52,203 nucleotides of DNA. Origin: Candidatus Omnitrophota bacterium. GTDB lineage: Bacteria; Omnitrophota; Gorgyraeia; Zapsychrales; Zapsychraceae. The notes under the pieces were generated by a model that was given only the letters and a program-made list of their open reading frames with translations, was not told the origin of the DNA and searched no databases. This document shows, one piece after another, positions 1 through 52,203 of this stretch; positions within the stretch are counted from its first letter, which is position 1, and every line of letters starts with the position of its first letter. Where the stretch lies: positions 1-52,203 of the forward strand of contig JADFZM010000002.1 in the NCBI GenBank assembly GCA_015232535.1. Reading direction: 5' to 3'. Both the position numbers and the translations under genes were made by a program.

Positions 1-68
1 CTTTTGTATTCGCAAAGGCAAGTCCTTTAGCGGATCCGAAGGATTTGGAGAAGTTTTTGTATTCATAA
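1..68 (+). CDS. 3' end of a TPP-dependent dehydrogenase E1 alpha-like subunit (partial)
   Basis: Frame 3 reads FVFAKASPLADPKDLEKFLYS*, typical of E1-alpha C-termini; lies directly upstream of an E1-beta gene. Confidence 0.6.
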   Translation, partial: FVFAKASPLADPKDLEKFLYS

Positions 69-127
69 TTTTAAACGATGGATGTAAGACGAGATACGTT
101 TTTCGTCCTTCGTTGAAAGAATAATAA

Positions 128-1171
128 ATGCCTTGGACAAAATTACAAATTGAGCGAGAAGAGCCGGTTTTCGACGAAAGCCAGGGACAGAACGTGCGCA
201 AGCTTTCTTACGGAGACGCTATCCGCGAAGCCCTCGACCAGGCCCTGGAAAAAGACGGGCGAGTTTATGTGATGGGGCAGGGGATAGATGACCCCGGCGG
301 TATGTTCGGGACAACATTAGACCTGCATAAGAAATACGGTAATGAGCGTGTTTTTGATACCCCACTTTCGGAGAGCTGCTTAACGGGTGTTGCCGTAGGC
401 TCGGCAATGGCCGGGATGAGGCCCGTCTATATTCATAATCGTCCCGATTTTCTTCTTTTGGCCATGGACCAGATAGTCAATCATGCCTCTAAGTGGAGCT
501 ATATGTTCGCCGGGCAGGTTTCAATCCCGCTTGTTATCCGTACTTGTATCGGGCGGGGATGGGGCTCTGCCGCCCAGCATTCGCAGGCTTTGCAGTCTTT
601 ATTCGCCCATGTTCCGGGTTTGAAAGTTGTTATGCCGGCATCGGCTTATGACGCTAAGGGGCTTTTGATCACCGCTATCGCCGATAATAATCCGGTTATC
701 TATATCGAGCATAGATGGTGCTACAAGCATATCGGTTATGTGCCGGAGAAAATTTATTCCATCCCCTTCGGGCAGGGAGTTGTTAAGAAAGAAGGCAAGG
801 ACGTTACAATAGTTGCTGTTTCGCATATGGTGATTGAATCTCTGCGCGCCTCCGTCGAGTTAGAAAAAAAGGGAATTAGCGTAGAGATTATTGACCCGCG
901 CACTCTTAGGCCTCTCGATGAGGAAATAATTTTGAAATCCGTGGCCAAAACAGGAAAACTTCTTGTTGCCGACCTTTGCTGGAAGACGGGCGGTTTCAGC
1001 TCGGAGGTAATAACAACAGTCGCCGAAAAAGGTTTACGGTCTCTTAAAAAGCCGCCGGTTCGATTGTCCTTTCCGGATATCCCTACTCCGGCAGGTTTTA
1101 CTTTGGAGAATGCTTTTTATCCGGGAGTTGATGATATTGTGCGGGAGGTTGAGAAGCTGGCGAAGGAGTAA
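128..1171 (+). CDS. Pyruvate/acetoin dehydrogenase E1 beta-like (transketolase C-terminal) subunit
   Basis: RVFDTPLSES, GWGSAAQHSQ, PGLKVVMP and IDPRTLRPLD motifs. Confidence 0.9.
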   Translation: MPWTKLQIEREEPVFDESQGQNVRKLSYGDAIREALDQALEKDGRVYVMGQGIDDPGGMFGTTLDLHKKYGNERVFDTPLSESCLTGVAVGSAMAGMRPVYIHNRPDFLLLAMDQIVNHASKWSYMFAGQVSIPLVIRTCIGRGWGSAAQHSQALQSLFAHVPGLKVVMPASAYDAKGLLITAIADNNPVIYIEHRWCYKHIGYVPEKIYSIPFGQGVVKKEGKDVTIVAVSHMVIESLRASVELEKKGISVEIIDPRTLRPLDEEIILKSVAKTGKLLVADLCWKTGGFSSEVITTVAEKGLRSLKKPPVRLSFPDIPTPAGFTLENAFYPGVDDIVREVEKLAKE

Positions 1172-1176
1172 ATGAT

Positions 1177-2109
1177 TTGAACAAAGACTCAAAAATATTT
1201 ATAGTCGGGCATGATGATATACAGGAAAAGTCCCTTTTAGCCTATTTTGTTAAAAGCGGGTTTAAAAATGTTTTCTCCGCCTCGGATATCGCTTTAAACA
1301 CCGCTGTTCAGTCTTCTGTATTCCATTTCTTTATGAAGCACCGACCGGAATACGTTTTCTTAAACTCCATACGCTCCGGAGGAATAGAAGCCAACCGCCA
1401 AAGCCCGGCGGATTTTATTTATGAGAATATCGAAAGCCAGAACAATATATTTTACTCATCTTACAAATTCGGCGTCAAGAAGCTCCTTTATTTGGCCAGC
1501 TCCTGCGTTTATCCCAAGGAAGCTTCCCAGCCCATCAAAGAATCCTATATTTTGACAGGGGAACTTGAAGAAACAAGCCGGGCTTATTCAATTGCGAAAT
1601 TGGCGGGAATAGAAAGCACCCGCGCTTTCCGTAAGCAATATGGTTTAAACGCTATTGCCGCGATCCCGGCGACGGTTTACGGCCCCGGCGGGGATTTTGA
1701 TGCCGGGAAATCGCATGTGATTTCCGCTTTGATAGCGAAATTTACCGGCGCGGCCAGAGATAATTTAAGCGAAGTTACGGTTTGGGGCTCGGGTAAACCA
1801 CGCAGGGAATTCTTATATGTTGATGATTTTGTTTCGGCGTGCTTATTTTTAATGGAGAAATATAATGAGGAAGGTATTATTAATTTCGGCGCGGGAGAGG
1901 ATATATCGATTGCCGAGCTGGCGGGTATTATCGCGCGCAAAACAGGCTTTCGGGGAAGCGTAAGATACGACGCCTCTAAGCCGGAGGGAGTAATGCAAAA
2001 ACTTTTGGATAATTCCCGAATAAAACAATTGGGATGGAAGCCGAAAACTTCTCTGGATATGGGAATAGAAGAAACGTGTAAATGGTATAAGGATAATTCA
2101 GGCAAATAG
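1177..2109 (+). CDS. GDP-L-fucose synthase (Fcl/ColC)-like epimerase/reductase with a degenerate NADP-binding motif
   Basis: TTG start; ASSCVYPK, AYSIAK (YxxxK), SHVISALI and WGSGKPRREFLYVDD motifs; GHDDIQEKS replaces GxxGxxG. Confidence 0.85.
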   Translation: MNKDSKIFIVGHDDIQEKSLLAYFVKSGFKNVFSASDIALNTAVQSSVFHFFMKHRPEYVFLNSIRSGGIEANRQSPADFIYENIESQNNIFYSSYKFGVKKLLYLASSCVYPKEASQPIKESYILTGELEETSRAYSIAKLAGIESTRAFRKQYGLNAIAAIPATVYGPGGDFDAGKSHVISALIAKFTGAARDNLSEVTVWGSGKPRREFLYVDDFVSACLFLMEKYNEEGIINFGAGEDISIAELAGIIARKTGFRGSVRYDASKPEGVMQKLLDNSRIKQLGWKPKTSLDMGIEETCKWYKDNSGK

Positions 2110-2131
2110 TGAAACAGAAACGGAGCAAGAG

Positions 2132-3064
2132 ATGAAAATATTAGTAACCGGCGGGGCGGGCTATATAGGCTCGGTAATGGTGCCGATGCTTTTATCTATG
2201 GGGCACGAGGTTACCGTTTTAGATAATTTCATGTTCAACCAGACTTCCCTTTTGGATTGCTGTCATTTTAAAACTTTGCAAATAATCAGGGGAGATACCC
2301 GTAACGAGGATTTAATAAAGAGATTGATCAAAGACAAAGACGCGATATTTCCCTTAGCTTGCCTTACCGGCGCTCCGTTATGCTCTAAAGAGCCGGCGAT
2401 GGCCGAGGATGTCATTCTTAAGGCGATGCGCCTTATTTTGAAGCTGCGCGGTAAAGGACAGGTTATCATTTATCCGACGACAAACAGCGGTTACGGTATC
2501 GGCGAAAAAGGCAAGTTTTGCACGGAGGATACTCCTCTTCGGCCTGTTTCTTTGTACGGTAAATTGAAAGTGCAGGCGGAAAACGAAATCCTGGAAGCGG
2601 GAAACGGCATTACCTTAAGGCTAGCTACTGCTTTTGGGGTTAGCCCGCGCATGAGATTGGATCTTTTGGTCAATGATTTTGCTTACCGCGCCCTTAATGA
2701 CCGCTATGTTATCTTATTCGAGGCGCATTTTAAGAGAAATTATATTCATGTCCGCGATGTTGCCAAGGCTTTCATCCATTCTTTGGATAATTTTGCGAAA
2801 ATGAAAGATCAGGCTTACAATGTGGGCTTAAGCGACGCGAATTTGAGCAAAAAGGAACTCTGCGAAGAGATAAAGAAACATGTCCCGGAGTTTTATTTCC
2901 TTGAATCAGCCGTCGGCGAAGACCCGGATAAAAGGGATTATATAGTCAGCAATGAAAAGATCGAGAAAACCGGTTATATGCCGGATGTTTCTTTGAGCGA
3001 TGGAATAAAAGAGCTTGTGAAAGGATACCAGGCGATAAAAAGAAACCAGTTCGCCAACATTTAA
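2132..3064 (+). CDS. NAD-dependent epimerase/dehydratase (extended SDR)
   Basis: TGGAGYIGS, YGKLK (YxxxK), RMRLDLLVN. Confidence 0.9.
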   Translation: MKILVTGGAGYIGSVMVPMLLSMGHEVTVLDNFMFNQTSLLDCCHFKTLQIIRGDTRNEDLIKRLIKDKDAIFPLACLTGAPLCSKEPAMAEDVILKAMRLILKLRGKGQVIIYPTTNSGYGIGEKGKFCTEDTPLRPVSLYGKLKVQAENEILEAGNGITLRLATAFGVSPRMRLDLLVNDFAYRALNDRYVILFEAHFKRNYIHVRDVAKAFIHSLDNFAKMKDQAYNVGLSDANLSKKELCEEIKKHVPEFYFLESAVGEDPDKRDYIVSNEKIEKTGYMPDVSLSDGIKELVKGYQAIKRNQFANI

Positions 3065-3067
3065 AAG

Positions 3068-4588
3068 ATGCAAAGTAAAACGGATGTTTTATTCGTAAAG
3101 CCGAATAACCAAAAGAAAATCTTTCAGGACCTGAGCAAGGATTTTTCCGGAATTGAGCCGCCTTTGTGGCTTATTTTAACCGCCGCTTTTATCAAAAAAG
3201 AAGGGTTTTCGGTTTCGGTTATCGATGCGGAGGCGGAGAATTTAAGCACAGACGAAACCCTGGAGCGAGCGCGTAAGGAAGATCCTCTTTTAGTCGCGGT
3301 CTTGGTTTCAGGCACAAACCCTTCTGCCTCGACGATAAATATGCCGGGGGCAGGCGAATTCCTGAAGGCGCTTCATGAAAAAGGCACGAGAGCCTTGACG
3401 GTTATTTCAGGGCTGCATCCGTCGGCTTTGCCCCGAAGGACGATGGAAGAGACGGCGGCGGATTTTTTGATAGAGGGCGAAGGGTTTTACACATACCGCG
3501 ATTTGATATCATTGCTTAAGAAGGGGAATCCTAAGGTAAATGATTTTAAGGTTAAAGGGCTTTGGTTTAGAAAGGGCAAAGAGATCCTTTCTAATCCCAG
3601 GGCGGATAATGTCAATGACTTAGGAGTTCTGCCTATGCCGGCATGGGATCTTCTTCCTATGGATAAATACCGGGCGCACAATTGGCATTGTTTTTCACGC
3701 GTCGATAAAAGGACCCCTTATGCTGTTATCTATACGAGCTTAGGTTGCCCTTTTAATTGCCATTTTTGCTGTATCAACTCTATTTTCGGCGGCCCCGGGA
3801 TCAGGTATCGCCCGGTAAAAGACGTTTTAAGCGAGATAGAATACTTAGTTAAGAATTATAAAGTTAAGAATATTAAGATTTTAGACGAGCTTTTCGCGCT
3901 TAACTGGAAGCACGTCGAGGAAATTTGCGACGGTTTGATCAATTTTGGTTTTGAGCTAAATATTTGGGTTTACGGGCGGGTTGATACGGTCAAGGATTAT
4001 ATGCTTGCCAAAATGAAAAAAGCCGGGATAAATTGGATAGCCTACGGGTATGAAGCCGGGAGCAAAAAAGTCAGAGACGGGGTTTCCAAAGGGCGTTTTA
4101 GCGAGAAAGAGATCAAAGAGATCACCCGAAAGACTCACGAGGCGGGGATCAGTATAGTCGCTAATTTTATCTTCGGTCTTCCCGAGGATGATATGGAAAC
4201 AATGAAGGAAACCCTTGATTTGGCCAAAGATCTTAATTGCGAATACGCTAATCTTTATTGCGCCATGGCTTATCCGGGCTCGAGGTTGTACGAGGATGCC
4301 GTTAAGCAAAAACTTCCTTTACCGGAAAGTTGGAGCGCTTTTTCTCAGTTTAGCGTTGACTGTTTGCCTTTGCCGACGAAATATATCACAAGCGCTGAGG
4401 TTTTACGTTTCCGCGACGCAGCGTTTGATGACTATTTTTCCGATCCGCGCTACTTGGAGATGATAGAAAGAAAATTCGGCGATAGCGCGGTTAATAACGT
4501 TAAGGCGATGCGTGAGGTAAAGTTAAAGAGGAAAAATTACACTCTTGATAACAAAGTTTATTTTAAGGGCACCATGGAGGCAATTTAA
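3068..4588 (+). CDS. Cobalamin-binding radical SAM protein
   Basis: N-terminal B12-binding-like domain (PPLWL, GLHPSALP); CPFNCHFC CxxxCxxC motif. Confidence 0.88.
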   Translation: MQSKTDVLFVKPNNQKKIFQDLSKDFSGIEPPLWLILTAAFIKKEGFSVSVIDAEAENLSTDETLERARKEDPLLVAVLVSGTNPSASTINMPGAGEFLKALHEKGTRALTVISGLHPSALPRRTMEETAADFLIEGEGFYTYRDLISLLKKGNPKVNDFKVKGLWFRKGKEILSNPRADNVNDLGVLPMPAWDLLPMDKYRAHNWHCFSRVDKRTPYAVIYTSLGCPFNCHFCCINSIFGGPGIRYRPVKDVLSEIEYLVKNYKVKNIKILDELFALNWKHVEEICDGLINFGFELNIWVYGRVDTVKDYMLAKMKKAGINWIAYGYEAGSKKVRDGVSKGRFSEKEIKEITRKTHEAGISIVANFIFGLPEDDMETMKETLDLAKDLNCEYANLYCAMAYPGSRLYEDAVKQKLPLPESWSAFSQFSVDCLPLPTKYITSAEVLRFRDAAFDDYFSDPRYLEMIERKFGDSAVNNVKAMREVKLKRKNYTLDNKVYFKGTMEAI

Positions 4589-5593
4589 ATGATAATAAGC
4601 CGGACACCTTTTAGGATCTCTTTTTTCGGCGGGGGAACCGATTACCCGGGATGGTTTAAGGAAAACGATGGCGCGGTTGTGGCGACAACGATCAATAAAT
4701 ATTGTTATATCACCTGCCGCTATCTTCCGCCATTTTTTGAACATAAATCGAGGATAATCTATTCCAAGATGGAGCATGTTTCAAAGATAGATGAGATTGA
4801 CCACCCGGCGGTCAGGGAGGTTTTAAGGTTTTTAAAAGTAAAAGAAGGCGTTGAGATCCATCACGACGGAGATTTGCCTGCCCGCACGGGACTGGGCTCA
4901 AGCTCTTCTTTCACCGTGGGCCTTTTGAACAGCATGTACGCGCTTTTAGGCAAGATGGCATCGAAAGAACAACTTGCAAAAGAGGCCATATATATCGAGC
5001 AAAATATGTGCCTTGAAAATGTCGGTTGCCAGGACCAGATGCTGGTTGCTCACGGCGGATTGAATTTTGTCGAATTCGGCGGGGACAATCACTTGAAAAT
5101 AAGCAAGATAACGGTGCCCGGGAGCACTCTCGAAGATTTACAGTCGAATCTGATGCTTTTTTTTACCGGGTTTTCGCGGAACGCCTCCGAAATAGCCAAG
5201 CATCAAGTAAAGAACATCCCTAATAAGCGTCGTGAACTTGAATTGTTGTACCAGATGGCGCTTGAGTCGTTAAAGATTTTAAACAATAACAAATTAAATG
5301 ATTTCGGTAAACTGCTGCACGAAAGCTGGATGCTTAAGAAAACACTCTCGGATAAAATCACAACGCCTCAGATCGATGAGATATACAATAATGCCAAAAA
5401 GTCCGGGGCTCTAGGCGGCAAGTTGATAGGGGCGGGCGGCGGCGGCTTCGTGCTTCTTTATGTCCCGAGGGAAAAGCAGGCGATTGTAAAGGAGAAATTA
5501 AAGAAGCTATTATTGGTCCCGTTTAAGTTCGAGACCTTAGGAAGTCAGATCATTTTCTATCAGCCGAGCGAAGGGTACGTTAAGAAAAAATAA
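4589..5593 (+). CDS. hddA: GHMP-family sugar kinase, D-glycero-alpha-D-manno-heptose 7-phosphate kinase-like
   Basis: RTPFRISFFGGGTD, PARTGLGSSS, GCQDQ, GGKLIGAGGGGF. Confidence 0.85.
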   Translation: MIISRTPFRISFFGGGTDYPGWFKENDGAVVATTINKYCYITCRYLPPFFEHKSRIIYSKMEHVSKIDEIDHPAVREVLRFLKVKEGVEIHHDGDLPARTGLGSSSSFTVGLLNSMYALLGKMASKEQLAKEAIYIEQNMCLENVGCQDQMLVAHGGLNFVEFGGDNHLKISKITVPGSTLEDLQSNLMLFFTGFSRNASEIAKHQVKNIPNKRRELELLYQMALESLKILNNNKLNDFGKLLHESWMLKKTLSDKITTPQIDEIYNNAKKSGALGGKLIGAGGGGFVLLYVPREKQAIVKEKLKKLLLVPFKFETLGSQIIFYQPSEGYVKKK

Positions 5594-5600
5594 TATTTCG

Positions 5601-6314
5601 ATGAAAAATAAATTAAAAAACATTGATGTGGTGATTCTTTGCGGAGGATTAGGCAAAAGGCTCCGCCCAATGACGGGAGAGGCTCAAAAAACGATGGCTA
5701 TGGTGGCCGGCCATCATTTCCTAGATATCCTCCTCGGCTATTTATCTAAGCAAGGCTTTAAAAGGGTCATCCTTTGTACCGGTTTTTTTGCCCAAGAAGT
5801 TGAGGAATATTATAAGAAGAATGATTTTGGCTTAAAACTGGAGTTTTCCCGGGAGCCAGAACCTTTGGGCACCGGAGGGGCTTTTAAGAATGCCGAAGGG
5901 ATGATTAATAGCGGGACATTTTTCGGTTTAAACGGCGATTGTTTCTGCCCGGTTGATTACAGCGCTGTCTATGAATTTCACAAGGAACATAATGGGGTTA
6001 CGACTTTGGTGGTTGCGCAGGTCGCCGATAGCCGCGATTTCGGCAGCATCATTCTCGATAAAGACGGAGCCATTAGCGATTTTTTAGAGAAAGATGCCAG
6101 CCGCGGGATAAGTTACATTAATGCCGGAATATATTGTTTTGAGAAGAAAATATTTGATTTCATGCCGAAACTGAAAAAGTTCTCTATTGAAACCGACGTT
6201 TTCCCCTCGATAATTAAAAAAGGTTTTTACGGATTTCTGACGGGTGCCGAGTTTATCGATATCGGGACACCCGAGAGGTTTTCTAAGGCGCAGGAAATTT
6301 TTAAGAAAGGGTGA
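5601..6314 (+). CDS. hddC: Sugar-1-phosphate nucleotidyltransferase (heptose 1-phosphate guanylyltransferase-like)
   Basis: LCGGLGKRLRP, EPLGTGGA, INAGIY, FIDIGTPE; adjacent to hddA. Confidence 0.75.
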   Translation: MKNKLKNIDVVILCGGLGKRLRPMTGEAQKTMAMVAGHHFLDILLGYLSKQGFKRVILCTGFFAQEVEEYYKKNDFGLKLEFSREPEPLGTGGAFKNAEGMINSGTFFGLNGDCFCPVDYSAVYEFHKEHNGVTTLVVAQVADSRDFGSIILDKDGAISDFLEKDASRGISYINAGIYCFEKKIFDFMPKLKKFSIETDVFPSIIKKGFYGFLTGAEFIDIGTPERFSKAQEIFKKG

Positions 6315-6317
6315 AAC

Positions 6318-7493
6318 TTGAAAATAAATTTGGAACAAAGCAAAACCCTGATCTCTAAGGCCGATTACCGCGTCCCCTTCGGGACAATATCTTTAACCTC
6401 GGAAGCTAAGAAGCTTATAAAAGAGGCCTTAGATAGAAAATGGCTGACAAGGGGAAAACTTGTGCAGGAATTTGAAGAAAAATTCGCATCCCTTTTCGGG
6501 GTAAAGTATGCGGTAACGGTTAGTAGCGGTACGGATGCCGATTGCATTGCCTTAGCTGTTTTATACGATTACGGCGCAAAAAGGGGGGATGAGGTGATAA
6601 TCCCCGCTCTGACTTTTATTGCGACCGGAAACGCCGTTTTACAGGCCGGCTTTAAGCCTGTTTTTGTTGACGTAAAAAAAGAGACTTTGAATATCGACCC
6701 CGCAAGAATCGAAAAGGCCATCACCAATAAAACCCGGGCGATCATGCCGGTGCATTTGATGGGAAAGCCGGCCGAGATGGACAAGATAATGGCAATAGCT
6801 CGAAGGCATAACCTCTTTGTCGTTGAGGACGCAGCCGAGGCCCACGGTGCGCAATATAAGGGAAAATATGTCGGCACTTTCGGCCAAATGGCCGCTTTTT
6901 CCCTTTACGCGGCTCATATTGTTACGACCATTGAAGGGGGCATAATAATTACCGACGATAAAAAGATCGCCGAGATCTTAAGGTCTTTGCGCAATCATGG
7001 AATTGAAGGAAAATTCCGGGCAAAGCGGATCGGTTTCTCGGCGAAAATGAATGAAATTGAGGCGGCGGTGGGTTTGGGGAACATCAAGATTTTTGATAAA
7101 ATATTAAAGAAACGCCGGCGCAATTTGTTATATCTGATCGATAAATTCCGAAAATTCGACGATATATTCCTGTCTATCAAAGAGGAAAATAACGAAAAAA
7201 TCGGTCCGCACGCTTTTTCGATCGTCCTAAAGGATAACTCAAGGTTCACCAAGGACGAATTTGTAGCTTTTTTGGACAAAAGGGGCATTGATTCAAGGAA
7301 TTTATTTTATTCCATCCCAACCCAGTGCCCGAGCTACTCTTATCTTGGCCATAAGTTAGGGGAATTTCCCGAGGCGGAATATTGTTCGGATAACGGGACG
7401 CATATCGGGATCCATCAGGATTTGGAATTGAAAGATTTGGATTATGTCGAAGAGAATGTTGAAGAATTTTTGAGGGCAAAAGGGCTGAGGTAA
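6318..7493 (+). CDS. DegT-fold PLP enzyme with His in place of the Schiff-base Lys (ColD/E1-like 3-dehydratase)
   Basis: TTG start; EDAAEAHG; FSLYAAHIVTTIEGG where aminotransferases have FS-F-x-x-x-K. Confidence 0.8.
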   Translation: MKINLEQSKTLISKADYRVPFGTISLTSEAKKLIKEALDRKWLTRGKLVQEFEEKFASLFGVKYAVTVSSGTDADCIALAVLYDYGAKRGDEVIIPALTFIATGNAVLQAGFKPVFVDVKKETLNIDPARIEKAITNKTRAIMPVHLMGKPAEMDKIMAIARRHNLFVVEDAAEAHGAQYKGKYVGTFGQMAAFSLYAAHIVTTIEGGIIITDDKKIAEILRSLRNHGIEGKFRAKRIGFSAKMNEIEAAVGLGNIKIFDKILKKRRRNLLYLIDKFRKFDDIFLSIKEENNEKIGPHAFSIVLKDNSRFTKDEFVAFLDKRGIDSRNLFYSIPTQCPSYSYLGHKLGEFPEAEYCSDNGTHIGIHQDLELKDLDYVEENVEEFLRAKGLR

Positions 7494-7497
7494 TTTT

Positions 7498-8616
7498 ATG
7501 AAAATAGCAATTAATTGCCGATCCTTTATTAACAAAAAATATACCGGCATCGGCCGCTATGCTTATCAGTTATTAAAAAGTTTAAGCGAGATCGATACCG
7601 AGAACCAATATTTGCTTTACATTAAAAAGGGATTGATAAATCTAAACAAAAGGATACCGAGTTTTAATGTAAAGAATTTTACGCTAAAGATCGACCGTTT
7701 CCACCACGGGTTGGAGAAATCTATCGGCACAGTCGATGTTTACCATGCGCCAAGCCCAGAAGCCGTGACAGTCAATAATGGCGCCAAGATAGTTGTAACA
7801 GTGCATGATCTTATCTTTAAGACCTTTCCGGAGGGGCACACGCAGACATCGATCGATGAAACGGAGAGGAAAATGCATAATATCGGCGAGAGGGCCGATA
7901 AAATAATCTGTTGTTCAGAGAATACCATAAATGACCTTAAGAAATATTTTAAAATACCCGATGAGAAAATAACGCTTATCTACCAGGGAGTGGATAAAAA
8001 CATTTTTTACCCGATAAACGCCGAAGAATCAAAACTTGCTGAACGGGTGATTAAAAAACGCGGGATCAAAGACCCTTTTATCCTTTCGGTCGGGACAATC
8101 GAGCCGAGGAAGAATTTGGAAAATATCTTATACTCATTTGATAAGCTTAGGGCACGCGGGAAGTTCAAGGGTAAATTGGCGGTTATAGGGATGGAAGGCT
8201 GGCTTAGCGAAGGAGTCGAAGGGCTGATAAAAAAGCTGGAATTAAAAGAGCATGTTGTTTTCCTCGGATATTTGACCGACCAGGAACTGCGGTATTTTTA
8301 TAACAAAGCCGAGGCTTTTGTATTTCCTTCCTTTTACGAAGGGTTTGGTTTTCCGATAATCGAGGCATTTTGCTGCGGAACCCCGGTTGTTACTTCAAAT
8401 GTTTCTTCTTGCCCGGAGGTGGCCAAAGATTCGGCTCTATTGGTAGACCCTTATAGCTCGGAAGATATTTCGGAGGCGATAGCACGGATATTGCATGACC
8501 CGAAGCTTAAGCGATCTCTTGTTGAAAAAGGATTTCGCCGCGGGAGCGATTTTAGTTTCCGGAAAACAGCCCAAAAAACATTAGCGGTTTATAACGAAGT
8601 TTGCCAAAAGCAATGA
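7498..8616 (+). CDS. Glycosyltransferase family 4 (mannosyltransferase-like)
   Basis: TGIGRY, VGTIEPRKN, PSFYEGFGFPIIEA. Confidence 0.9.
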   Translation: MKIAINCRSFINKKYTGIGRYAYQLLKSLSEIDTENQYLLYIKKGLINLNKRIPSFNVKNFTLKIDRFHHGLEKSIGTVDVYHAPSPEAVTVNNGAKIVVTVHDLIFKTFPEGHTQTSIDETERKMHNIGERADKIICCSENTINDLKKYFKIPDEKITLIYQGVDKNIFYPINAEESKLAERVIKKRGIKDPFILSVGTIEPRKNLENILYSFDKLRARGKFKGKLAVIGMEGWLSEGVEGLIKKLELKEHVVFLGYLTDQELRYFYNKAEAFVFPSFYEGFGFPIIEAFCCGTPVVTSNVSSCPEVAKDSALLVDPYSSEDISEAIARILHDPKLKRSLVEKGFRRGSDFSFRKTAQKTLAVYNEVCQKQ

Positions 8617-9455
8617 AAATAAGCGGATTCACAATTGCCCGCAATGTAATCAAATATAACTATCCCGTAATTGAGTCGATCAATTCAATTCTGCCGATCT
8701 GCGATGAGTTTATTGTCAATATCGGTGATTCCTCCGATGGTACGGAAGCCCTCCTTAAGGAACTTAAAAGCCCCAAGATAAGGATAATCAGGAATCGCTG
8801 GGATATGAGTTTAAAAAGCGAGACCTTGTCGCAGCAGACCAACCTTGCACTCAAAGAGTGTAAAGGAGACTGGGCTTTTTATTTGCAGTCGGACGAAGTT
8901 GTTCATGAAAAGGATCTCTCCCGGCTTTTTTCGCTGATGAAAAACAATTTAAACAATCAGAACGCGGATGCCCTAAGGTTCTATTGGCTGCATTTTTACG
9001 GGAGCTTTTACCGTTACCGAATTGATTCCGGTTGGTACCAGAAACAGGACAGGATAATTAGGAACAATAACACCGTCGAATCATACGGCGATGCCTATGG
9101 TTTCCGGCGAACAGACAAAAGGCCCCTGGGTAGAGTGAACACTGGATGTTTTATTTACCATTATGGCTGGGTTCAGCCGAGGGATTTGATGATGCAAAGG
9201 CGGATCAATGCCGAGGAGATAGGGTTTGTTTCTCTTGACGATAAAAAAACAAAGAAAGAATATGAATACGGCGACCTGGGCAGGTTTCCTCCTTATTTTG
9301 GCAGCCACCCGAAGGCCATGGCGGAGATAATTATAAAACATTCAATGAGCGTTGAAGATCTAAAGCGCATCGACAAAGAATTCTGGTGGCATCCGGCGAA
9401 AATATTGCGTTTGCGTTATAAGACCTTTAACCGTGTCAAGCAAAGAATCGATTAG
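8613..9455 (+). CDS. Glycosyltransferase family 2
   Basis: MKISGFTIARN, LQSDE, IYHYGWV; ATGA overlap with the upstream stop. Confidence 0.85.
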   Translation: MKISGFTIARNVIKYNYPVIESINSILPICDEFIVNIGDSSDGTEALLKELKSPKIRIIRNRWDMSLKSETLSQQTNLALKECKGDWAFYLQSDEVVHEKDLSRLFSLMKNNLNNQNADALRFYWLHFYGSFYRYRIDSGWYQKQDRIIRNNNTVESYGDAYGFRRTDKRPLGRVNTGCFIYHYGWVQPRDLMMQRRINAEEIGFVSLDDKKTKKEYEYGDLGRFPPYFGSHPKAMAEIIIKHSMSVEDLKRIDKEFWWHPAKILRLRYKTFNRVKQRID

Positions 9456-10556
9456 ATGAAAATCAACGGACTCAAGCGGGATATGAATATTGCTCCAAGG
9501 AAACTGCTGATCGTTAATATCTTCGGTATCGGAGATGTCCTTTTTACTACCCCGATAATCAATAACCTCAAAGCTTTTTTCCCCGATCTCAAGCTCGGTT
9601 ACCTTTGTAACCGCCGGACCGAGGAGATGTTAAAGAGGAATAAAAAACTGGATAAAATACATGTCTATGAGCGCGATGAGTTCAAGGCGCTTTATAAGAG
9701 GTCAAAACCCGCCTATTTCCTGATGATTAAAGATTTTATCAAGGAGCTTAAAGAGCAAGGCTATGATACGGCGATCGATGTTTCTTTAAACACCTTTACG
9801 TCTTTTTTGGTCTGGTTTATCGGGGTCAAGAACCGCTATGTGATCAACTATAAAAACAGGAGTTTTCCTCTTAATAATAGGATAGATATCGACGGCTATG
9901 AGGAAAAGCATGTGATAGAATATTATTTGGATTTGCTGCGCGTTTTGGATATACCGGTTTTGACAAAAGGGATCGATATAGGTATTAACGAGCAGGACCT
10001 TTCTTGGGCAGAGGAATTCTTTAAGCGGAATTCCTTGCTCCAAAAGAAATTGGTAGTGGGGATTGTCCCGGGAGGCGGAGCGAGTTGGGGGAAGGACGCT
10101 ATTTATAAACGCTGGCCGCTCGAAAAATACGCCAAATTAGCTGACAATTTGATTGAAAATTACGGTGCGGAGATTATACTGATGGGGGATAAAAACGAAG
10201 TCGGATTGTGTTCTTCTATCGCCAAGCTGATGCGCAATAAAGTTTTTTCGGCTTGCGGTGATACAACTCTGTTCCAATTCGGCGCTTTAGCCCGCCGGTG
10301 TAATTTTTGCGTTTTGAATGACGGAGGGCCTTTACATGTAGCGGTGGCCGCGGGTGCCAGGGTTGTATCTGTGTTCGGGCCCGTTGAGGAAAAGGTTTAT
10401 GGCCCCTATCCGGCAGGGCATCATTTGGTTGTTGCTAAGGATATCCCATGCCGGCCTTGTTATCACAGGTTTAAAAGGGCAAGTTGTGAACACGTGAGCT
10501 GTTTAAAAATGTTGGAAGCACAAGAGGTATTAGAAAGGATTAAGAAGATTCTATGA
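9456..10556 (+). CDS. Glycosyltransferase family 9 (LPS heptosyltransferase-like)
   Basis: GIGDVLFTTP, KRWP, NDGGPLHVAVA, VFGP, CRPC. Confidence 0.88.
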   Translation: MKINGLKRDMNIAPRKLLIVNIFGIGDVLFTTPIINNLKAFFPDLKLGYLCNRRTEEMLKRNKKLDKIHVYERDEFKALYKRSKPAYFLMIKDFIKELKEQGYDTAIDVSLNTFTSFLVWFIGVKNRYVINYKNRSFPLNNRIDIDGYEEKHVIEYYLDLLRVLDIPVLTKGIDIGINEQDLSWAEEFFKRNSLLQKKLVVGIVPGGGASWGKDAIYKRWPLEKYAKLADNLIENYGAEIILMGDKNEVGLCSSIAKLMRNKVFSACGDTTLFQFGALARRCNFCVLNDGGPLHVAVAAGARVVSVFGPVEEKVYGPYPAGHHLVVAKDIPCRPCYHRFKRASCEHVSCLKMLEAQEVLERIKKIL

Positions 10557-11659
10557 AAGTTCCGTTTATTGATTTTACCGAACAGCACCAAACAATAAAG
10601 AAAGAGATCGAAACCGGCTTTAAGGAAGTCTTTCGCAGGGGAGATTTTGTTCTTGGCAAAGCGGCTGAAGAATTTGAAGCGCAGTTCGCCGGTTACTGTG
10701 ACTCAAAATACGGGGTGGGCGTTAACTCCGGAACGGACGCTTTATATTTGGCCGTATCGGCGTTGGATATCAACTTAGGAGATGAGGTTATAATTCCGCC
10801 TTTTACTTTTATCGCGACCGCTTTGTGCATTTCTTACACCGGGGCAAAGCCTGTTTTCGTTGATATCGAGGATGAGACCTATAACCTTGACCCTAAAAAG
10901 ATAAAACAGGCGATCACCAAAAAAACAAAAGCTATTATGCCTGTTCATCTCTACGGGCAAACGGCGGATATGGACGAGATAAATTCGATCGCTAAAGAAT
11001 ACGGTATTGCCGTTATCGAAGACGCCGCTCAGGCGCACGGCGCGAGATATAAAGGAAAAAGGTCCGGAGCTTTGGGAGAAGTAGCCTGCTTCAGCTTCTA
11101 TCCGACTAAGGGCTTAGGAGCTTACGGTGACGGGGGGATAGTTGTGACTAGTAATAAGGATATTTACGAAGAAGTAAAGATGCTCAGGGACTACGGCCGG
11201 GAAGGCCGTTACAAGCATAAGGTCAAGGGCTACAATTCCCGCCTCGATACTTTGCAGGCTGTGGTTTTATCGGCGAAGCTGAAACATCTGGACAAATGGA
11301 ACGAGCAAAGGTCAAATCACGCGGCCTATTACGGAAAGCTGTTAAAAGGGATCAAAGGCGTTAAGGTTCCCGTGGCAAAAAATGACCGCACCCATGTTTA
11401 TCAGACCTTCGCGATAAGGGTTAAAAACCGGGATGCTGTCTGTGCCGAACTGCAAAAAAGAGGGATAGGAGTACTTATCCATTATCCGATCCCGATCCAT
11501 CTTCAGGAAGCTTATCGGGAATTAAAACATAAAAAAGGCGATTTCCCGGTAAGCGAAGCATTATGCGAGGATGTTTTATCTTTACCTATGTTCCCGCATA
11601 TGACGAAAAAACAGATAGAATTTGTTTGTGAGAACATTAAAGAATTGGTGAAAAAATAA
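10553..11659 (+). CDS. DegT/DnrJ/EryC1/StrS sugar aminotransferase
   Basis: NSGTDAL, EDAAQAHG, FSFYPTKGLG (catalytic Lys present), NSRLDTLQA. Confidence 0.92.
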   Translation: MKVPFIDFTEQHQTIKKEIETGFKEVFRRGDFVLGKAAEEFEAQFAGYCDSKYGVGVNSGTDALYLAVSALDINLGDEVIIPPFTFIATALCISYTGAKPVFVDIEDETYNLDPKKIKQAITKKTKAIMPVHLYGQTADMDEINSIAKEYGIAVIEDAAQAHGARYKGKRSGALGEVACFSFYPTKGLGAYGDGGIVVTSNKDIYEEVKMLRDYGREGRYKHKVKGYNSRLDTLQAVVLSAKLKHLDKWNEQRSNHAAYYGKLLKGIKGVKVPVAKNDRTHVYQTFAIRVKNRDAVCAELQKRGIGVLIHYPIPIHLQEAYRELKHKKGDFPVSEALCEDVLSLPMFPHMTKKQIEFVCENIKELVKK

Positions 11660-12441
11660 TGCTGAATACTAAGACCGGGAAAATCCCTTTAAGTGTTGTT
11701 GTTATCACGAAAAATGAAGAGGCTAATATCGAAAAATGCCTGGGAAGCGCCTTGGGCTGGGCGGATGAGCTCTTGGTTGTCGATGATGAATCGACCGATA
11801 AAACGGTTGAGCTCTCGAAAAAACTTTCCGCCCGGGTTTTGCATAGAAAAATGGACAATGAAGGAATACACCGCAACTGGTCATATTCCCAAGCAAAGAA
11901 CGAATGGGTTTTAAGCCTGGATGCCGATGAATATGTTACGGAAGAACTGAAAAGGGCGATAACCGAGGCGATAAAAAAGGATGATTTTCAGGCGTATACT
12001 ATACCTCTTAAGAATTATATCGGCAGTTATTTTGTTAGGTACTCGGGCTGGTATCCGGCGGGAAAGACGCGGCTTTTTATGAAAAGCAAATTCCGCTATG
12101 AGGAGGTCGAAGTTCACCCGAAGGTATTCTTAGACGGAAAAACGGGCTTTCTTGAAGGCGATATTGTGCATAAAGGTTATCCCGATTTTGAGCATTTCCT
12201 AGGTAGCTTGAACAGGCAGACGACTTTAGAGGCCAGGAAATGGATAAATACCGGAAGGCAAATGTCTTTGGGCCGGGCTGTATGGCGGACCCTGGACAGG
12301 TTTCCACGTTCTTTCTTCGGGAAGAGAGGTTTTAAGGACGGGTTTATCGGTTTTATGATCGCTTTTTTTGCCTCGCTTTACCAGATAATGAGCTATGCCA
12401 AATATTGGCAGATGAAGAGGGAAAATAATCAAACCAAATGA
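11659..12441 (+). CDS. Glycosyltransferase family 2 (WaaE/LgtF-like)
   Basis: SVVVITKNEE, VDDESTD, SLDADE, GFKDGFIG. Confidence 0.88.
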   Translation: MLNTKTGKIPLSVVVITKNEEANIEKCLGSALGWADELLVVDDESTDKTVELSKKLSARVLHRKMDNEGIHRNWSYSQAKNEWVLSLDADEYVTEELKRAITEAIKKDDFQAYTIPLKNYIGSYFVRYSGWYPAGKTRLFMKSKFRYEEVEVHPKVFLDGKTGFLEGDIVHKGYPDFEHFLGSLNRQTTLEARKWINTGRQMSLGRAVWRTLDRFPRSFFGKRGFKDGFIGFMIAFFASLYQIMSYAKYWQMKRENNQTK

Positions 12442-13010
12442 AGATAGTCTTCCTGGATAGAGACGGAGTGGTTAATCAGTTCCCCGGAAACGGCGAATAT
12501 GTAACTAAGCTGAAGAATTTTTCTTTTATCCCGGGTTCGCTTGAGGCTATCCGCCTTTTAACGGAGAATGGCTATCGGATCTTTATCATCTCCAATCAGG
12601 CCGGTGTGGCCAAGGGCGTTTATTCGATGAGCAAGTTAAAACTCATTAATAGAAAGATGCTCGACGGCATTAAGAAAGCCGGCGGAAAAATAAACAAGAC
12701 TTTCTACTGCACGCACCGCTCCGATGAAGGCTGCCACTGCCGGAAGCCGGAGATAGGAAGCATCATAAAAGCCCTTAAGTCGGTTGGGCAAAGCCTTCAA
12801 ACGGAAAATACTCGCTTTTTCGTCGGGGATTCGAAGTCGGATATCTTGACCGGTTTTCGCTCGGGGTGCCGCACTATCCTTGTCCTTTCGGGAAGGGCAA
12901 AAAGAAAAGATGTCGGCAAATGGGGAGTGCGCCCGGAATATATCGTCAAAAACCTTCAGGAAGCAACAAAAATAATAATCGGCTCAAACGGGTCAAAAGA
13001 ACCTGCCTAA
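12438..13010 (+). CDS. gmhB: D-glycero-D-manno-heptose 1,7-bisphosphate phosphatase (HAD IIIA)
   Basis: FLDRDGVVN, SNQAG, CTH...CHCRKP, VGDSKSD. Confidence 0.88.
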   Translation: MKIVFLDRDGVVNQFPGNGEYVTKLKNFSFIPGSLEAIRLLTENGYRIFIISNQAGVAKGVYSMSKLKLINRKMLDGIKKAGGKINKTFYCTHRSDEGCHCRKPEIGSIIKALKSVGQSLQTENTRFFVGDSKSDILTGFRSGCRTILVLSGRAKRKDVGKWGVRPEYIVKNLQEATKIIIGSNGSKEPA

Positions 13011-13035
13011 GCAAAATCAAAAAGGGGAGTATGCC

Positions 13036-14118
13036 ATGAAAATACTCGTTATCTACGCTTCGGCCGGGGCCGGGCATCAAAAGGCCGCGGAGGCTATTTA
13101 CGAAGGTATAAAGAAATATACTTCCCACGAGGCGAGGCTCGTCGATGTACTTGATTATACCAATTCAAAGAATTTATATAAAAAAAGCTACTTTTTAATG
13201 ATCTCTAAGGCCCCTTGGCTATGGGCTTTCTTTTTCGGTTTGATCGATATCCCCTGGCTGCAGCCATTGGTTCGTTTTGTAAGAAGGGTTTATAACTCGA
13301 TAATTGCAGTTAAACTGGAGAAATTCCTTAAGGCGGAACAGTTTGATTATATTTTATCGACCCATTTCATGCCTAATGAGGTCGCTTCAAGCTTAAAAGC
13401 CAAAGGTTTGATCAAATCAAAAGTGATCTCCTGCGTGACCGATTTTGACGTTCATAAGATATGGCTGGGGAAAGCGGTTGATAAATATACTGTTGCCTGC
13501 GAATGGACTAAAGAGAAATTAAAGTCTATCGGAATAGATGAGAAAAAGATCTTTGTGACCGGTATCCCTACTAACGAAAAATTCGCCGCTAAAGTTGATG
13601 TTTCCGAATTGAAAAAGAAATTAGGGGTAAGGCCGGATGCTTTTACGGCTCTTATTGCGACCGGCTCTTTTGGTATCGGGCCGATCGAGGAAATAATAAA
13701 GGCTTTGAACGGAGAAATGCAGGTTGTGGTCGTTTGCGGACATAACAAAGGCTTGTATCAAACATTAAGCGAACAAAAATACGGCGATGTTGTCGTATTT
13801 AGCCTGGTTGATAACATGTACGAGCTGATGTCGGTTGCCGATGTTATGGTCACTAAGCCCGGCGGATTGTCTATCTCCGAGGCCTTGGTTAAGCAGCTCC
13901 CGATGATATTCTTCAGCCCTATCCCGGGGCAGGAAACCAACAACATTATGGTTTTAAAGCGTTATGGAATCGGCTTTGAAGGCTCGGGGATAGAAGAGAT
14001 TGTTTCGGAACTGAAAAGCCTTATGAATTCCCGAGATAAATTCCTGACGGCATTAAAGATGACCACAAACTTATCTTATCCTTCCGCGGTAAAAGATATT
14101 GTTTCGCTTATTGTATGA
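13036..14118 (+). CDS. MGDG synthase/UgtP-like GT28 glycosyltransferase
   Basis: SAGAGHQKAA, TDFDVH, TKPGGLSISEA, PIPGQE. Confidence 0.85.
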   Translation: MKILVIYASAGAGHQKAAEAIYEGIKKYTSHEARLVDVLDYTNSKNLYKKSYFLMISKAPWLWAFFFGLIDIPWLQPLVRFVRRVYNSIIAVKLEKFLKAEQFDYILSTHFMPNEVASSLKAKGLIKSKVISCVTDFDVHKIWLGKAVDKYTVACEWTKEKLKSIGIDEKKIFVTGIPTNEKFAAKVDVSELKKKLGVRPDAFTALIATGSFGIGPIEEIIKALNGEMQVVVVCGHNKGLYQTLSEQKYGDVVVFSLVDNMYELMSVADVMVTKPGGLSISEALVKQLPMIFFSPIPGQETNNIMVLKRYGIGFEGSGIEEIVSELKSLMNSRDKFLTALKMTTNLSYPSAVKDIVSLIV

Positions 14119-15959
14119 GCAAGACCGTCGCCCAAGTTGTTTTTAGCCTGCCTATAGAAGGCCATTTCGACTATTCTGTCGACGATAAGTTGAAAAGTGC
14201 TATTTACCCCGGCCAGAGGGTCAAAGTCGTTTTCAATAAAAGAAAAATCATCGGATATATTCTAAAGCTGAGCAACAAAAGCCAAATTCAAGACCTCAAT
14301 CCGGTTATTGAGGTGCTGGATAAAGGGCGGATTTTATCCGACGGGGAATTGGCTTTTGCCGGGGAATTCAGCCGCTATTACGGGTGCAGTTTAGGCGAGG
14401 CGATAGAATGTTTTCTTCCCGTTGCCCTAAGAGGAGCGGCGAAGACTTTATCTGTCGTTAAAGAGCCTGTTTATAACCCAGGGGTTAAGCCGAAGGCCAC
14501 AGTTTTGAACATGCCGGATAAAGAGGCGGGTTTTAAATATTTGCTGGAGCGTATAAAAACCTATACCGATGATAAAAAGGGGATCCTTATAATTGTCCCC
14601 GAGAGTGCACAGGTAAAGCGCCTTACTGAGGTTATTAAGAAAGCTATAGACGCGCCGATACTTTCTCTTGAGCGGCCTCTTGTTATGAAAAGCGATATCT
14701 CAAAATGGGAAGCTATCAAAAATGGCGATACGGGCATAGTTGTCGGTACGCGATCTTCGGTTTTTTCGCCTCTCTATAAATTGGGGTTAATCGTTATGTT
14801 CCACGAGTGCAACTACAGCTACCGGCAGGAGCAGTCCCCGCATTACCATACCCGCGATGTATGTTTAATGCGCTCTAAGTTATCCGGTTGTGACCTTATT
14901 TTTGCCGGCGAGGCTTTTAGCGCCGAAGTTTGGAACATGAAAAACAAGTTTAAATGGGAGTACAAAGACTTCCCCAGAGAAAAATATGCCGATCTCCAGA
15001 TCGTCGATATGGAGAATTACGGGCCGAAAACAAATTACTATTTATCTTATCCTTTGCAGAATGCGATCTCTAAATCTTTGGCGGAGAATAAAAAGGCATT
15101 GTTGTTTTTTAACCGAAAAGGATTCAATTCCAGGACTCAGTGCAGCCAATGCGGATACACCCTGAAATGCGAAAGGTGCGATACGTGGCTTACCTTTATA
15201 TATTCTGCCCAGTCCCTGGCCTGCCCGCGCTGCGGATTCAAATGCGAGCTCCCTAAGATTTGCCCGAAATGCGAGAAATCCTACTTGAAATCTTCCGGAA
15301 TGGGAATTGAAAAACTGGAAAGCGACCTAATGCGGTTCTTCCCTCAGGCTAAGATTTGCTGTTTTGATAAGGATTCGAAGAATTTTAATCCGGACGCGAA
15401 TATCATTATCGCCACCTCGGCTATCCTGAAAAAGGCAGACACATTGAATATCGATATCGCTGCCTGCATTAACCTCGACTCTGAATTGAACCGGCCGGAT
15501 TACCGAAGCGCCGAAGGGGCCTTCTTTTTGCTGATAGCTTTGCGGAATTTGGCGAAAGAAAAGCTGATTGTTCAGACCCGGTTGCCTGATAATTACTCAT
15601 TAAGATCCTTAAAAAAGCTGGATTTTAATGCGTTTTACAAAGAGGAGTTAAAATTAAGGAAAGAGTTAGGTTTCCCTCCATATAAGGATATGGTGGTTGT
15701 GACTTTGCGCGCCGCGGATAAAAAGAAGGCGGAGGAAAGCGCGGAAGAATTATATAAAGCGCTTATAGAGAAGAAGCCCAAAAACATAGAAATTATCGAG
15801 CCCCAGCCCAGCATTGTTCCGAAGTTGCGGGATAAGTTCCGATATAGTATCATGCTTAAAGGGCGTTCCCCGGATAAGCTTATAAGTTATTTAAAAGATT
15901 GCCAAAAAAGACAGAAAAACAAACATTCTGTGGTGACAACGATAGAAGTGAACCCTTAA
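14115..15959 (+). CDS. priA: Primosomal protein N' (PriA) with degenerate helicase motifs
   Basis: N-terminal FDY..PGQRVKV domain, VGTRSSVF, four CxxC pairs, GFPPY and C-terminal domain; no Walker A or DExH. Confidence 0.85.
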   Translation: MSKTVAQVVFSLPIEGHFDYSVDDKLKSAIYPGQRVKVVFNKRKIIGYILKLSNKSQIQDLNPVIEVLDKGRILSDGELAFAGEFSRYYGCSLGEAIECFLPVALRGAAKTLSVVKEPVYNPGVKPKATVLNMPDKEAGFKYLLERIKTYTDDKKGILIIVPESAQVKRLTEVIKKAIDAPILSLERPLVMKSDISKWEAIKNGDTGIVVGTRSSVFSPLYKLGLIVMFHECNYSYRQEQSPHYHTRDVCLMRSKLSGCDLIFAGEAFSAEVWNMKNKFKWEYKDFPREKYADLQIVDMENYGPKTNYYLSYPLQNAISKSLAENKKALLFFNRKGFNSRTQCSQCGYTLKCERCDTWLTFIYSAQSLACPRCGFKCELPKICPKCEKSYLKSSGMGIEKLESDLMRFFPQAKICCFDKDSKNFNPDANIIIATSAILKKADTLNIDIAACINLDSELNRPDYRSAEGAFFLLIALRNLAKEKLIVQTRLPDNYSLRSLKKLDFNAFYKEELKLRKELGFPPYKDMVVVTLRAADKKKAEESAEELYKALIEKKPKNIEIIEPQPSIVPKLRDKFRYSIMLKGRSPDKLISYLKDCQKRQKNKHSVVTTIEVNP

Positions 15960-15961
15960 AG

Positions 15962-16894
15962 ATGAAAATAGTATTTTTCGGAAGCGACGATTTCGCGGCG
16001 TGCCATTTAGAGGCTCTTTTGTCGGCAAAAGAGGGGATAATTTGCTGCGTTTGCCCCGTCGATAAAGCCGTCGGGCGCGGAATGCGAAAGGCCTCGTCCC
16101 CGGTCAAGGAAATCGCTGTCAAAAATGGCATTGATGTTTTGCAGCCGCTTGATCTTATGGATAGAGGCTTTTTAGAGAAGCTAGAGGCATTTGAAGCGGA
16201 CCTTTTTATAGTCATCGCATACGGGAAAATACTTCCCAAGGAAGTTTTAACGATACCAAGAATATTTTCGATAAATGTCCATGCCTCATTGTTGCCTAAA
16301 TACCGCGGAGCGGCTCCTATAAACTGGGCTGTTATAAACGGAGAAGAATCTACCGGCATAACCATTATAAAAATCAACGAAAAAATGGATGCCGGAGAGA
16401 TCGTAAGCTCATGCATCGTTCCTATTTCCCGCGGCGATACGTCGTATCAGTTAAGGGAGAAAATGAAAAGTATCGGGCCTCAGCTCCTAAAAGGCACGGT
16501 TCAAGCGATTTTGGCGGGTAAATATAAATTAACTTCGCAGGACGAGTCAAAGGTAAGTTTTGCCCCGAAATTGACAAAAGAAAACGGCAAGATCGACTGG
16601 AATAATCAAGCCGAGGCCATATGCAATAAAGTTAGGGGCCTTTTGCCCTGGCCTTCTGCTTATACTTTTTATCGTGGAAAGATGCTGAAAATATTGAGAG
16701 CGGATGTCTCGGCTTTTATGGCGCAGGGGCATAAGCCGGGCGAGGTTGTTTCAACCGATAAGAAGGGGGTAAACATAGCCGCTAAGGGAAGCGTTGTCCT
16801 GATTAAGGAAGTGCATTTACAGGACGGGAAGCAAATTTCAGCCTTTGATTTTACTTTAGGGCATGAGTTGAATCCCGGGGAGCGTTTGGAATAA
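15962..16894 (+). CDS. fmt: Methionyl-tRNA formyltransferase
   Basis: MKIVFFGSDDFA, NVHASLLPKYRGAAPI, MDAG, PWPSAY. Confidence 0.95.
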   Translation: MKIVFFGSDDFAACHLEALLSAKEGIICCVCPVDKAVGRGMRKASSPVKEIAVKNGIDVLQPLDLMDRGFLEKLEAFEADLFIVIAYGKILPKEVLTIPRIFSINVHASLLPKYRGAAPINWAVINGEESTGITIIKINEKMDAGEIVSSCIVPISRGDTSYQLREKMKSIGPQLLKGTVQAILAGKYKLTSQDESKVSFAPKLTKENGKIDWNNQAEAICNKVRGLLPWPSAYTFYRGKMLKILRADVSAFMAQGHKPGEVVSTDKKGVNIAAKGSVVLIKEVHLQDGKQISAFDFTLGHELNPGERLE

Positions 16895-16923
16895 ATAAAG
16901 GCAGCTAGAAACAGCAAAATAAC

Positions 16924-16952
16924 TTGACAATATCCCGAAGAGGATATAGCTT
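16924..16952 (+). promoter_or_regulatory. Sigma70-type promoter for gap
   Basis: TTGACA-17 bp-TAGCTT, upstream of a GAGGAGG RBS. Confidence 0.6.
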
Positions 16953-16995
16953 ATATTAGTTTTATTTATTTGAAAAAAGCGCTTCAACATTTTAA

Positions 16996-18066
<1,071 letters not shown>

Positions 18067-18082
18067 TTAAGGCTTTTAGTTT

Positions 18083-18120
18083 AAAGGGGATCGCTGTTTT
18101 GGCGGTCCCCTTTTGTTTTT
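18083..18120 (+). terminator. Rho-independent terminator after gap
   Basis: AAAGGGGATCGC...GCGGTCCCCTTTT stem followed by a T tract. Confidence 0.85.
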
Positions 18121-18148
18121 AAATTATGTTTGGCTATACTGTTTTTTT

Positions 18149-18157
18149 TGGTATAAT
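18149..18157 (+). promoter_or_regulatory. Extended -10 element for the pilin gene
   Basis: TGgTATAAT 34 bp upstream of the ATG. Confidence 0.45.
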
Positions 18158-18190
18158 CTGAAATATCATCTACGGGAAAAAGGGGCCAGT

Positions 18191-18661
18191 ATGCAATCCA
18201 AAGCATTTACGCTTATGGAAATCCTTATAACGGTCATTATAGTCGGGGTATTAGCTTCCGTCGCTATCCCCCGTTATGTGTCTACGGTGGAAAGGGTCAG
18301 GGCTATGGAGGGGATCAATCTCCTGAAACAGCTTTTAGGCGCGCAGAAGATCTATAGGATGGAGAACGGGATATATTGCTACTGGATCTCTGACTGTTGG
18401 GATGACCTGGGAGTGGGTATAGAAAATTTTCAAAATGATGATCCAAATGATATTGAGCATTTTGACTGGGATACTCGCTCGACCGGAGCCGAAGGGCAGC
18501 TCGCAGCAGGGCAGAGATTAGCTATTATTAGAAGGCTTAACAGAAACACGAATAGTTGTTTATACAGGCTGAGGATTAATGAAGATTCTACGATTGATTG
18601 CGACAATGAACCAGGTTGTACAAATTTTAGCTGTGAACGATTGGGGCGGCTGGCCTATTAA
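18191..18661 (+). CDS. Type IV pilin-like protein (prepilin N-methylation domain)
   Basis: MQSKA|FTLMEILITVIIVGVLASVAIPRY; Cys-rich C-terminus; ATG 18191 preferred over the longer ORF-track start. Confidence 0.85.
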   Translation: MQSKAFTLMEILITVIIVGVLASVAIPRYVSTVERVRAMEGINLLKQLLGAQKIYRMENGIYCYWISDCWDDLGVGIENFQNDDPNDIEHFDWDTRSTGAEGQLAAGQRLAIIRRLNRNTNSCLYRLRINEDSTIDCDNEPGCTNFSCERLGRLAY

Positions 18662-18685
18662 AAATAGAATAGAACGGGAGGAGAA

Positions 18686-18913
18686 ATGATCACGCCGGAG
18701 ATGAGAGAACTGATAAACGATCCTCGCGTAAAAGAGGAGATCAACAAACACCGTTGGTATGAAAGCGAGCGCAAGGGCTCGGATGTCGGGTTGGACTATG
18801 CGGTTGAGGATTGGCTGAGAAAATACTCTTTATCTTGGATGAAACGTAATATTTCCCTAGAAAGGACAGAAACTGTTTGGGAATCGATAAAGAAAGTATT
18901 TAATAAAAAGTAA
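18686..18913 (+). CDS. Small DUF4032-like protein
   Basis: GGAG RBS; EINKHRWYESERKGSDVGLDYAVEDW resembles the DUF4032 motif. Confidence 0.65.
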   Translation: MITPEMRELINDPRVKEEINKHRWYESERKGSDVGLDYAVEDWLRKYSLSWMKRNISLERTETVWESIKKVFNKK

Positions 18914-18971
18914 AGGCCTATTAACCTTAGGGATCCCTTAAACGTTTTCAATAAATTTAGCGCAAACAGGC

Positions 18972-19013
18972 AAAAAAAAGGCAACTCAAATATTGAGTTG
19001 CCTTTTTGTTTTT
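18972..19013. terminator. Bidirectional Rho-independent terminator
   Basis: Perfect stem AAAAAGGCAACTCAA-ATA-TTGAGTTGCCTTTTT between convergent genes. Confidence 0.9.
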
Positions 19014-19030
19014 ATGAAATCCGAAATTAA

Positions 19031-20200
19031 TTACCTGCCGCCGTACTGTTCCATCAAAAGCATCTTTGACCCTTTAGTCGGTGGCTTTGTTGTCTTTGCG
19101 GCTTCTATTGTATTGCCATAAGCCCCGATATTTACTCTTCCGCCGTTATAATTGGGCTCAAGAGAATAGGGGTCTGCCGGATCTCCTTGATCGATTACCG
19201 GAGAAATAAAGTTTTGCTCATGAAAGTCTCCGTTTGCCGCATCGACAAAAAGAGGGTCCTCGGAGATATTGTTAGCAAGAGTTGCTCGACCGGTCTGATA
19301 ATCACCCGAATCGTTTAAGTATACATCATTATATGAAACTGTTACGTTTTGGTCGCGGTCGGTAGTAAGCTTTGTTACTATTCCCCTCCCGCGGTTATTA
19401 AATACAACATTGTTCCTAATACTAACTGATAATGGTGTGTAATAGAGAGCTGTTGATATTGCTTTTCCTTGGGTGTTTGTAAGCCCGGTTATGGTGTTAT
19501 TAACTATAGTTCCTCGAAAAAGCTGACCTTCCGCTTGAATTCCATTGCCAAAATTTGTTATTAAATTGTTTCTGATTATAACTTGTTCATTGACGGTATT
19601 TGAATTAGATAAAATACCTACTGAGTTAGGGCAATTATTAGATCCCAAGATTATTAGTTTATTTCCGGAGATGGAACCGGATGTTCCACTAAACTCGAAC
19701 CCCTTCTGTACAGAACAGGATCCGTTATGGACTTCAAAATGATTGTTGGTAATTCTCGCATTGGATACTCCAAGAGCGACTACACCAGTACCAACTACAT
19801 TTACAAACTTTGAATTCCTGACTTCCATTTCAGAGCTATAATTAAATGATAAATCAATGTTGTCGAATTTCATGTTTTCAATAACAATGTTGTCAGAATC
19901 AAAAACGTGTATAGATAGATTCAGGATAGTGTCTTCCGATGATTCACCCCTAAATGTCAGATTTGATTTATTTTCCAAGTAGATATGCGGTTCTCCTTCC
20001 TCAGGATTTTCCGAGGAGGAGGGAACATACACTCCGTTAGCAATAAAAATAGTATCTCCTTCTTCAGCTGCGTCTATGGCTTGATAGATTTTTGGGTAAT
20101 CTGCAGGAACATTAAGAGTCGCCGCTTCACCAATATAGGGAAGGGCCCAGAAACAAACAACTGCGGTGAGAAAAACTGTTGATAGGGTTAATTTCTTCAT
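19031..20200 (-). CDS. Secreted right-handed parallel beta-helix (pectin lyase-fold) protein
   Basis: Signal peptide MKKLTLST..AEA; VPADYPKIYQAIDAA..GDTIFIANGVY; Asn-rich repeats; DPLFVD..GDFH..SPVID..GAYG; AAGGAG RBS. Confidence 0.85.
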   Translation of the reverse strand: MKKLTLSTVFLTAVVCFWALPYIGEAATLNVPADYPKIYQAIDAAEEGDTIFIANGVYVPSSSENPEEGEPHIYLENKSNLTFRGESSEDTILNLSIHVFDSDNIVIENMKFDNIDLSFNYSSEMEVRNSKFVNVVGTGVVALGVSNARITNNHFEVHNGSCSVQKGFEFSGTSGSISGNKLIILGSNNCPNSVGILSNSNTVNEQVIIRNNLITNFGNGIQAEGQLFRGTIVNNTITGLTNTQGKAISTALYYTPLSVSIRNNVVFNNRGRGIVTKLTTDRDQNVTVSYNDVYLNDSGDYQTGRATLANNISEDPLFVDAANGDFHEQNFISPVIDQGDPADPYSLEPNYNGGRVNIGAYGNTIEAAKTTKPPTKGSKMLLMEQYGGR

Positions 20201-20283
20201 TAAGATCTCCTTTCGTTCGTGCTGCAAAATTTAAAAGCCCTTTTCCTTATCAGAATAGGGCTATTAAACAAAAAAATCGTTTT

Positions 20284-20362
20284 GTTCGGTAGTCCGGCTA
20301 TCCTTTTTAAGGACCATGGATTTTGCGTCCCAGCATTACTGCTGGTTTGCCTTTATCGTAAA
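20284..20362 (-). ncRNA. Cyclic di-GMP-I (GEMM) riboswitch
   Basis: Minus strand reads GAUAAAGGCAAACCAGCA-GUAA-UGCUGGGACGCAAAAUCCAUGGUCCUUAAAAAGGAUAGCCGGACUACCGA, matching the GEMM consensus; lies in the 5' UTR of the beta-helix gene. Confidence 0.9.
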
Positions 20363-20391
20363 ACGACAAATATTTTATACATCCGTTTACA

Positions 20392-20419
20392 AGAATAGCA
20401 TTAATTTTCAATCTGTCAA
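20392..20419 (-). promoter_or_regulatory. Sigma70 promoter driving the riboswitch and beta-helix gene
   Basis: TTGACA-16 bp-TATTCT with TGn extension on the minus strand. Confidence 0.65.
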
Positions 20420-20726
20420 GGGAGAGAATTTTAAAAAAGCCTTTTCCCGCTGATTTCAAATTACGAAGCTGCTAATCATAAGTGCTTGATATATAATAGC
20501 TTACAAGATAGAAGATAATTATCTACGTAGTTTAACAATGAATTAAAAAGCGTAATAAATAAAATTTATATTTTCACTGGGCTCAGTGTTCGGAATTCAG
20601 GATATTTCGTAATTCAAGCAGAAAAAAAAGAAAGGGCATGTATTTTGAATATCCCCCAAATAAAACTTAAGTTTAAACCGCCAATTGCTTAAAATCATAA
20701 ATTAATAGGCCCTTATTTTACAGAAA

Positions 20727-20735
20727 TGATATAAT
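20727..20735 (+). promoter_or_regulatory. Extended -10 element upstream of gspE
   Basis: TGaTATAAT about 25 bp before the ATG. Confidence 0.45.
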
Positions 20736-20759
20736 TATTAAAATAAATACAAGGATAAT

Positions 20760-22442
20760 ATGGGTAAAAATAAATTTCCATTAGGGCAGCTTTTAATAGA
20801 GAAGAAGATCATAACCCAAGAGCAGTTGGATATTGCTCTTCGAAAGCAAAAGGAAACAGGAGAGCTTTTAGGAGCGACCTTGCTGGATTTGGGCTTCATT
20901 GATGAGGAAACGGTTTTCATTCCTTTATTAGCCGGCCAATTAGGGGTTGATTTTATAAGCTTTAAGGACCTGCAGATCAATCCCGAAGCGATAAAAAAGT
21001 TGCCCGCTAAATTCGCCAGCCATTATAATATAATACCCTGTGATTTTAAGGACAATGTGCTAAAGATAGCGACTACCCAGCCTCTGGATGTGCATTTGAT
21101 CGATGAGTTGAGCTCGGTGGTTAAAAGCAAGGTAAAGACTGTCTTGGCCAGCGAGAAGGACATTACGGAGGCGATAAGGCAATATTACGGTGTCGGCGCG
21201 GAAACGATCGAACAGATGATGGGTTCTGTTCAGCAATCGGCTGTCAGCGAGAAGGAAGTCGCCGGAATTGAAGATGAATCCGAGGCCTCGATAAGCAAAT
21301 TTTTAAACCAGATCATTATCGAGGCGTACAGGGATAGGGCGACGGATATCCATATCGAGCCTTACGAAGACGAGCTTAAAATAAGGTACCGTATCGACGG
21401 AATATTATACGACGCCAAGGTCCCGGCGAACATCAAGGTTTTCAAGGATGCCATAAATTCGCGCATAAAGATTTTATCAAACCTCAATATCGCCGAGAAA
21501 AGGGTTCCGCAGGATGGGAGGTTCAAAGTAAGGGTCAATGACCTTGATATTGACCTTCGCGTATCATTCCTTCCCACCCAGCACGGCGAAAGCGTTGTTT
21601 TAAGGGTCTTGAATTCCGCCCGCTTGTACGATCTCGAGGAACTGGGGTTCAATAAAGATGAGTTAAAGATAATAGAGAATATCCTCAAGCGGCCGCACGG
21701 GATAATTTTCCTCACCGGCCCCACCGGAAGCGGAAAGACAACCACTCTTTATTCATTCCTTTCCAAGGTCAATACCGAGGATAAAAAAATAATCACGATC
21801 GAAGACCCTGTCGAATACCAGCTAAAAGGTATAACGCAGATACAGATAAACCCTAAAGTAGGCCTCACTTTCGCCCAGGGCCTGCGTTCCATGCTCCGCC
21901 ATGACCCGGACATAATGATGGTCGGAGAGGTTCGCGATATCGAAACCGCCGAGATAGCCATTCAGGTTGCCTTGACCGGGCATTTGGTTTTATCGACCTT
22001 GCATACGAACGATGCACCAAGCGGGGTGGCGCGGCTTTTGGATATGGGAGTTGAGCCTTATTTGATAACCAGTACGGTGGAGTGCCTGATCGCTCAGAGA
22101 TTGGTCAGGGTTATTTGCCCCAGCTGCCGCCAGAGCTATATTCTGCCCGACGATGTCCTGGAGGAATTCGGCGAGGAAAAAGGAAAAGAAGTTATCGCCT
22201 ACAAAGGCAAGGGCTGTGAAAGCTGCCATTTCACCGGCTATATCGGGCGCGAGTCGATCTACGAGATCCTGGTCTTTAGCGAGGAGATACGCGGCCTGGT
22301 AATGGAAAGGGCGACGGCAAATCATATCCGCGAAAAAGCCGCAGCGCAGGGGATGAAAACACTTCTTCATTCCGGCTGGGCGAAGATCAAAAAAGGCATT
22401 ACTACCGTCGAAGAAATCTTCAGGGTAACAAAAGATGAATAG
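20760..22442 (+). CDS. gspE: T2SS/T4P assembly ATPase GspE/PilB with MshEN-like N-terminus
   Basis: PLGQLLIEKKIITQEQLDIAL..LGATL, TGPTGSGKTTT, TIEDPVE, MVGEVRD, CxxC...CxxC. Confidence 0.92.
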   Translation: MGKNKFPLGQLLIEKKIITQEQLDIALRKQKETGELLGATLLDLGFIDEETVFIPLLAGQLGVDFISFKDLQINPEAIKKLPAKFASHYNIIPCDFKDNVLKIATTQPLDVHLIDELSSVVKSKVKTVLASEKDITEAIRQYYGVGAETIEQMMGSVQQSAVSEKEVAGIEDESEASISKFLNQIIIEAYRDRATDIHIEPYEDELKIRYRIDGILYDAKVPANIKVFKDAINSRIKILSNLNIAEKRVPQDGRFKVRVNDLDIDLRVSFLPTQHGESVVLRVLNSARLYDLEELGFNKDELKIIENILKRPHGIIFLTGPTGSGKTTTLYSFLSKVNTEDKKIITIEDPVEYQLKGITQIQINPKVGLTFAQGLRSMLRHDPDIMMVGEVRDIETAEIAIQVALTGHLVLSTLHTNDAPSGVARLLDMGVEPYLITSTVECLIAQRLVRVICPSCRQSYILPDDVLEEFGEEKGKEVIAYKGKGCESCHFTGYIGRESIYEILVFSEEIRGLVMERATANHIREKAAAQGMKTLLHSGWAKIKKGITTVEEIFRVTKDE

Positions 22443-22461
22443 ATCAATAAGGGATAGGTAA

Positions 22462-23691
22462 ATGCCCGAATTCCGTTACAAAGCAAAAGAAGGGCCGAGC
22501 AAAGTGGTGGAGGGAGTTGTCGATGCCGGAAATGTTGATTTGGCCATCAGTAAAGTGATAAATTTAGGCTTGACCCCGATAGATATTTCGGTTAATACCC
22601 ACCACGAAATAAATCCTGCCAAGTCAGCCACAAAAGGAAATTTTGTATTTGTTAAGCGCTTTAAACAGAAAGACCTTGTCCTTTTTGCCCGGCAGATGAG
22701 CGACCTGGTGGGCGCGAATGTACCGATGCTTAAATCGCTCCAGCTCGTCGAAAGCCAGACCGGCAACCCTTATTTCAAAGAGATAATAAAGAAGATGCAC
22801 AAATATGTAGAGGACGGCGGTGCTTTATCCGATGCCTTATCTCAGGAAAAAAATATTTTTAGCCCCTTGTACGTAAATATGGTCCGCACGGGTGAATTAA
22901 GCGGGAAGCTGGATGTTGTGTTGAGCAGGCTGGCCGATTATATGGAGAAAGAAATGGACACCACAGGCAAAATCCGCTCCAGTTTGGCTTATCCGGGGCT
23001 GATAATGATAGTCGGGGCCTTAACGGTATTTTTTCTGCTCAGCTTTGTAATCCCAAGGATCTCTTCGATGTTTGATGATATGGACCAGGCTCTGCCGCTT
23101 CCGACGGTTATACTTGTAAAATTGGGAGTATTTTTTTCTAATTTCTGGTGGCTGATGATTTTATTGTTTATTTCAGGAGCCTATTATGGCCACCAGTATA
23201 TTTCATCCCAAAAAGGAAGGTTATGGTTTGATGTTTTGAAATTAAAACTTCCCTTCCTGGGAGAGTTTGTAAAGGTCGACCAGATCGGAAGATTTTCCCG
23301 GACCATGGCGACGATGCTTGAAAGCGGGGTACCGATAACTATGGCCTTGAATTCGGTCTGGCCGGGTTTGGATAATGTGATATTAAAATCAGAGATAAAA
23401 AAAGTCGCTGAGGAAGTTACGAAAGGCAGTAGCCTGCGCCTGGCGTTAAAGAGATGCTCTTTTTTTCCGGAGTTCGCTTTAAATATGATCTCGGTCGGAG
23501 AGGAGACCGGGCGGCTTGAGCAGGGATTCTACAAAATTGCCGATACTTTCGAGCGCCAGGCGGATGAGGCTGTCAAAACAACTCTATCTTTGCTGGGCCC
23601 GCTGGTATTGGTATTTATCGTCGGGATTGTGGGTATGGTTGTCATTGCGATGATCTTGCCAATATTTAAAATGAATCTGATAATCCAGTAA
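22462..23691 (+). CDS. gspF: Inner-membrane platform protein GspF/PilC
   Basis: GELSGKL, SLAYP, VGEETGRL; three TM segments. Confidence 0.92.
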   Translation: MPEFRYKAKEGPSKVVEGVVDAGNVDLAISKVINLGLTPIDISVNTHHEINPAKSATKGNFVFVKRFKQKDLVLFARQMSDLVGANVPMLKSLQLVESQTGNPYFKEIIKKMHKYVEDGGALSDALSQEKNIFSPLYVNMVRTGELSGKLDVVLSRLADYMEKEMDTTGKIRSSLAYPGLIMIVGALTVFFLLSFVIPRISSMFDDMDQALPLPTVILVKLGVFFSNFWWLMILLFISGAYYGHQYISSQKGRLWFDVLKLKLPFLGEFVKVDQIGRFSRTMATMLESGVPITMALNSVWPGLDNVILKSEIKKVAEEVTKGSSLRLALKRCSFFPEFALNMISVGEETGRLEQGFYKIADTFERQADEAVKTTLSLLGPLVLVFIVGIVGMVVIAMILPIFKMNLIIQ

Positions 23692-23705
23692 AGTTCCTAA
23701 GTTCC

Positions 23706-23979
23706 GGGGACGCGTACCTAATTATGGAAATGAAAAAAGTAATATTCAAAATCCATGATGATTAGACAGAAGATATTATAAGGAGTTGACTAAGGTATTT
23801 ATTCTTGACCAGCGGTGAGTTGCGGGCAGTTGAAGCCGTATTTAAAAAGTTCTTTGTTATAACCGGACAGGGATTCTGCCTGACGCCTGCCTGGCGAAGG
23901 TTGGGGCGGCCAGGGGGAGTTCCGGGGATACGTACCCAATTAAGGAAGCTCAGGGGATATGAATTAGGTACGCGTCCCC
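23706..23979. repeat. REP/MITE-like element bounded by a perfect 18-bp inverted repeat, with an internal third copy
   Basis: GGGGACGCGTACCTAATT at 23706-23723; its reverse complement at 23962-23979; variant GGGGATACGTACCCAATT at 23924-23941. Confidence 0.75.
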
Positions 23980-24093
23980 ATAATTGTCCCCATAATTGTC
24001 CGGGCAGTTGAAGCCGTATTTTAAAAGTTCTTTGTTTTACTCGGACAGTGATACTGCCTGACGCCTGCCCGGCGGAAGTTGGGGCGGCCAGGG
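23823..24093. repeat. 93-bp imperfect direct repeat, two copies (23823-23915 and 24001-24093)
   Basis: Manual alignment gives 9 substitutions in 93 nt; the unit starts CGGGCAGTTGAAGCCG and ends GGGGCGGCCAGGG. Confidence 0.9.
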
Positions 24094-24272
24094 TTAGGCG
24101 GGGTTGATAATTTTAATTCCCCCCACCCCCCATTGCTGGAGGGGGTCTTAATCGATGTTTTAGTTGCACATCGGGGAGGAAAACAACGGAAGCAACAATT
24201 TTTATAATGACGTAATTCAAGGATATTTAAGGTAAAAACAGGATAGAATTAGAAAGTAATATGGGAGGAGAT

Positions 24273-24719
24273 ATGCGTAAAGAAAAAAGGTCAGGATTTA
24301 CAATGATTGAAATCATGCTGGTAGTTATAATCATCGGCATCTTAGGTGCGATGGTTATGCCCAATATAACCGGAAAAAGCGAGCAGGCGAGGAAGGCCGC
24401 CGCCCGGGCGGATATCGAAGCTAATCTTTCGGCGTCCCTTGATCTTTACGAAATGGACAACGGCAGGTTTCCTACGACCGAGCAGGGTCTTAAGGGCCTT
24501 TTGGTTAAACCGACTTCGTCTCCCGAGCCGGCGAATTGGAACGGCCCATATCTCAAAAAGAAGAAGATGCCGCTAGACCCCTGGGGAAGAGAATATGTCT
24601 ATGTTTCGCCTGGAGCGCGCAATGAGGGAGAGTATGACCTTTCGTCTTTAGGCCGAGATGGAGTTGAAAGCGAAGATGATATCATCAATTGGGGCGAGAC
24701 TGGAATGCAAGGGGAATAG
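24273..24719 (+). CDS. gspG: Major pseudopilin GspG
   Basis: G|FTMIEIMLVV, LDLYEMDNGRFPTTEQGL, WNGPYL, DPWG, SLGRDG; GGAGG RBS. Confidence 0.95.
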   Translation: MRKEKRSGFTMIEIMLVVIIIGILGAMVMPNITGKSEQARKAAARADIEANLSASLDLYEMDNGRFPTTEQGLKGLLVKPTSSPEPANWNGPYLKKKKMPLDPWGREYVYVSPGARNEGEYDLSSLGRDGVESEDDIINWGETGMQGE

Positions 24720-24722
24720 AAT

Positions 24723-25244
24723 GTGGAAAGCCGAGAGAGGGTGAAAATATTTTTTAAAACAGGTAAGCGGATAAGAAGCGGTTTCACTTTAATCGAAATT
24801 ATATTTGTTGTGATGATCGTTCTAATAATCCTCGGCATTGCCCTGCCTAATTTCAGTAAGACATACTCCGGAGTACTTCTTAATCAAACAGCGCAGGATT
24901 TAACCTATTCTATGCGCTATGCCCAGTCTTTGGCTATCAATAAAGGTATTATGACCCGCTTGGTGGTAGATGAGAGTAAGGGGTCGTATTGGGCCGAGGA
25001 ACAATTAACCGATGATACGGGCGATGTAACCGATGATTTCGTAAAAGGGAAAGGGCGTTTATCGAGGCCCGTTCAAGTACAGGCGGATATTGAGCTGGAA
25101 TGCGAAGGCGGGCAAATTATGTTCTATCCCGACGGAAGCATAGAAAAAAAGAGGCTTTATTTATGCCGCAAGGAAAAGTGTTTTACCGTAACGACAAAGG
25201 AATTATGGGGACAAATAGCGCTTTTAAACGGAAAAGTTTTATAA
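24723..25244 (+). CDS. Minor pseudopilin GspH/FimT-like
   Basis: G|FTLIEIIFVV, RYAQSLA, FYPDGS. Confidence 0.8.
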   Translation: MESRERVKIFFKTGKRIRSGFTLIEIIFVVMIVLIILGIALPNFSKTYSGVLLNQTAQDLTYSMRYAQSLAINKGIMTRLVVDESKGSYWAEEQLTDDTGDVTDDFVKGKGRLSRPVQVQADIELECEGGQIMFYPDGSIEKKRLYLCRKEKCFTVTTKELWGQIALLNGKVL

Positions 25245-25246
25245 GC

Positions 25247-25678
25247 ATGGTTTTCCCTGGGAAGAGAGGATGCGGTAATAAAAGGGCATCCATGCTCATC
25301 GAGGCCTTGCTTTCGACGGTAATTTTATCGGTAAGCCTTACGGTAATAATCAGCTCGATAACGGCTTGTGTGCGTTCGATTGTTTACAGCAGTGATTACA
25401 CTGAGGCGCTTTTTTTAGCGGAAGACAAAATGCTTAAACTATTGGAAAAAGGATCGGTCGCTGTCAATCTTAAAGAGGAGGAGGCTTTTCCCGCTCCTGA
25501 CGATAGATTCAAATATATCCTCCAAACAAACATATCGGAATTCTCTAAGGCCGCCTCCGACCTGCCTTCCGAGGAGAAGATCAATGAGGTTGCCTTAAAA
25601 GTATATTGGGACTCCGGGAAAAGAAAGAACGCCCTGGAATTTAACACTTACCTGTTTAATTTGCCCGATGAAAAATAA
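25247..25678 (+). CDS. Minor pseudopilin GspI-like
   Basis: KRA|SMLIEALLS followed by a hydrophobic helix; position after GspH. Confidence 0.7.
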   Translation: MVFPGKRGCGNKRASMLIEALLSTVILSVSLTVIISSITACVRSIVYSSDYTEALFLAEDKMLKLLEKGSVAVNLKEEEAFPAPDDRFKYILQTNISEFSKAASDLPSEEKINEVALKVYWDSGKRKNALEFNTYLFNLPDEK

Positions 25679-26387
25679 TAATAAATCATTCACCATGATC
25701 GAGCTTCTTTTAGCGCTAAGCATATTTGCGGTCATCGCCTCCGGTGTTTACAGTATTTTTTGGAGCGGATTGAAATTAAGCCACCGCGCCCAGCTCAAGA
25801 CATCTGTTTACAAAGAGGCCCGCCTCGCCATTAATTTAATGACCAGGGAGCTGGAGAATATGCTTTATTATGACTTCGGGGAGAAATATCCGAATAAAGC
25901 TTCTTTTTTCGGTACGGAAAGCAGCATAAGTTTCTTAACCGAAAGTGATGAAGGATTGAAAGCGGTGAGCTATTATCTGGTGTCACCGTCTGATGGCACG
26001 GCGCATACCGTTATTATCGGAGATATATACAAAAAAAACGTAGCCTTTGAGATCAAAGACGAAAAGCTCGAGCGGCTCAATTTTCTGGTGCGGGAAGAAA
26101 AACTTTTCGTCGATTACTTAAATAATGCGGAGGGCCAAAGCGGCAGTCTCGAGGTGGTTTCGGCAAATGTAAAAGAAGGCGGCCTGAAATTCAGTTATGG
26201 GTATTCGGCCGGGGGTGATAACACCTCTATTGTTAGGAAGGGCACCTGGAAGGGAAAATATATCCCTTCCGATGTAAGAATGGAAATAGATTTCATAAAT
26301 CGGCTCGACCCTAAGCGCAGTATGAATATCAAAAGAGGTGTTTTGATCTCAACGGGCTTCTTAGGGGAGGAAGAAGGGCCGCAATAA
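25668..26387 (+). CDS. Minor pseudopilin GspJ-like
   Basis: KS|FTMIELLLALSIFAVI; position in the operon. Confidence 0.8.
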   Translation: MKNNNKSFTMIELLLALSIFAVIASGVYSIFWSGLKLSHRAQLKTSVYKEARLAINLMTRELENMLYYDFGEKYPNKASFFGTESSISFLTESDEGLKAVSYYLVSPSDGTAHTVIIGDIYKKNVAFEIKDEKLERLNFLVREEKLFVDYLNNAEGQSGSLEVVSANVKEGGLKFSYGYSAGGDNTSIVRKGTWKGKYIPSDVRMEIDFINRLDPKRSMNIKRGVLISTGFLGEEEGPQ

Positions 26388-26389
26388 AT

Positions 26390-27463
26390 ATGAGAATAAG
26401 GACGGGTAATAAATCCGGGGTAATTTTGATAATCGTGCTATGGGTATTGGTCATCTTGACTGTTTTGTCCTTAAGCCTGGGACGCGGCTCGAATATCGAA
26501 TTGGCTATGGCGAAATACGCGATAGGTAAAGCGCGGTCAAAATACATTGCCTGGGCGGGATTGTTTTATTCAGTTTATCAGCTTAAGCAAGACACTAAAG
26601 ACCCTGCCTCGGCCGCCGAAGACAATTTGTATTACTGCGGAATAAAAACGGATGATTCCGTAAATCCGGAGACACTTTTTAAAGACCACAAGGTGGAGGG
26701 AGGGGAATTCAGCATTTATTACCGACAAGAAGCTTCGGACAGCGGCAGAAAAAGAATTGTTTACGGCCTTTTCGACGAAGAGCGGCTGCTCAATCTTAAC
26801 GGCATAAACAGTTTTAACGTTCCGATCCTGGAAAGCCTTTTGACGGTTCTGGGCGTGGAACAGGAGAAAGCGAGGACTATCGCGGCCGCAGTTGCCGACT
26901 GGCAGGACGGCGACGATAATTTATCCGACGGGGAATACGGCGCGGAAAACGATTATTATTCGAGTCTGCCCAAGCCTTATCTTTGCAAGAACTCTGCCTT
27001 TAACTCTCTTCCTGAATTGCTGCTTGTAAAGGGGATGGACAAAGAGGCCTACTCTTTGGTAAAAAATTATCTGACCGTTTTACCTTCGCAGGGAGGGTTA
27101 AAGGTGAATTTTAATACCGCTTCATACCCCGTCTTACTGGCTTTGGCCATGGATTCCTTAAAAAGGACGGTTAATGCCACAGAGGAAGATGCCAGAAGCC
27201 TGGTTGAAAAAATGATTAAATACAGGCGAGGCGGGGACCAAACAGAATTTACCTCCGACGACAGAAAGGTGGATTTGACCGAGACCCCCGTTAATGCCGT
27301 TGAAAGGAATATCTTTTTGCAGATGAGCCGCTATAAGACCGACCGTTCGCAGTATTTCCGCGTACACTCACAAGGAACTGACTCGGCAAGAAAGATAAAA
27401 ACTAATTTGACAGCGGTCATAGATCGGGATGACAATAGTGTATTATATTGGAAGATTAACTAG
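26390..27463 (+). CDS. gspK: Minor pseudopilin GspK
   Basis: G|VILIIVLW (no E5), DEERLLNLN, DWQDGD, GAENDYY, ELLLVKGM, VNFNTA. Confidence 0.9.
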   Translation: MRIRTGNKSGVILIIVLWVLVILTVLSLSLGRGSNIELAMAKYAIGKARSKYIAWAGLFYSVYQLKQDTKDPASAAEDNLYYCGIKTDDSVNPETLFKDHKVEGGEFSIYYRQEASDSGRKRIVYGLFDEERLLNLNGINSFNVPILESLLTVLGVEQEKARTIAAAVADWQDGDDNLSDGEYGAENDYYSSLPKPYLCKNSAFNSLPELLLVKGMDKEAYSLVKNYLTVLPSQGGLKVNFNTASYPVLLALAMDSLKRTVNATEEDARSLVEKMIKYRRGGDQTEFTSDDRKVDLTETPVNAVERNIFLQMSRYKTDRSQYFRVHSQGTDSARKIKTNLTAVIDRDDNSVLYWKIN

Positions 27464-27475
27464 GCCTAAGGTGAT

Positions 27476-28909
27476 ATGAATAAAGGGATTTCCTCAGTAA
27501 TAGAAATTACCGAATCGAGCGTTAAGCTTTTGCAGTATAAAGGCTCTTCAGGGAAGAAGGTGTTTTTAAGCGCGGATGTTAAACCTTTAGTTGATTTTAA
27601 TGATGAGGAGCTGGTAAAAAGTCTTAACGGATTCATAGTTTCGCGGAGTATAGGCTCTGGTGATTTGACCTTGATTGTCCCGCGAAAATTCGCCATTCTC
27701 AAGCAGATGAAGCTTCCCTCCCATAATGAGGCGGAGATAAAAAAAATGATCGGCCTTCAGCTGGTCAGCCAGCTCCCTTATTCTTTGGAGGATGTGATTT
27801 ATGATTATCTTTTGATAGAGAAAGACAGCAGCGGTTATTCGCGGGCCCTGGTGTTTGTCCTTCACAAAGATGTTTCGCAAAGATATATCAACCTACTGGA
27901 AAAAGTCGGATTAAGGCCGAACGTATTGACTGTCAGTTCGCTGGGGATCCTGGGATGGCTTAATTATCAGACGGAGATTCAATCTATCAACTTGCATTCA
28001 CCGGTTATCGTAGTTGATATTGATATGCAGCACTCAGAGATATGTTTCTTGAACAATCTCCAGCTGCTTTTCTCCCGTAATGTTGATTGGGGGCTGAGGG
28101 ACTTGAACGAAGATAATCCTATTGAACTTTTAGGCCAGATTGAATTAAGCCTGGAGGCTTATAATAAGGAAAACATGGGCCCGGCTGTGAAAAGGGTCAT
28201 GATTATCAGCTGCGAAAATACGGCTGAGGGGCTTAAAAAAAGGATCGAAGAAGAGTTAAAATTACCGGTGGACATACTTTATGCTTTAGATAACTTAACT
28301 TTTCAAAAGAGCTTTAATCTGGCGTCCATGAAAGATAACAGGTTAATTTCTTTAACGGTTGCTTTAGGCCATGCCTTAGAGAATGTTAAACATGCTCTGA
28401 ACCTGCTTCCGAAGGAGATACACGACAGCGAAAAAATTAAAAAGCAGACTAAAAAGGCCGTCAAGTTCGGTTTTCTATTTCTATCGTCTCTATTGTTATG
28501 CGCGGCTATAATGGCCGTTGACCTTTATCAGAGGAGAAATTATCTCAGGAAGATTGAAATGAAAGCCGAAGATATAAATCCTAAGCTCAAGGATGCTAAA
28601 AATAAACTGCAATTTGTGAAGTTTTTCAACGAAGAGTATAAAGGCCAGACCTCTGTCGCCGATATCATCGCCGGGCTTATTGACATAACACCTTTGGATA
28701 TTTCTTACCGTTCGGTTTATCTCGATGAGAACGGGGCTTTTACTCTCCAGGGATACGCCCAAAAAGGCGCGAGTGTAAACGACTTACAGTCTAAAATGGT
28801 GAAGTCGCCGATTTTTAAAGAGGTGAACCTGCAGTTCGCTACAAAAAGAATGACCTATAACATGGAATTAACCGATTTTAAGATAATAGCTCAAATAATT
28901 AAGAAATAG
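27476..28909 (+). CDS. PilM-PilN/GspL-like fusion alignment protein
   Basis: N-terminal actin-like domain (VIEITESSVK, QLPY, VDID), NLLP motif, TM helix, periplasmic LQGYA domain. Confidence 0.78.
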   Translation: MNKGISSVIEITESSVKLLQYKGSSGKKVFLSADVKPLVDFNDEELVKSLNGFIVSRSIGSGDLTLIVPRKFAILKQMKLPSHNEAEIKKMIGLQLVSQLPYSLEDVIYDYLLIEKDSSGYSRALVFVLHKDVSQRYINLLEKVGLRPNVLTVSSLGILGWLNYQTEIQSINLHSPVIVVDIDMQHSEICFLNNLQLLFSRNVDWGLRDLNEDNPIELLGQIELSLEAYNKENMGPAVKRVMIISCENTAEGLKKRIEEELKLPVDILYALDNLTFQKSFNLASMKDNRLISLTVALGHALENVKHALNLLPKEIHDSEKIKKQTKKAVKFGFLFLSSLLLCAAIMAVDLYQRRNYLRKIEMKAEDINPKLKDAKNKLQFVKFFNEEYKGQTSVADIIAGLIDITPLDISYRSVYLDENGAFTLQGYAQKGASVNDLQSKMVKSPIFKEVNLQFATKRMTYNMELTDFKIIAQIIKK

Positions 28910-28914
28910 CCGAA

Positions 28915-29451
28915 ATGATCGTTAGAAAATTTACCAAGCGGGAACAGTATATCGCATTCTTTTGCGCCCTGACGGGGTTTGTTTATCTGGGGTACTTAGG
29001 GGCATATATCCCATTTAAGAATGAGATCGAGGCTATCGACGCTAAAATCAGTACCGCGGAGGCGAAATTTAATAAAAACAGAGAGACAATAAAGGAAGCA
29101 GAGGAGCTGGAGGCTCAGTATAAAACATATATTTCAAAATTTGCCCAAACCAAGACAAACGAGCAGGAAATGTCCTCGCTGCTCGAAGAGATCGAGGAGG
29201 TGGCTAACAAGCTGGGGTTGAAGATCTCCGACCTTAAGCCTAAGAAAGTCCAGAAAGAAGAGTATTATAACCGTTTTTCGGTGACTTTGGCGATAGACAG
29301 CCAGCTGGTCGATATAATACATTTTATATATACCTTAGAAAACAAGCCGTATAATTTCAGCATTGATGAGATACGCTTTGACCAGGCTACCCGGGCCAAA
29401 TCCAGCGTAAAAAGCAATCTGGTATTATCCAAGATCCTTATACCCCGCTGA
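28915..29451 (+). CDS. PilO/GspM-like protein
   Basis: TKRE followed by a TM helix and coiled coil, LLEEIEEVA, IIHFIYTLE. Confidence 0.78.
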   Translation: MIVRKFTKREQYIAFFCALTGFVYLGYLGAYIPFKNEIEAIDAKISTAEAKFNKNRETIKEAEELEAQYKTYISKFAQTKTNEQEMSSLLEEIEEVANKLGLKISDLKPKKVQKEEYYNRFSVTLAIDSQLVDIIHFIYTLENKPYNFSIDEIRFDQATRAKSSVKSNLVLSKILIPR

Positions 29452-29519
29452 TCAGGAAAAGTTTTCGAATAATTAAATAATGAAAAGCTGTTAACCCCGA
29501 TATGCTTAATGGGACTGTC

Positions 29520-29632
29520 GCGAAATACCGTTTTCCAGGTCACGGCGATAATGATCGATGTTAATAGCCTGGTTTTTTCTTTTCTTGCAATAAGACTTCA
29601 ATTTTGTAACGCTCGGAAGTCCATTGTTTTTT
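29520..29632 (-). pseudogene. Possible IS30-family transposase N-terminal HTH remnant
   Basis: Minus strand reads KKQWTSERYKIEVLLQEKKKPGY*HRS, then after a frameshift YRRDLENG; resembles the IS30 HTH pattern (ERxxIExLL...HRSTIxREL) from memory. Confidence 0.35.
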
Positions 29633-29644
29633 TTAGGGGAGGTA

Positions 29645-29653
29645 TGGTATAAT
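29645..29653 (+). promoter_or_regulatory. Extended -10 element at the head of the lipid cluster
   Basis: TGgTATAAT upstream of the PagL-like gene. Confidence 0.45.
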
Positions 29654-29721
29654 TACAATTCGTCGTGTCCATAAATAGTAGAATTAGTACAAATAGTTTA
29701 GTCCCGATAGAGAGTACTTAT

Positions 29722-30390
29722 ATGTTCAATTTTATACTTTACTTTATACTCTTAATTTTAACCTTACTCCCATGCACAGCCCTGGCTGCTCAAGCAGAAT
29801 ATATCCCCATAGCCACATCTGCTTCTGAAGCGCAATCTGTTAAGAATAATCCTACGTTCAAGGAATTTGGAATCTTGACGAGCTATGGCACTGCAAAAGT
29901 AACAGAAAAGGATGATTATGTCACAATACCAATGTTTTTTCGCTTTGGGATTGATTGCGATAAGTTTGGGCTCGGTTATTCAGATTGGATCGAGCGGGGA
30001 GCGAAAGATCTTTTTCACAAAGACTTTCGCCCAAAGGGCACAACAGAGTTTTTGATAGAACCATTTCTCAGTTATGTCCCGAGCCCGGACAGTAACATGG
30101 AAGGCGGAATCATTCTTGCTTTTAAATATGACTGGCCCCTGACAGAAAAGTTTCATACTTACGTATGGAATGGTGGCGGGATAATGTATATTACTCAGCA
30201 TTTACGCGAACAATCAACTCAGTGGAATTTCACTCCGCAGATGGGCGGAGGCTTCAGCTATTTTCTGGATAAAAACAAAGCATTAAGCATTGAATATCGC
30301 CATCGCCATTTCTCAAATGCTAATAAAAGGTTACCAAATGACGGGATAAATCAGGGTTTTATATCAGTTGGCTTTTCATGGTTCTATTGA
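29722..30390 (+). CDS. PagL-like outer-membrane acyloxyacyl hydrolase / lipid A 3-O-deacylase
   Basis: Signal peptide, alternating beta strands, YRHRHFSNA..PNDGIN (H-x-S-N motif), aromatic C-terminus. Confidence 0.8.
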   Translation: MFNFILYFILLILTLLPCTALAAQAEYIPIATSASEAQSVKNNPTFKEFGILTSYGTAKVTEKDDYVTIPMFFRFGIDCDKFGLGYSDWIERGAKDLFHKDFRPKGTTEFLIEPFLSYVPSPDSNMEGGIILAFKYDWPLTEKFHTYVWNGGGIMYITQHLREQSTQWNFTPQMGGGFSYFLDKNKALSIEYRHRHFSNANKRLPNDGINQGFISVGFSWFY

Positions 30391-30397
30391 GGCTTAG

Positions 30398-31132
30398 ATG
30401 ACCGGATCAAAAAATAAACTGGCATTAATCATCGGTGGAAGTCGTGGTATAGGGCGAGCCATTGTTTTACGTTTGGCGCAGGAGGGCTTTGATATCTGGT
30501 TTACCTGCCGTTCTAATATGGAGGCGGCCCAAAAAGTTCAAGCGGAGGTCGAAAAGATCGGCAGGGAGTGCAGGGTCTTTTCTTTTGATATCGCTGATTA
30601 TAACGCGGTCAAGCTGGCTTTGGAAAAACAAGTTGATACGCGCGTTCCAGATGCCGTTGTTTACAACGCGGGCATTTCAAAGGATAACCTTTTTGTTTTT
30701 ATGACGAGAGAGGAGTGGGATTCGGTTTTACATACCAATCTGGATGGATTTTATCATGTAATGCATACAGTAATTTTCCCTATGTTGCGTGAGAAGAGGG
30801 GCAGAATCGTGATTATTGCATCTACATCTGGGGAGATTGGGCAGGCCGGACAGGTCAACTATTCGGCGTCTAAAGCCGGATTAATAGGAGCTGCCAAGGC
30901 TCTGGCGCGAGAAGTAGCGCGTAAAAATATTTTTGTAAATGTTGTGTCTCCCGGGGTCATAGAAACAGAAATGACCAAGGATCTTCCAAAAGACAAAATC
31001 CTTCCGTTGATCCCTTTGCAGCGTTTTGGTTCAGCCGATGAAGTCGCATCCATTGTGGCTTTTTTGTGTACAGAAAAGCACATGTATATTCATGGGCAGG
31101 TAATTGGCGTCAACGGCGGCCTTGCCATCTAA
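30398..31132 (+). CDS. fabG: 3-oxoacyl-ACP reductase
   Basis: GGSRGIG, NAG, GQVNYSASKAG, PGVIETEM, VNGG. Confidence 0.92.
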   Translation: MTGSKNKLALIIGGSRGIGRAIVLRLAQEGFDIWFTCRSNMEAAQKVQAEVEKIGRECRVFSFDIADYNAVKLALEKQVDTRVPDAVVYNAGISKDNLFVFMTREEWDSVLHTNLDGFYHVMHTVIFPMLREKRGRIVIIASTSGEIGQAGQVNYSASKAGLIGAAKALAREVARKNIFVNVVSPGVIETEMTKDLPKDKILPLIPLQRFGSADEVASIVAFLCTEKHMYIHGQVIGVNGGLAI

Positions 31133-31149
31133 CGAAAGCTTTAAACTCC

Positions 31150-32652
31150 ATGGAAAGATATAATTCAATAATTGTTGGGAGCGGAATCAGTGGATTAACT
31201 TTGGCTTTACTTTTAGCTGCTAACGGACGCAAGGTTCTGCTGCTTGAAAAGGCCCCAATCATCGGCGGATGTTTGTCGCGTTTTTATAAGAAGGGAGTTC
31301 CTTTTGATACGGGATTTCATTTTACCGGAGGATTTGTTAAAAACAGAATAATGGAAGATATGCTCAGAGTTTTAGGCATTCGCGACAGCATTCATCCCAT
31401 TCTTCTTGATAAGGAAAGATCTAACCGATTTATTTTTGAAAATGAAGGCCTAAGCCTTGAAATGCCTGCCGGCTTAGAACAATGCTGTGCTAAACTTGAG
31501 AATTATTTTCCTGCACAACGTGTTGCCATAAGAAATTATTTTGAAATGGTTGAGCGGGTTATTCAGTCGACCCCGTCATTTGATTTACGCAAAATCTCTT
31601 TTTCTCCCGAACCCATTGAAGAAGATTACATTAGCCTTCAAAAAGTTTTAGATAGTCTTACCCAAAACCAAACGCTTAAAGCTGCCTTATCGGTTTATTG
31701 TATGTGTTATGGTACTAAGCCTTCTGAGATATCTTTTGCTAATCATGCGCGAGTGTCTATTGGTTTTTATGATTGTTTAACGCGAATAAAAGACGGGGGA
31801 GAAGCCTTTATTCGGGCTTTTTCTCAAGCGTTCAAGAATTATCCGATTATGATCCGGTGCAATACAACCATTCAAGAGTGTCTAGATATTCACGATGGCA
31901 TTGTTGGCCGCGTCCTTCTTTCTGATGGCGAAGAAGTTGCTTTTGATGAATGCATTTTTACCATTCATCCATTTGAAGTTTTGAAAATCATTCCGAAACA
32001 GCATTTTTCTAAAGCATTTTGGGAAAGAGTAGAGTCCTTCGAGCCCTCCAATGGTTTCTTTTCGGTATTTGGGGCAATTGAAGGAGAAAAGGTAGCTGAT
32101 AATTTTGAACCCTCCATCGTGTCGTTATTACCGCATTCTGATATTAATATTTTATTAGACCCTAAGTACATTGGTCCTCAAGCTTTAGCGATCTTTCAAA
32201 GCTTAGAATGCGCTAAGGATAAAACTTTTCATGTTCTTAATGCTTTTGAGCCATCTTTTTTTGAGCAAGTTGCTCCTTGGTCTAACTCAAAAGTCGGCCA
32301 TCGTCCGCAAGGATATACGGATTATAAGAAACAGCGTGTTCAAAGTATTTGCAATCGGATTCAAGGATTCTTTCCTGAATATAAGGATTCATTTCGAATG
32401 TATGACGCTGCCAGCATGTTGACGTTCCGTGATTATCTGTTTTCGCCTGATGGCAGTGCTTATGGGATAAAACAAAAAGTCGGACAATTTAATCTTTTTG
32501 GAAAATTACCTTTACGTAATCTTTATACTGCTGGGCAGAGCGCGGTTCTTCCCGGGATATTGGGAGCCATGTTGTCTTCTTTTGTTATTGCCCGGGCTCT
32601 CGTTGATAAAGATGCGTACAACAATTTTATAAATAAAAGTTTATGTCCCTAA
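31150..32652 (+). CDS. FAD-dependent oxidoreductase (phytoene desaturase/retinol saturase-like)
   Basis: IVGSGISGL, FDTGFHF, GSAYG, NLYTAGQS..PGILGA. Confidence 0.85.
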   Translation: MERYNSIIVGSGISGLTLALLLAANGRKVLLLEKAPIIGGCLSRFYKKGVPFDTGFHFTGGFVKNRIMEDMLRVLGIRDSIHPILLDKERSNRFIFENEGLSLEMPAGLEQCCAKLENYFPAQRVAIRNYFEMVERVIQSTPSFDLRKISFSPEPIEEDYISLQKVLDSLTQNQTLKAALSVYCMCYGTKPSEISFANHARVSIGFYDCLTRIKDGGEAFIRAFSQAFKNYPIMIRCNTTIQECLDIHDGIVGRVLLSDGEEVAFDECIFTIHPFEVLKIIPKQHFSKAFWERVESFEPSNGFFSVFGAIEGEKVADNFEPSIVSLLPHSDINILLDPKYIGPQALAIFQSLECAKDKTFHVLNAFEPSFFEQVAPWSNSKVGHRPQGYTDYKKQRVQSICNRIQGFFPEYKDSFRMYDAASMLTFRDYLFSPDGSAYGIKQKVGQFNLFGKLPLRNLYTAGQSAVLPGILGAMLSSFVIARALVDKDAYNNFINKSLCP

Positions 32653-33875
32653 AAAGAGTTGTTATCACAGGAATAGGTGCAGTATCGCCATTAGGAAGCG
32701 ATTCTCTTGAAATGTCGCAAGGGCTTGAGGCTTCTCTTAGCGCCGTGCAATATATGGAAGGCTGGGATACTTATAAAGGCTTGAGGTGTCTTGTAGCTGC
32801 GCCGGCTAAGGCTAAAGATGAACATCTAATCCCGCGACAGAGCCGCAGGTCCATGGGCTCTATGAGCATTTATTCTGTTCAGGCCGCGCAAGAGGCATTG
32901 AATGACAGCGCGCTTCCAACAGAAATATTAAAGACAGGCCGAGTAGGCTGTATTATCGGTTCCACCATGGGAGGCGCTAAAAGCATTAATGATGTTTATG
33001 AAAATATGGCATCGCAAAGAGATTTAACGCAATTGACCTCGATGAAATTCTTTCAGTGCATGTCTCATACAGCAGCGTTGAATGTTTCCCAATATTTGGG
33101 TATTAACGGCGTTGTTATGGCGACTTCGGCGGCCTGTGCTTCAGGGCTTCAGGCGATTGGGACGGCGTATGATCTTATCCGCTTAGGTTCCCAAGATGTA
33201 ATTTTGTGCGGCGGGGCGGAAGAGCTTCATCCTACTGTTACAGCATCATTCGATATTTTGTTTGCCACTTCAACGAAATATAATGATCGCCCTCAACTAA
33301 CACCACGTCCTTTCGATGCCAATCGTGATGGGCTGGTCTGCGGCGAAGGCGCAGGAATTATTGTGATAGAAAGCTATGAACACGCAATGGCTCGTAGCGC
33401 AAAAATTCATGCAGAGATTATTGGGTATCAAACTTGTGCTAGCGGGTTACATATCAGTCAGTCGAGCAAGGAGGCTTTGGCCTCTTCCATGCGAGGAGCA
33501 TTAGCCGCGGCACAGATAAATTCTAAGGATATTGATTATATTAATGCCCATGCGACGGCAACGCTACAAGGAGACAAGGAAGAGGCGGATGCTATTCGGG
33601 AAATATTTGGAGATAAGGTCCCTGTCTCTAGCCTTAAAGGATATATGGGGCATACCTTAGGTGCTTCAGGCGGCCTTGAATTGATTGCCAGTTTGTTTAT
33701 GATGCGTTCCGGTCGGATTTATCCGACGAAGAATTTAGAAAATGTAGCCGATGATTGCCAGGGTATTTGGCATGTGCAAAAGCCATTAAAGCGACCGCTA
33801 AATTTTATTTTAAAAAACGCATTCGCACTCGGCGGAATTAATGCGTCGATAGTATTGAAAAGGTTGTCTCAATAA
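32643..33875 (+). CDS. Beta-ketoacyl-ACP synthase (FabB/F-type)
   Basis: SAACASG, HATAT, GHTLGA (Cys-His-His triad). Confidence 0.92.
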   Translation: MSLKRVVITGIGAVSPLGSDSLEMSQGLEASLSAVQYMEGWDTYKGLRCLVAAPAKAKDEHLIPRQSRRSMGSMSIYSVQAAQEALNDSALPTEILKTGRVGCIIGSTMGGAKSINDVYENMASQRDLTQLTSMKFFQCMSHTAALNVSQYLGINGVVMATSAACASGLQAIGTAYDLIRLGSQDVILCGGAEELHPTVTASFDILFATSTKYNDRPQLTPRPFDANRDGLVCGEGAGIIVIESYEHAMARSAKIHAEIIGYQTCASGLHISQSSKEALASSMRGALAAAQINSKDIDYINAHATATLQGDKEEADAIREIFGDKVPVSSLKGYMGHTLGASGGLELIASLFMMRSGRIYPTKNLENVADDCQGIWHVQKPLKRPLNFILKNAFALGGINASIVLKRLSQ

Positions 33876-33900
33876 AATTAGTTGGATAAGGGAAGGAGAA

Positions 33901-34176
33901 ATGATGATCAAAGAAGAAGTCATAAAGAGAATTAATAAAGTCTTCGAGAAGGACTTTGAAATTGATCTGAAGAGGCTTAAGCCAGATGCGCAAATTTTTA
34001 ATGATTTAGGCCTCGATAGTTTGGATATTGTGGACCTGGTCGTGGCCCTGCAGAAAGAGTTCAGCGTTACTATCCGGGATGACGCGCGAGTTCGTAATAT
34101 CCGGACCCTTAATGACATTTATGATTTTATTCTTCTGCTGGGCGAAGAGAGAAAAAAGGAGAATATTAAGGAATAA
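33901..34176 (+). CDS. Acyl carrier protein
   Basis: DLGLDSLD; AAGGAG RBS. Confidence 0.92.
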   Translation: MMIKEEVIKRINKVFEKDFEIDLKRLKPDAQIFNDLGLDSLDIVDLVVALQKEFSVTIRDDARVRNIRTLNDIYDFILLLGEERKKENIKE

Positions 34177-34931
34177 TGTTGACGTTAAAAAAGTTAATCC
34201 TCAATACTGCTTTTTATCTTTTTTTCTTTTTGTTAACTATTCTTTATACCGTGGTTTTAACATTATTGATGATAGGGGTTAGAGTTCTTTCTTCTGATCA
34301 TGAGGTTAATAGGCAATTGCGTTTAGGCATTCGCTGGTATGGACGTATACTTATTTGGGTCTTGCCTCAGCCCTTTTTAAAGGTAAAATATACTAATAAA
34401 TCTCGTCAAGAAAATAAGGATTTACCTTGCATTGTCATTTGCAATCACCGGTCATCATCAGACCCATTTTTAATGGCTTGCCTATCATTTGACTTGATTC
34501 AGATCGTAAATAAATGGCCTTTTAGGATCCCGTTCTTAGGTTGGGTTGCGCGTTTGTCAGGATATTTGAGTGTGAATGAGATGTCGTTTGAGGAATTTAG
34601 ATATCGCTGTGGAAATATTTTAGATCAAGGCGTTTCTGTTGTGGCTTTTCCGGAAGGGACTCGCTCCGGATCTAGAGCAATGGGACAATTTCGCAGTGCG
34701 ACGTTTCGTATCGCGCTTGAGAAAAAAGTTCCGATTGTGCCGCTATGTATAACAGGCAATGAAGATAAACCCCTACGCGGTTCTTTTTGGCTGAATCCCG
34801 GCACGATCCTTATTCACAAATTGCCCCCAGTTCCATACGAAGAATTTAAGGATTTTAGTCCGTTTAAGCTTAAGAACTACATCCGAGATATTATTGAACG
34901 CGAAACAAAAGTAATGGATTCCCAGAAATGA
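34176..34931 (+). CDS. Lysophospholipid acyltransferase (PlsC-like)
   Basis: NHRSSSD (HxxxxD), FPEGTRS, N-terminal TM helix. Confidence 0.88.
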   Translation: MLTLKKLILNTAFYLFFFLLTILYTVVLTLLMIGVRVLSSDHEVNRQLRLGIRWYGRILIWVLPQPFLKVKYTNKSRQENKDLPCIVICNHRSSSDPFLMACLSFDLIQIVNKWPFRIPFLGWVARLSGYLSVNEMSFEEFRYRCGNILDQGVSVVAFPEGTRSGSRAMGQFRSATFRIALEKKVPIVPLCITGNEDKPLRGSFWLNPGTILIHKLPPVPYEEFKDFSPFKLKNYIRDIIERETKVMDSQK

Positions 34932-36223
34932 AATCATTTGAGCATTATCAAAAAAGTTCATTCTTAGAACTTAGTGCTAGGCAAAAAATACAAACTCAAT
35001 TATTACGTCAGCACATGACGTATTGTAATAAATCGTCTCCGTTTTATCGTCAACTTTTTAAAAAACATGGGGTGGTTCCCGAATCGGTCAATTTAGATAA
35101 TTTGCAGGATGTTCCATTTACGGATAAACATTGCTTGGAGCGTTCTAATAAATCATTTATAGCAGTTTCACAAGAAAGTGTAGCGGATATTGTCTTATCT
35201 AGCGGCACCACGGGCGCTCCGACAAAAATAGTTTATTCTCAAGGAGACCTGGAGCGATTAGCTTATAATGAACGTCAATCATTGGCGTCTTGCGGCCTAA
35301 ATGCTCACGATCGTGTTCTTTTAACCTGTACCATCGATCGTTGTTTTATTGCTGGATTGGCTTATTATTCCGGGGCAAGAGCTCTTGGGGCCGCATGCAT
35401 ACGCAATGGTTTAAATTCTCTGGAAAGCCACGCGGGAATTATCAAATTAATGAACCCGACTGTTATTGTTGGTGTCCCATCATTCTTGCGGAAACTGGGT
35501 AATTTTGTCTCGCATCAGAAGATTTCCGTCGCTAGCGTCAAGAAGCTTGTTTGCATCGGGGAGCCTTTAAGGAATATTGACATGCAAAAGTTGACACTTC
35601 TAGAAGATATCGAGAAAATCTGGAAAGCCAAAGCGTACTCAACTTATTCTTCCTCGGAAATAGTTACTACTTTTTGTGAATGCGAAAGACAAAATGGCGG
35701 GCATTTGCATCCGGAATTAGCAGTTGCTGAAATTGTGGATGAGAGAGGGCGCCGGGCTAGTGCAGGCGCTGCCGGAGAATTAGTGGTAACACCCTTAGGA
35801 ATTGAAGGAATGCCTTTAGTGCGTTTTCGCACAGGAGATATTAGCTTTATGATAGATGAGCCTTGCGCTTGTGGCCGTAAAAGTCCGCGCTTAGGGCCTA
35901 TCTTAGGGCGAAAAAAACAAATGCTTAAGATAAAAGGAACGACTGTTTATCCTTTGGCTGTTTTTTCTGCCCTTGATAATATCTCTGAGATAAGCGATTA
36001 TTTTATTACGGTATTTTCTCAGGATGCTCTTTCTGACCGATTGACAGTGACTGTTTCCTTGCGTTATTCCTGTTCAGTTCGTAGAATTAGTGAAGTTTTG
36101 GCTGCAAGTTTACGAGTAGCCCCGGAAGTTGTGATAGCTTCCGAAGAAGAAGTACGCCGTGTTGTTTATAATCCATCTTTACGGAAACCTGTTCGATTTT
36201 TTGATAGGAGAAAAAAGGTATGA
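34928..36223 (+). CDS. Phenylacetate-CoA ligase-like AMP-binding enzyme
   Basis: SSGTTGAP, YSSSE, RFRTGD, CACGR. Confidence 0.88.
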   Translation: MKSFEHYQKSSFLELSARQKIQTQLLRQHMTYCNKSSPFYRQLFKKHGVVPESVNLDNLQDVPFTDKHCLERSNKSFIAVSQESVADIVLSSGTTGAPTKIVYSQGDLERLAYNERQSLASCGLNAHDRVLLTCTIDRCFIAGLAYYSGARALGAACIRNGLNSLESHAGIIKLMNPTVIVGVPSFLRKLGNFVSHQKISVASVKKLVCIGEPLRNIDMQKLTLLEDIEKIWKAKAYSTYSSSEIVTTFCECERQNGGHLHPELAVAEIVDERGRRASAGAAGELVVTPLGIEGMPLVRFRTGDISFMIDEPCACGRKSPRLGPILGRKKQMLKIKGTTVYPLAVFSALDNISEISDYFITVFSQDALSDRLTVTVSLRYSCSVRRISEVLAASLRVAPEVVIASEEEVRRVVYNPSLRKPVRFFDRRKKV

Positions 36224-37710
36224 GCACCTGTGGGAAAATCCCTAATCGATTCGAATTTTCTCAGCACGATATTGAAGAAGCGGTTCGCTCCGGTCAACTT
36301 TTATCTGCAGAGATAGAATTAAGCCTAAAATGCAATTTGCGCTGTCAATATTGCTATGTTTCTACGACAGCTGACCAGAACAATGAGCTTACGGGAAAAG
36401 AAATCCGCGATGTAATTCTTCAAGCGCATGATTTAGGTGCGCGTAAGATTATTATTCTTGGCGGAGAGCCATTAATTTATCCGCGAATTATTGAAAAAAT
36501 AGAATTCATTCGCGCTCATGGAATGCAGGTAGAATTATTTACTAATGGTCTTATGGTAACGCCTGCTATGGCGCGTCGATTATTTGAGCTTGGTGTAAAT
36601 GTTGTAATAAAAGTTAATTCTTTTAAAGATGACGTTCAAGATAAAATTGTTGGTATGCCGGGGGCTTCCAAAAAGATGAGGGCAGCGCTGGTGAACCTTA
36701 AGGGAGCAGGATACCCTTATGGAGCCGGATTCTTAGCCGTGAGCACAATTATTTGCCGGGAAAATTTTTCTGAACTTATAGATTTATGGGTTTGGATTCG
36801 AGACCAGGGAATTCTGCCTTATTTTGAAATCTTAACCCCTCAAGGAAGGGCTTCAGAGAATGATTGGCTTAATGTCGGGGCTGCCGATCTCGAAGATTTA
36901 TTTTATAAAATAAGTGAGATAGACCGAACACGTTATAACCAAATCTGGGATCCTCAGCCGCCTCTTGTCGGAGGGAAATGCTTGCGCCATCGTTTTTCTT
37001 GTTTAATCAATGCCCAAGGCTTTGTTATGCCGTGTGTCGGGGTAAACATTCCAATCGGAAATATTAGGGAGAAAAAACTCAAGGACATCCTAAGAGAAAG
37101 CGAGATTGTCCAAGATCTTAGATATTATCACGATAAAATTAAAGGACCTTGCGGCAAGTGCGACAAAGCCGATGATTGTTATGGTTGCCGAGGGGCTGCT
37201 TATCAATTGACTGGTGATTATTTAGCTTCGGACCCTTTATGTTGGAAGAATTTATCGCTTTCTGAAGATATTGCAAAGCTCCCTATTTTAGTTAATGAAT
37301 TTATTCCCCACGGAAAGCCCATGTGTTTGGTTGATCGCTTGATAAAGCAAGGGGAACGAAGCGCCGAAGTCGAGACCACAATAAGAAGAGATATGCCTTT
37401 TGTGGACGAAAATGGTTTATTAGAAGAGGTTGGATATTTAGAAATGATTGCCCAGGCCACTGCAGCTATGAGAGGGTTTAAGCAGTATGGGATAACGAGT
37501 AATAAGCAAGAGGGTTTTCTTTCAGGGGCAAAGGATTTTGAGATTTTTGAACGCGCACGCGTAGGAGATGTTCTCGTTACGTCTGTATTTAAATATGCCA
37601 AATTTGAGGATATTGGTGTCATTAAGGGAACTATCCACCGCGGATCTTCTTTGCTAGCGCAGGGTGAGATAAAAGTTTGGCAGAAGTCAGCCAAGGAGAA
37701 AATAGCATGA
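36220..37710 (+). CDS. Radical SAM/SPASM protein fused to a C-terminal hotdog (ApeP-like dehydratase) domain
   Basis: CNLRCQYC, GGEP, SPASM cysteines CGKCDKADDCYGCR..DPLC; then IPHGKPMCLVD..EMIAQATAA. Confidence 0.85.
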   Translation: MSTCGKIPNRFEFSQHDIEEAVRSGQLLSAEIELSLKCNLRCQYCYVSTTADQNNELTGKEIRDVILQAHDLGARKIIILGGEPLIYPRIIEKIEFIRAHGMQVELFTNGLMVTPAMARRLFELGVNVVIKVNSFKDDVQDKIVGMPGASKKMRAALVNLKGAGYPYGAGFLAVSTIICRENFSELIDLWVWIRDQGILPYFEILTPQGRASENDWLNVGAADLEDLFYKISEIDRTRYNQIWDPQPPLVGGKCLRHRFSCLINAQGFVMPCVGVNIPIGNIREKKLKDILRESEIVQDLRYYHDKIKGPCGKCDKADDCYGCRGAAYQLTGDYLASDPLCWKNLSLSEDIAKLPILVNEFIPHGKPMCLVDRLIKQGERSAEVETTIRRDMPFVDENGLLEEVGYLEMIAQATAAMRGFKQYGITSNKQEGFLSGAKDFEIFERARVGDVLVTSVFKYAKFEDIGVIKGTIHRGSSLLAQGEIKVWQKSAKEKIA

Positions 37711-38360
37711 TTAAAATATTCGTAACACTTTTAATATTCTTTCTTGGAAATGTTGTTCAATGTCAAGCCCAAAACTCCGATGAAGTAAAGGAGGTGCTTA
37801 CAAATATTACAAGCCAAATGGCGAATCTCAAGACCGTTCAAGCCGATTTCACTCAAGAAAAGAAGATGGCCGTATTTACTTCACCGATAATTTTGCGTGG
37901 AACATTGCTATGGGAAAAACCTGATTCCTTTGCTTGGCGAATTGTTTCTCCGATTCAGTATATAATTGTCATGCGGCAAGGAATCGCCCGACAATGGGAG
38001 GGGGAGCATAATACTATCCAAGAATTTCAAATGAGCTCCAATCCTGTCATGCGCGTAGCTTCTTCGCAATTGCAGAAATGGTTTGGCGGAAATTATCAGA
38101 AGCTTGCCACGGAATATGATGTTTCTTTGGCTGGCCGTCAGCCGTTAATTTTGGCTTGTGTGCCACATCAGGATAGCCCGGAATCCGGCGTGATTGCACG
38201 AATCTCGATACAGTTTCGAGAAGATTTGCGTTATATCGAACGAATTACAATTGAAGAAGTATCCGGAGATATAACAAATATCAAATTCGAAAATACACAT
38301 TTTAATTTGCCAATTTCAGAAGATAGTTGGCGTATAGGTTTGGTGAGCCCACATGTTTGA
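37707..38360 (+). CDS. LolA-like periplasmic carrier
   Basis: Signal peptide, QADFTQEK, FAWRIVSP, GDITNIKF. Confidence 0.8.
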   Translation: MIKIFVTLLIFFLGNVVQCQAQNSDEVKEVLTNITSQMANLKTVQADFTQEKKMAVFTSPIILRGTLLWEKPDSFAWRIVSPIQYIIVMRQGIARQWEGEHNTIQEFQMSSNPVMRVASSQLQKWFGGNYQKLATEYDVSLAGRQPLILACVPHQDSPESGVIARISIQFREDLRYIERITIEEVSGDITNIKFENTHFNLPISEDSWRIGLVSPHV

Positions 38361-40725
38361 GGCCTGTTTTGAAAAAGTATTTTTGTTTTTTCAGCGGTTT
38401 AAAAGAACTGTTTTAATAATTTTGTGCTCGGCTATAGCCCTTTTTGCAATAGCAGCAACATGCATCCACTTTGATAATGATATTGTGAGCATGCTGCCTT
38501 CTGACCCCAAACTTCGACGAGATTTTGATCTTGTTCGGGGAAGTGCGTTTGCCGGTAAAGTTGTTCTTTCTTTTGAATTAAAATCTCCTGACAGATCTTT
38601 GGATGATTTGGTCCGCTATGTTGATACGGTTGTCCAGCGTCTTCCGGGGCCACTTGTAAACAAAGTTATTAAAGGGCCGGACCTTTCTCCGGATGAGCTG
38701 GTGAAGTTTGTTCAAATCGGCCCTCGCTTGATCGGTGAAAAAAGTTTAGAGGCTTTTTCCGGGCGAACATCGCCGAGTGCCATCGATGAAAGCCTGCGTT
38801 CAGTCCGTTCACGTTTGATCTCTTTTCAAGGGATGTTTATTAGCGGCATTGTGCAGGCTGATCCTCTTGGAATATTTTCGCAGGAGTTAACGGCTCTACA
38901 ACAACTAGCGGCTACTTTTGGACGTAATGTCACTTTTTACAATGACCACTTTGCTACGCAAGACGGTAAGCATCTGATGCTTATTCTTGAGACGCCAGTT
39001 CAGATTACAGACGCAGAGCGTTCAAAGGAATTAATATCTTATATTCAGGCATGCCTCAAAGATATTCCGTCTTATGCTCAGGCGGATATTATCGCCGGGC
39101 ACACGCATACAGTGGCTAATGAGTCTTTGATCAAGAGCGACATTGCTCGAACAGTAACGGTCGCGACGATTGCCTATTTGCTCGTTTTAATATGTTTCTT
39201 CAGGGATATGCGCGCGGCGATATTTTTTTTAATTCCTGCGTGTTCCGTTTTGGTTGCTTTGGTTTGTTCGGGGCTGATATTTGGCCGTATTTCGGCGTTT
39301 ATTGTAGCTTTGGCATCAGTCATTATCGGCATTTCAGATGATTACGGGATCCTTGTTTATACTGCTATTCGTACGGCTGGACGTCGGGATGTGGTTTCTT
39401 GCATGGCACGACCCATTGTCTTGGCAGCCTTATTCACGAGCGGGATATTTTTTGTATTCTTCTTTTCCAGTATCCCCGGATATCATCAACTTGCTTTTTT
39501 AACTATCATCAGCATTTGGCTGTGTGTTTTATTTGTTTTATTGATATTTCCTCATCTTGTTACGACGTCAGCGCTTCGTCTTCCCCGTGGCGTGGGGGAA
39601 GGCCCGACAAGCCCCAAAAAAGATAGGCAAAAGATTGTGGCTTGGATCATTCTTATCGTGATTTTATGCGTCGGTGCGCAACGTATGACTTTTAGTAGCG
39701 ATATTTCAACGTTAGACGGCGTTGATGCCAAGACCCGTGCCGGAGAGGAGAAATTCGAGGAGGTTTGGTTGGGACGATATAAACAAGGGATATTCGTTGT
39801 GACTGCTCCGACACTTGAAGAAGCACTTACGGTCAATCGAAGCGTTTATAATGATTCGGCTTCTTTTTCTAAACAGATTACCAGTATCGCGCCATTTATG
39901 TTGCCTGAGCAAGAACAGAAGAAAAATATTGCGGCTTGGCGGGTTTTTTGGCAAACAAAGAAAGGGCAGGATTTAAGAGATTCCGTTCAAGTAAGCGCTA
40001 TGCAAAATGGATTTTCACCCGATGCTTTTGCCTCATTTCTAGACTTAACCCAGCGCGATTCTTTTCCGAAGTTTGAGGACATTTCTTTCTTAAAACAAAT
40101 GTCAGAGCGATTTATTTCATCCCAAAAGGGTTTGGTTCGCGTATTAACGTTTTTTCCGGAAGAACCCGGCTATACAGTCCATTTTAATCGGTTGGCACAT
40201 AAATATCCCGGGTCATTTATTTTTTCACGAACAGAGTTTTCCCGGCGATTTAATTCAAGTATTAATCAAGAAGCGTTACGGCTGGCCGGGTATGCTGGAT
40301 TATTTTTGTGTTTTGTGGCGGCATTCTTTTTGCGCAGAATGCGGTTAATTTTAGCTGTTTTATCAGCTGCGGTTACGTGTATATTAGCTATAGCCGGTGT
40401 CTATGGATTCTTGGGGAAGCCGTTAACCGCTCCGGCCCTTGTGGCGATGATGATCGCTGTAGGCCTTTCGATAGATTATGGTGTATTTTTATTGTATTCT
40501 TTACAAAATAAGATCGATACGGGAACGGCCAAAGCTGTCAGTATTTCTGCTGCCACAACATTAACCGGTGCGCTTTCTTTGTTGGCAGCACATCATCCGG
40601 CGCTTTTTTCAATAGGTCTTTCTTTAAGCGTGGGTTTAGGCGTCGGATGGTTGTGTGCACAAATAATTATGCCGGCTTTATACAGACTTTATTGTTCGAA
40701 TGCTTGTGAGGCCAAGAATGAATAA
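38353..40725 (+). CDS. MMPL/RND-family lipid exporter
   Basis: Two TM bundles with large loops; GISDDYG and GLSIDYG motifs. Confidence 0.88.
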   Translation: MFEACFEKVFLFFQRFKRTVLIILCSAIALFAIAATCIHFDNDIVSMLPSDPKLRRDFDLVRGSAFAGKVVLSFELKSPDRSLDDLVRYVDTVVQRLPGPLVNKVIKGPDLSPDELVKFVQIGPRLIGEKSLEAFSGRTSPSAIDESLRSVRSRLISFQGMFISGIVQADPLGIFSQELTALQQLAATFGRNVTFYNDHFATQDGKHLMLILETPVQITDAERSKELISYIQACLKDIPSYAQADIIAGHTHTVANESLIKSDIARTVTVATIAYLLVLICFFRDMRAAIFFLIPACSVLVALVCSGLIFGRISAFIVALASVIIGISDDYGILVYTAIRTAGRRDVVSCMARPIVLAALFTSGIFFVFFFSSIPGYHQLAFLTIISIWLCVLFVLLIFPHLVTTSALRLPRGVGEGPTSPKKDRQKIVAWIILIVILCVGAQRMTFSSDISTLDGVDAKTRAGEEKFEEVWLGRYKQGIFVVTAPTLEEALTVNRSVYNDSASFSKQITSIAPFMLPEQEQKKNIAAWRVFWQTKKGQDLRDSVQVSAMQNGFSPDAFASFLDLTQRDSFPKFEDISFLKQMSERFISSQKGLVRVLTFFPEEPGYTVHFNRLAHKYPGSFIFSRTEFSRRFNSSINQEALRLAGYAGLFLCFVAAFFLRRMRLILAVLSAAVTCILAIAGVYGFLGKPLTAPALVAMMIAVGLSIDYGVFLLYSLQNKIDTGTAKAVSISAATTLTGALSLLAAHHPALFSIGLSLSVGLGVGWLCAQIIMPALYRLYCSNACEAKNE

Positions 40726-41383
40726 GAAGTTGTTTATAAGCACGATAAGTCTAGTTATTTTACTAATGGGTTGCGCTCACCTTCCCATAAGAAGTATATC
40801 CAGACAAGAAACGCAGGTAGTTTTAGACGATTTTCAAGTACGGCTGGGGGATAAATATGAAATTCTTAGTTCGGTTGTATTCAAGTATAAGTTTTTTACA
40901 TTATCGAGCTTAGGATTAACCTCTATCGACCTACCTAAGGACTATTTGGCAGTTGCTGGAATTACTCCGGCAGGTATCACTTTGTTTAAAATTGTTTCCG
41001 AGAAAGGGAAAATCATTCATTCGTTTGTTATCCCGGAATTAGAGAAACGTGGCGATGTTGCCAAAGCTGTGTCCGGAAATATTCGGGATATTTATTTTGA
41101 TTTAACTCCTGGCCAGCTTATATCCATGGTTTCCAAAGGTGATAAATTATATTTGAAAACCTTAGTTTCTGACGGGGCGCAGAATGAATATGTTTTTTCT
41201 GAGAAGGATAGAACGCTATTGGAAAAACGCCTTTACAAAAATGGCAAGCTTTCTTGGAACATATACTACAAAAATTGGTTTGCTGATTCTTCTGGTAAAA
41301 TTCATCCAAAAGATATTCGTTTATTGCATAGGGAGTATAAGTATCAGTTATTATTAAATCTCAAAGAGGCGAAGCCTCTATAG
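40718..41383 (+). CDS. Lipoprotein (DUF3261/LolB-like)
   Basis: LMGC lipobox; TPAGITLF; typical position in aryl-polyene-type clusters. Confidence 0.6.
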   Translation: MNKKLFISTISLVILLMGCAHLPIRSISRQETQVVLDDFQVRLGDKYEILSSVVFKYKFFTLSSLGLTSIDLPKDYLAVAGITPAGITLFKIVSEKGKIIHSFVIPELEKRGDVAKAVSGNIRDIYFDLTPGQLISMVSKGDKLYLKTLVSDGAQNEYVFSEKDRTLLEKRLYKNGKLSWNIYYKNWFADSSGKIHPKDIRLLHREYKYQLLLNLKEAKPL

Positions 41384-41398
41384 GCCCAAGGTTAAATT

Positions 41399-41773
41399 AT
41401 GTCTATATTATACAAAGAGATCAAAGAACTATTTAAGCAAGTCCATTGTCACAAGGATGGAAAAATAACTGCCGAGATAACTTTCCCCAAAAAGTTTACA
41501 GGGTTTAAGGGGCATTTCCCAAAGAACCCGGTCGTTCCCGGAGTATGCGAAATTATGAGCGTAATTGTGTTGTTAGAGCTAGCTTTTAAACAAAAAGCAA
41601 AATTAAAGACAATTAATTTGGCAAAATTTTTGGCGCCCGTTACTTGTCAGGAAAAAATAAACGTTGAGCTTCAGCGTGAAAATAAGAGCGGTGTCTTGGA
41701 ACGCGTTAAAGCGGTATTTATGTCAAAGAAAAGAAAAGTTGCCGAAATTCGAATCGAGGTTAATTATGAATGA
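41399..41773 (+). CDS. FabZ/ApeI-like 3-hydroxyacyl-ACP dehydratase
   Basis: FKGHFPKNPVVPGVC, KFLAPV. Confidence 0.85.
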   Translation: MSILYKEIKELFKQVHCHKDGKITAEITFPKKFTGFKGHFPKNPVVPGVCEIMSVIVLLELAFKQKAKLKTINLAKFLAPVTCQEKINVELQRENKSGVLERVKAVFMSKKRKVAEIRIEVNYE

Positions 41774-42269
41774 GCCTGTTTCTAAATCAACCCGTCGTAG
41801 CAAAGGATCATATTTTAATTCTCCAATAAACGTTTTGCCTGCGCTTAGCGCACAGGTCCGTTTGCGCGTAGCCTTCAGTGATGTTGACCCTATGGCTGTC
41901 GTCTGGCATGGGCGCTATGGACAGTATTGCGAAAAGGCTTATGCGGAACTGACACGCAGTTGTGGGATTTCATATCATGATTTTTTCCAAGCACGGCTTC
42001 GGGCGCCGATTGTTCAAGCCCATATGGACTACTATGAACCGTTATTGTTGGAAGAAGAATTCACTGTAACTGCCAATTTAATATGGTGCGAAGGGGCGCG
42101 AATGAATGTTGAATATGTTCTGGCTAAGACTGAAGGATCAATTGCGGCAACAGGATATACTGTACAGATGTTTACCGAACATACGGGGATACCATTGTTA
42201 ACAATTCCGCCGCTCATTGAAAAGTTACGTCAGCGTTGGCTAAAAGGAGAGTTTAAGTGCCTCCAATAA
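41766..42269 (+). CDS. Acyl-CoA/ACP thioesterase (4HBT family)
   Basis: VAFSDVDPMAVVWHGRY, GYTVQ. Confidence 0.85.
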   Translation: MNEPVSKSTRRSKGSYFNSPINVLPALSAQVRLRVAFSDVDPMAVVWHGRYGQYCEKAYAELTRSCGISYHDFFQARLRAPIVQAHMDYYEPLLLEEEFTVTANLIWCEGARMNVEYVLAKTEGSIAATGYTVQMFTEHTGIPLLTIPPLIEKLRQRWLKGEFKCLQ

Positions 42270-43387
42270 AAACTGTAGTCACAGCCTGTGATTTGGTAAC
42301 TGCCTATGGGGAGGGCGCTTTGTTTTGTTGGAATGGTATATTATCCTCTAAAAGCGCCATCGGCAAAGCGGAGCGGTTTTCTACGGCTTCATTTCAGAGC
42401 AGTAATGCAGCTACCGTGGCAGGGGTTAAATATTTAGGCGAGGAGTCTCTTGTGATTCAAATGTTTCTTTTGCTCTTTAATAGCAATAAGGCATTAATCC
42501 CTCACGATGCCCTGCTTGTTCTTGCTACTACTACGGGAGAAATAGATATATTAGAAAAGCAGGTTTTAGAAGGGGCTGGCGATGAGAAGGAGAGTAGGCT
42601 TGGTGTTCTATTGGAGAAAGTAAAGGCGCTTACCAAAGTTAAGGGAGAGGGCACGATTATTTCCAGCGCTTGTACCTCATCGATTGCTGCCCTTGGTTTT
42701 GCTTCAAGCCTGATTCAAAGCGGAAAACATGATTGTGTGTTAGTAGTTGCCGCTGACGCGGTGACGGAGTTTGTTTTTTCTGGATTCTCATCGCTTATGG
42801 CGCTTGACCCTGATAAGGCAAAACCATTTGATAAAAATAGGGCTGGTTTAAGCCTGGGCGAAGGCGCGGGATTTGTTTTACTCATGAGCCAATCGCGGGC
42901 ACAGCGGGAAGGCAGGACAACCTTAGGAGAAATAGCTGGCTGGGGAGTAGCAGGTGACGCCAATCATATGACGGGGCCATTGCGCGATGGCAGCGGTTTG
43001 AAGCTGGCAATACAAAAGGCCTTGCGCAGTGCCGAGTTATCCAGCGATGATGTGGGATGCATATCCAGCCATGGCACAGGGACAGTATACAATGATTCAA
43101 TGGAGATGAAGGCCTATAAGAGTGTTTTCGAGAATCGAGAGGTACCTCTTTACTCAATAAAAGGAGCCGTCGGGCACACCATGGGAGCATCCGGCTTAAT
43201 CGAAACTGTGATTGCTCTTCGGGTTTTAGAAGAAAATATTATTCCTCCCACGGTGGGATTAGCTGATGTTGATCCTGAGGCAAAAGATTGGGTTTCATTG
43301 GAAAAACGTACTTTAGAAAAGCGCGCTATCTTGCTTAACAACGCAGGATTCGGCGGAGTAAACGCGGCGCTGTTATTAAAACAATAA
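42257..43387 (+). CDS. Beta-ketoacyl-ACP synthase
   Basis: GTG start; SSACTSS, HGTGT, GHTMGA, GFGGVNAA. Confidence 0.9.
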   Translation: MPPIKTVVTACDLVTAYGEGALFCWNGILSSKSAIGKAERFSTASFQSSNAATVAGVKYLGEESLVIQMFLLLFNSNKALIPHDALLVLATTTGEIDILEKQVLEGAGDEKESRLGVLLEKVKALTKVKGEGTIISSACTSSIAALGFASSLIQSGKHDCVLVVAADAVTEFVFSGFSSLMALDPDKAKPFDKNRAGLSLGEGAGFVLLMSQSRAQREGRTTLGEIAGWGVAGDANHMTGPLRDGSGLKLAIQKALRSAELSSDDVGCISSHGTGTVYNDSMEMKAYKSVFENREVPLYSIKGAVGHTMGASGLIETVIALRVLEENIIPPTVGLADVDPEAKDWVSLEKRTLEKRAILLNNAGFGGVNAALLLKQ

Positions 43388-43401
43388 GGAAAGGAAATGG
43401 T

Positions 43402-43998
43402 ATGAAAAAGACAATTGTTTTATTAGTGTTGGCGGTATTGGCTAGCGGATGTGCTACTGTAAAATTGAAGGAGGACAAGACTTATTATACTAAGGCGAAT
43501 GTCTGGTATGAGAAGCCGAATGAAGTGTTAACCGTGTACCATAAAGGAGAGATTATTCCTGTAGGTACAAAAGTTACAGTGGTGAACGCTAGCGGTAGTT
43601 GTATAACATTTATTCCTGAATCAAACTCAAAGAAATATACTTTGGTCAATTCATCAAAATATAGCAATATAGGAATTGAAGAGTTTTTTAATCAGTATTT
43701 TTCTGAATCTGATGTAAAGGCCGAAGGAGGAGAGTTTTATAATTTTACAGAAGAAGAGAGAAAGAATATTGAAAATGGTATTATTGCTTCAGGAATGAGC
43801 AAAGAAGCGGTTTTAATGGCATATGGATATCCTCCCAGTCATCGTACTCCTGATACGCGTAGTAATCGTTGGGTCTACTGGATAAGTAAATTCAGGAATT
43901 TTGGTGTTGAATTCAAAGATAACAAAGCAATACTTGATGAGAAAAGCAATAGGCAGAAAGTTCAACAAGACAGCGTAGAGCCAGCAGAAAAGCCCTAA
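43402..43998 (+). CDS. Lipoprotein; an in-frame SHOCT-like domain lies beyond its stop codon
   Basis: LASGC lipobox; GMSKEAVLMAYGYPP. Confidence 0.75.
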   Translation: MKKTIVLLVLAVLASGCATVKLKEDKTYYTKANVWYEKPNEVLTVYHKGEIIPVGTKVTVVNASGSCITFIPESNSKKYTLVNSSKYSNIGIEEFFNQYFSESDVKAEGGEFYNFTEEERKNIENGIIASGMSKEAVLMAYGYPPSHRTPDTRSNRWVYWISKFRNFGVEFKDNKAILDEKSNRQKVQQDSVEPAEKP

Positions 43999-44103
43999 GG
44001 TTCTAATGCGGATGGACTTTTGGAATACAAGAAATTAATAGATACCGGCGCTATTACCCAAGAGGAATACGAACAGAAGAAAAGTCAGCTTTTAGGGTTA
44101 TAA
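43999..44103 (+). pseudogene. SHOCT-like domain cut off by an in-frame TAA
   Basis: Same frame as 43402: GSNADGLLEYKKLIDTGAITQEEYEQKKSQLLGL*. Confidence 0.7.
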
Positions 44104-44135
44104 GTATTCGCTCATATGGGATAAGAAGTCTATTT

Positions 44136-44178
44136 CAGGCTTCGGCGGAGTGAGCGGAGCGCTGGTATAAAACAGTAA
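44136..44178 (+). repeat. Degenerate copy of the ketosynthase 3' end (43344-43387)
   Basis: CAGGCTTCGGCGGAGTGAGCGGAGCGCTGGTAT-AAAACAGTAA vs CAGGATTCGGCGGAGTAAACGCGGCGCTGTTATTAAAACAATAA, 36/44 identical by hand. Confidence 0.75.
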
Positions 44179-44192
44179 AAAAGGAGGCGCAG

Positions 44193-44861
44193 ATGTCAAG
44201 GTTAGCAAAGTTTTATTTTTTGATTTCTTTTGTTTTGCTCAGTACCGGTTGCGCCACAAACCGTGGTTTTTTGGGCATAGATGTGCCTGCCGGAAGCCTG
44301 ACTGTACCTAATGGTAAGCAGGTGTATATTCGTTCGATTACTGATAACCGCCAATTCCAAGATAAGCCTTCAACCCCGGATATTCCTTCTTTAGGCTTCG
44401 ATAGCTTGAAAGAGGCCACGGCAGATATTAAAAACAGGGCTATGGCAAGAAAGCGTAATAGTTATGGAAAGGCTATGGGTGATATCCTGCTTGAAGAGGG
44501 GCAGAGCGTACAAGGCGTTATTTACCAGGCGACGAGGAATTCTTTATTTTCCCTTGGCTATGCTGTAGTCAGCAAGGAAGAAGAAGCAAGGCCTGATGCG
44601 ATCATATTGGATATCTCGATCGATAAATTCTGGGGTTGGCTTGAGCCGGGATTCTGGGCCATATCCCTGAAAAGCGAGATAACTACGACAAATACTATAA
44701 CCATGCCGAAACAGGACAGCCCAATCCTTATAAAGGCAACGGCAAAGAATACCTGTCAGGTAGGAAGTGAAGCCAACTGGAAAAAGGTTTTCAGGCTAGT
44801 AATTGATGATTTTATTGAGAAGGCCAAAATAGAGCTGAAGAATTTGGATACGAACAATTAA
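44193..44861 (+). CDS. Lipoprotein (YajG-like)
   Basis: STGC lipobox; ITDNRQF, RKRNSYGKAMGDI, IDKFW; AGGAGG RBS. Confidence 0.7.
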   Translation: MSRLAKFYFLISFVLLSTGCATNRGFLGIDVPAGSLTVPNGKQVYIRSITDNRQFQDKPSTPDIPSLGFDSLKEATADIKNRAMARKRNSYGKAMGDILLEEGQSVQGVIYQATRNSLFSLGYAVVSKEEEARPDAIILDISIDKFWGWLEPGFWAISLKSEITTTNTITMPKQDSPILIKATAKNTCQVGSEANWKKVFRLVIDDFIEKAKIELKNLDTNN

Positions 44862-44874
44862 ACAGAAGATTTCC

Positions 44875-45429
44875 ATGATAAAAGGACACGGTTGGATAAA
44901 AGAGGGGCAATGCGGCTGTAGCCAGAAAGGCCTTTTGTGGCAGTATACCGATCTGCGGTCATTATGCGCCGAGCTGCTTGAATGTGCCGTACTTGCTTAT
45001 CCTGTAGAAAATTTTGCCAGGTTTGATGCCGCTTCGCGTCTCGTTGCTATATCAGTGGCTTTGGCTTTAAATGACGCTAGTATCCCTTATTCCAAAGGGA
45101 AGAAACAGGATATTGGAATACTTGGCACGAATACTGACGGAGCGCTGGATTCAAATCTCTCCTACTTTCGAGATTATGTGGCAGCGGGAAGAAAACTTGG
45201 GCGGGGAAACTTTTTTATCTATACTTTGGCATCAAGCCCGTTGGCAGAATCGGCAATCCATTTCGGGTTGCAGGGGCCGGCATTTTATATGCGGAATTTG
45301 GAAAATCCGGAAGAAAATTTATTAGCCCAGGGTGAATTGATGGTACGAAATAAAGCAGCCCAAACTATATTGGCGGTTTCTTTTGGAACAAAAGAGGCTG
45401 CCTGTAAATGTATTCAAGAAACAATATGA
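44875..45429 (+). CDS. Truncated non-catalytic ketosynthase / chain-length-factor-like protein
   Basis: FARFDAASRL, FIYTLASSP, FGLQGP; no catalytic Cys. Confidence 0.75.
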   Translation: MIKGHGWIKEGQCGCSQKGLLWQYTDLRSLCAELLECAVLAYPVENFARFDAASRLVAISVALALNDASIPYSKGKKQDIGILGTNTDGALDSNLSYFRDYVAAGRKLGRGNFFIYTLASSPLAESAIHFGLQGPAFYMRNLENPEENLLAQGELMVRNKAAQTILAVSFGTKEAACKCIQETI

Positions 45430-46688
45430 AGGTAAAACTTATATATCCCAAATGGCCTAAACTTGCCTTTCAGCCTGAATTTAATTTGCCGCCTCATGGG
45501 CCTATCTGTTTCGCGGCTGCCTTGCCGCGGGACATTGACATTGTCTTTTGTGACGAGAACGTGGAAGATTTAACGATCGATCGGGACGAAGATCTGGTTT
45601 TTATTTCATGCATGTTGACTTGTCAGATCGCTCGCGGCTGGGAAATTGCTGACCAATACCGTGCTATTGGCAAGAAAGTTATTTTTGGCGGCATTGCAGT
45701 TATGTTACATTACGAAGAAACGTTGCCTCATGCGGACGCTGTTTTCTTAGGGGAAGCCGAAGGACACATTGGGAAAGTATTTCAAGATTTTGAGCGCGGC
45801 GCATTGAAGAAGATTTACAATTTTATGAATGATTACCCTGACACCGCATTGATTGGATCTGCCAGAAGAGATATCTTAAAACACGAGCTATATAATTTTC
45901 GTGGCGTGCAAATGGTGGACCTGGTTCATGCTTCGAGGGGATGTAAGTTTAATTGTTTTCCCTGCTGCACCCCTTTTTTAGGCGGAAGGAAATTTCGCCC
46001 TCGCCCAATTGATAAAGTTGTTGAAGAATTAAGAAGTATTCCTAACAATCGTCTCTTTTTGGTTGATAATTCATTGGCGCAAGATGATCAATGGGAAAAG
46101 GATCTTTTTCAAGCGATGATACCCTTGAAAAAGAAATGGGTGTCACATCCGATTAAAGATGACGATGAGATCCTAGATTTGGCAGTTAAGGCTGGATGTT
46201 GGTATGTATATCAGGCTATTTTTGATACATCAGATTATATAAGGCGGCGCGTAAAACGTCTTAAAGAAAGGGGAATCGGTGTTGAAGGGACAATTATTTT
46301 AGGAACTGACGATCATGATGAGGATTATATAAAGAGGCTCGTTGATTTTCTTCTGGATATCGATCTTGATTTGGCGGAATTTACTATTTTAACTCCATTT
46401 CCTCATTCTCCGATTCGTTCAAAGCTGGAAAAAGAGAATCGGATTATTCATAATGACTGGTCTCGGTATACCGCCGGAGAAGTTGTTTTTAAACCTGCGA
46501 AGATGACCGAAGAGGCTCTATCGAAAATGTATGAATACGCTTGGAAAACTTTTTATGCTAGCTGTTGTAAAGAGGTTAAGATGGCAAAACTTTATTTAAG
46601 TATTATGCAGCGGGAGAAACAGGACGGAACTTATCAACATGTGCGCTTACGTAATTCTCGAGGATGGGAGTCACCTGTTAAAAGATGA
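45426..46688 (+). CDS. Cobalamin-binding radical SAM protein
   Basis: DENVE, GGIA, GEAE, SRGCKFNCFPC, TPFPHSP. Confidence 0.88.
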   Translation: MKVKLIYPKWPKLAFQPEFNLPPHGPICFAAALPRDIDIVFCDENVEDLTIDRDEDLVFISCMLTCQIARGWEIADQYRAIGKKVIFGGIAVMLHYEETLPHADAVFLGEAEGHIGKVFQDFERGALKKIYNFMNDYPDTALIGSARRDILKHELYNFRGVQMVDLVHASRGCKFNCFPCCTPFLGGRKFRPRPIDKVVEELRSIPNNRLFLVDNSLAQDDQWEKDLFQAMIPLKKKWVSHPIKDDDEILDLAVKAGCWYVYQAIFDTSDYIRRRVKRLKERGIGVEGTIILGTDDHDEDYIKRLVDFLLDIDLDLAEFTILTPFPHSPIRSKLEKENRIIHNDWSRYTAGEVVFKPAKMTEEALSKMYEYAWKTFYASCCKEVKMAKLYLSIMQREKQDGTYQHVRLRNSRGWESPVKR

Positions 46689-48061
46689 AAATTGTTCTTA
46701 TTTCTGCTAATACCGCCCAAACACCTTATCCGGTGTATCCTCTTGGCATGGGAATTGTTGCCAAGGCTCTCCTGGACGCAGGGCACCAGGTCGTGCAATT
46801 CGATTTTCTTCATTCCGGCCAGTCGTTTGAGAAATTAACTCAAGTTTTACTATCACAGATGCCGGATCTTGTTGGGATATCTATCCGTAATATTGATAAT
46901 GTGAATTTGGCCAGTGAACAGCATTATATAGGCACCGTTCGCCAGATTGTCCTAGCGGTACGTTCTTCAGTAAAAGTACCGATTGTTTTAGGCGGTGCCG
47001 GTTTTTCCATTATGCCGGAAACTATTCTTGATGCTGTCGGAGCAGATTATGGGATTGTCGGAGAATCTGAGTCCGCGGTTGTTGATTTCGTGGCGGACAT
47101 AGAGGGTGGGAAACGTCCTGATAGATGTATTCGAGCTCATAATTTAGTCGCACCTAAGAACATTGGCAGCGCTCAGTATGATTCGGATATCATAAAATTT
47201 TATCTTAAATATGGCAATATGGTTGGCATGCAGACAAAGCGCGGATGCATTCATAAATGTGTTTATTGCACATATCCGCTACTTGAAGGGAGAATTTTCC
47301 GGCCCCGTCCAGCTGTCGATGTTGTGGACGACATTGAAGTATTGATTAAAGACCATCATGCCGGGTATATTGTTTTTACTGATTCTATATTTAATGACGA
47401 CCAAGGGCTTTTTTTGAATGTTTTACATGAAATGAAACGTCGTAGGTTATCGGTGCCATGGACCGGATTTATAAAGCCAGGCAATATTCTTGAAGAGCAT
47501 GTGCTTTTGATGAAAGAAACTGGTCTTAAGGCGGTCGAAATAGGTTCGGATGCGGCATCAGATATTGCGTTAAAAGGGATTGGAAAAGATTTTCTTTTTA
47601 AGGATATCATATCGGCTAATGATATTTTTGTCAGAAACGGTGTAGCCACAGCACATTTTTTTATGTTTGGCGGCCCCGGGGAAACGAAAGATTCCGTGAT
47701 GGAAGGAATCGAAAATATTATTGCGCTTCCGGGGACAGTTTCTTTTATGTTCATGGGGATTCGTATTTTGCCGGAAACTCCTTTGGAAAAAATTGCGTTA
47801 AGGGACGGGGTAATTGAGCCGGGACGGGACTTGTTAGAATCCGTTTATTATATTTCTCCGGCTCTTGACCGACAATGGCTTGAGAAGACCATGCTAGAGG
47901 GTTTTAAAGACCATCGATGTTGTTTCTTTCCGGCGGATAAATTTGAATCAAGCATAAAATTTCTTCATCAGATGGGATATTCGGGGTCTTTGTGGGAAAT
48001 GTTGTCACCGAACAAAATGCGAAGATCGCAAAGATCGATTCATCCTATGCAAAAAGGATAG
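46685..48061 (+). CDS. Lipid-biosynthesis B12-binding/radical SAM protein
   Basis: PYPVYPLG, SIRNIDNVN, KRGCIHKCVYCTYP, FGGPGET, GIRILP. Confidence 0.85.
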   Translation: MKIVLISANTAQTPYPVYPLGMGIVAKALLDAGHQVVQFDFLHSGQSFEKLTQVLLSQMPDLVGISIRNIDNVNLASEQHYIGTVRQIVLAVRSSVKVPIVLGGAGFSIMPETILDAVGADYGIVGESESAVVDFVADIEGGKRPDRCIRAHNLVAPKNIGSAQYDSDIIKFYLKYGNMVGMQTKRGCIHKCVYCTYPLLEGRIFRPRPAVDVVDDIEVLIKDHHAGYIVFTDSIFNDDQGLFLNVLHEMKRRRLSVPWTGFIKPGNILEEHVLLMKETGLKAVEIGSDAASDIALKGIGKDFLFKDIISANDIFVRNGVATAHFFMFGGPGETKDSVMEGIENIIALPGTVSFMFMGIRILPETPLEKIALRDGVIEPGRDLLESVYYISPALDRQWLEKTMLEGFKDHRCCFFPADKFESSIKFLHQMGYSGSLWEMLSPNKMRRSQRSIHPMQKG

Positions 48062-48074
48062 ATAATTTATAAAA

Positions 48075-49274
48075 ATGATTACAGAAGATTCAAAAAAAGC
48101 GAATATTCCTTTAGATTTTATATGGTGCGTTATCCCGGTTTATAATAACGCTGCCACGGTATATAAAGTTGCTGTCGGTTGCCGAAAGCGCCTTCATAAT
48201 GTTCTGGTTGTTGATGACGGCTCAACAGATACAAATGTGCCTGAGTTGTTTGCCCAAACGGACATTCATGTTTTGCGGCATGATACTAATCGCGGCAAAG
48301 GCGCGGCATTGATCACGGCTCTGAATTATATTCATGCTCACAGCGGAATGTTTATGATCACAATTGATGCGGATGGCCAACATTACCCTGAAGATATACC
48401 TTCTTTTATAGAAAATTTGCATGAGTCAACAATCCTTATTGGTAGTCGCGACTTTACAGTAGTCAATGTTCCTGGCACAAGTAAGTTCGGGCGAAAATTC
48501 TCAAACTTTTGGCTTCATATAGAAACGGGAGCGGAGGTTGCTGATACGCAAAGTGGTTTTCGTGCTTATCCGGTAGGATATTTAAAAAAATTGATATTTT
48601 CTACGAGTTATTATGATTGGGAAGTTGAGGTCCTGGCGCGTTGTGTGTGGGCGGGGCTTACAATCAAGTCTATACCAATAAATGTTTTTTATCTTCCTGG
48701 AAGAGCTCGAATTTCTCATTTTCGCCCTTTCCTTGACAATTTACGTATAACGCTATTACATTGTCGATTGATCGGACGAATCCTTTTGCCTATACCGCAT
48801 AAACAGCTTGTGCCAAAAACGAAAAAGAATGAAATTAATATGCAATTGTTCAAGGACCCAAGACATTTCTTCCAGGGGCTTTTGGCGGAGCATGCCACGC
48901 CAGTTGGGCTTGCGGCATCGGCGTTTGTTGGTATTTTTTTAGGCGTATTACCGCTATTATCGGTGCATATGGTGGTTATTCTTTATGTGGTTAGCCGGCT
49001 TCATTTAAACAAAGTAATGGCACTTGCCATTCAAAATATTTGTATGCCGCCATTTGTTCCGGTAGTTTGTATTGAGATTGGCCATTATTTGCTCTATCGT
49101 GAGTGGATTACTGAAGTATCATTACGCGTGATCTTTTGGCAGTTTAAAGATAGAATTTGGGAATGGCTGGTCGGTTCTTTAGTTGTAGCCCCGCTTTTGG
49201 CGATTTTTATCGCAATTATTGTATTTATTATTTCATCGCGTTTTCATAAGGAGCGCTTAGCCCGTGCAACCTAA
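48075..49274 (+). CDS. GT2 glycosyltransferase with C-terminal DUF2062-like membrane domain
   Basis: IPVYNN, VDDGSTD, DADGQH, DTQSGFRAYP, SHFRPFLD; hydrophobic C-terminus. Confidence 0.88.
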   Translation: MITEDSKKANIPLDFIWCVIPVYNNAATVYKVAVGCRKRLHNVLVVDDGSTDTNVPELFAQTDIHVLRHDTNRGKGAALITALNYIHAHSGMFMITIDADGQHYPEDIPSFIENLHESTILIGSRDFTVVNVPGTSKFGRKFSNFWLHIETGAEVADTQSGFRAYPVGYLKKLIFSTSYYDWEVEVLARCVWAGLTIKSIPINVFYLPGRARISHFRPFLDNLRITLLHCRLIGRILLPIPHKQLVPKTKKNEINMQLFKDPRHFFQGLLAEHATPVGLAASAFVGIFLGVLPLLSVHMVVILYVVSRLHLNKVMALAIQNICMPPFVPVVCIEIGHYLLYREWITEVSLRVIFWQFKDRIWEWLVGSLVVAPLLAIFIAIIVFIISSRFHKERLARAT

Positions 49275-50181
49275 TGTTTCCATGTGTGTCGGCCAAAAAA
49301 TAGAAGTGAAGCATCGCGGTAACGCTTTAGGCTTCTGGTTTTTTCGCCAAACCTTAGGGGTTTTTGGTTTGAGGGGAGCATATTTTTTGTTATCTGGAGT
49401 GGCGCTTCATTATCTTTTGTTTGACATTGACGCTCGTCGGCAGGCTATGAGTTATGTGCGGCATCGTTTTCCGTCAGACGGGTTTTTACAAAATGTTAAT
49501 GCTGTTTATCGCATTTTTATTAGTCAAGGACGCCATTTAATTGATCACTTTGCTTCATTAACCGGGACGGTTGATTTTGATATGATGTTGGAAGGCAAAG
49601 AGATTATCAAGAAGGTTAGCGACGCTAAAGAAGGGTGTATTTTACTTACTTCGCATTTCGGTAATTGGCAAATTGCGATGCCTGCTTTTGCCCAAGTCAA
49701 CAAGAAGGTTTATCTTGTTATGCGACCCGAAGATAATCAAGCGGTCGCTCAATCGTTAGGGATTGGCCGGGAAAGTTCGCAAATCCATTTGATTTCGCCC
49801 GAGGGCAATTTGGGAGGAGCCATTGAAATTGTTAAAGCGGTTCAAGAAGGCGCTGTTGTTTCAATGATGGGCGATCGTCGCTATGGATTTGATAGTGTTA
49901 AAGTCCCTTCCTTTTTAGGCCAACCGGCCTTTTTCCCTTACGGGGCCTTTGTCATTGCCGCCACTTGTCAAGTTCCAGTAATTGTCTTTTTATCCGTGAA
50001 AACAGGGGATAGAAAATATACGGTGGATATTTCTCGGGTGATCTATCCTTCTTATAAAGAAGGTAAACCAAAAAAAGATCAATTGACAGAATGGGTTCAG
50101 GAATACGTTGGGGTTCTAGAAGAGTTTGCCCAAAAGTACCCGTATCAATGCTTTTTATTTCATGATGTTTGGAAAACATAA
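49264..50181 (+). CDS. LpxL/LpxP-like lipid acyltransferase
   Basis: GTG start; TSHFGNWQ, MGDR, FLG..AFFP, YPYQCFLFHDVW. Confidence 0.8.
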   Translation: MQPNVSMCVGQKIEVKHRGNALGFWFFRQTLGVFGLRGAYFLLSGVALHYLLFDIDARRQAMSYVRHRFPSDGFLQNVNAVYRIFISQGRHLIDHFASLTGTVDFDMMLEGKEIIKKVSDAKEGCILLTSHFGNWQIAMPAFAQVNKKVYLVMRPEDNQAVAQSLGIGRESSQIHLISPEGNLGGAIEIVKAVQEGAVVSMMGDRRYGFDSVKVPSFLGQPAFFPYGAFVIAATCQVPVIVFLSVKTGDRKYTVDISRVIYPSYKEGKPKKDQLTEWVQEYVGVLEEFAQKYPYQCFLFHDVWKT

Positions 50182-50194
50182 TAACGGAGGATAT

Positions 50195-50473
50195 ATGGAT
50201 CAAAAAGAACAAGAGCTGTCAGAAATTCGAAAGAAATTAAAAGAATTAATTGTTACAGGCCTTTCATTGGAAGGGGTTGACCCGAAACTTATCAAAGACG
50301 ACGAAATTCTCTTCGGCGAAGGGCTGGGTTTAGATTCTCTAGACGCTGTTGAAATTGTTGTTCTTTTGCAGCGCAATTGGGGATTGGAAGTAAAGGATAT
50401 GAAAGAAGGGCAGAAGGCCTTTTCCTCCATCAATACCCTAGCGAATTATGTTTATGATCACATTAAGAAATAA
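50195..50473 (+). CDS. Acyl carrier protein (aryl-polyene type)
   Basis: LFGEGLGLDSLDAVE; GGAGG RBS. Confidence 0.92.
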   Translation: MDQKEQELSEIRKKLKELIVTGLSLEGVDPKLIKDDEILFGEGLGLDSLDAVEIVVLLQRNWGLEVKDMKEGQKAFSSINTLANYVYDHIKK

Positions 50474-50480
50474 TTGAAAT

Positions 50481-51647
50481 ATGCCAGTGAAACCGGTTGT
50501 TATTAGTTCAATGGGCGCAATTTGCGCGGCTGGAAAGACGACTTTGGAGATTATCTCGACATTCGAATCCTACCGTCGAAATCCAGGCCTCCCGACTATC
50601 TTTGAATCTTCGCTGGATTTTCCTGTCTTTGAGGTTAAGAAATTTTCACATCCTCCAGAAATTATGCGAACTTTGGCGCTTGCTTATGTTGCCTTAGATG
50701 AAGCTATATCGGACGCGGGGCTAGATGGAAGCCTTAAAGGATCAAGGGTGGGAATTTGTATGGGGACCACGGTTGCCAGTCAACTTAACGATGAATCTTG
50801 GTATCGGAGATATTGTATTGAAAATAAAATTTATCCTGAACCGATCGATAAATATTTTAAAGGAAATCTGGCTGAAGCACTAGCTCTTCGCTTAGGAATT
50901 TTGGGTCCAGCATTAACAATTGTGAATGCATGTTCTTCTGGCGCGGATGCTATAGGGGTAGCAATGGATTGGCTTTCAACAGGGATTTGCGATATTGTCA
51001 TTGCCGGTGGGGCTGATGAGATTAATCATATTCCTTATTGTGGTTTTGGCGCATTGAGCGTTACAAGCTCATTGCCATGCAAACCTTTTGATAAGAATAG
51101 GAATGGTTTGAATTTAGGCGAGGGGGCAGGTATTTTAATTTTAGAGACAGAAGCGTCTGCGGTAAGGCGCTCAAGGAAGCCGGATCTTTTTGTTTCCGGT
51201 TATGGCGCGGCTGCGGATGCGTATCATCTGACAGCGCCACGGCCCGATGGCTCCGGCCTGGCGAAAGCGATTGATATGGCTTTTACTCAAGCCGGACTAA
51301 AAGCGCAAGACATAGCTTTTGTTAATGCTCACGGCACCTCGACTCGGGATAATGACCTGGCGGAAGGTCGCGCGTTACTGCGAATTTTTGGACAAGATCT
51401 CAAATTTCTTTCAACCAAAGGTTTTACCGGGCATACTCTTGGCGCAGCAGGTGCGTTAGAAGCTATTTTTATTGCTCTCGCTTTGCGCCATGGCTGGATA
51501 CCAGGCAATATTGGATTTGAAGAAACGGACGAAGAAATAGGAATTGCTCCGGTAATGAAGAAGACCTCTGTTGGGGGGAAAGCTGCCCTCTCAACGTCAT
51601 TAGCTTTTGGGGGAAACAATGCGGCTTTGATCGTTTCAAGATGCTAA
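50481..51647 (+). CDS. Beta-ketoacyl-ACP synthase
   Basis: NACSSG, HGTST, GHTLGA, AFGGNNA. Confidence 0.92.
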   Translation: MPVKPVVISSMGAICAAGKTTLEIISTFESYRRNPGLPTIFESSLDFPVFEVKKFSHPPEIMRTLALAYVALDEAISDAGLDGSLKGSRVGICMGTTVASQLNDESWYRRYCIENKIYPEPIDKYFKGNLAEALALRLGILGPALTIVNACSSGADAIGVAMDWLSTGICDIVIAGGADEINHIPYCGFGALSVTSSLPCKPFDKNRNGLNLGEGAGILILETEASAVRRSRKPDLFVSGYGAAADAYHLTAPRPDGSGLAKAIDMAFTQAGLKAQDIAFVNAHGTSTRDNDLAEGRALLRIFGQDLKFLSTKGFTGHTLGAAGALEAIFIALALRHGWIPGNIGFEETDEEIGIAPVMKKTSVGGKAALSTSLAFGGNNAALIVSRC

Positions 51648-52203
51648 TGCATATTAATGGAATCGGTATTATTTCGCCAGTTGGTCGCGGCCTAGAAGTT
51701 CATCGTCAGGCTTTGGCTAATGCTTCTTTGCCGGCTGTTGTTGATGGGTTTCATCGAGTTTCCGAAAAGGACCTGAAAGATCCTTGTCTGGCCAAGGATG
51801 CTCGGCGAGCAGGCCGATTCGACCGTATAGCAATTTTGGCTGGGATGGATGCTCTTAAAGATGCAGGGATCTGTTTGGATATAGATTCGCCACAAATTGG
51901 CCTGATTTTGGCTACAAGCTTTGGGCCACATTCAACAACCTTTCGTTTTCTAGATGACCTTTTGAATTTCAAAGAAAAAGATGTTTCGCCAACACTCTTT
52001 TCTCATTCTGTTCACAATGCCGCAGCGTCTTATTTATCACTTCTGGCTCGCATACAAGGGCCCACATTAACTGTTACGCGTTTCTTTTTTGCATTTGAGG
52101 AGGCGCTGTCTTTGGCGTGTTCTTGGCTTGAGCAGCAAAGATGCAAGCATGTTTTGGTTGGCGCCGTTGATGAATTAGGGTCTGTGATGGAACAGATTAT
52201 TCG
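51647..52203 (+). CDS. Chain-length-factor-like ketosynthase N-terminal domain (partial, runs off the window)
   Basis: Own translation: MHINGIGIISPVG..RRAGRFDRIA..VSPTLFSHSVHNAAASY..GPTLTVTRFF (no Cys)..VLVGAVDE; absent from the ORF track because it has no stop. Confidence 0.8.
   Translation, partial: MHINGIGIISPVGRGLEVHRQALANASLPAVVDGFHRVSEKDLKDPCLAKDARRAGRFDRIAILAGMDALKDAGICLDIDSPQIGLILATSFGPHSTTFRFLDDLLNFKEKDVSPTLFSHSVHNAAASYLSLLARIQGPTLTVTRFFFAFEEALSLACSWLEQQRCKHVLVGAVDELGSVMEQII

Follow-up and report, generated by a model that had tools for sequence, protein, structure and literature searches.

A ladderane-type relative of aryl-polyene clusters with three radical SAM proteins in a Candidatus Omnitrophota genome

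Our analysis revealed a 31-gene operon whose products most likely make a special unsaturated membrane lipid, modify it by radical chemistry and export it. The cluster is a dedicated type II fatty-acid/polyketide synthase, distinct from the housekeeping fatty acid synthase (FAS) of the host, for which two further FabF proteins (480 and 391 bits) are encoded on contig C158 and FabD on contig C130. It belongs to a widespread, uncharacterised group of 'ladderane-type' clusters related to those for aryl polyenes (APE) and flexirubins. This kind of cluster has been in print since 2009, when Rattray et al. presented candidate ladderane clusters and their deltaproteobacterial counterparts, to which the family TIGR04072 has been tied (PMC2649909). 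Furthermore, antiSMASH 'ladderane' clusters were reported in 2023 from Omnitrophota MAGs, and reported as expressed (PMC9902471), and the cluster kind was reviewed in 2026 (PMC13459092, PMC12931638). The claim of an earlier sequence-only reading that the system is undescribed is therefore withdrawn.

Extent, gene content and distribution

The window, i.e. the whole stretch of 52,203 nucleotides that was analysed, contains genes g01 to g24. The operon runs on the plus strand from 29,722 to about 58,410 on the contig, crossing the window end, and retrieval of the genes downstream showed it to be about 6.2 kb longer, with a third ACP, a condensation-fold enzyme, a flavoenzyme and a second ligase on the same contig. 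Neighbouring genes overlap at 18 of 30 junctions and are 0-30 nt apart at another 10, only two gaps being larger (194 and 44 nt), in agreement with the tightly coupled operon proposed before. The gene types named at that time were all recovered on the plus strand by Pfam and NCBIfam searches and by motifs:

g01, 29722..30390, +: outer-membrane beta-barrel with signal peptide, PagL-like (lipid A 3-O-deacylase family; PF09411 45.5 bits, cut-off 23)
g02, 30398..31132, +: FabG-type ketoreductase, ApeQ/FlxB-like (adh_short_C2 175 bits; NCBIfam FabG NF004200 296 vs 273)
g03, 31066..32652, +: FAD enzyme of CrtD / phytoene-desaturase / amine-oxidase type (PF13450, PF01593)
g04, 32643..33875, +: KS1, full-length FabF/FabB-like ketosynthase in ApeR-like position, Cys165-His-His (PRK09116 439 bits, cut-off 470)
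g05, 33901..34176, +: ACP1, DSL serine motif (PF00550)
g06, 34176..34931, +: PlsC-type (lysophospholipid) acyltransferase (PF01553 76 bits; TIGR00530 domain)
g07, 34928..36223, +: adenylate-forming ligase of PaaK/FlxY type in ApeH-like position (PaaK 151-157 bits)
g08, 36220..37710, +: radical SAM + SPASM protein (1-345) fused to an ApeP-like hotdog dehydratase domain (346-496)
g09, 37677..38360, +: LolA-like periplasmic carrier, ApeL-like (PF03548 47.5 bits)
g10, 38353..40725, +: MMPL/RND-type exporter, ApeM-like (PF03176; HAE3 and HpnN families under cut-offs)
g11, 40700..41383, +: lipobox lipoprotein, weakly DUF3261-like, in ApeN-like position (PF11659 E 0.002, under cut-off)
g12, 41399..41773, +: ApeI/FabZ-like hotdog dehydratase subunit (PF22818 26.8 bits vs 28.5; PF07977 25.3 vs 23)
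g13, 41664..42269, +: 4HBT/YbgC-type thioesterase, ApeK-like (PF13279 55.9 bits; TIGR00051 56.8 vs 68.7)
g14, 42257..43387, +: KS2, Cys139-His-His, N-terminal half shortened
g15, 43402..43998, +: lipobox lipoprotein, no Pfam/NCBIfam family
g16, 44193..44861, +: lipobox lipoprotein, no Pfam/NCBIfam family
g17, 44875..45429, +: truncated CLF-like protein, N-terminal half of the KS fold, no active-site Cys
g18, 45408..46688, +: radical SAM protein with N-terminal Rossmann (B12-binding-like) domain, CxxxCxxC at 179
g19, 46685..48061, +: cobalamin-dependent radical SAM protein, member of TIGR04072 (rSAM_ladder_B12)
g20, 48075..49274, +: GT2 glycosyltransferase fused to a DUF2062 membrane domain, in ApeJ-like position (PF00535 63 bits; PF09835 48.9 bits)
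g21, 49264..50181, +: LpxL/HtrB-type (lipid A late) acyltransferase family (PF03279 82.9 bits)
g22, 50126..50473, +: ACP2, DSL motif (PF00550)
g23, 50481..51647, +: KS3, Cys151-His-His, in ApeO-like position
g24, 51641..52203 in the window, +: chain length factor, ApeC-like, cut by the window end (PF13723)
g25, 52528-53109, +: secreted protein
g26, 53124-53363, +: ACP3
g27, 53360-54688, +: free-standing condensation-fold HxxxD enzyme
g28, 54709-55299, +: lipoprotein
g29, 55312-56505, +: FAD oxidoreductase (PF12831)
g30, 56502-57926, +: AMP-binding ligase, the second of the cluster
g31, 57802-58410, +: Sbal_3080-family lipoprotein

For g01 the longest ORF starts at 29665, 29722 being Met20 and the start of the signal peptide, and the true start of g13 is probably later than that of its longest ORF. 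LPS-type sugar genes (a DegT aminotransferase, a GT9 heptosyltransferase and an MGDG-synthase-like GT) are located upstream in the window, separated from the cluster by pilus and T2SS genes.

Gene order is kept in seven other Omnitrophota genomes, on two named MAG contigs and in all 10 Desulfobacterota loci examined, and Omnitrophota genome G219 encodes 27 of the 31 proteins in order with 46-88% identity. Recurrence of this order in 17 further loci from two phyla shows that the cluster is not a chance assembly. Of 301 host-phylum genomes 9 have a hit to TIGR04072 above the cut-off, as do 37 of 201 genomes from Desulfobacterota. The flavoenzyme g03, which scores far below the cut-off of the CrtD model TIGR02733 (88 vs 550 bits), is kept in every relative whose locus covers its position. 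Among the envelope proteins, g01 has homologues at the equal position in genomes G219 and G227, the position of g11 is kept in the relatives' loci, g15 is a paralogue of the downstream g25 with both matching the same loci, and g16, whose language-model look-alikes are lipoproteins (PF03923 in 12%), is present in G196, G090 and G256.

The likeness of scaffold and export genes to APE and flexirubin clusters, as proposed before, is borne out by ApeI-like, ApeP-like, DUF3261 and MMPL proteins and by hits to flexirubin equivalog models that all stay under their cut-offs (FlxY 446.5 bits vs 520, FlxB 285 vs 340, LolA2_flexi 96.7 vs 125); the ApeI-like and ApeP-like Pfam scores of the window's own proteins are likewise under the gathering scores. 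No enoyl reductase was found in the cluster by family searches of the window and the downstream genes, and no class I methyltransferase is present among the 31 encoded proteins. In the 83%-complete genome no PF00221 ammonia-lyase, PF04345 UbiC or PF01947 was found as source of an aryl starter, and an 'aryl' polyene is thus unsupported.

Ketosynthases and radical SAM proteins

Three ketosynthases carry the Cys-His-His triad (32643-33875, 42257-43387 and 50481-51647) and two CLF-like proteins, g17 (44875-45429) and g24 (from 51641), do not have the Cys, exactly the numbers given by the sequence-only reading. On the contig, which reads N from 52204 to 52300, the chain length factor g24 comprises 280 aa; it has no Cys at the KS active-site column. 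The top PDB match was 9s5h_B for both KS2 (187.7 bits) and KS3 (214 bits; 159 bits to X. doucetiae ApeO, 6qsp_A), and the heterodimeric 9s5h may be the amxFabF heterodimer of anammox bacteria. KS2 and KS3 are both nearer to 9s5h_B than to ApeO, and a division of the ketosynthases into one 'ApeO-like pair' and one 'anammox-like pair' finds no support in sequence.

While g17 was missed by Pfam, its family profile aligned with the CLF family (hhalign 95.3%, E 2.3e-8) and with FabF in PDB (E 2.8e-4). The gene follows KS2 in all nine loci of Omnitrophota type with coverage of this position and in seven of nine KS2-holding Desulfobacterota loci, and its product is predicted to be the partner of KS2. 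A model of the KS2+g17 complex reached an ipSAE of 0.95, against 0.00 for the best of three controls, with at least 96% of contacts agreeing between runs and a partner pLDDT of at least 92. The mark applied is reached by 58 of 80 solved complexes and by 2 of 110 mismatched pairs, although the pass may reflect mere likeness, since solved KS/CLF dimers exist.

All three radical SAM proteins contain the CxxxCxxC motif. They had been described as two B12-dependent enzymes and one SPASM enzyme, an assignment that needs revision in two respects. Firstly, g19 is a full member of TIGR04072 (600.3 bits, cut-off 360), which provides the ladderane-type signature claimed for the operon, given that this is the family of the candidate ladderane and deltaproteobacterial clusters (PMC2649909). 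The second protein, g18, is marginal by sequence (PF02310 32.0 bits vs 32.1; Radical_SAM 24 vs 29.5), and its AF2 model (pLDDT 82) is nearest in fold to AprD4 (6fd2, TM 0.75), which makes it only a candidate cobalamin protein. It is also the most conserved protein of the cluster, with a mean column identity of 74% over 18 sequences (59-64% identity to Desulfobacterota copies and 71-84% inside the phylum).

Secondly, the SPASM enzyme is present but does not stand alone: its sequence shows it covalently joined to one dehydratase subunit in g08. The N-terminal part matches PF04055 and PF13186, with CxxxCxxC at 38 and eight Cys within 254-341. The C-terminal domain contains the dehydratase motif residues His (363) and Glu (408) and matches PDB 6qsr_B; the profile built for it from 16 homologues hit 6qsr_B with E 1.8e-17, followed by amxFabZ (E about 2-5e-9). 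PF13186, PF04055 and PF22817 occur together in 119 of the best 120 database relatives of g08, whereas in G090, G124 and eight of ten Desulfobacterota loci this position is occupied by a free-standing ApeP-like domain.

Among characterised families g19 is nearest to BzaD, with 202 bits, and to TsrM, with 129 bits (116 bits to TsrM PDB 6wte). In TsrM, Glu273 occupies the unique iron and blocks SAM binding, an Arg lies beneath the cobalamin, and the mechanism is not a radical methylation (PMC12931638). In the alignment Arg69 of TsrM is kept (Arg68), while Glu236 and Glu273 are replaced by Tyr197 and Ile235. As the SAM-blocking Glu has no counterpart, g19 probably binds SAM and cleaves it like ordinary radical SAM enzymes. 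The retained cobalamin-side Arg of an enzyme that is itself no radical methylase counts against the methylation step considered below.

Predicted pathway and alternative products

In our judgement it is likely that an APE-like type II synthase builds an ACP-bound unsaturated chain, which is modified by radical SAM enzymes, attached to a lipid anchor and moved to the outer membrane. The ligase g07 would activate a carboxylic-acid starter and load it onto an ACP; the pairs KS3+g24 and KS2+g17 and the stand-alone KS1 would extend it with malonyl units, and the ketoreductase g02 and a two-part dehydratase (g12 and the ApeP-like domain of g08) would process the chain, which should stay unsaturated because no enoyl reductase is encoded. 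The radical SAM enzymes may act on the carrier-protein-bound chain, g19 most likely by adding a methyl group or forming another C-C bond, and the AprD4-like g18 and the CrtD-like g03 might perform further redox or dehydration steps. The thioesterase, the PlsC-type and LpxL-type acyltransferases and the GT2-DUF2062 protein would place the chain on a lyso-lipid or glycolipid anchor, and the MMPL protein, the LolA-like carrier and the lipoproteins would bring the product to the outer membrane. The glycolipid with a radical-modified acyl chain that was envisaged from the sequence therefore remains a reasonable proposal. One point against this pathway is that the flavoenzymes could act as reductases, which would yield a saturated chain.

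The clade-specific module of ACP3, condensation-fold enzyme, flavoenzyme and second ligase might attach a second acid via an ester or amide bond. The HxxxD motif of g27 is invariant, and the top Foldseek matches of its AF2 model (pTM 0.77) are AzeD (8s6l, E 2.4e-20) and NRPS C/E domains. Since none of the spans fetched for the 10 Desulfobacterota loci contains the module, it may serve a separate function.

It appears unlikely, though it fares best among the alternatives, that the operon is an ordinary APE/flexirubin pigment cluster in which a cobalamin radical SAM enzyme replaces the ApeB-type SAM-dependent methyltransferase, giving a methylated aryl polyene. This would fit the missing class I methyltransferase and the fact that BzaD and TsrM methylate sp2 carbons of aromatic rings (PMC12931638). 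However, g19 has no counterparts of the two TsrM-specific glutamates, no aryl-starter enzyme was found in the 83%-complete genome, and the conserved second KS/CLF pair, g18, the CrtD-like enzyme and the radical SAM-dehydratase fusion would be left unexplained.

It is improbable in our view that the operon makes polyunsaturated fatty acids or hydrocarbons by an anaerobic route in which CrtD-like flavoenzymes and radical SAM proteins introduce double bonds into a mostly saturated chain. Such a route was proposed for Desulfotalea and Kuenenia, and D. psychrophila, which has syntenic clusters, contains polyunsaturated hydrocarbons and, as reported there, no ladderanes (PMC2649909); the two flavoenzymes (g03 and g29) and three radical SAM proteins would suit it. 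Yet no enoyl reductase is encoded that could provide the saturated precursor, the operon shows the hallmarks of polyene-lipid clusters in its KS/CLF pairs, its dehydratase split into ApeI and ApeP types and its LolA/MMPL export genes, and by the wording of Rattray et al. themselves the link between hydrocarbons and cluster in Desulfotalea was never tested (PMC2649909).

Equally improbable is a remodelling of lipid A/LPS, in which lipid A or some other glycolipid of the envelope would receive a special acyl chain produced for it. The PagL-like barrel, the LpxL-family acyltransferase and the GT2 of the cluster as well as the upstream sugar genes are in line with this idea. But g21 stays far under the cut-offs of all NCBIfam LpxL models (58 bits vs at least 248), LpxL-type and PlsC-type transferases are standard in APE-type clusters anyway, no PagL-like gene turned up in the Desulfobacterota loci examined, and the pilus and T2SS genes intervene between sugar genes and cluster.

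Synthesis of true ladderanes (fused cyclobutanes) by a non-anammox bacterium of the PVC group is very improbable. In its favour, the TIGR04072 member has as neighbours a flavoenzyme of PDH-like type, an inactive KS-like protein paired with an active KS, an ACP and a dehydratase resembling FabZ (g08 domain profile to amxFabZ, E about 2e-9), which is the gene set of anammox 'Cluster I' in a 2026 amxFabF preprint. But ladderanes are reported from anammox bacteria only and not from the cluster-bearing D. psychrophila (according to PMC2649909), TIGR04072 is common in Desulfobacterota, g17 is a 184-aa half-protein as opposed to the full-length amxFabFmut, and the preprint gives the link between Cluster I and ladderanes without experimental proof.

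Comparison with known systems

Among the close known systems are the APE clusters of E. coli, Xenorhabdus doucetiae and Acinetobacter baumannii and the flexirubin clusters of Bacteroidota. Shared with them are a KS/CLF heterodimer and a second KS, a FabG-type ketoreductase, a split ApeI/ApeP-type dehydratase, an adenylating starter enzyme, a thioesterase, two acyltransferases, a GT2, the lack of an enoyl reductase and the LolA-like / MMPL / DUF3261 export set. The second KS/CLF pair, the CrtD-like flavoenzyme and the three radical SAM proteins are extra, whereas the ApeB-type methyltransferase and any aryl-starter enzyme are missing.

With TsrM and BzaD, g19 shares the cobalamin-binding Rossmann domain, the radical SAM barrel and the Arg under the corrin, TsrM glutamates 236 and 273 being Tyr and Ile. 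[quoted passage not shown] All six protein kinds are also present here; however, the partner of KS2 is a half-KS and not a full-length mutated FabF, the module lies inside a 31-gene APE-like export cluster, and the host is not an anammox bacterium.

The clusters of Desulfotalea psychrophila, Geobacter and Pelobacter described by Rattray et al. combine FAS II, radical SAM and phytoene-desaturase-like genes, a kind labelled 'ladderane' by antiSMASH in many phyla. They have in common with the present operon a TIGR04072 protein, a CrtD/PDH-like flavoenzyme, several FabF paralogues (some of them inactive), a ligase resembling phenylacetyl-CoA ligase, a glycosyltransferase and a membrane protein of MMPL type, where the likeness to the named Desulfotalea and Geobacter genes is by published description and the sequence comparison covers the 10 Desulfobacterota loci. 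Three features of the Omnitrophota-type clade were not found in the spans fetched from the latter: the SPASM protein fused ahead of the ApeP-like dehydratase, the PagL-like barrel and the ACP3/condensation/FAD/ligase module.

Extent of the cluster and its synthase scaffold

The contig measures 59,368 bases in total, and the window is its first 52,203. Type II secretion/pilus genes occupy a block ending at 29,451. Starting at 29,665/29,722, 31 plus-strand genes (g01-g31, in order) then follow in a run that extends beyond the window to about 58,410. The 30 junctions within this run consist of 18 overlaps, 10 gaps of 0-30 nt and two larger gaps of 194 and 44 nt. In the closest relative, genome G219, the last ligase gene is followed by genes unrelated to the cluster (an FG-GAP protein, a PAP2 phosphatase, transporters and phosphonate genes), and the cluster therefore ends with g30 or g31. 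Promoter and terminator scans remained at background level, with 29 versus 34.6 and 18 versus 17.3 hits in shuffled sequence for positions 29300-46000, and 24 versus 20.1 and 15 versus 10.8 for the downstream locus; these counts do not help in setting operon limits. A look-up of sequencing runs covering 42257-51647 returned none. Just past the window a run of 97 N bases (contig C133, 52204-52300) lies inside the chain-length-factor (CLF) gene. Because the reading frame is correct across it, this run represents masked sequence and not a scaffold gap of arbitrary length.

Several genes around the cluster were also recorded. An additional B12-binding/radical SAM protein of 506 aa (window 3068-4588, plus strand; PF02310 59 bits, PF04055 68 bits) is encoded within an upstream envelope-sugar block comprising a DegT-type aminotransferase (6318-7493), a GT9 heptosyltransferase (9456-10556) and an MGDG-synthase-like glycosyltransferase (13036-14118). 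A single minus-strand gene for a right-handed beta-helix/NosD-like protein with DUF5123 (19031-20227) has a GAPDH gene on one side and T2SS/pilus ATPase genes on the other. The phosphonate-biosynthesis genes of G219 (a PEP mutase-cytidylyltransferase fusion and a TPP decarboxylase; locus L018, 16295-18744) follow about 6 kb after its cluster, and the window's contig stops short of any equivalent region.

The sequence-only reading had listed the cluster's synthase, radical SAM, transfer and export genes, and every item of that list was recovered with Pfam and NCBIfam. All three ketosynthases (KS1, g04; KS2, g14; KS3, g23) carry the Cys-His-His triad. KS3 with the CLF that follows it (g24; PF13723, without the Cys) and the full-length KS1 together give the KS/CLF pair plus further KS of aryl polyene (APE) clusters. 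The likeness of KS3 to ApeO of Xenorhabdus doucetiae is only moderate (159 bits). The hotdog protein g12 scores just under the threshold for PF22818 (26.8 versus 28.5 bits) and above the cut-off for PF07977, and together with the dehydratase domain of g08 (see below) it would form a split dehydratase of the ApeI:ApeP kind. The reference structure for this pair, PDB 6QSR, we take to be the X. doucetiae ApeI:ApeP complex. The APE export set is represented by a LolA-like carrier, an MMPL/RND pump and a DUF3261 lipoprotein, the last with a weak match (E 0.002). Flexirubin equivalogs of NCBIfam stayed below their curated cut-offs (FlxY 446.5 versus 520, FlxB 284.7 versus 340, LolA2_flexi 96.7 versus 125). 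For starter activation the cluster encodes a PaaK/FlxY-like ligase. The aryl-starter enzymes searched for were aromatic ammonia-lyase (TAL/HAL), UbiC and Rv2949c-type chorismate lyase, and none of these was detected in the 83%-complete genome. Two more FabF genes (480 and 391 bits) are found on another contig and FabD elsewhere in the genome; the cluster is not the housekeeping synthase. Overall, the locus encodes a type II synthase of APE/flexirubin character together with genes for lipid anchoring and outer-membrane export. This scaffold is joined by a conserved set made up of a KS and its half-KS partner, a radical SAM protein resembling AprD4, a TIGR04072 enzyme and a CrtD-like flavoenzyme (g03). 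In this clade, one dehydratase subunit additionally bears a fused SPASM radical SAM domain.

The half-KS partner is g17, a protein of 184 aa after KS2 with neither a Pfam match nor a Cys at the active-site position. A PDB search with the single sequence gave nothing significant (best E 0.63) and a profile was needed: built from 10 sequences, it matched the CLF family (hhalign 95.3%, E 2.3e-8) and FabF structures (E 2.8e-4). On this basis g17 is a predicted second, truncated CLF and the putative partner of KS2. In gene order g17 comes after KS2 in all nine Omnitrophota-type loci covering the position and in seven of nine Desulfobacterota loci that hold KS2. A model of the KS2-g17 complex reached an ipSAE of 0.95 (0.00 for the best of three controls), with contacts agreeing by at least 96% across runs and a partner pLDDT of at least 92. 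Of 80 solved complexes 58 attain the same mark, as do 2 of 110 mismatched pairs; the pass may merely mirror known likeness, since KS/CLF dimers have already been solved. A division into an "ApeO type" KS3 and an "anammox type" KS2 was considered and ruled out. The best PDB match of both proteins, ahead of X. doucetiae ApeO, is chain 9s5h_B of a heterodimeric KS entry, and hence the two pairs cannot be assigned to APE versus anammox types.

Retrieving the downstream genes, as the sequence-only reading had proposed, was possible on the same contig. Beyond the window the cluster continues with a third ACP, a 442-aa protein of no family (g27), a lipoprotein, a PF12831 flavoenzyme and an AMP-binding ligase. 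In g27 an HxxxD motif is invariant, and its structural model (pTM 0.77, pLDDT 69) adopts an NRPS condensation fold, with AzeD as top Foldseek match (E 2.4e-20) followed by C and E domains; a single-sequence PDB search with g27 yielded nothing significant (best E 0.89). This downstream module was found in five compared genomes (G219, G196, G090, G256 and G279) and was not detected in the compared spans of the 10 Desulfobacterota loci.

Radical SAM enzymes of the cluster

Three cluster genes encode radical SAM proteins, all with a CxxxCxxC motif:

36220-37710, plus strand: g08, radical SAM/SPASM domain fused to a 150-aa hotdog domain
45408-46688, plus strand: g18, marginal scores in both Pfam domains
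46685-48061, plus strand: g19, TIGR04072 "rSAM_ladder_B12" (lipid biosynthesis B12-binding/radical SAM), 600.3 bits against a cut-off of 360

The SPASM radical SAM gene named in the sequence-only reading is indeed present as g08, with eight Cys between residues 254 and 341 of the protein, in its radical SAM/SPASM part, but that description was incomplete in that an ApeP-like dehydratase domain is fused to the C-terminus. This hotdog domain matches PDB 6qsr_B, with an E value of 1.8e-17 for a profile of 16 sequences; the next matches of the same profile were the amxFabZ structures (2-5e-9; PDB codes from the data-availability section of PMC10139942) and then FabZs. From the FabZ-type dehydratases it retains both the His and the Glu motif. 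In the genomes G090 and G124 and in 8 of 10 Desulfobacterota loci the dehydratase domain is a separate gene at the same position. The fusion is common, with PF13186, PF04055 and PF22817 together in 119 of the best 120 of 2,441 database relatives. Being fused to a dehydratase subunit argues that at least the g08 radical enzyme acts on the carrier-protein-bound chain during elongation. The Desulfobacteraceae MAG contig RPRI01000096.1 (L004, 3262-4346) contains neither the ligase gene nor, in its g08 homologue, the radical SAM core; what remains of that homologue is the SPASM part and the dehydratase domain, in frame.

Of the two proteins previously labelled as B12 radical SAM enzymes, the label holds for g19 and is unproven for g18. 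The g19 match spans TIGR04072 model positions 1-441 of 443, its CxxxCxxC lies at residue 188, and KS, ACP and acyltransferase genes lie on either side of it. Among characterised proteins g19 comes closest to BzaD (202 bits) and TsrM (129 bits; 116 bits for PDB 6wte). When aligned with TsrM, Arg69 under the corrin is conserved, while Glu236 is replaced by Tyr197 and Glu273 by Ile235. According to the review PMC12931638, Glu273 of TsrM sits on the unique iron of the cluster. With Ile in place of this glutamate, g19 would, in contrast to TsrM, be expected to bind SAM and to cleave it. Methylation would be a first guess for the role of g19, and a TsrM-like polar methylation appears less likely, given that both TsrM glutamates are replaced.

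The second protein, g18, reaches 47.5 bits against TIGR04072, far under the cut-off of 360, and is not a member of this family. No other protein of the cluster is as conserved as g18 (mean column identity 74% across 18 sequences), with 59-64% identity to the Desulfobacterota copies compared to 39-45% for g19. The g18 model (pLDDT 82, pTM 0.82) has its top fold match in AprD4, a radical SAM diol dehydratase (TM 0.75), followed by TsrM and the methylase MgmA (PDB 9ccb; named QCMT in PMC12931638) with TM 0.62-0.66. The B12 assignment of g18 is unproven since its fold is closest to AprD4, which the same review calls "unrelated" to true B12 enzymes.

In the loci of the Omnitrophota genomes G090 and G124 (L021-L024) the SPASM domain and g18 are both missing, and the TIGR04072 gene and a separate dehydratase gene are retained; these loci represent a naturally occurring minimal form of the cluster. 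A co-variation of the g08 SPASM domain with g18, both being absent from these two genomes, was refuted by the presence of g18 in 10 of 10 Desulfobacterota loci without a SPASM domain, and the joint absence counts as a single event because G090 and G124 are sister genomes. In six Desulfobacterota genomes (G497, G495, G424, G400, G453 and G335; L054-L065) the TIGR04072 gene is followed by a third B12-radical-SAM-like gene with 19-23% identity to g18 or g19, which does not occur in the window's cluster.

Distribution of the cluster

The closest named relatives of the host are Candidatus Omnitrophota MAGs and not anammox bacteria; the nearest named contigs by g19 come from such MAGs at 77% and 74% identity. 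Matches to TIGR04072 above the cut-off were found in 9 of 301 genomes of the host phylum (G000 included), in none of six genomes of the same family and in none of 14 control genomes, and also in 37 of 201 genomes from the phylum of the Desulfobacteraceae MAG. Weak TIGR04072-like matches occurred in all 301 host-phylum genomes; the phylum is rich in B12/radical SAM paralogues. The complete order of genes is found again in G219 (27 of 31 proteins, 46-88% identity), G227, G196, G090, G124, G256 and G279, the last on a short contig, as well as in two named contigs. All 10 Desulfobacterota loci examined that hold TIGR04072 show the core order, and G234 carries a more distant, rearranged version of the cluster.

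In a tree of g19 (quick method, 31 rows), 8 of 10 Omnitrophota rows and the Desulfobacteraceae MAG contig grouped into a single clade (SH-aLRT 100) next to clades of Desulfobacterota. Three rows (Omni_G227, L034 and L039) were kept on very long, unreliable branches, probably owing to a wrong frame or a neighbouring gene, so that only the well-supported Omnitrophota clade is relied on. The g19 homologue of L004 is placed within the Omnitrophota clade, and this contig may represent a recent gene transfer or a mis-binned Omnitrophota contig.

Relation to known ladderane-type clusters

The parallels to APE and candidate ladderane clusters drawn in the sequence-only reading proved right with respect to the scaffold and export genes; g19 is a member of TIGR04072, and the gene order is that of the Desulfobacterota loci. 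Its ranking of the cluster as the window's best candidate for an undescribed system did not hold, as clusters of this kind have been published (Rattray et al. 2009; PMC9902471). The locus belongs to a known, uncharacterised kind of cluster. Clusters labelled "ladderane" by antiSMASH have been reported, and reported as expressed, from MAGs of Omnitrophota, Desulfobacterota and other phyla, with no function assigned (Geller-McGrath et al. 2023, PMC9902471). The ladderane radical SAM enzyme is still treated as uncharacterised in two 2026 reviews (PMC13459092, PMC12931638) and a 2026 preprint, and our literature search, mostly at the level of listings and abstracts, returned no paper identifying the product of the non-anammox clusters.

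By conserved core we mean the KS with half-KS, the split dehydratase (here SPASM-fused), the AprD4-like radical SAM protein, the TIGR04072 enzyme and the CrtD-like flavoenzyme. This core, common to Omnitrophota and Desulfobacterota and reduced in anammox Cluster I, might be an assembly line in which radical chemistry forms C-C bonds, by ring closure or cross-linking, in a polyene that is being elongated on an ACP, giving a carbocyclic ladderane-related lipid, a reading that we consider very unlikely. Were it true, cultured carriers would offer a genetic handle on ladderane-type chemistry, which is missing in anammox bacteria. The family has enzymes in common with the unsolved ladderane pathway and is among the largest sets of conserved anaerobe lipid/secondary-metabolite operons still without a known product. 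Our analysis adds the full 31-gene anatomy in Omnitrophota, the recognition of an unannotated 184-aa gene as a second CLF-like partner, and evidence that the supposed second B12 enzyme, whose fold is closest to AprD4, exceeds all other proteins of the cluster in conservation. The locus touches the question of ladderanes and radical-modified lipids, but brings the product no closer and adds no handle beyond that of the cultured carriers; for experiments, cultured Desulfobacterota sharing its gene order are better suited than the uncultured host.

Rattray et al. (2009, PMC2649909) describe FAS II clusters of Kuenenia that include SAM radical enzyme and phytoene-desaturase-like genes. They report strikingly syntenic clusters from Desulfotalea psychrophila and comparable ones from Geobacter and Pelobacter; polyunsaturated hydrocarbons, but no ladderanes, were found in D. 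psychrophila. Among named Kuenenia and Desulfotalea proteins our comparison covered the anammox amxFabZ PDB chains, which matched the g08 dehydratase-domain profile with E values of about 2-5e-9. As in the ladderane-type family, FAS II-type KS, ACP and dehydratase genes are clustered here with genes for a B12 radical SAM enzyme and a phytoene-desaturase-like flavoenzyme.
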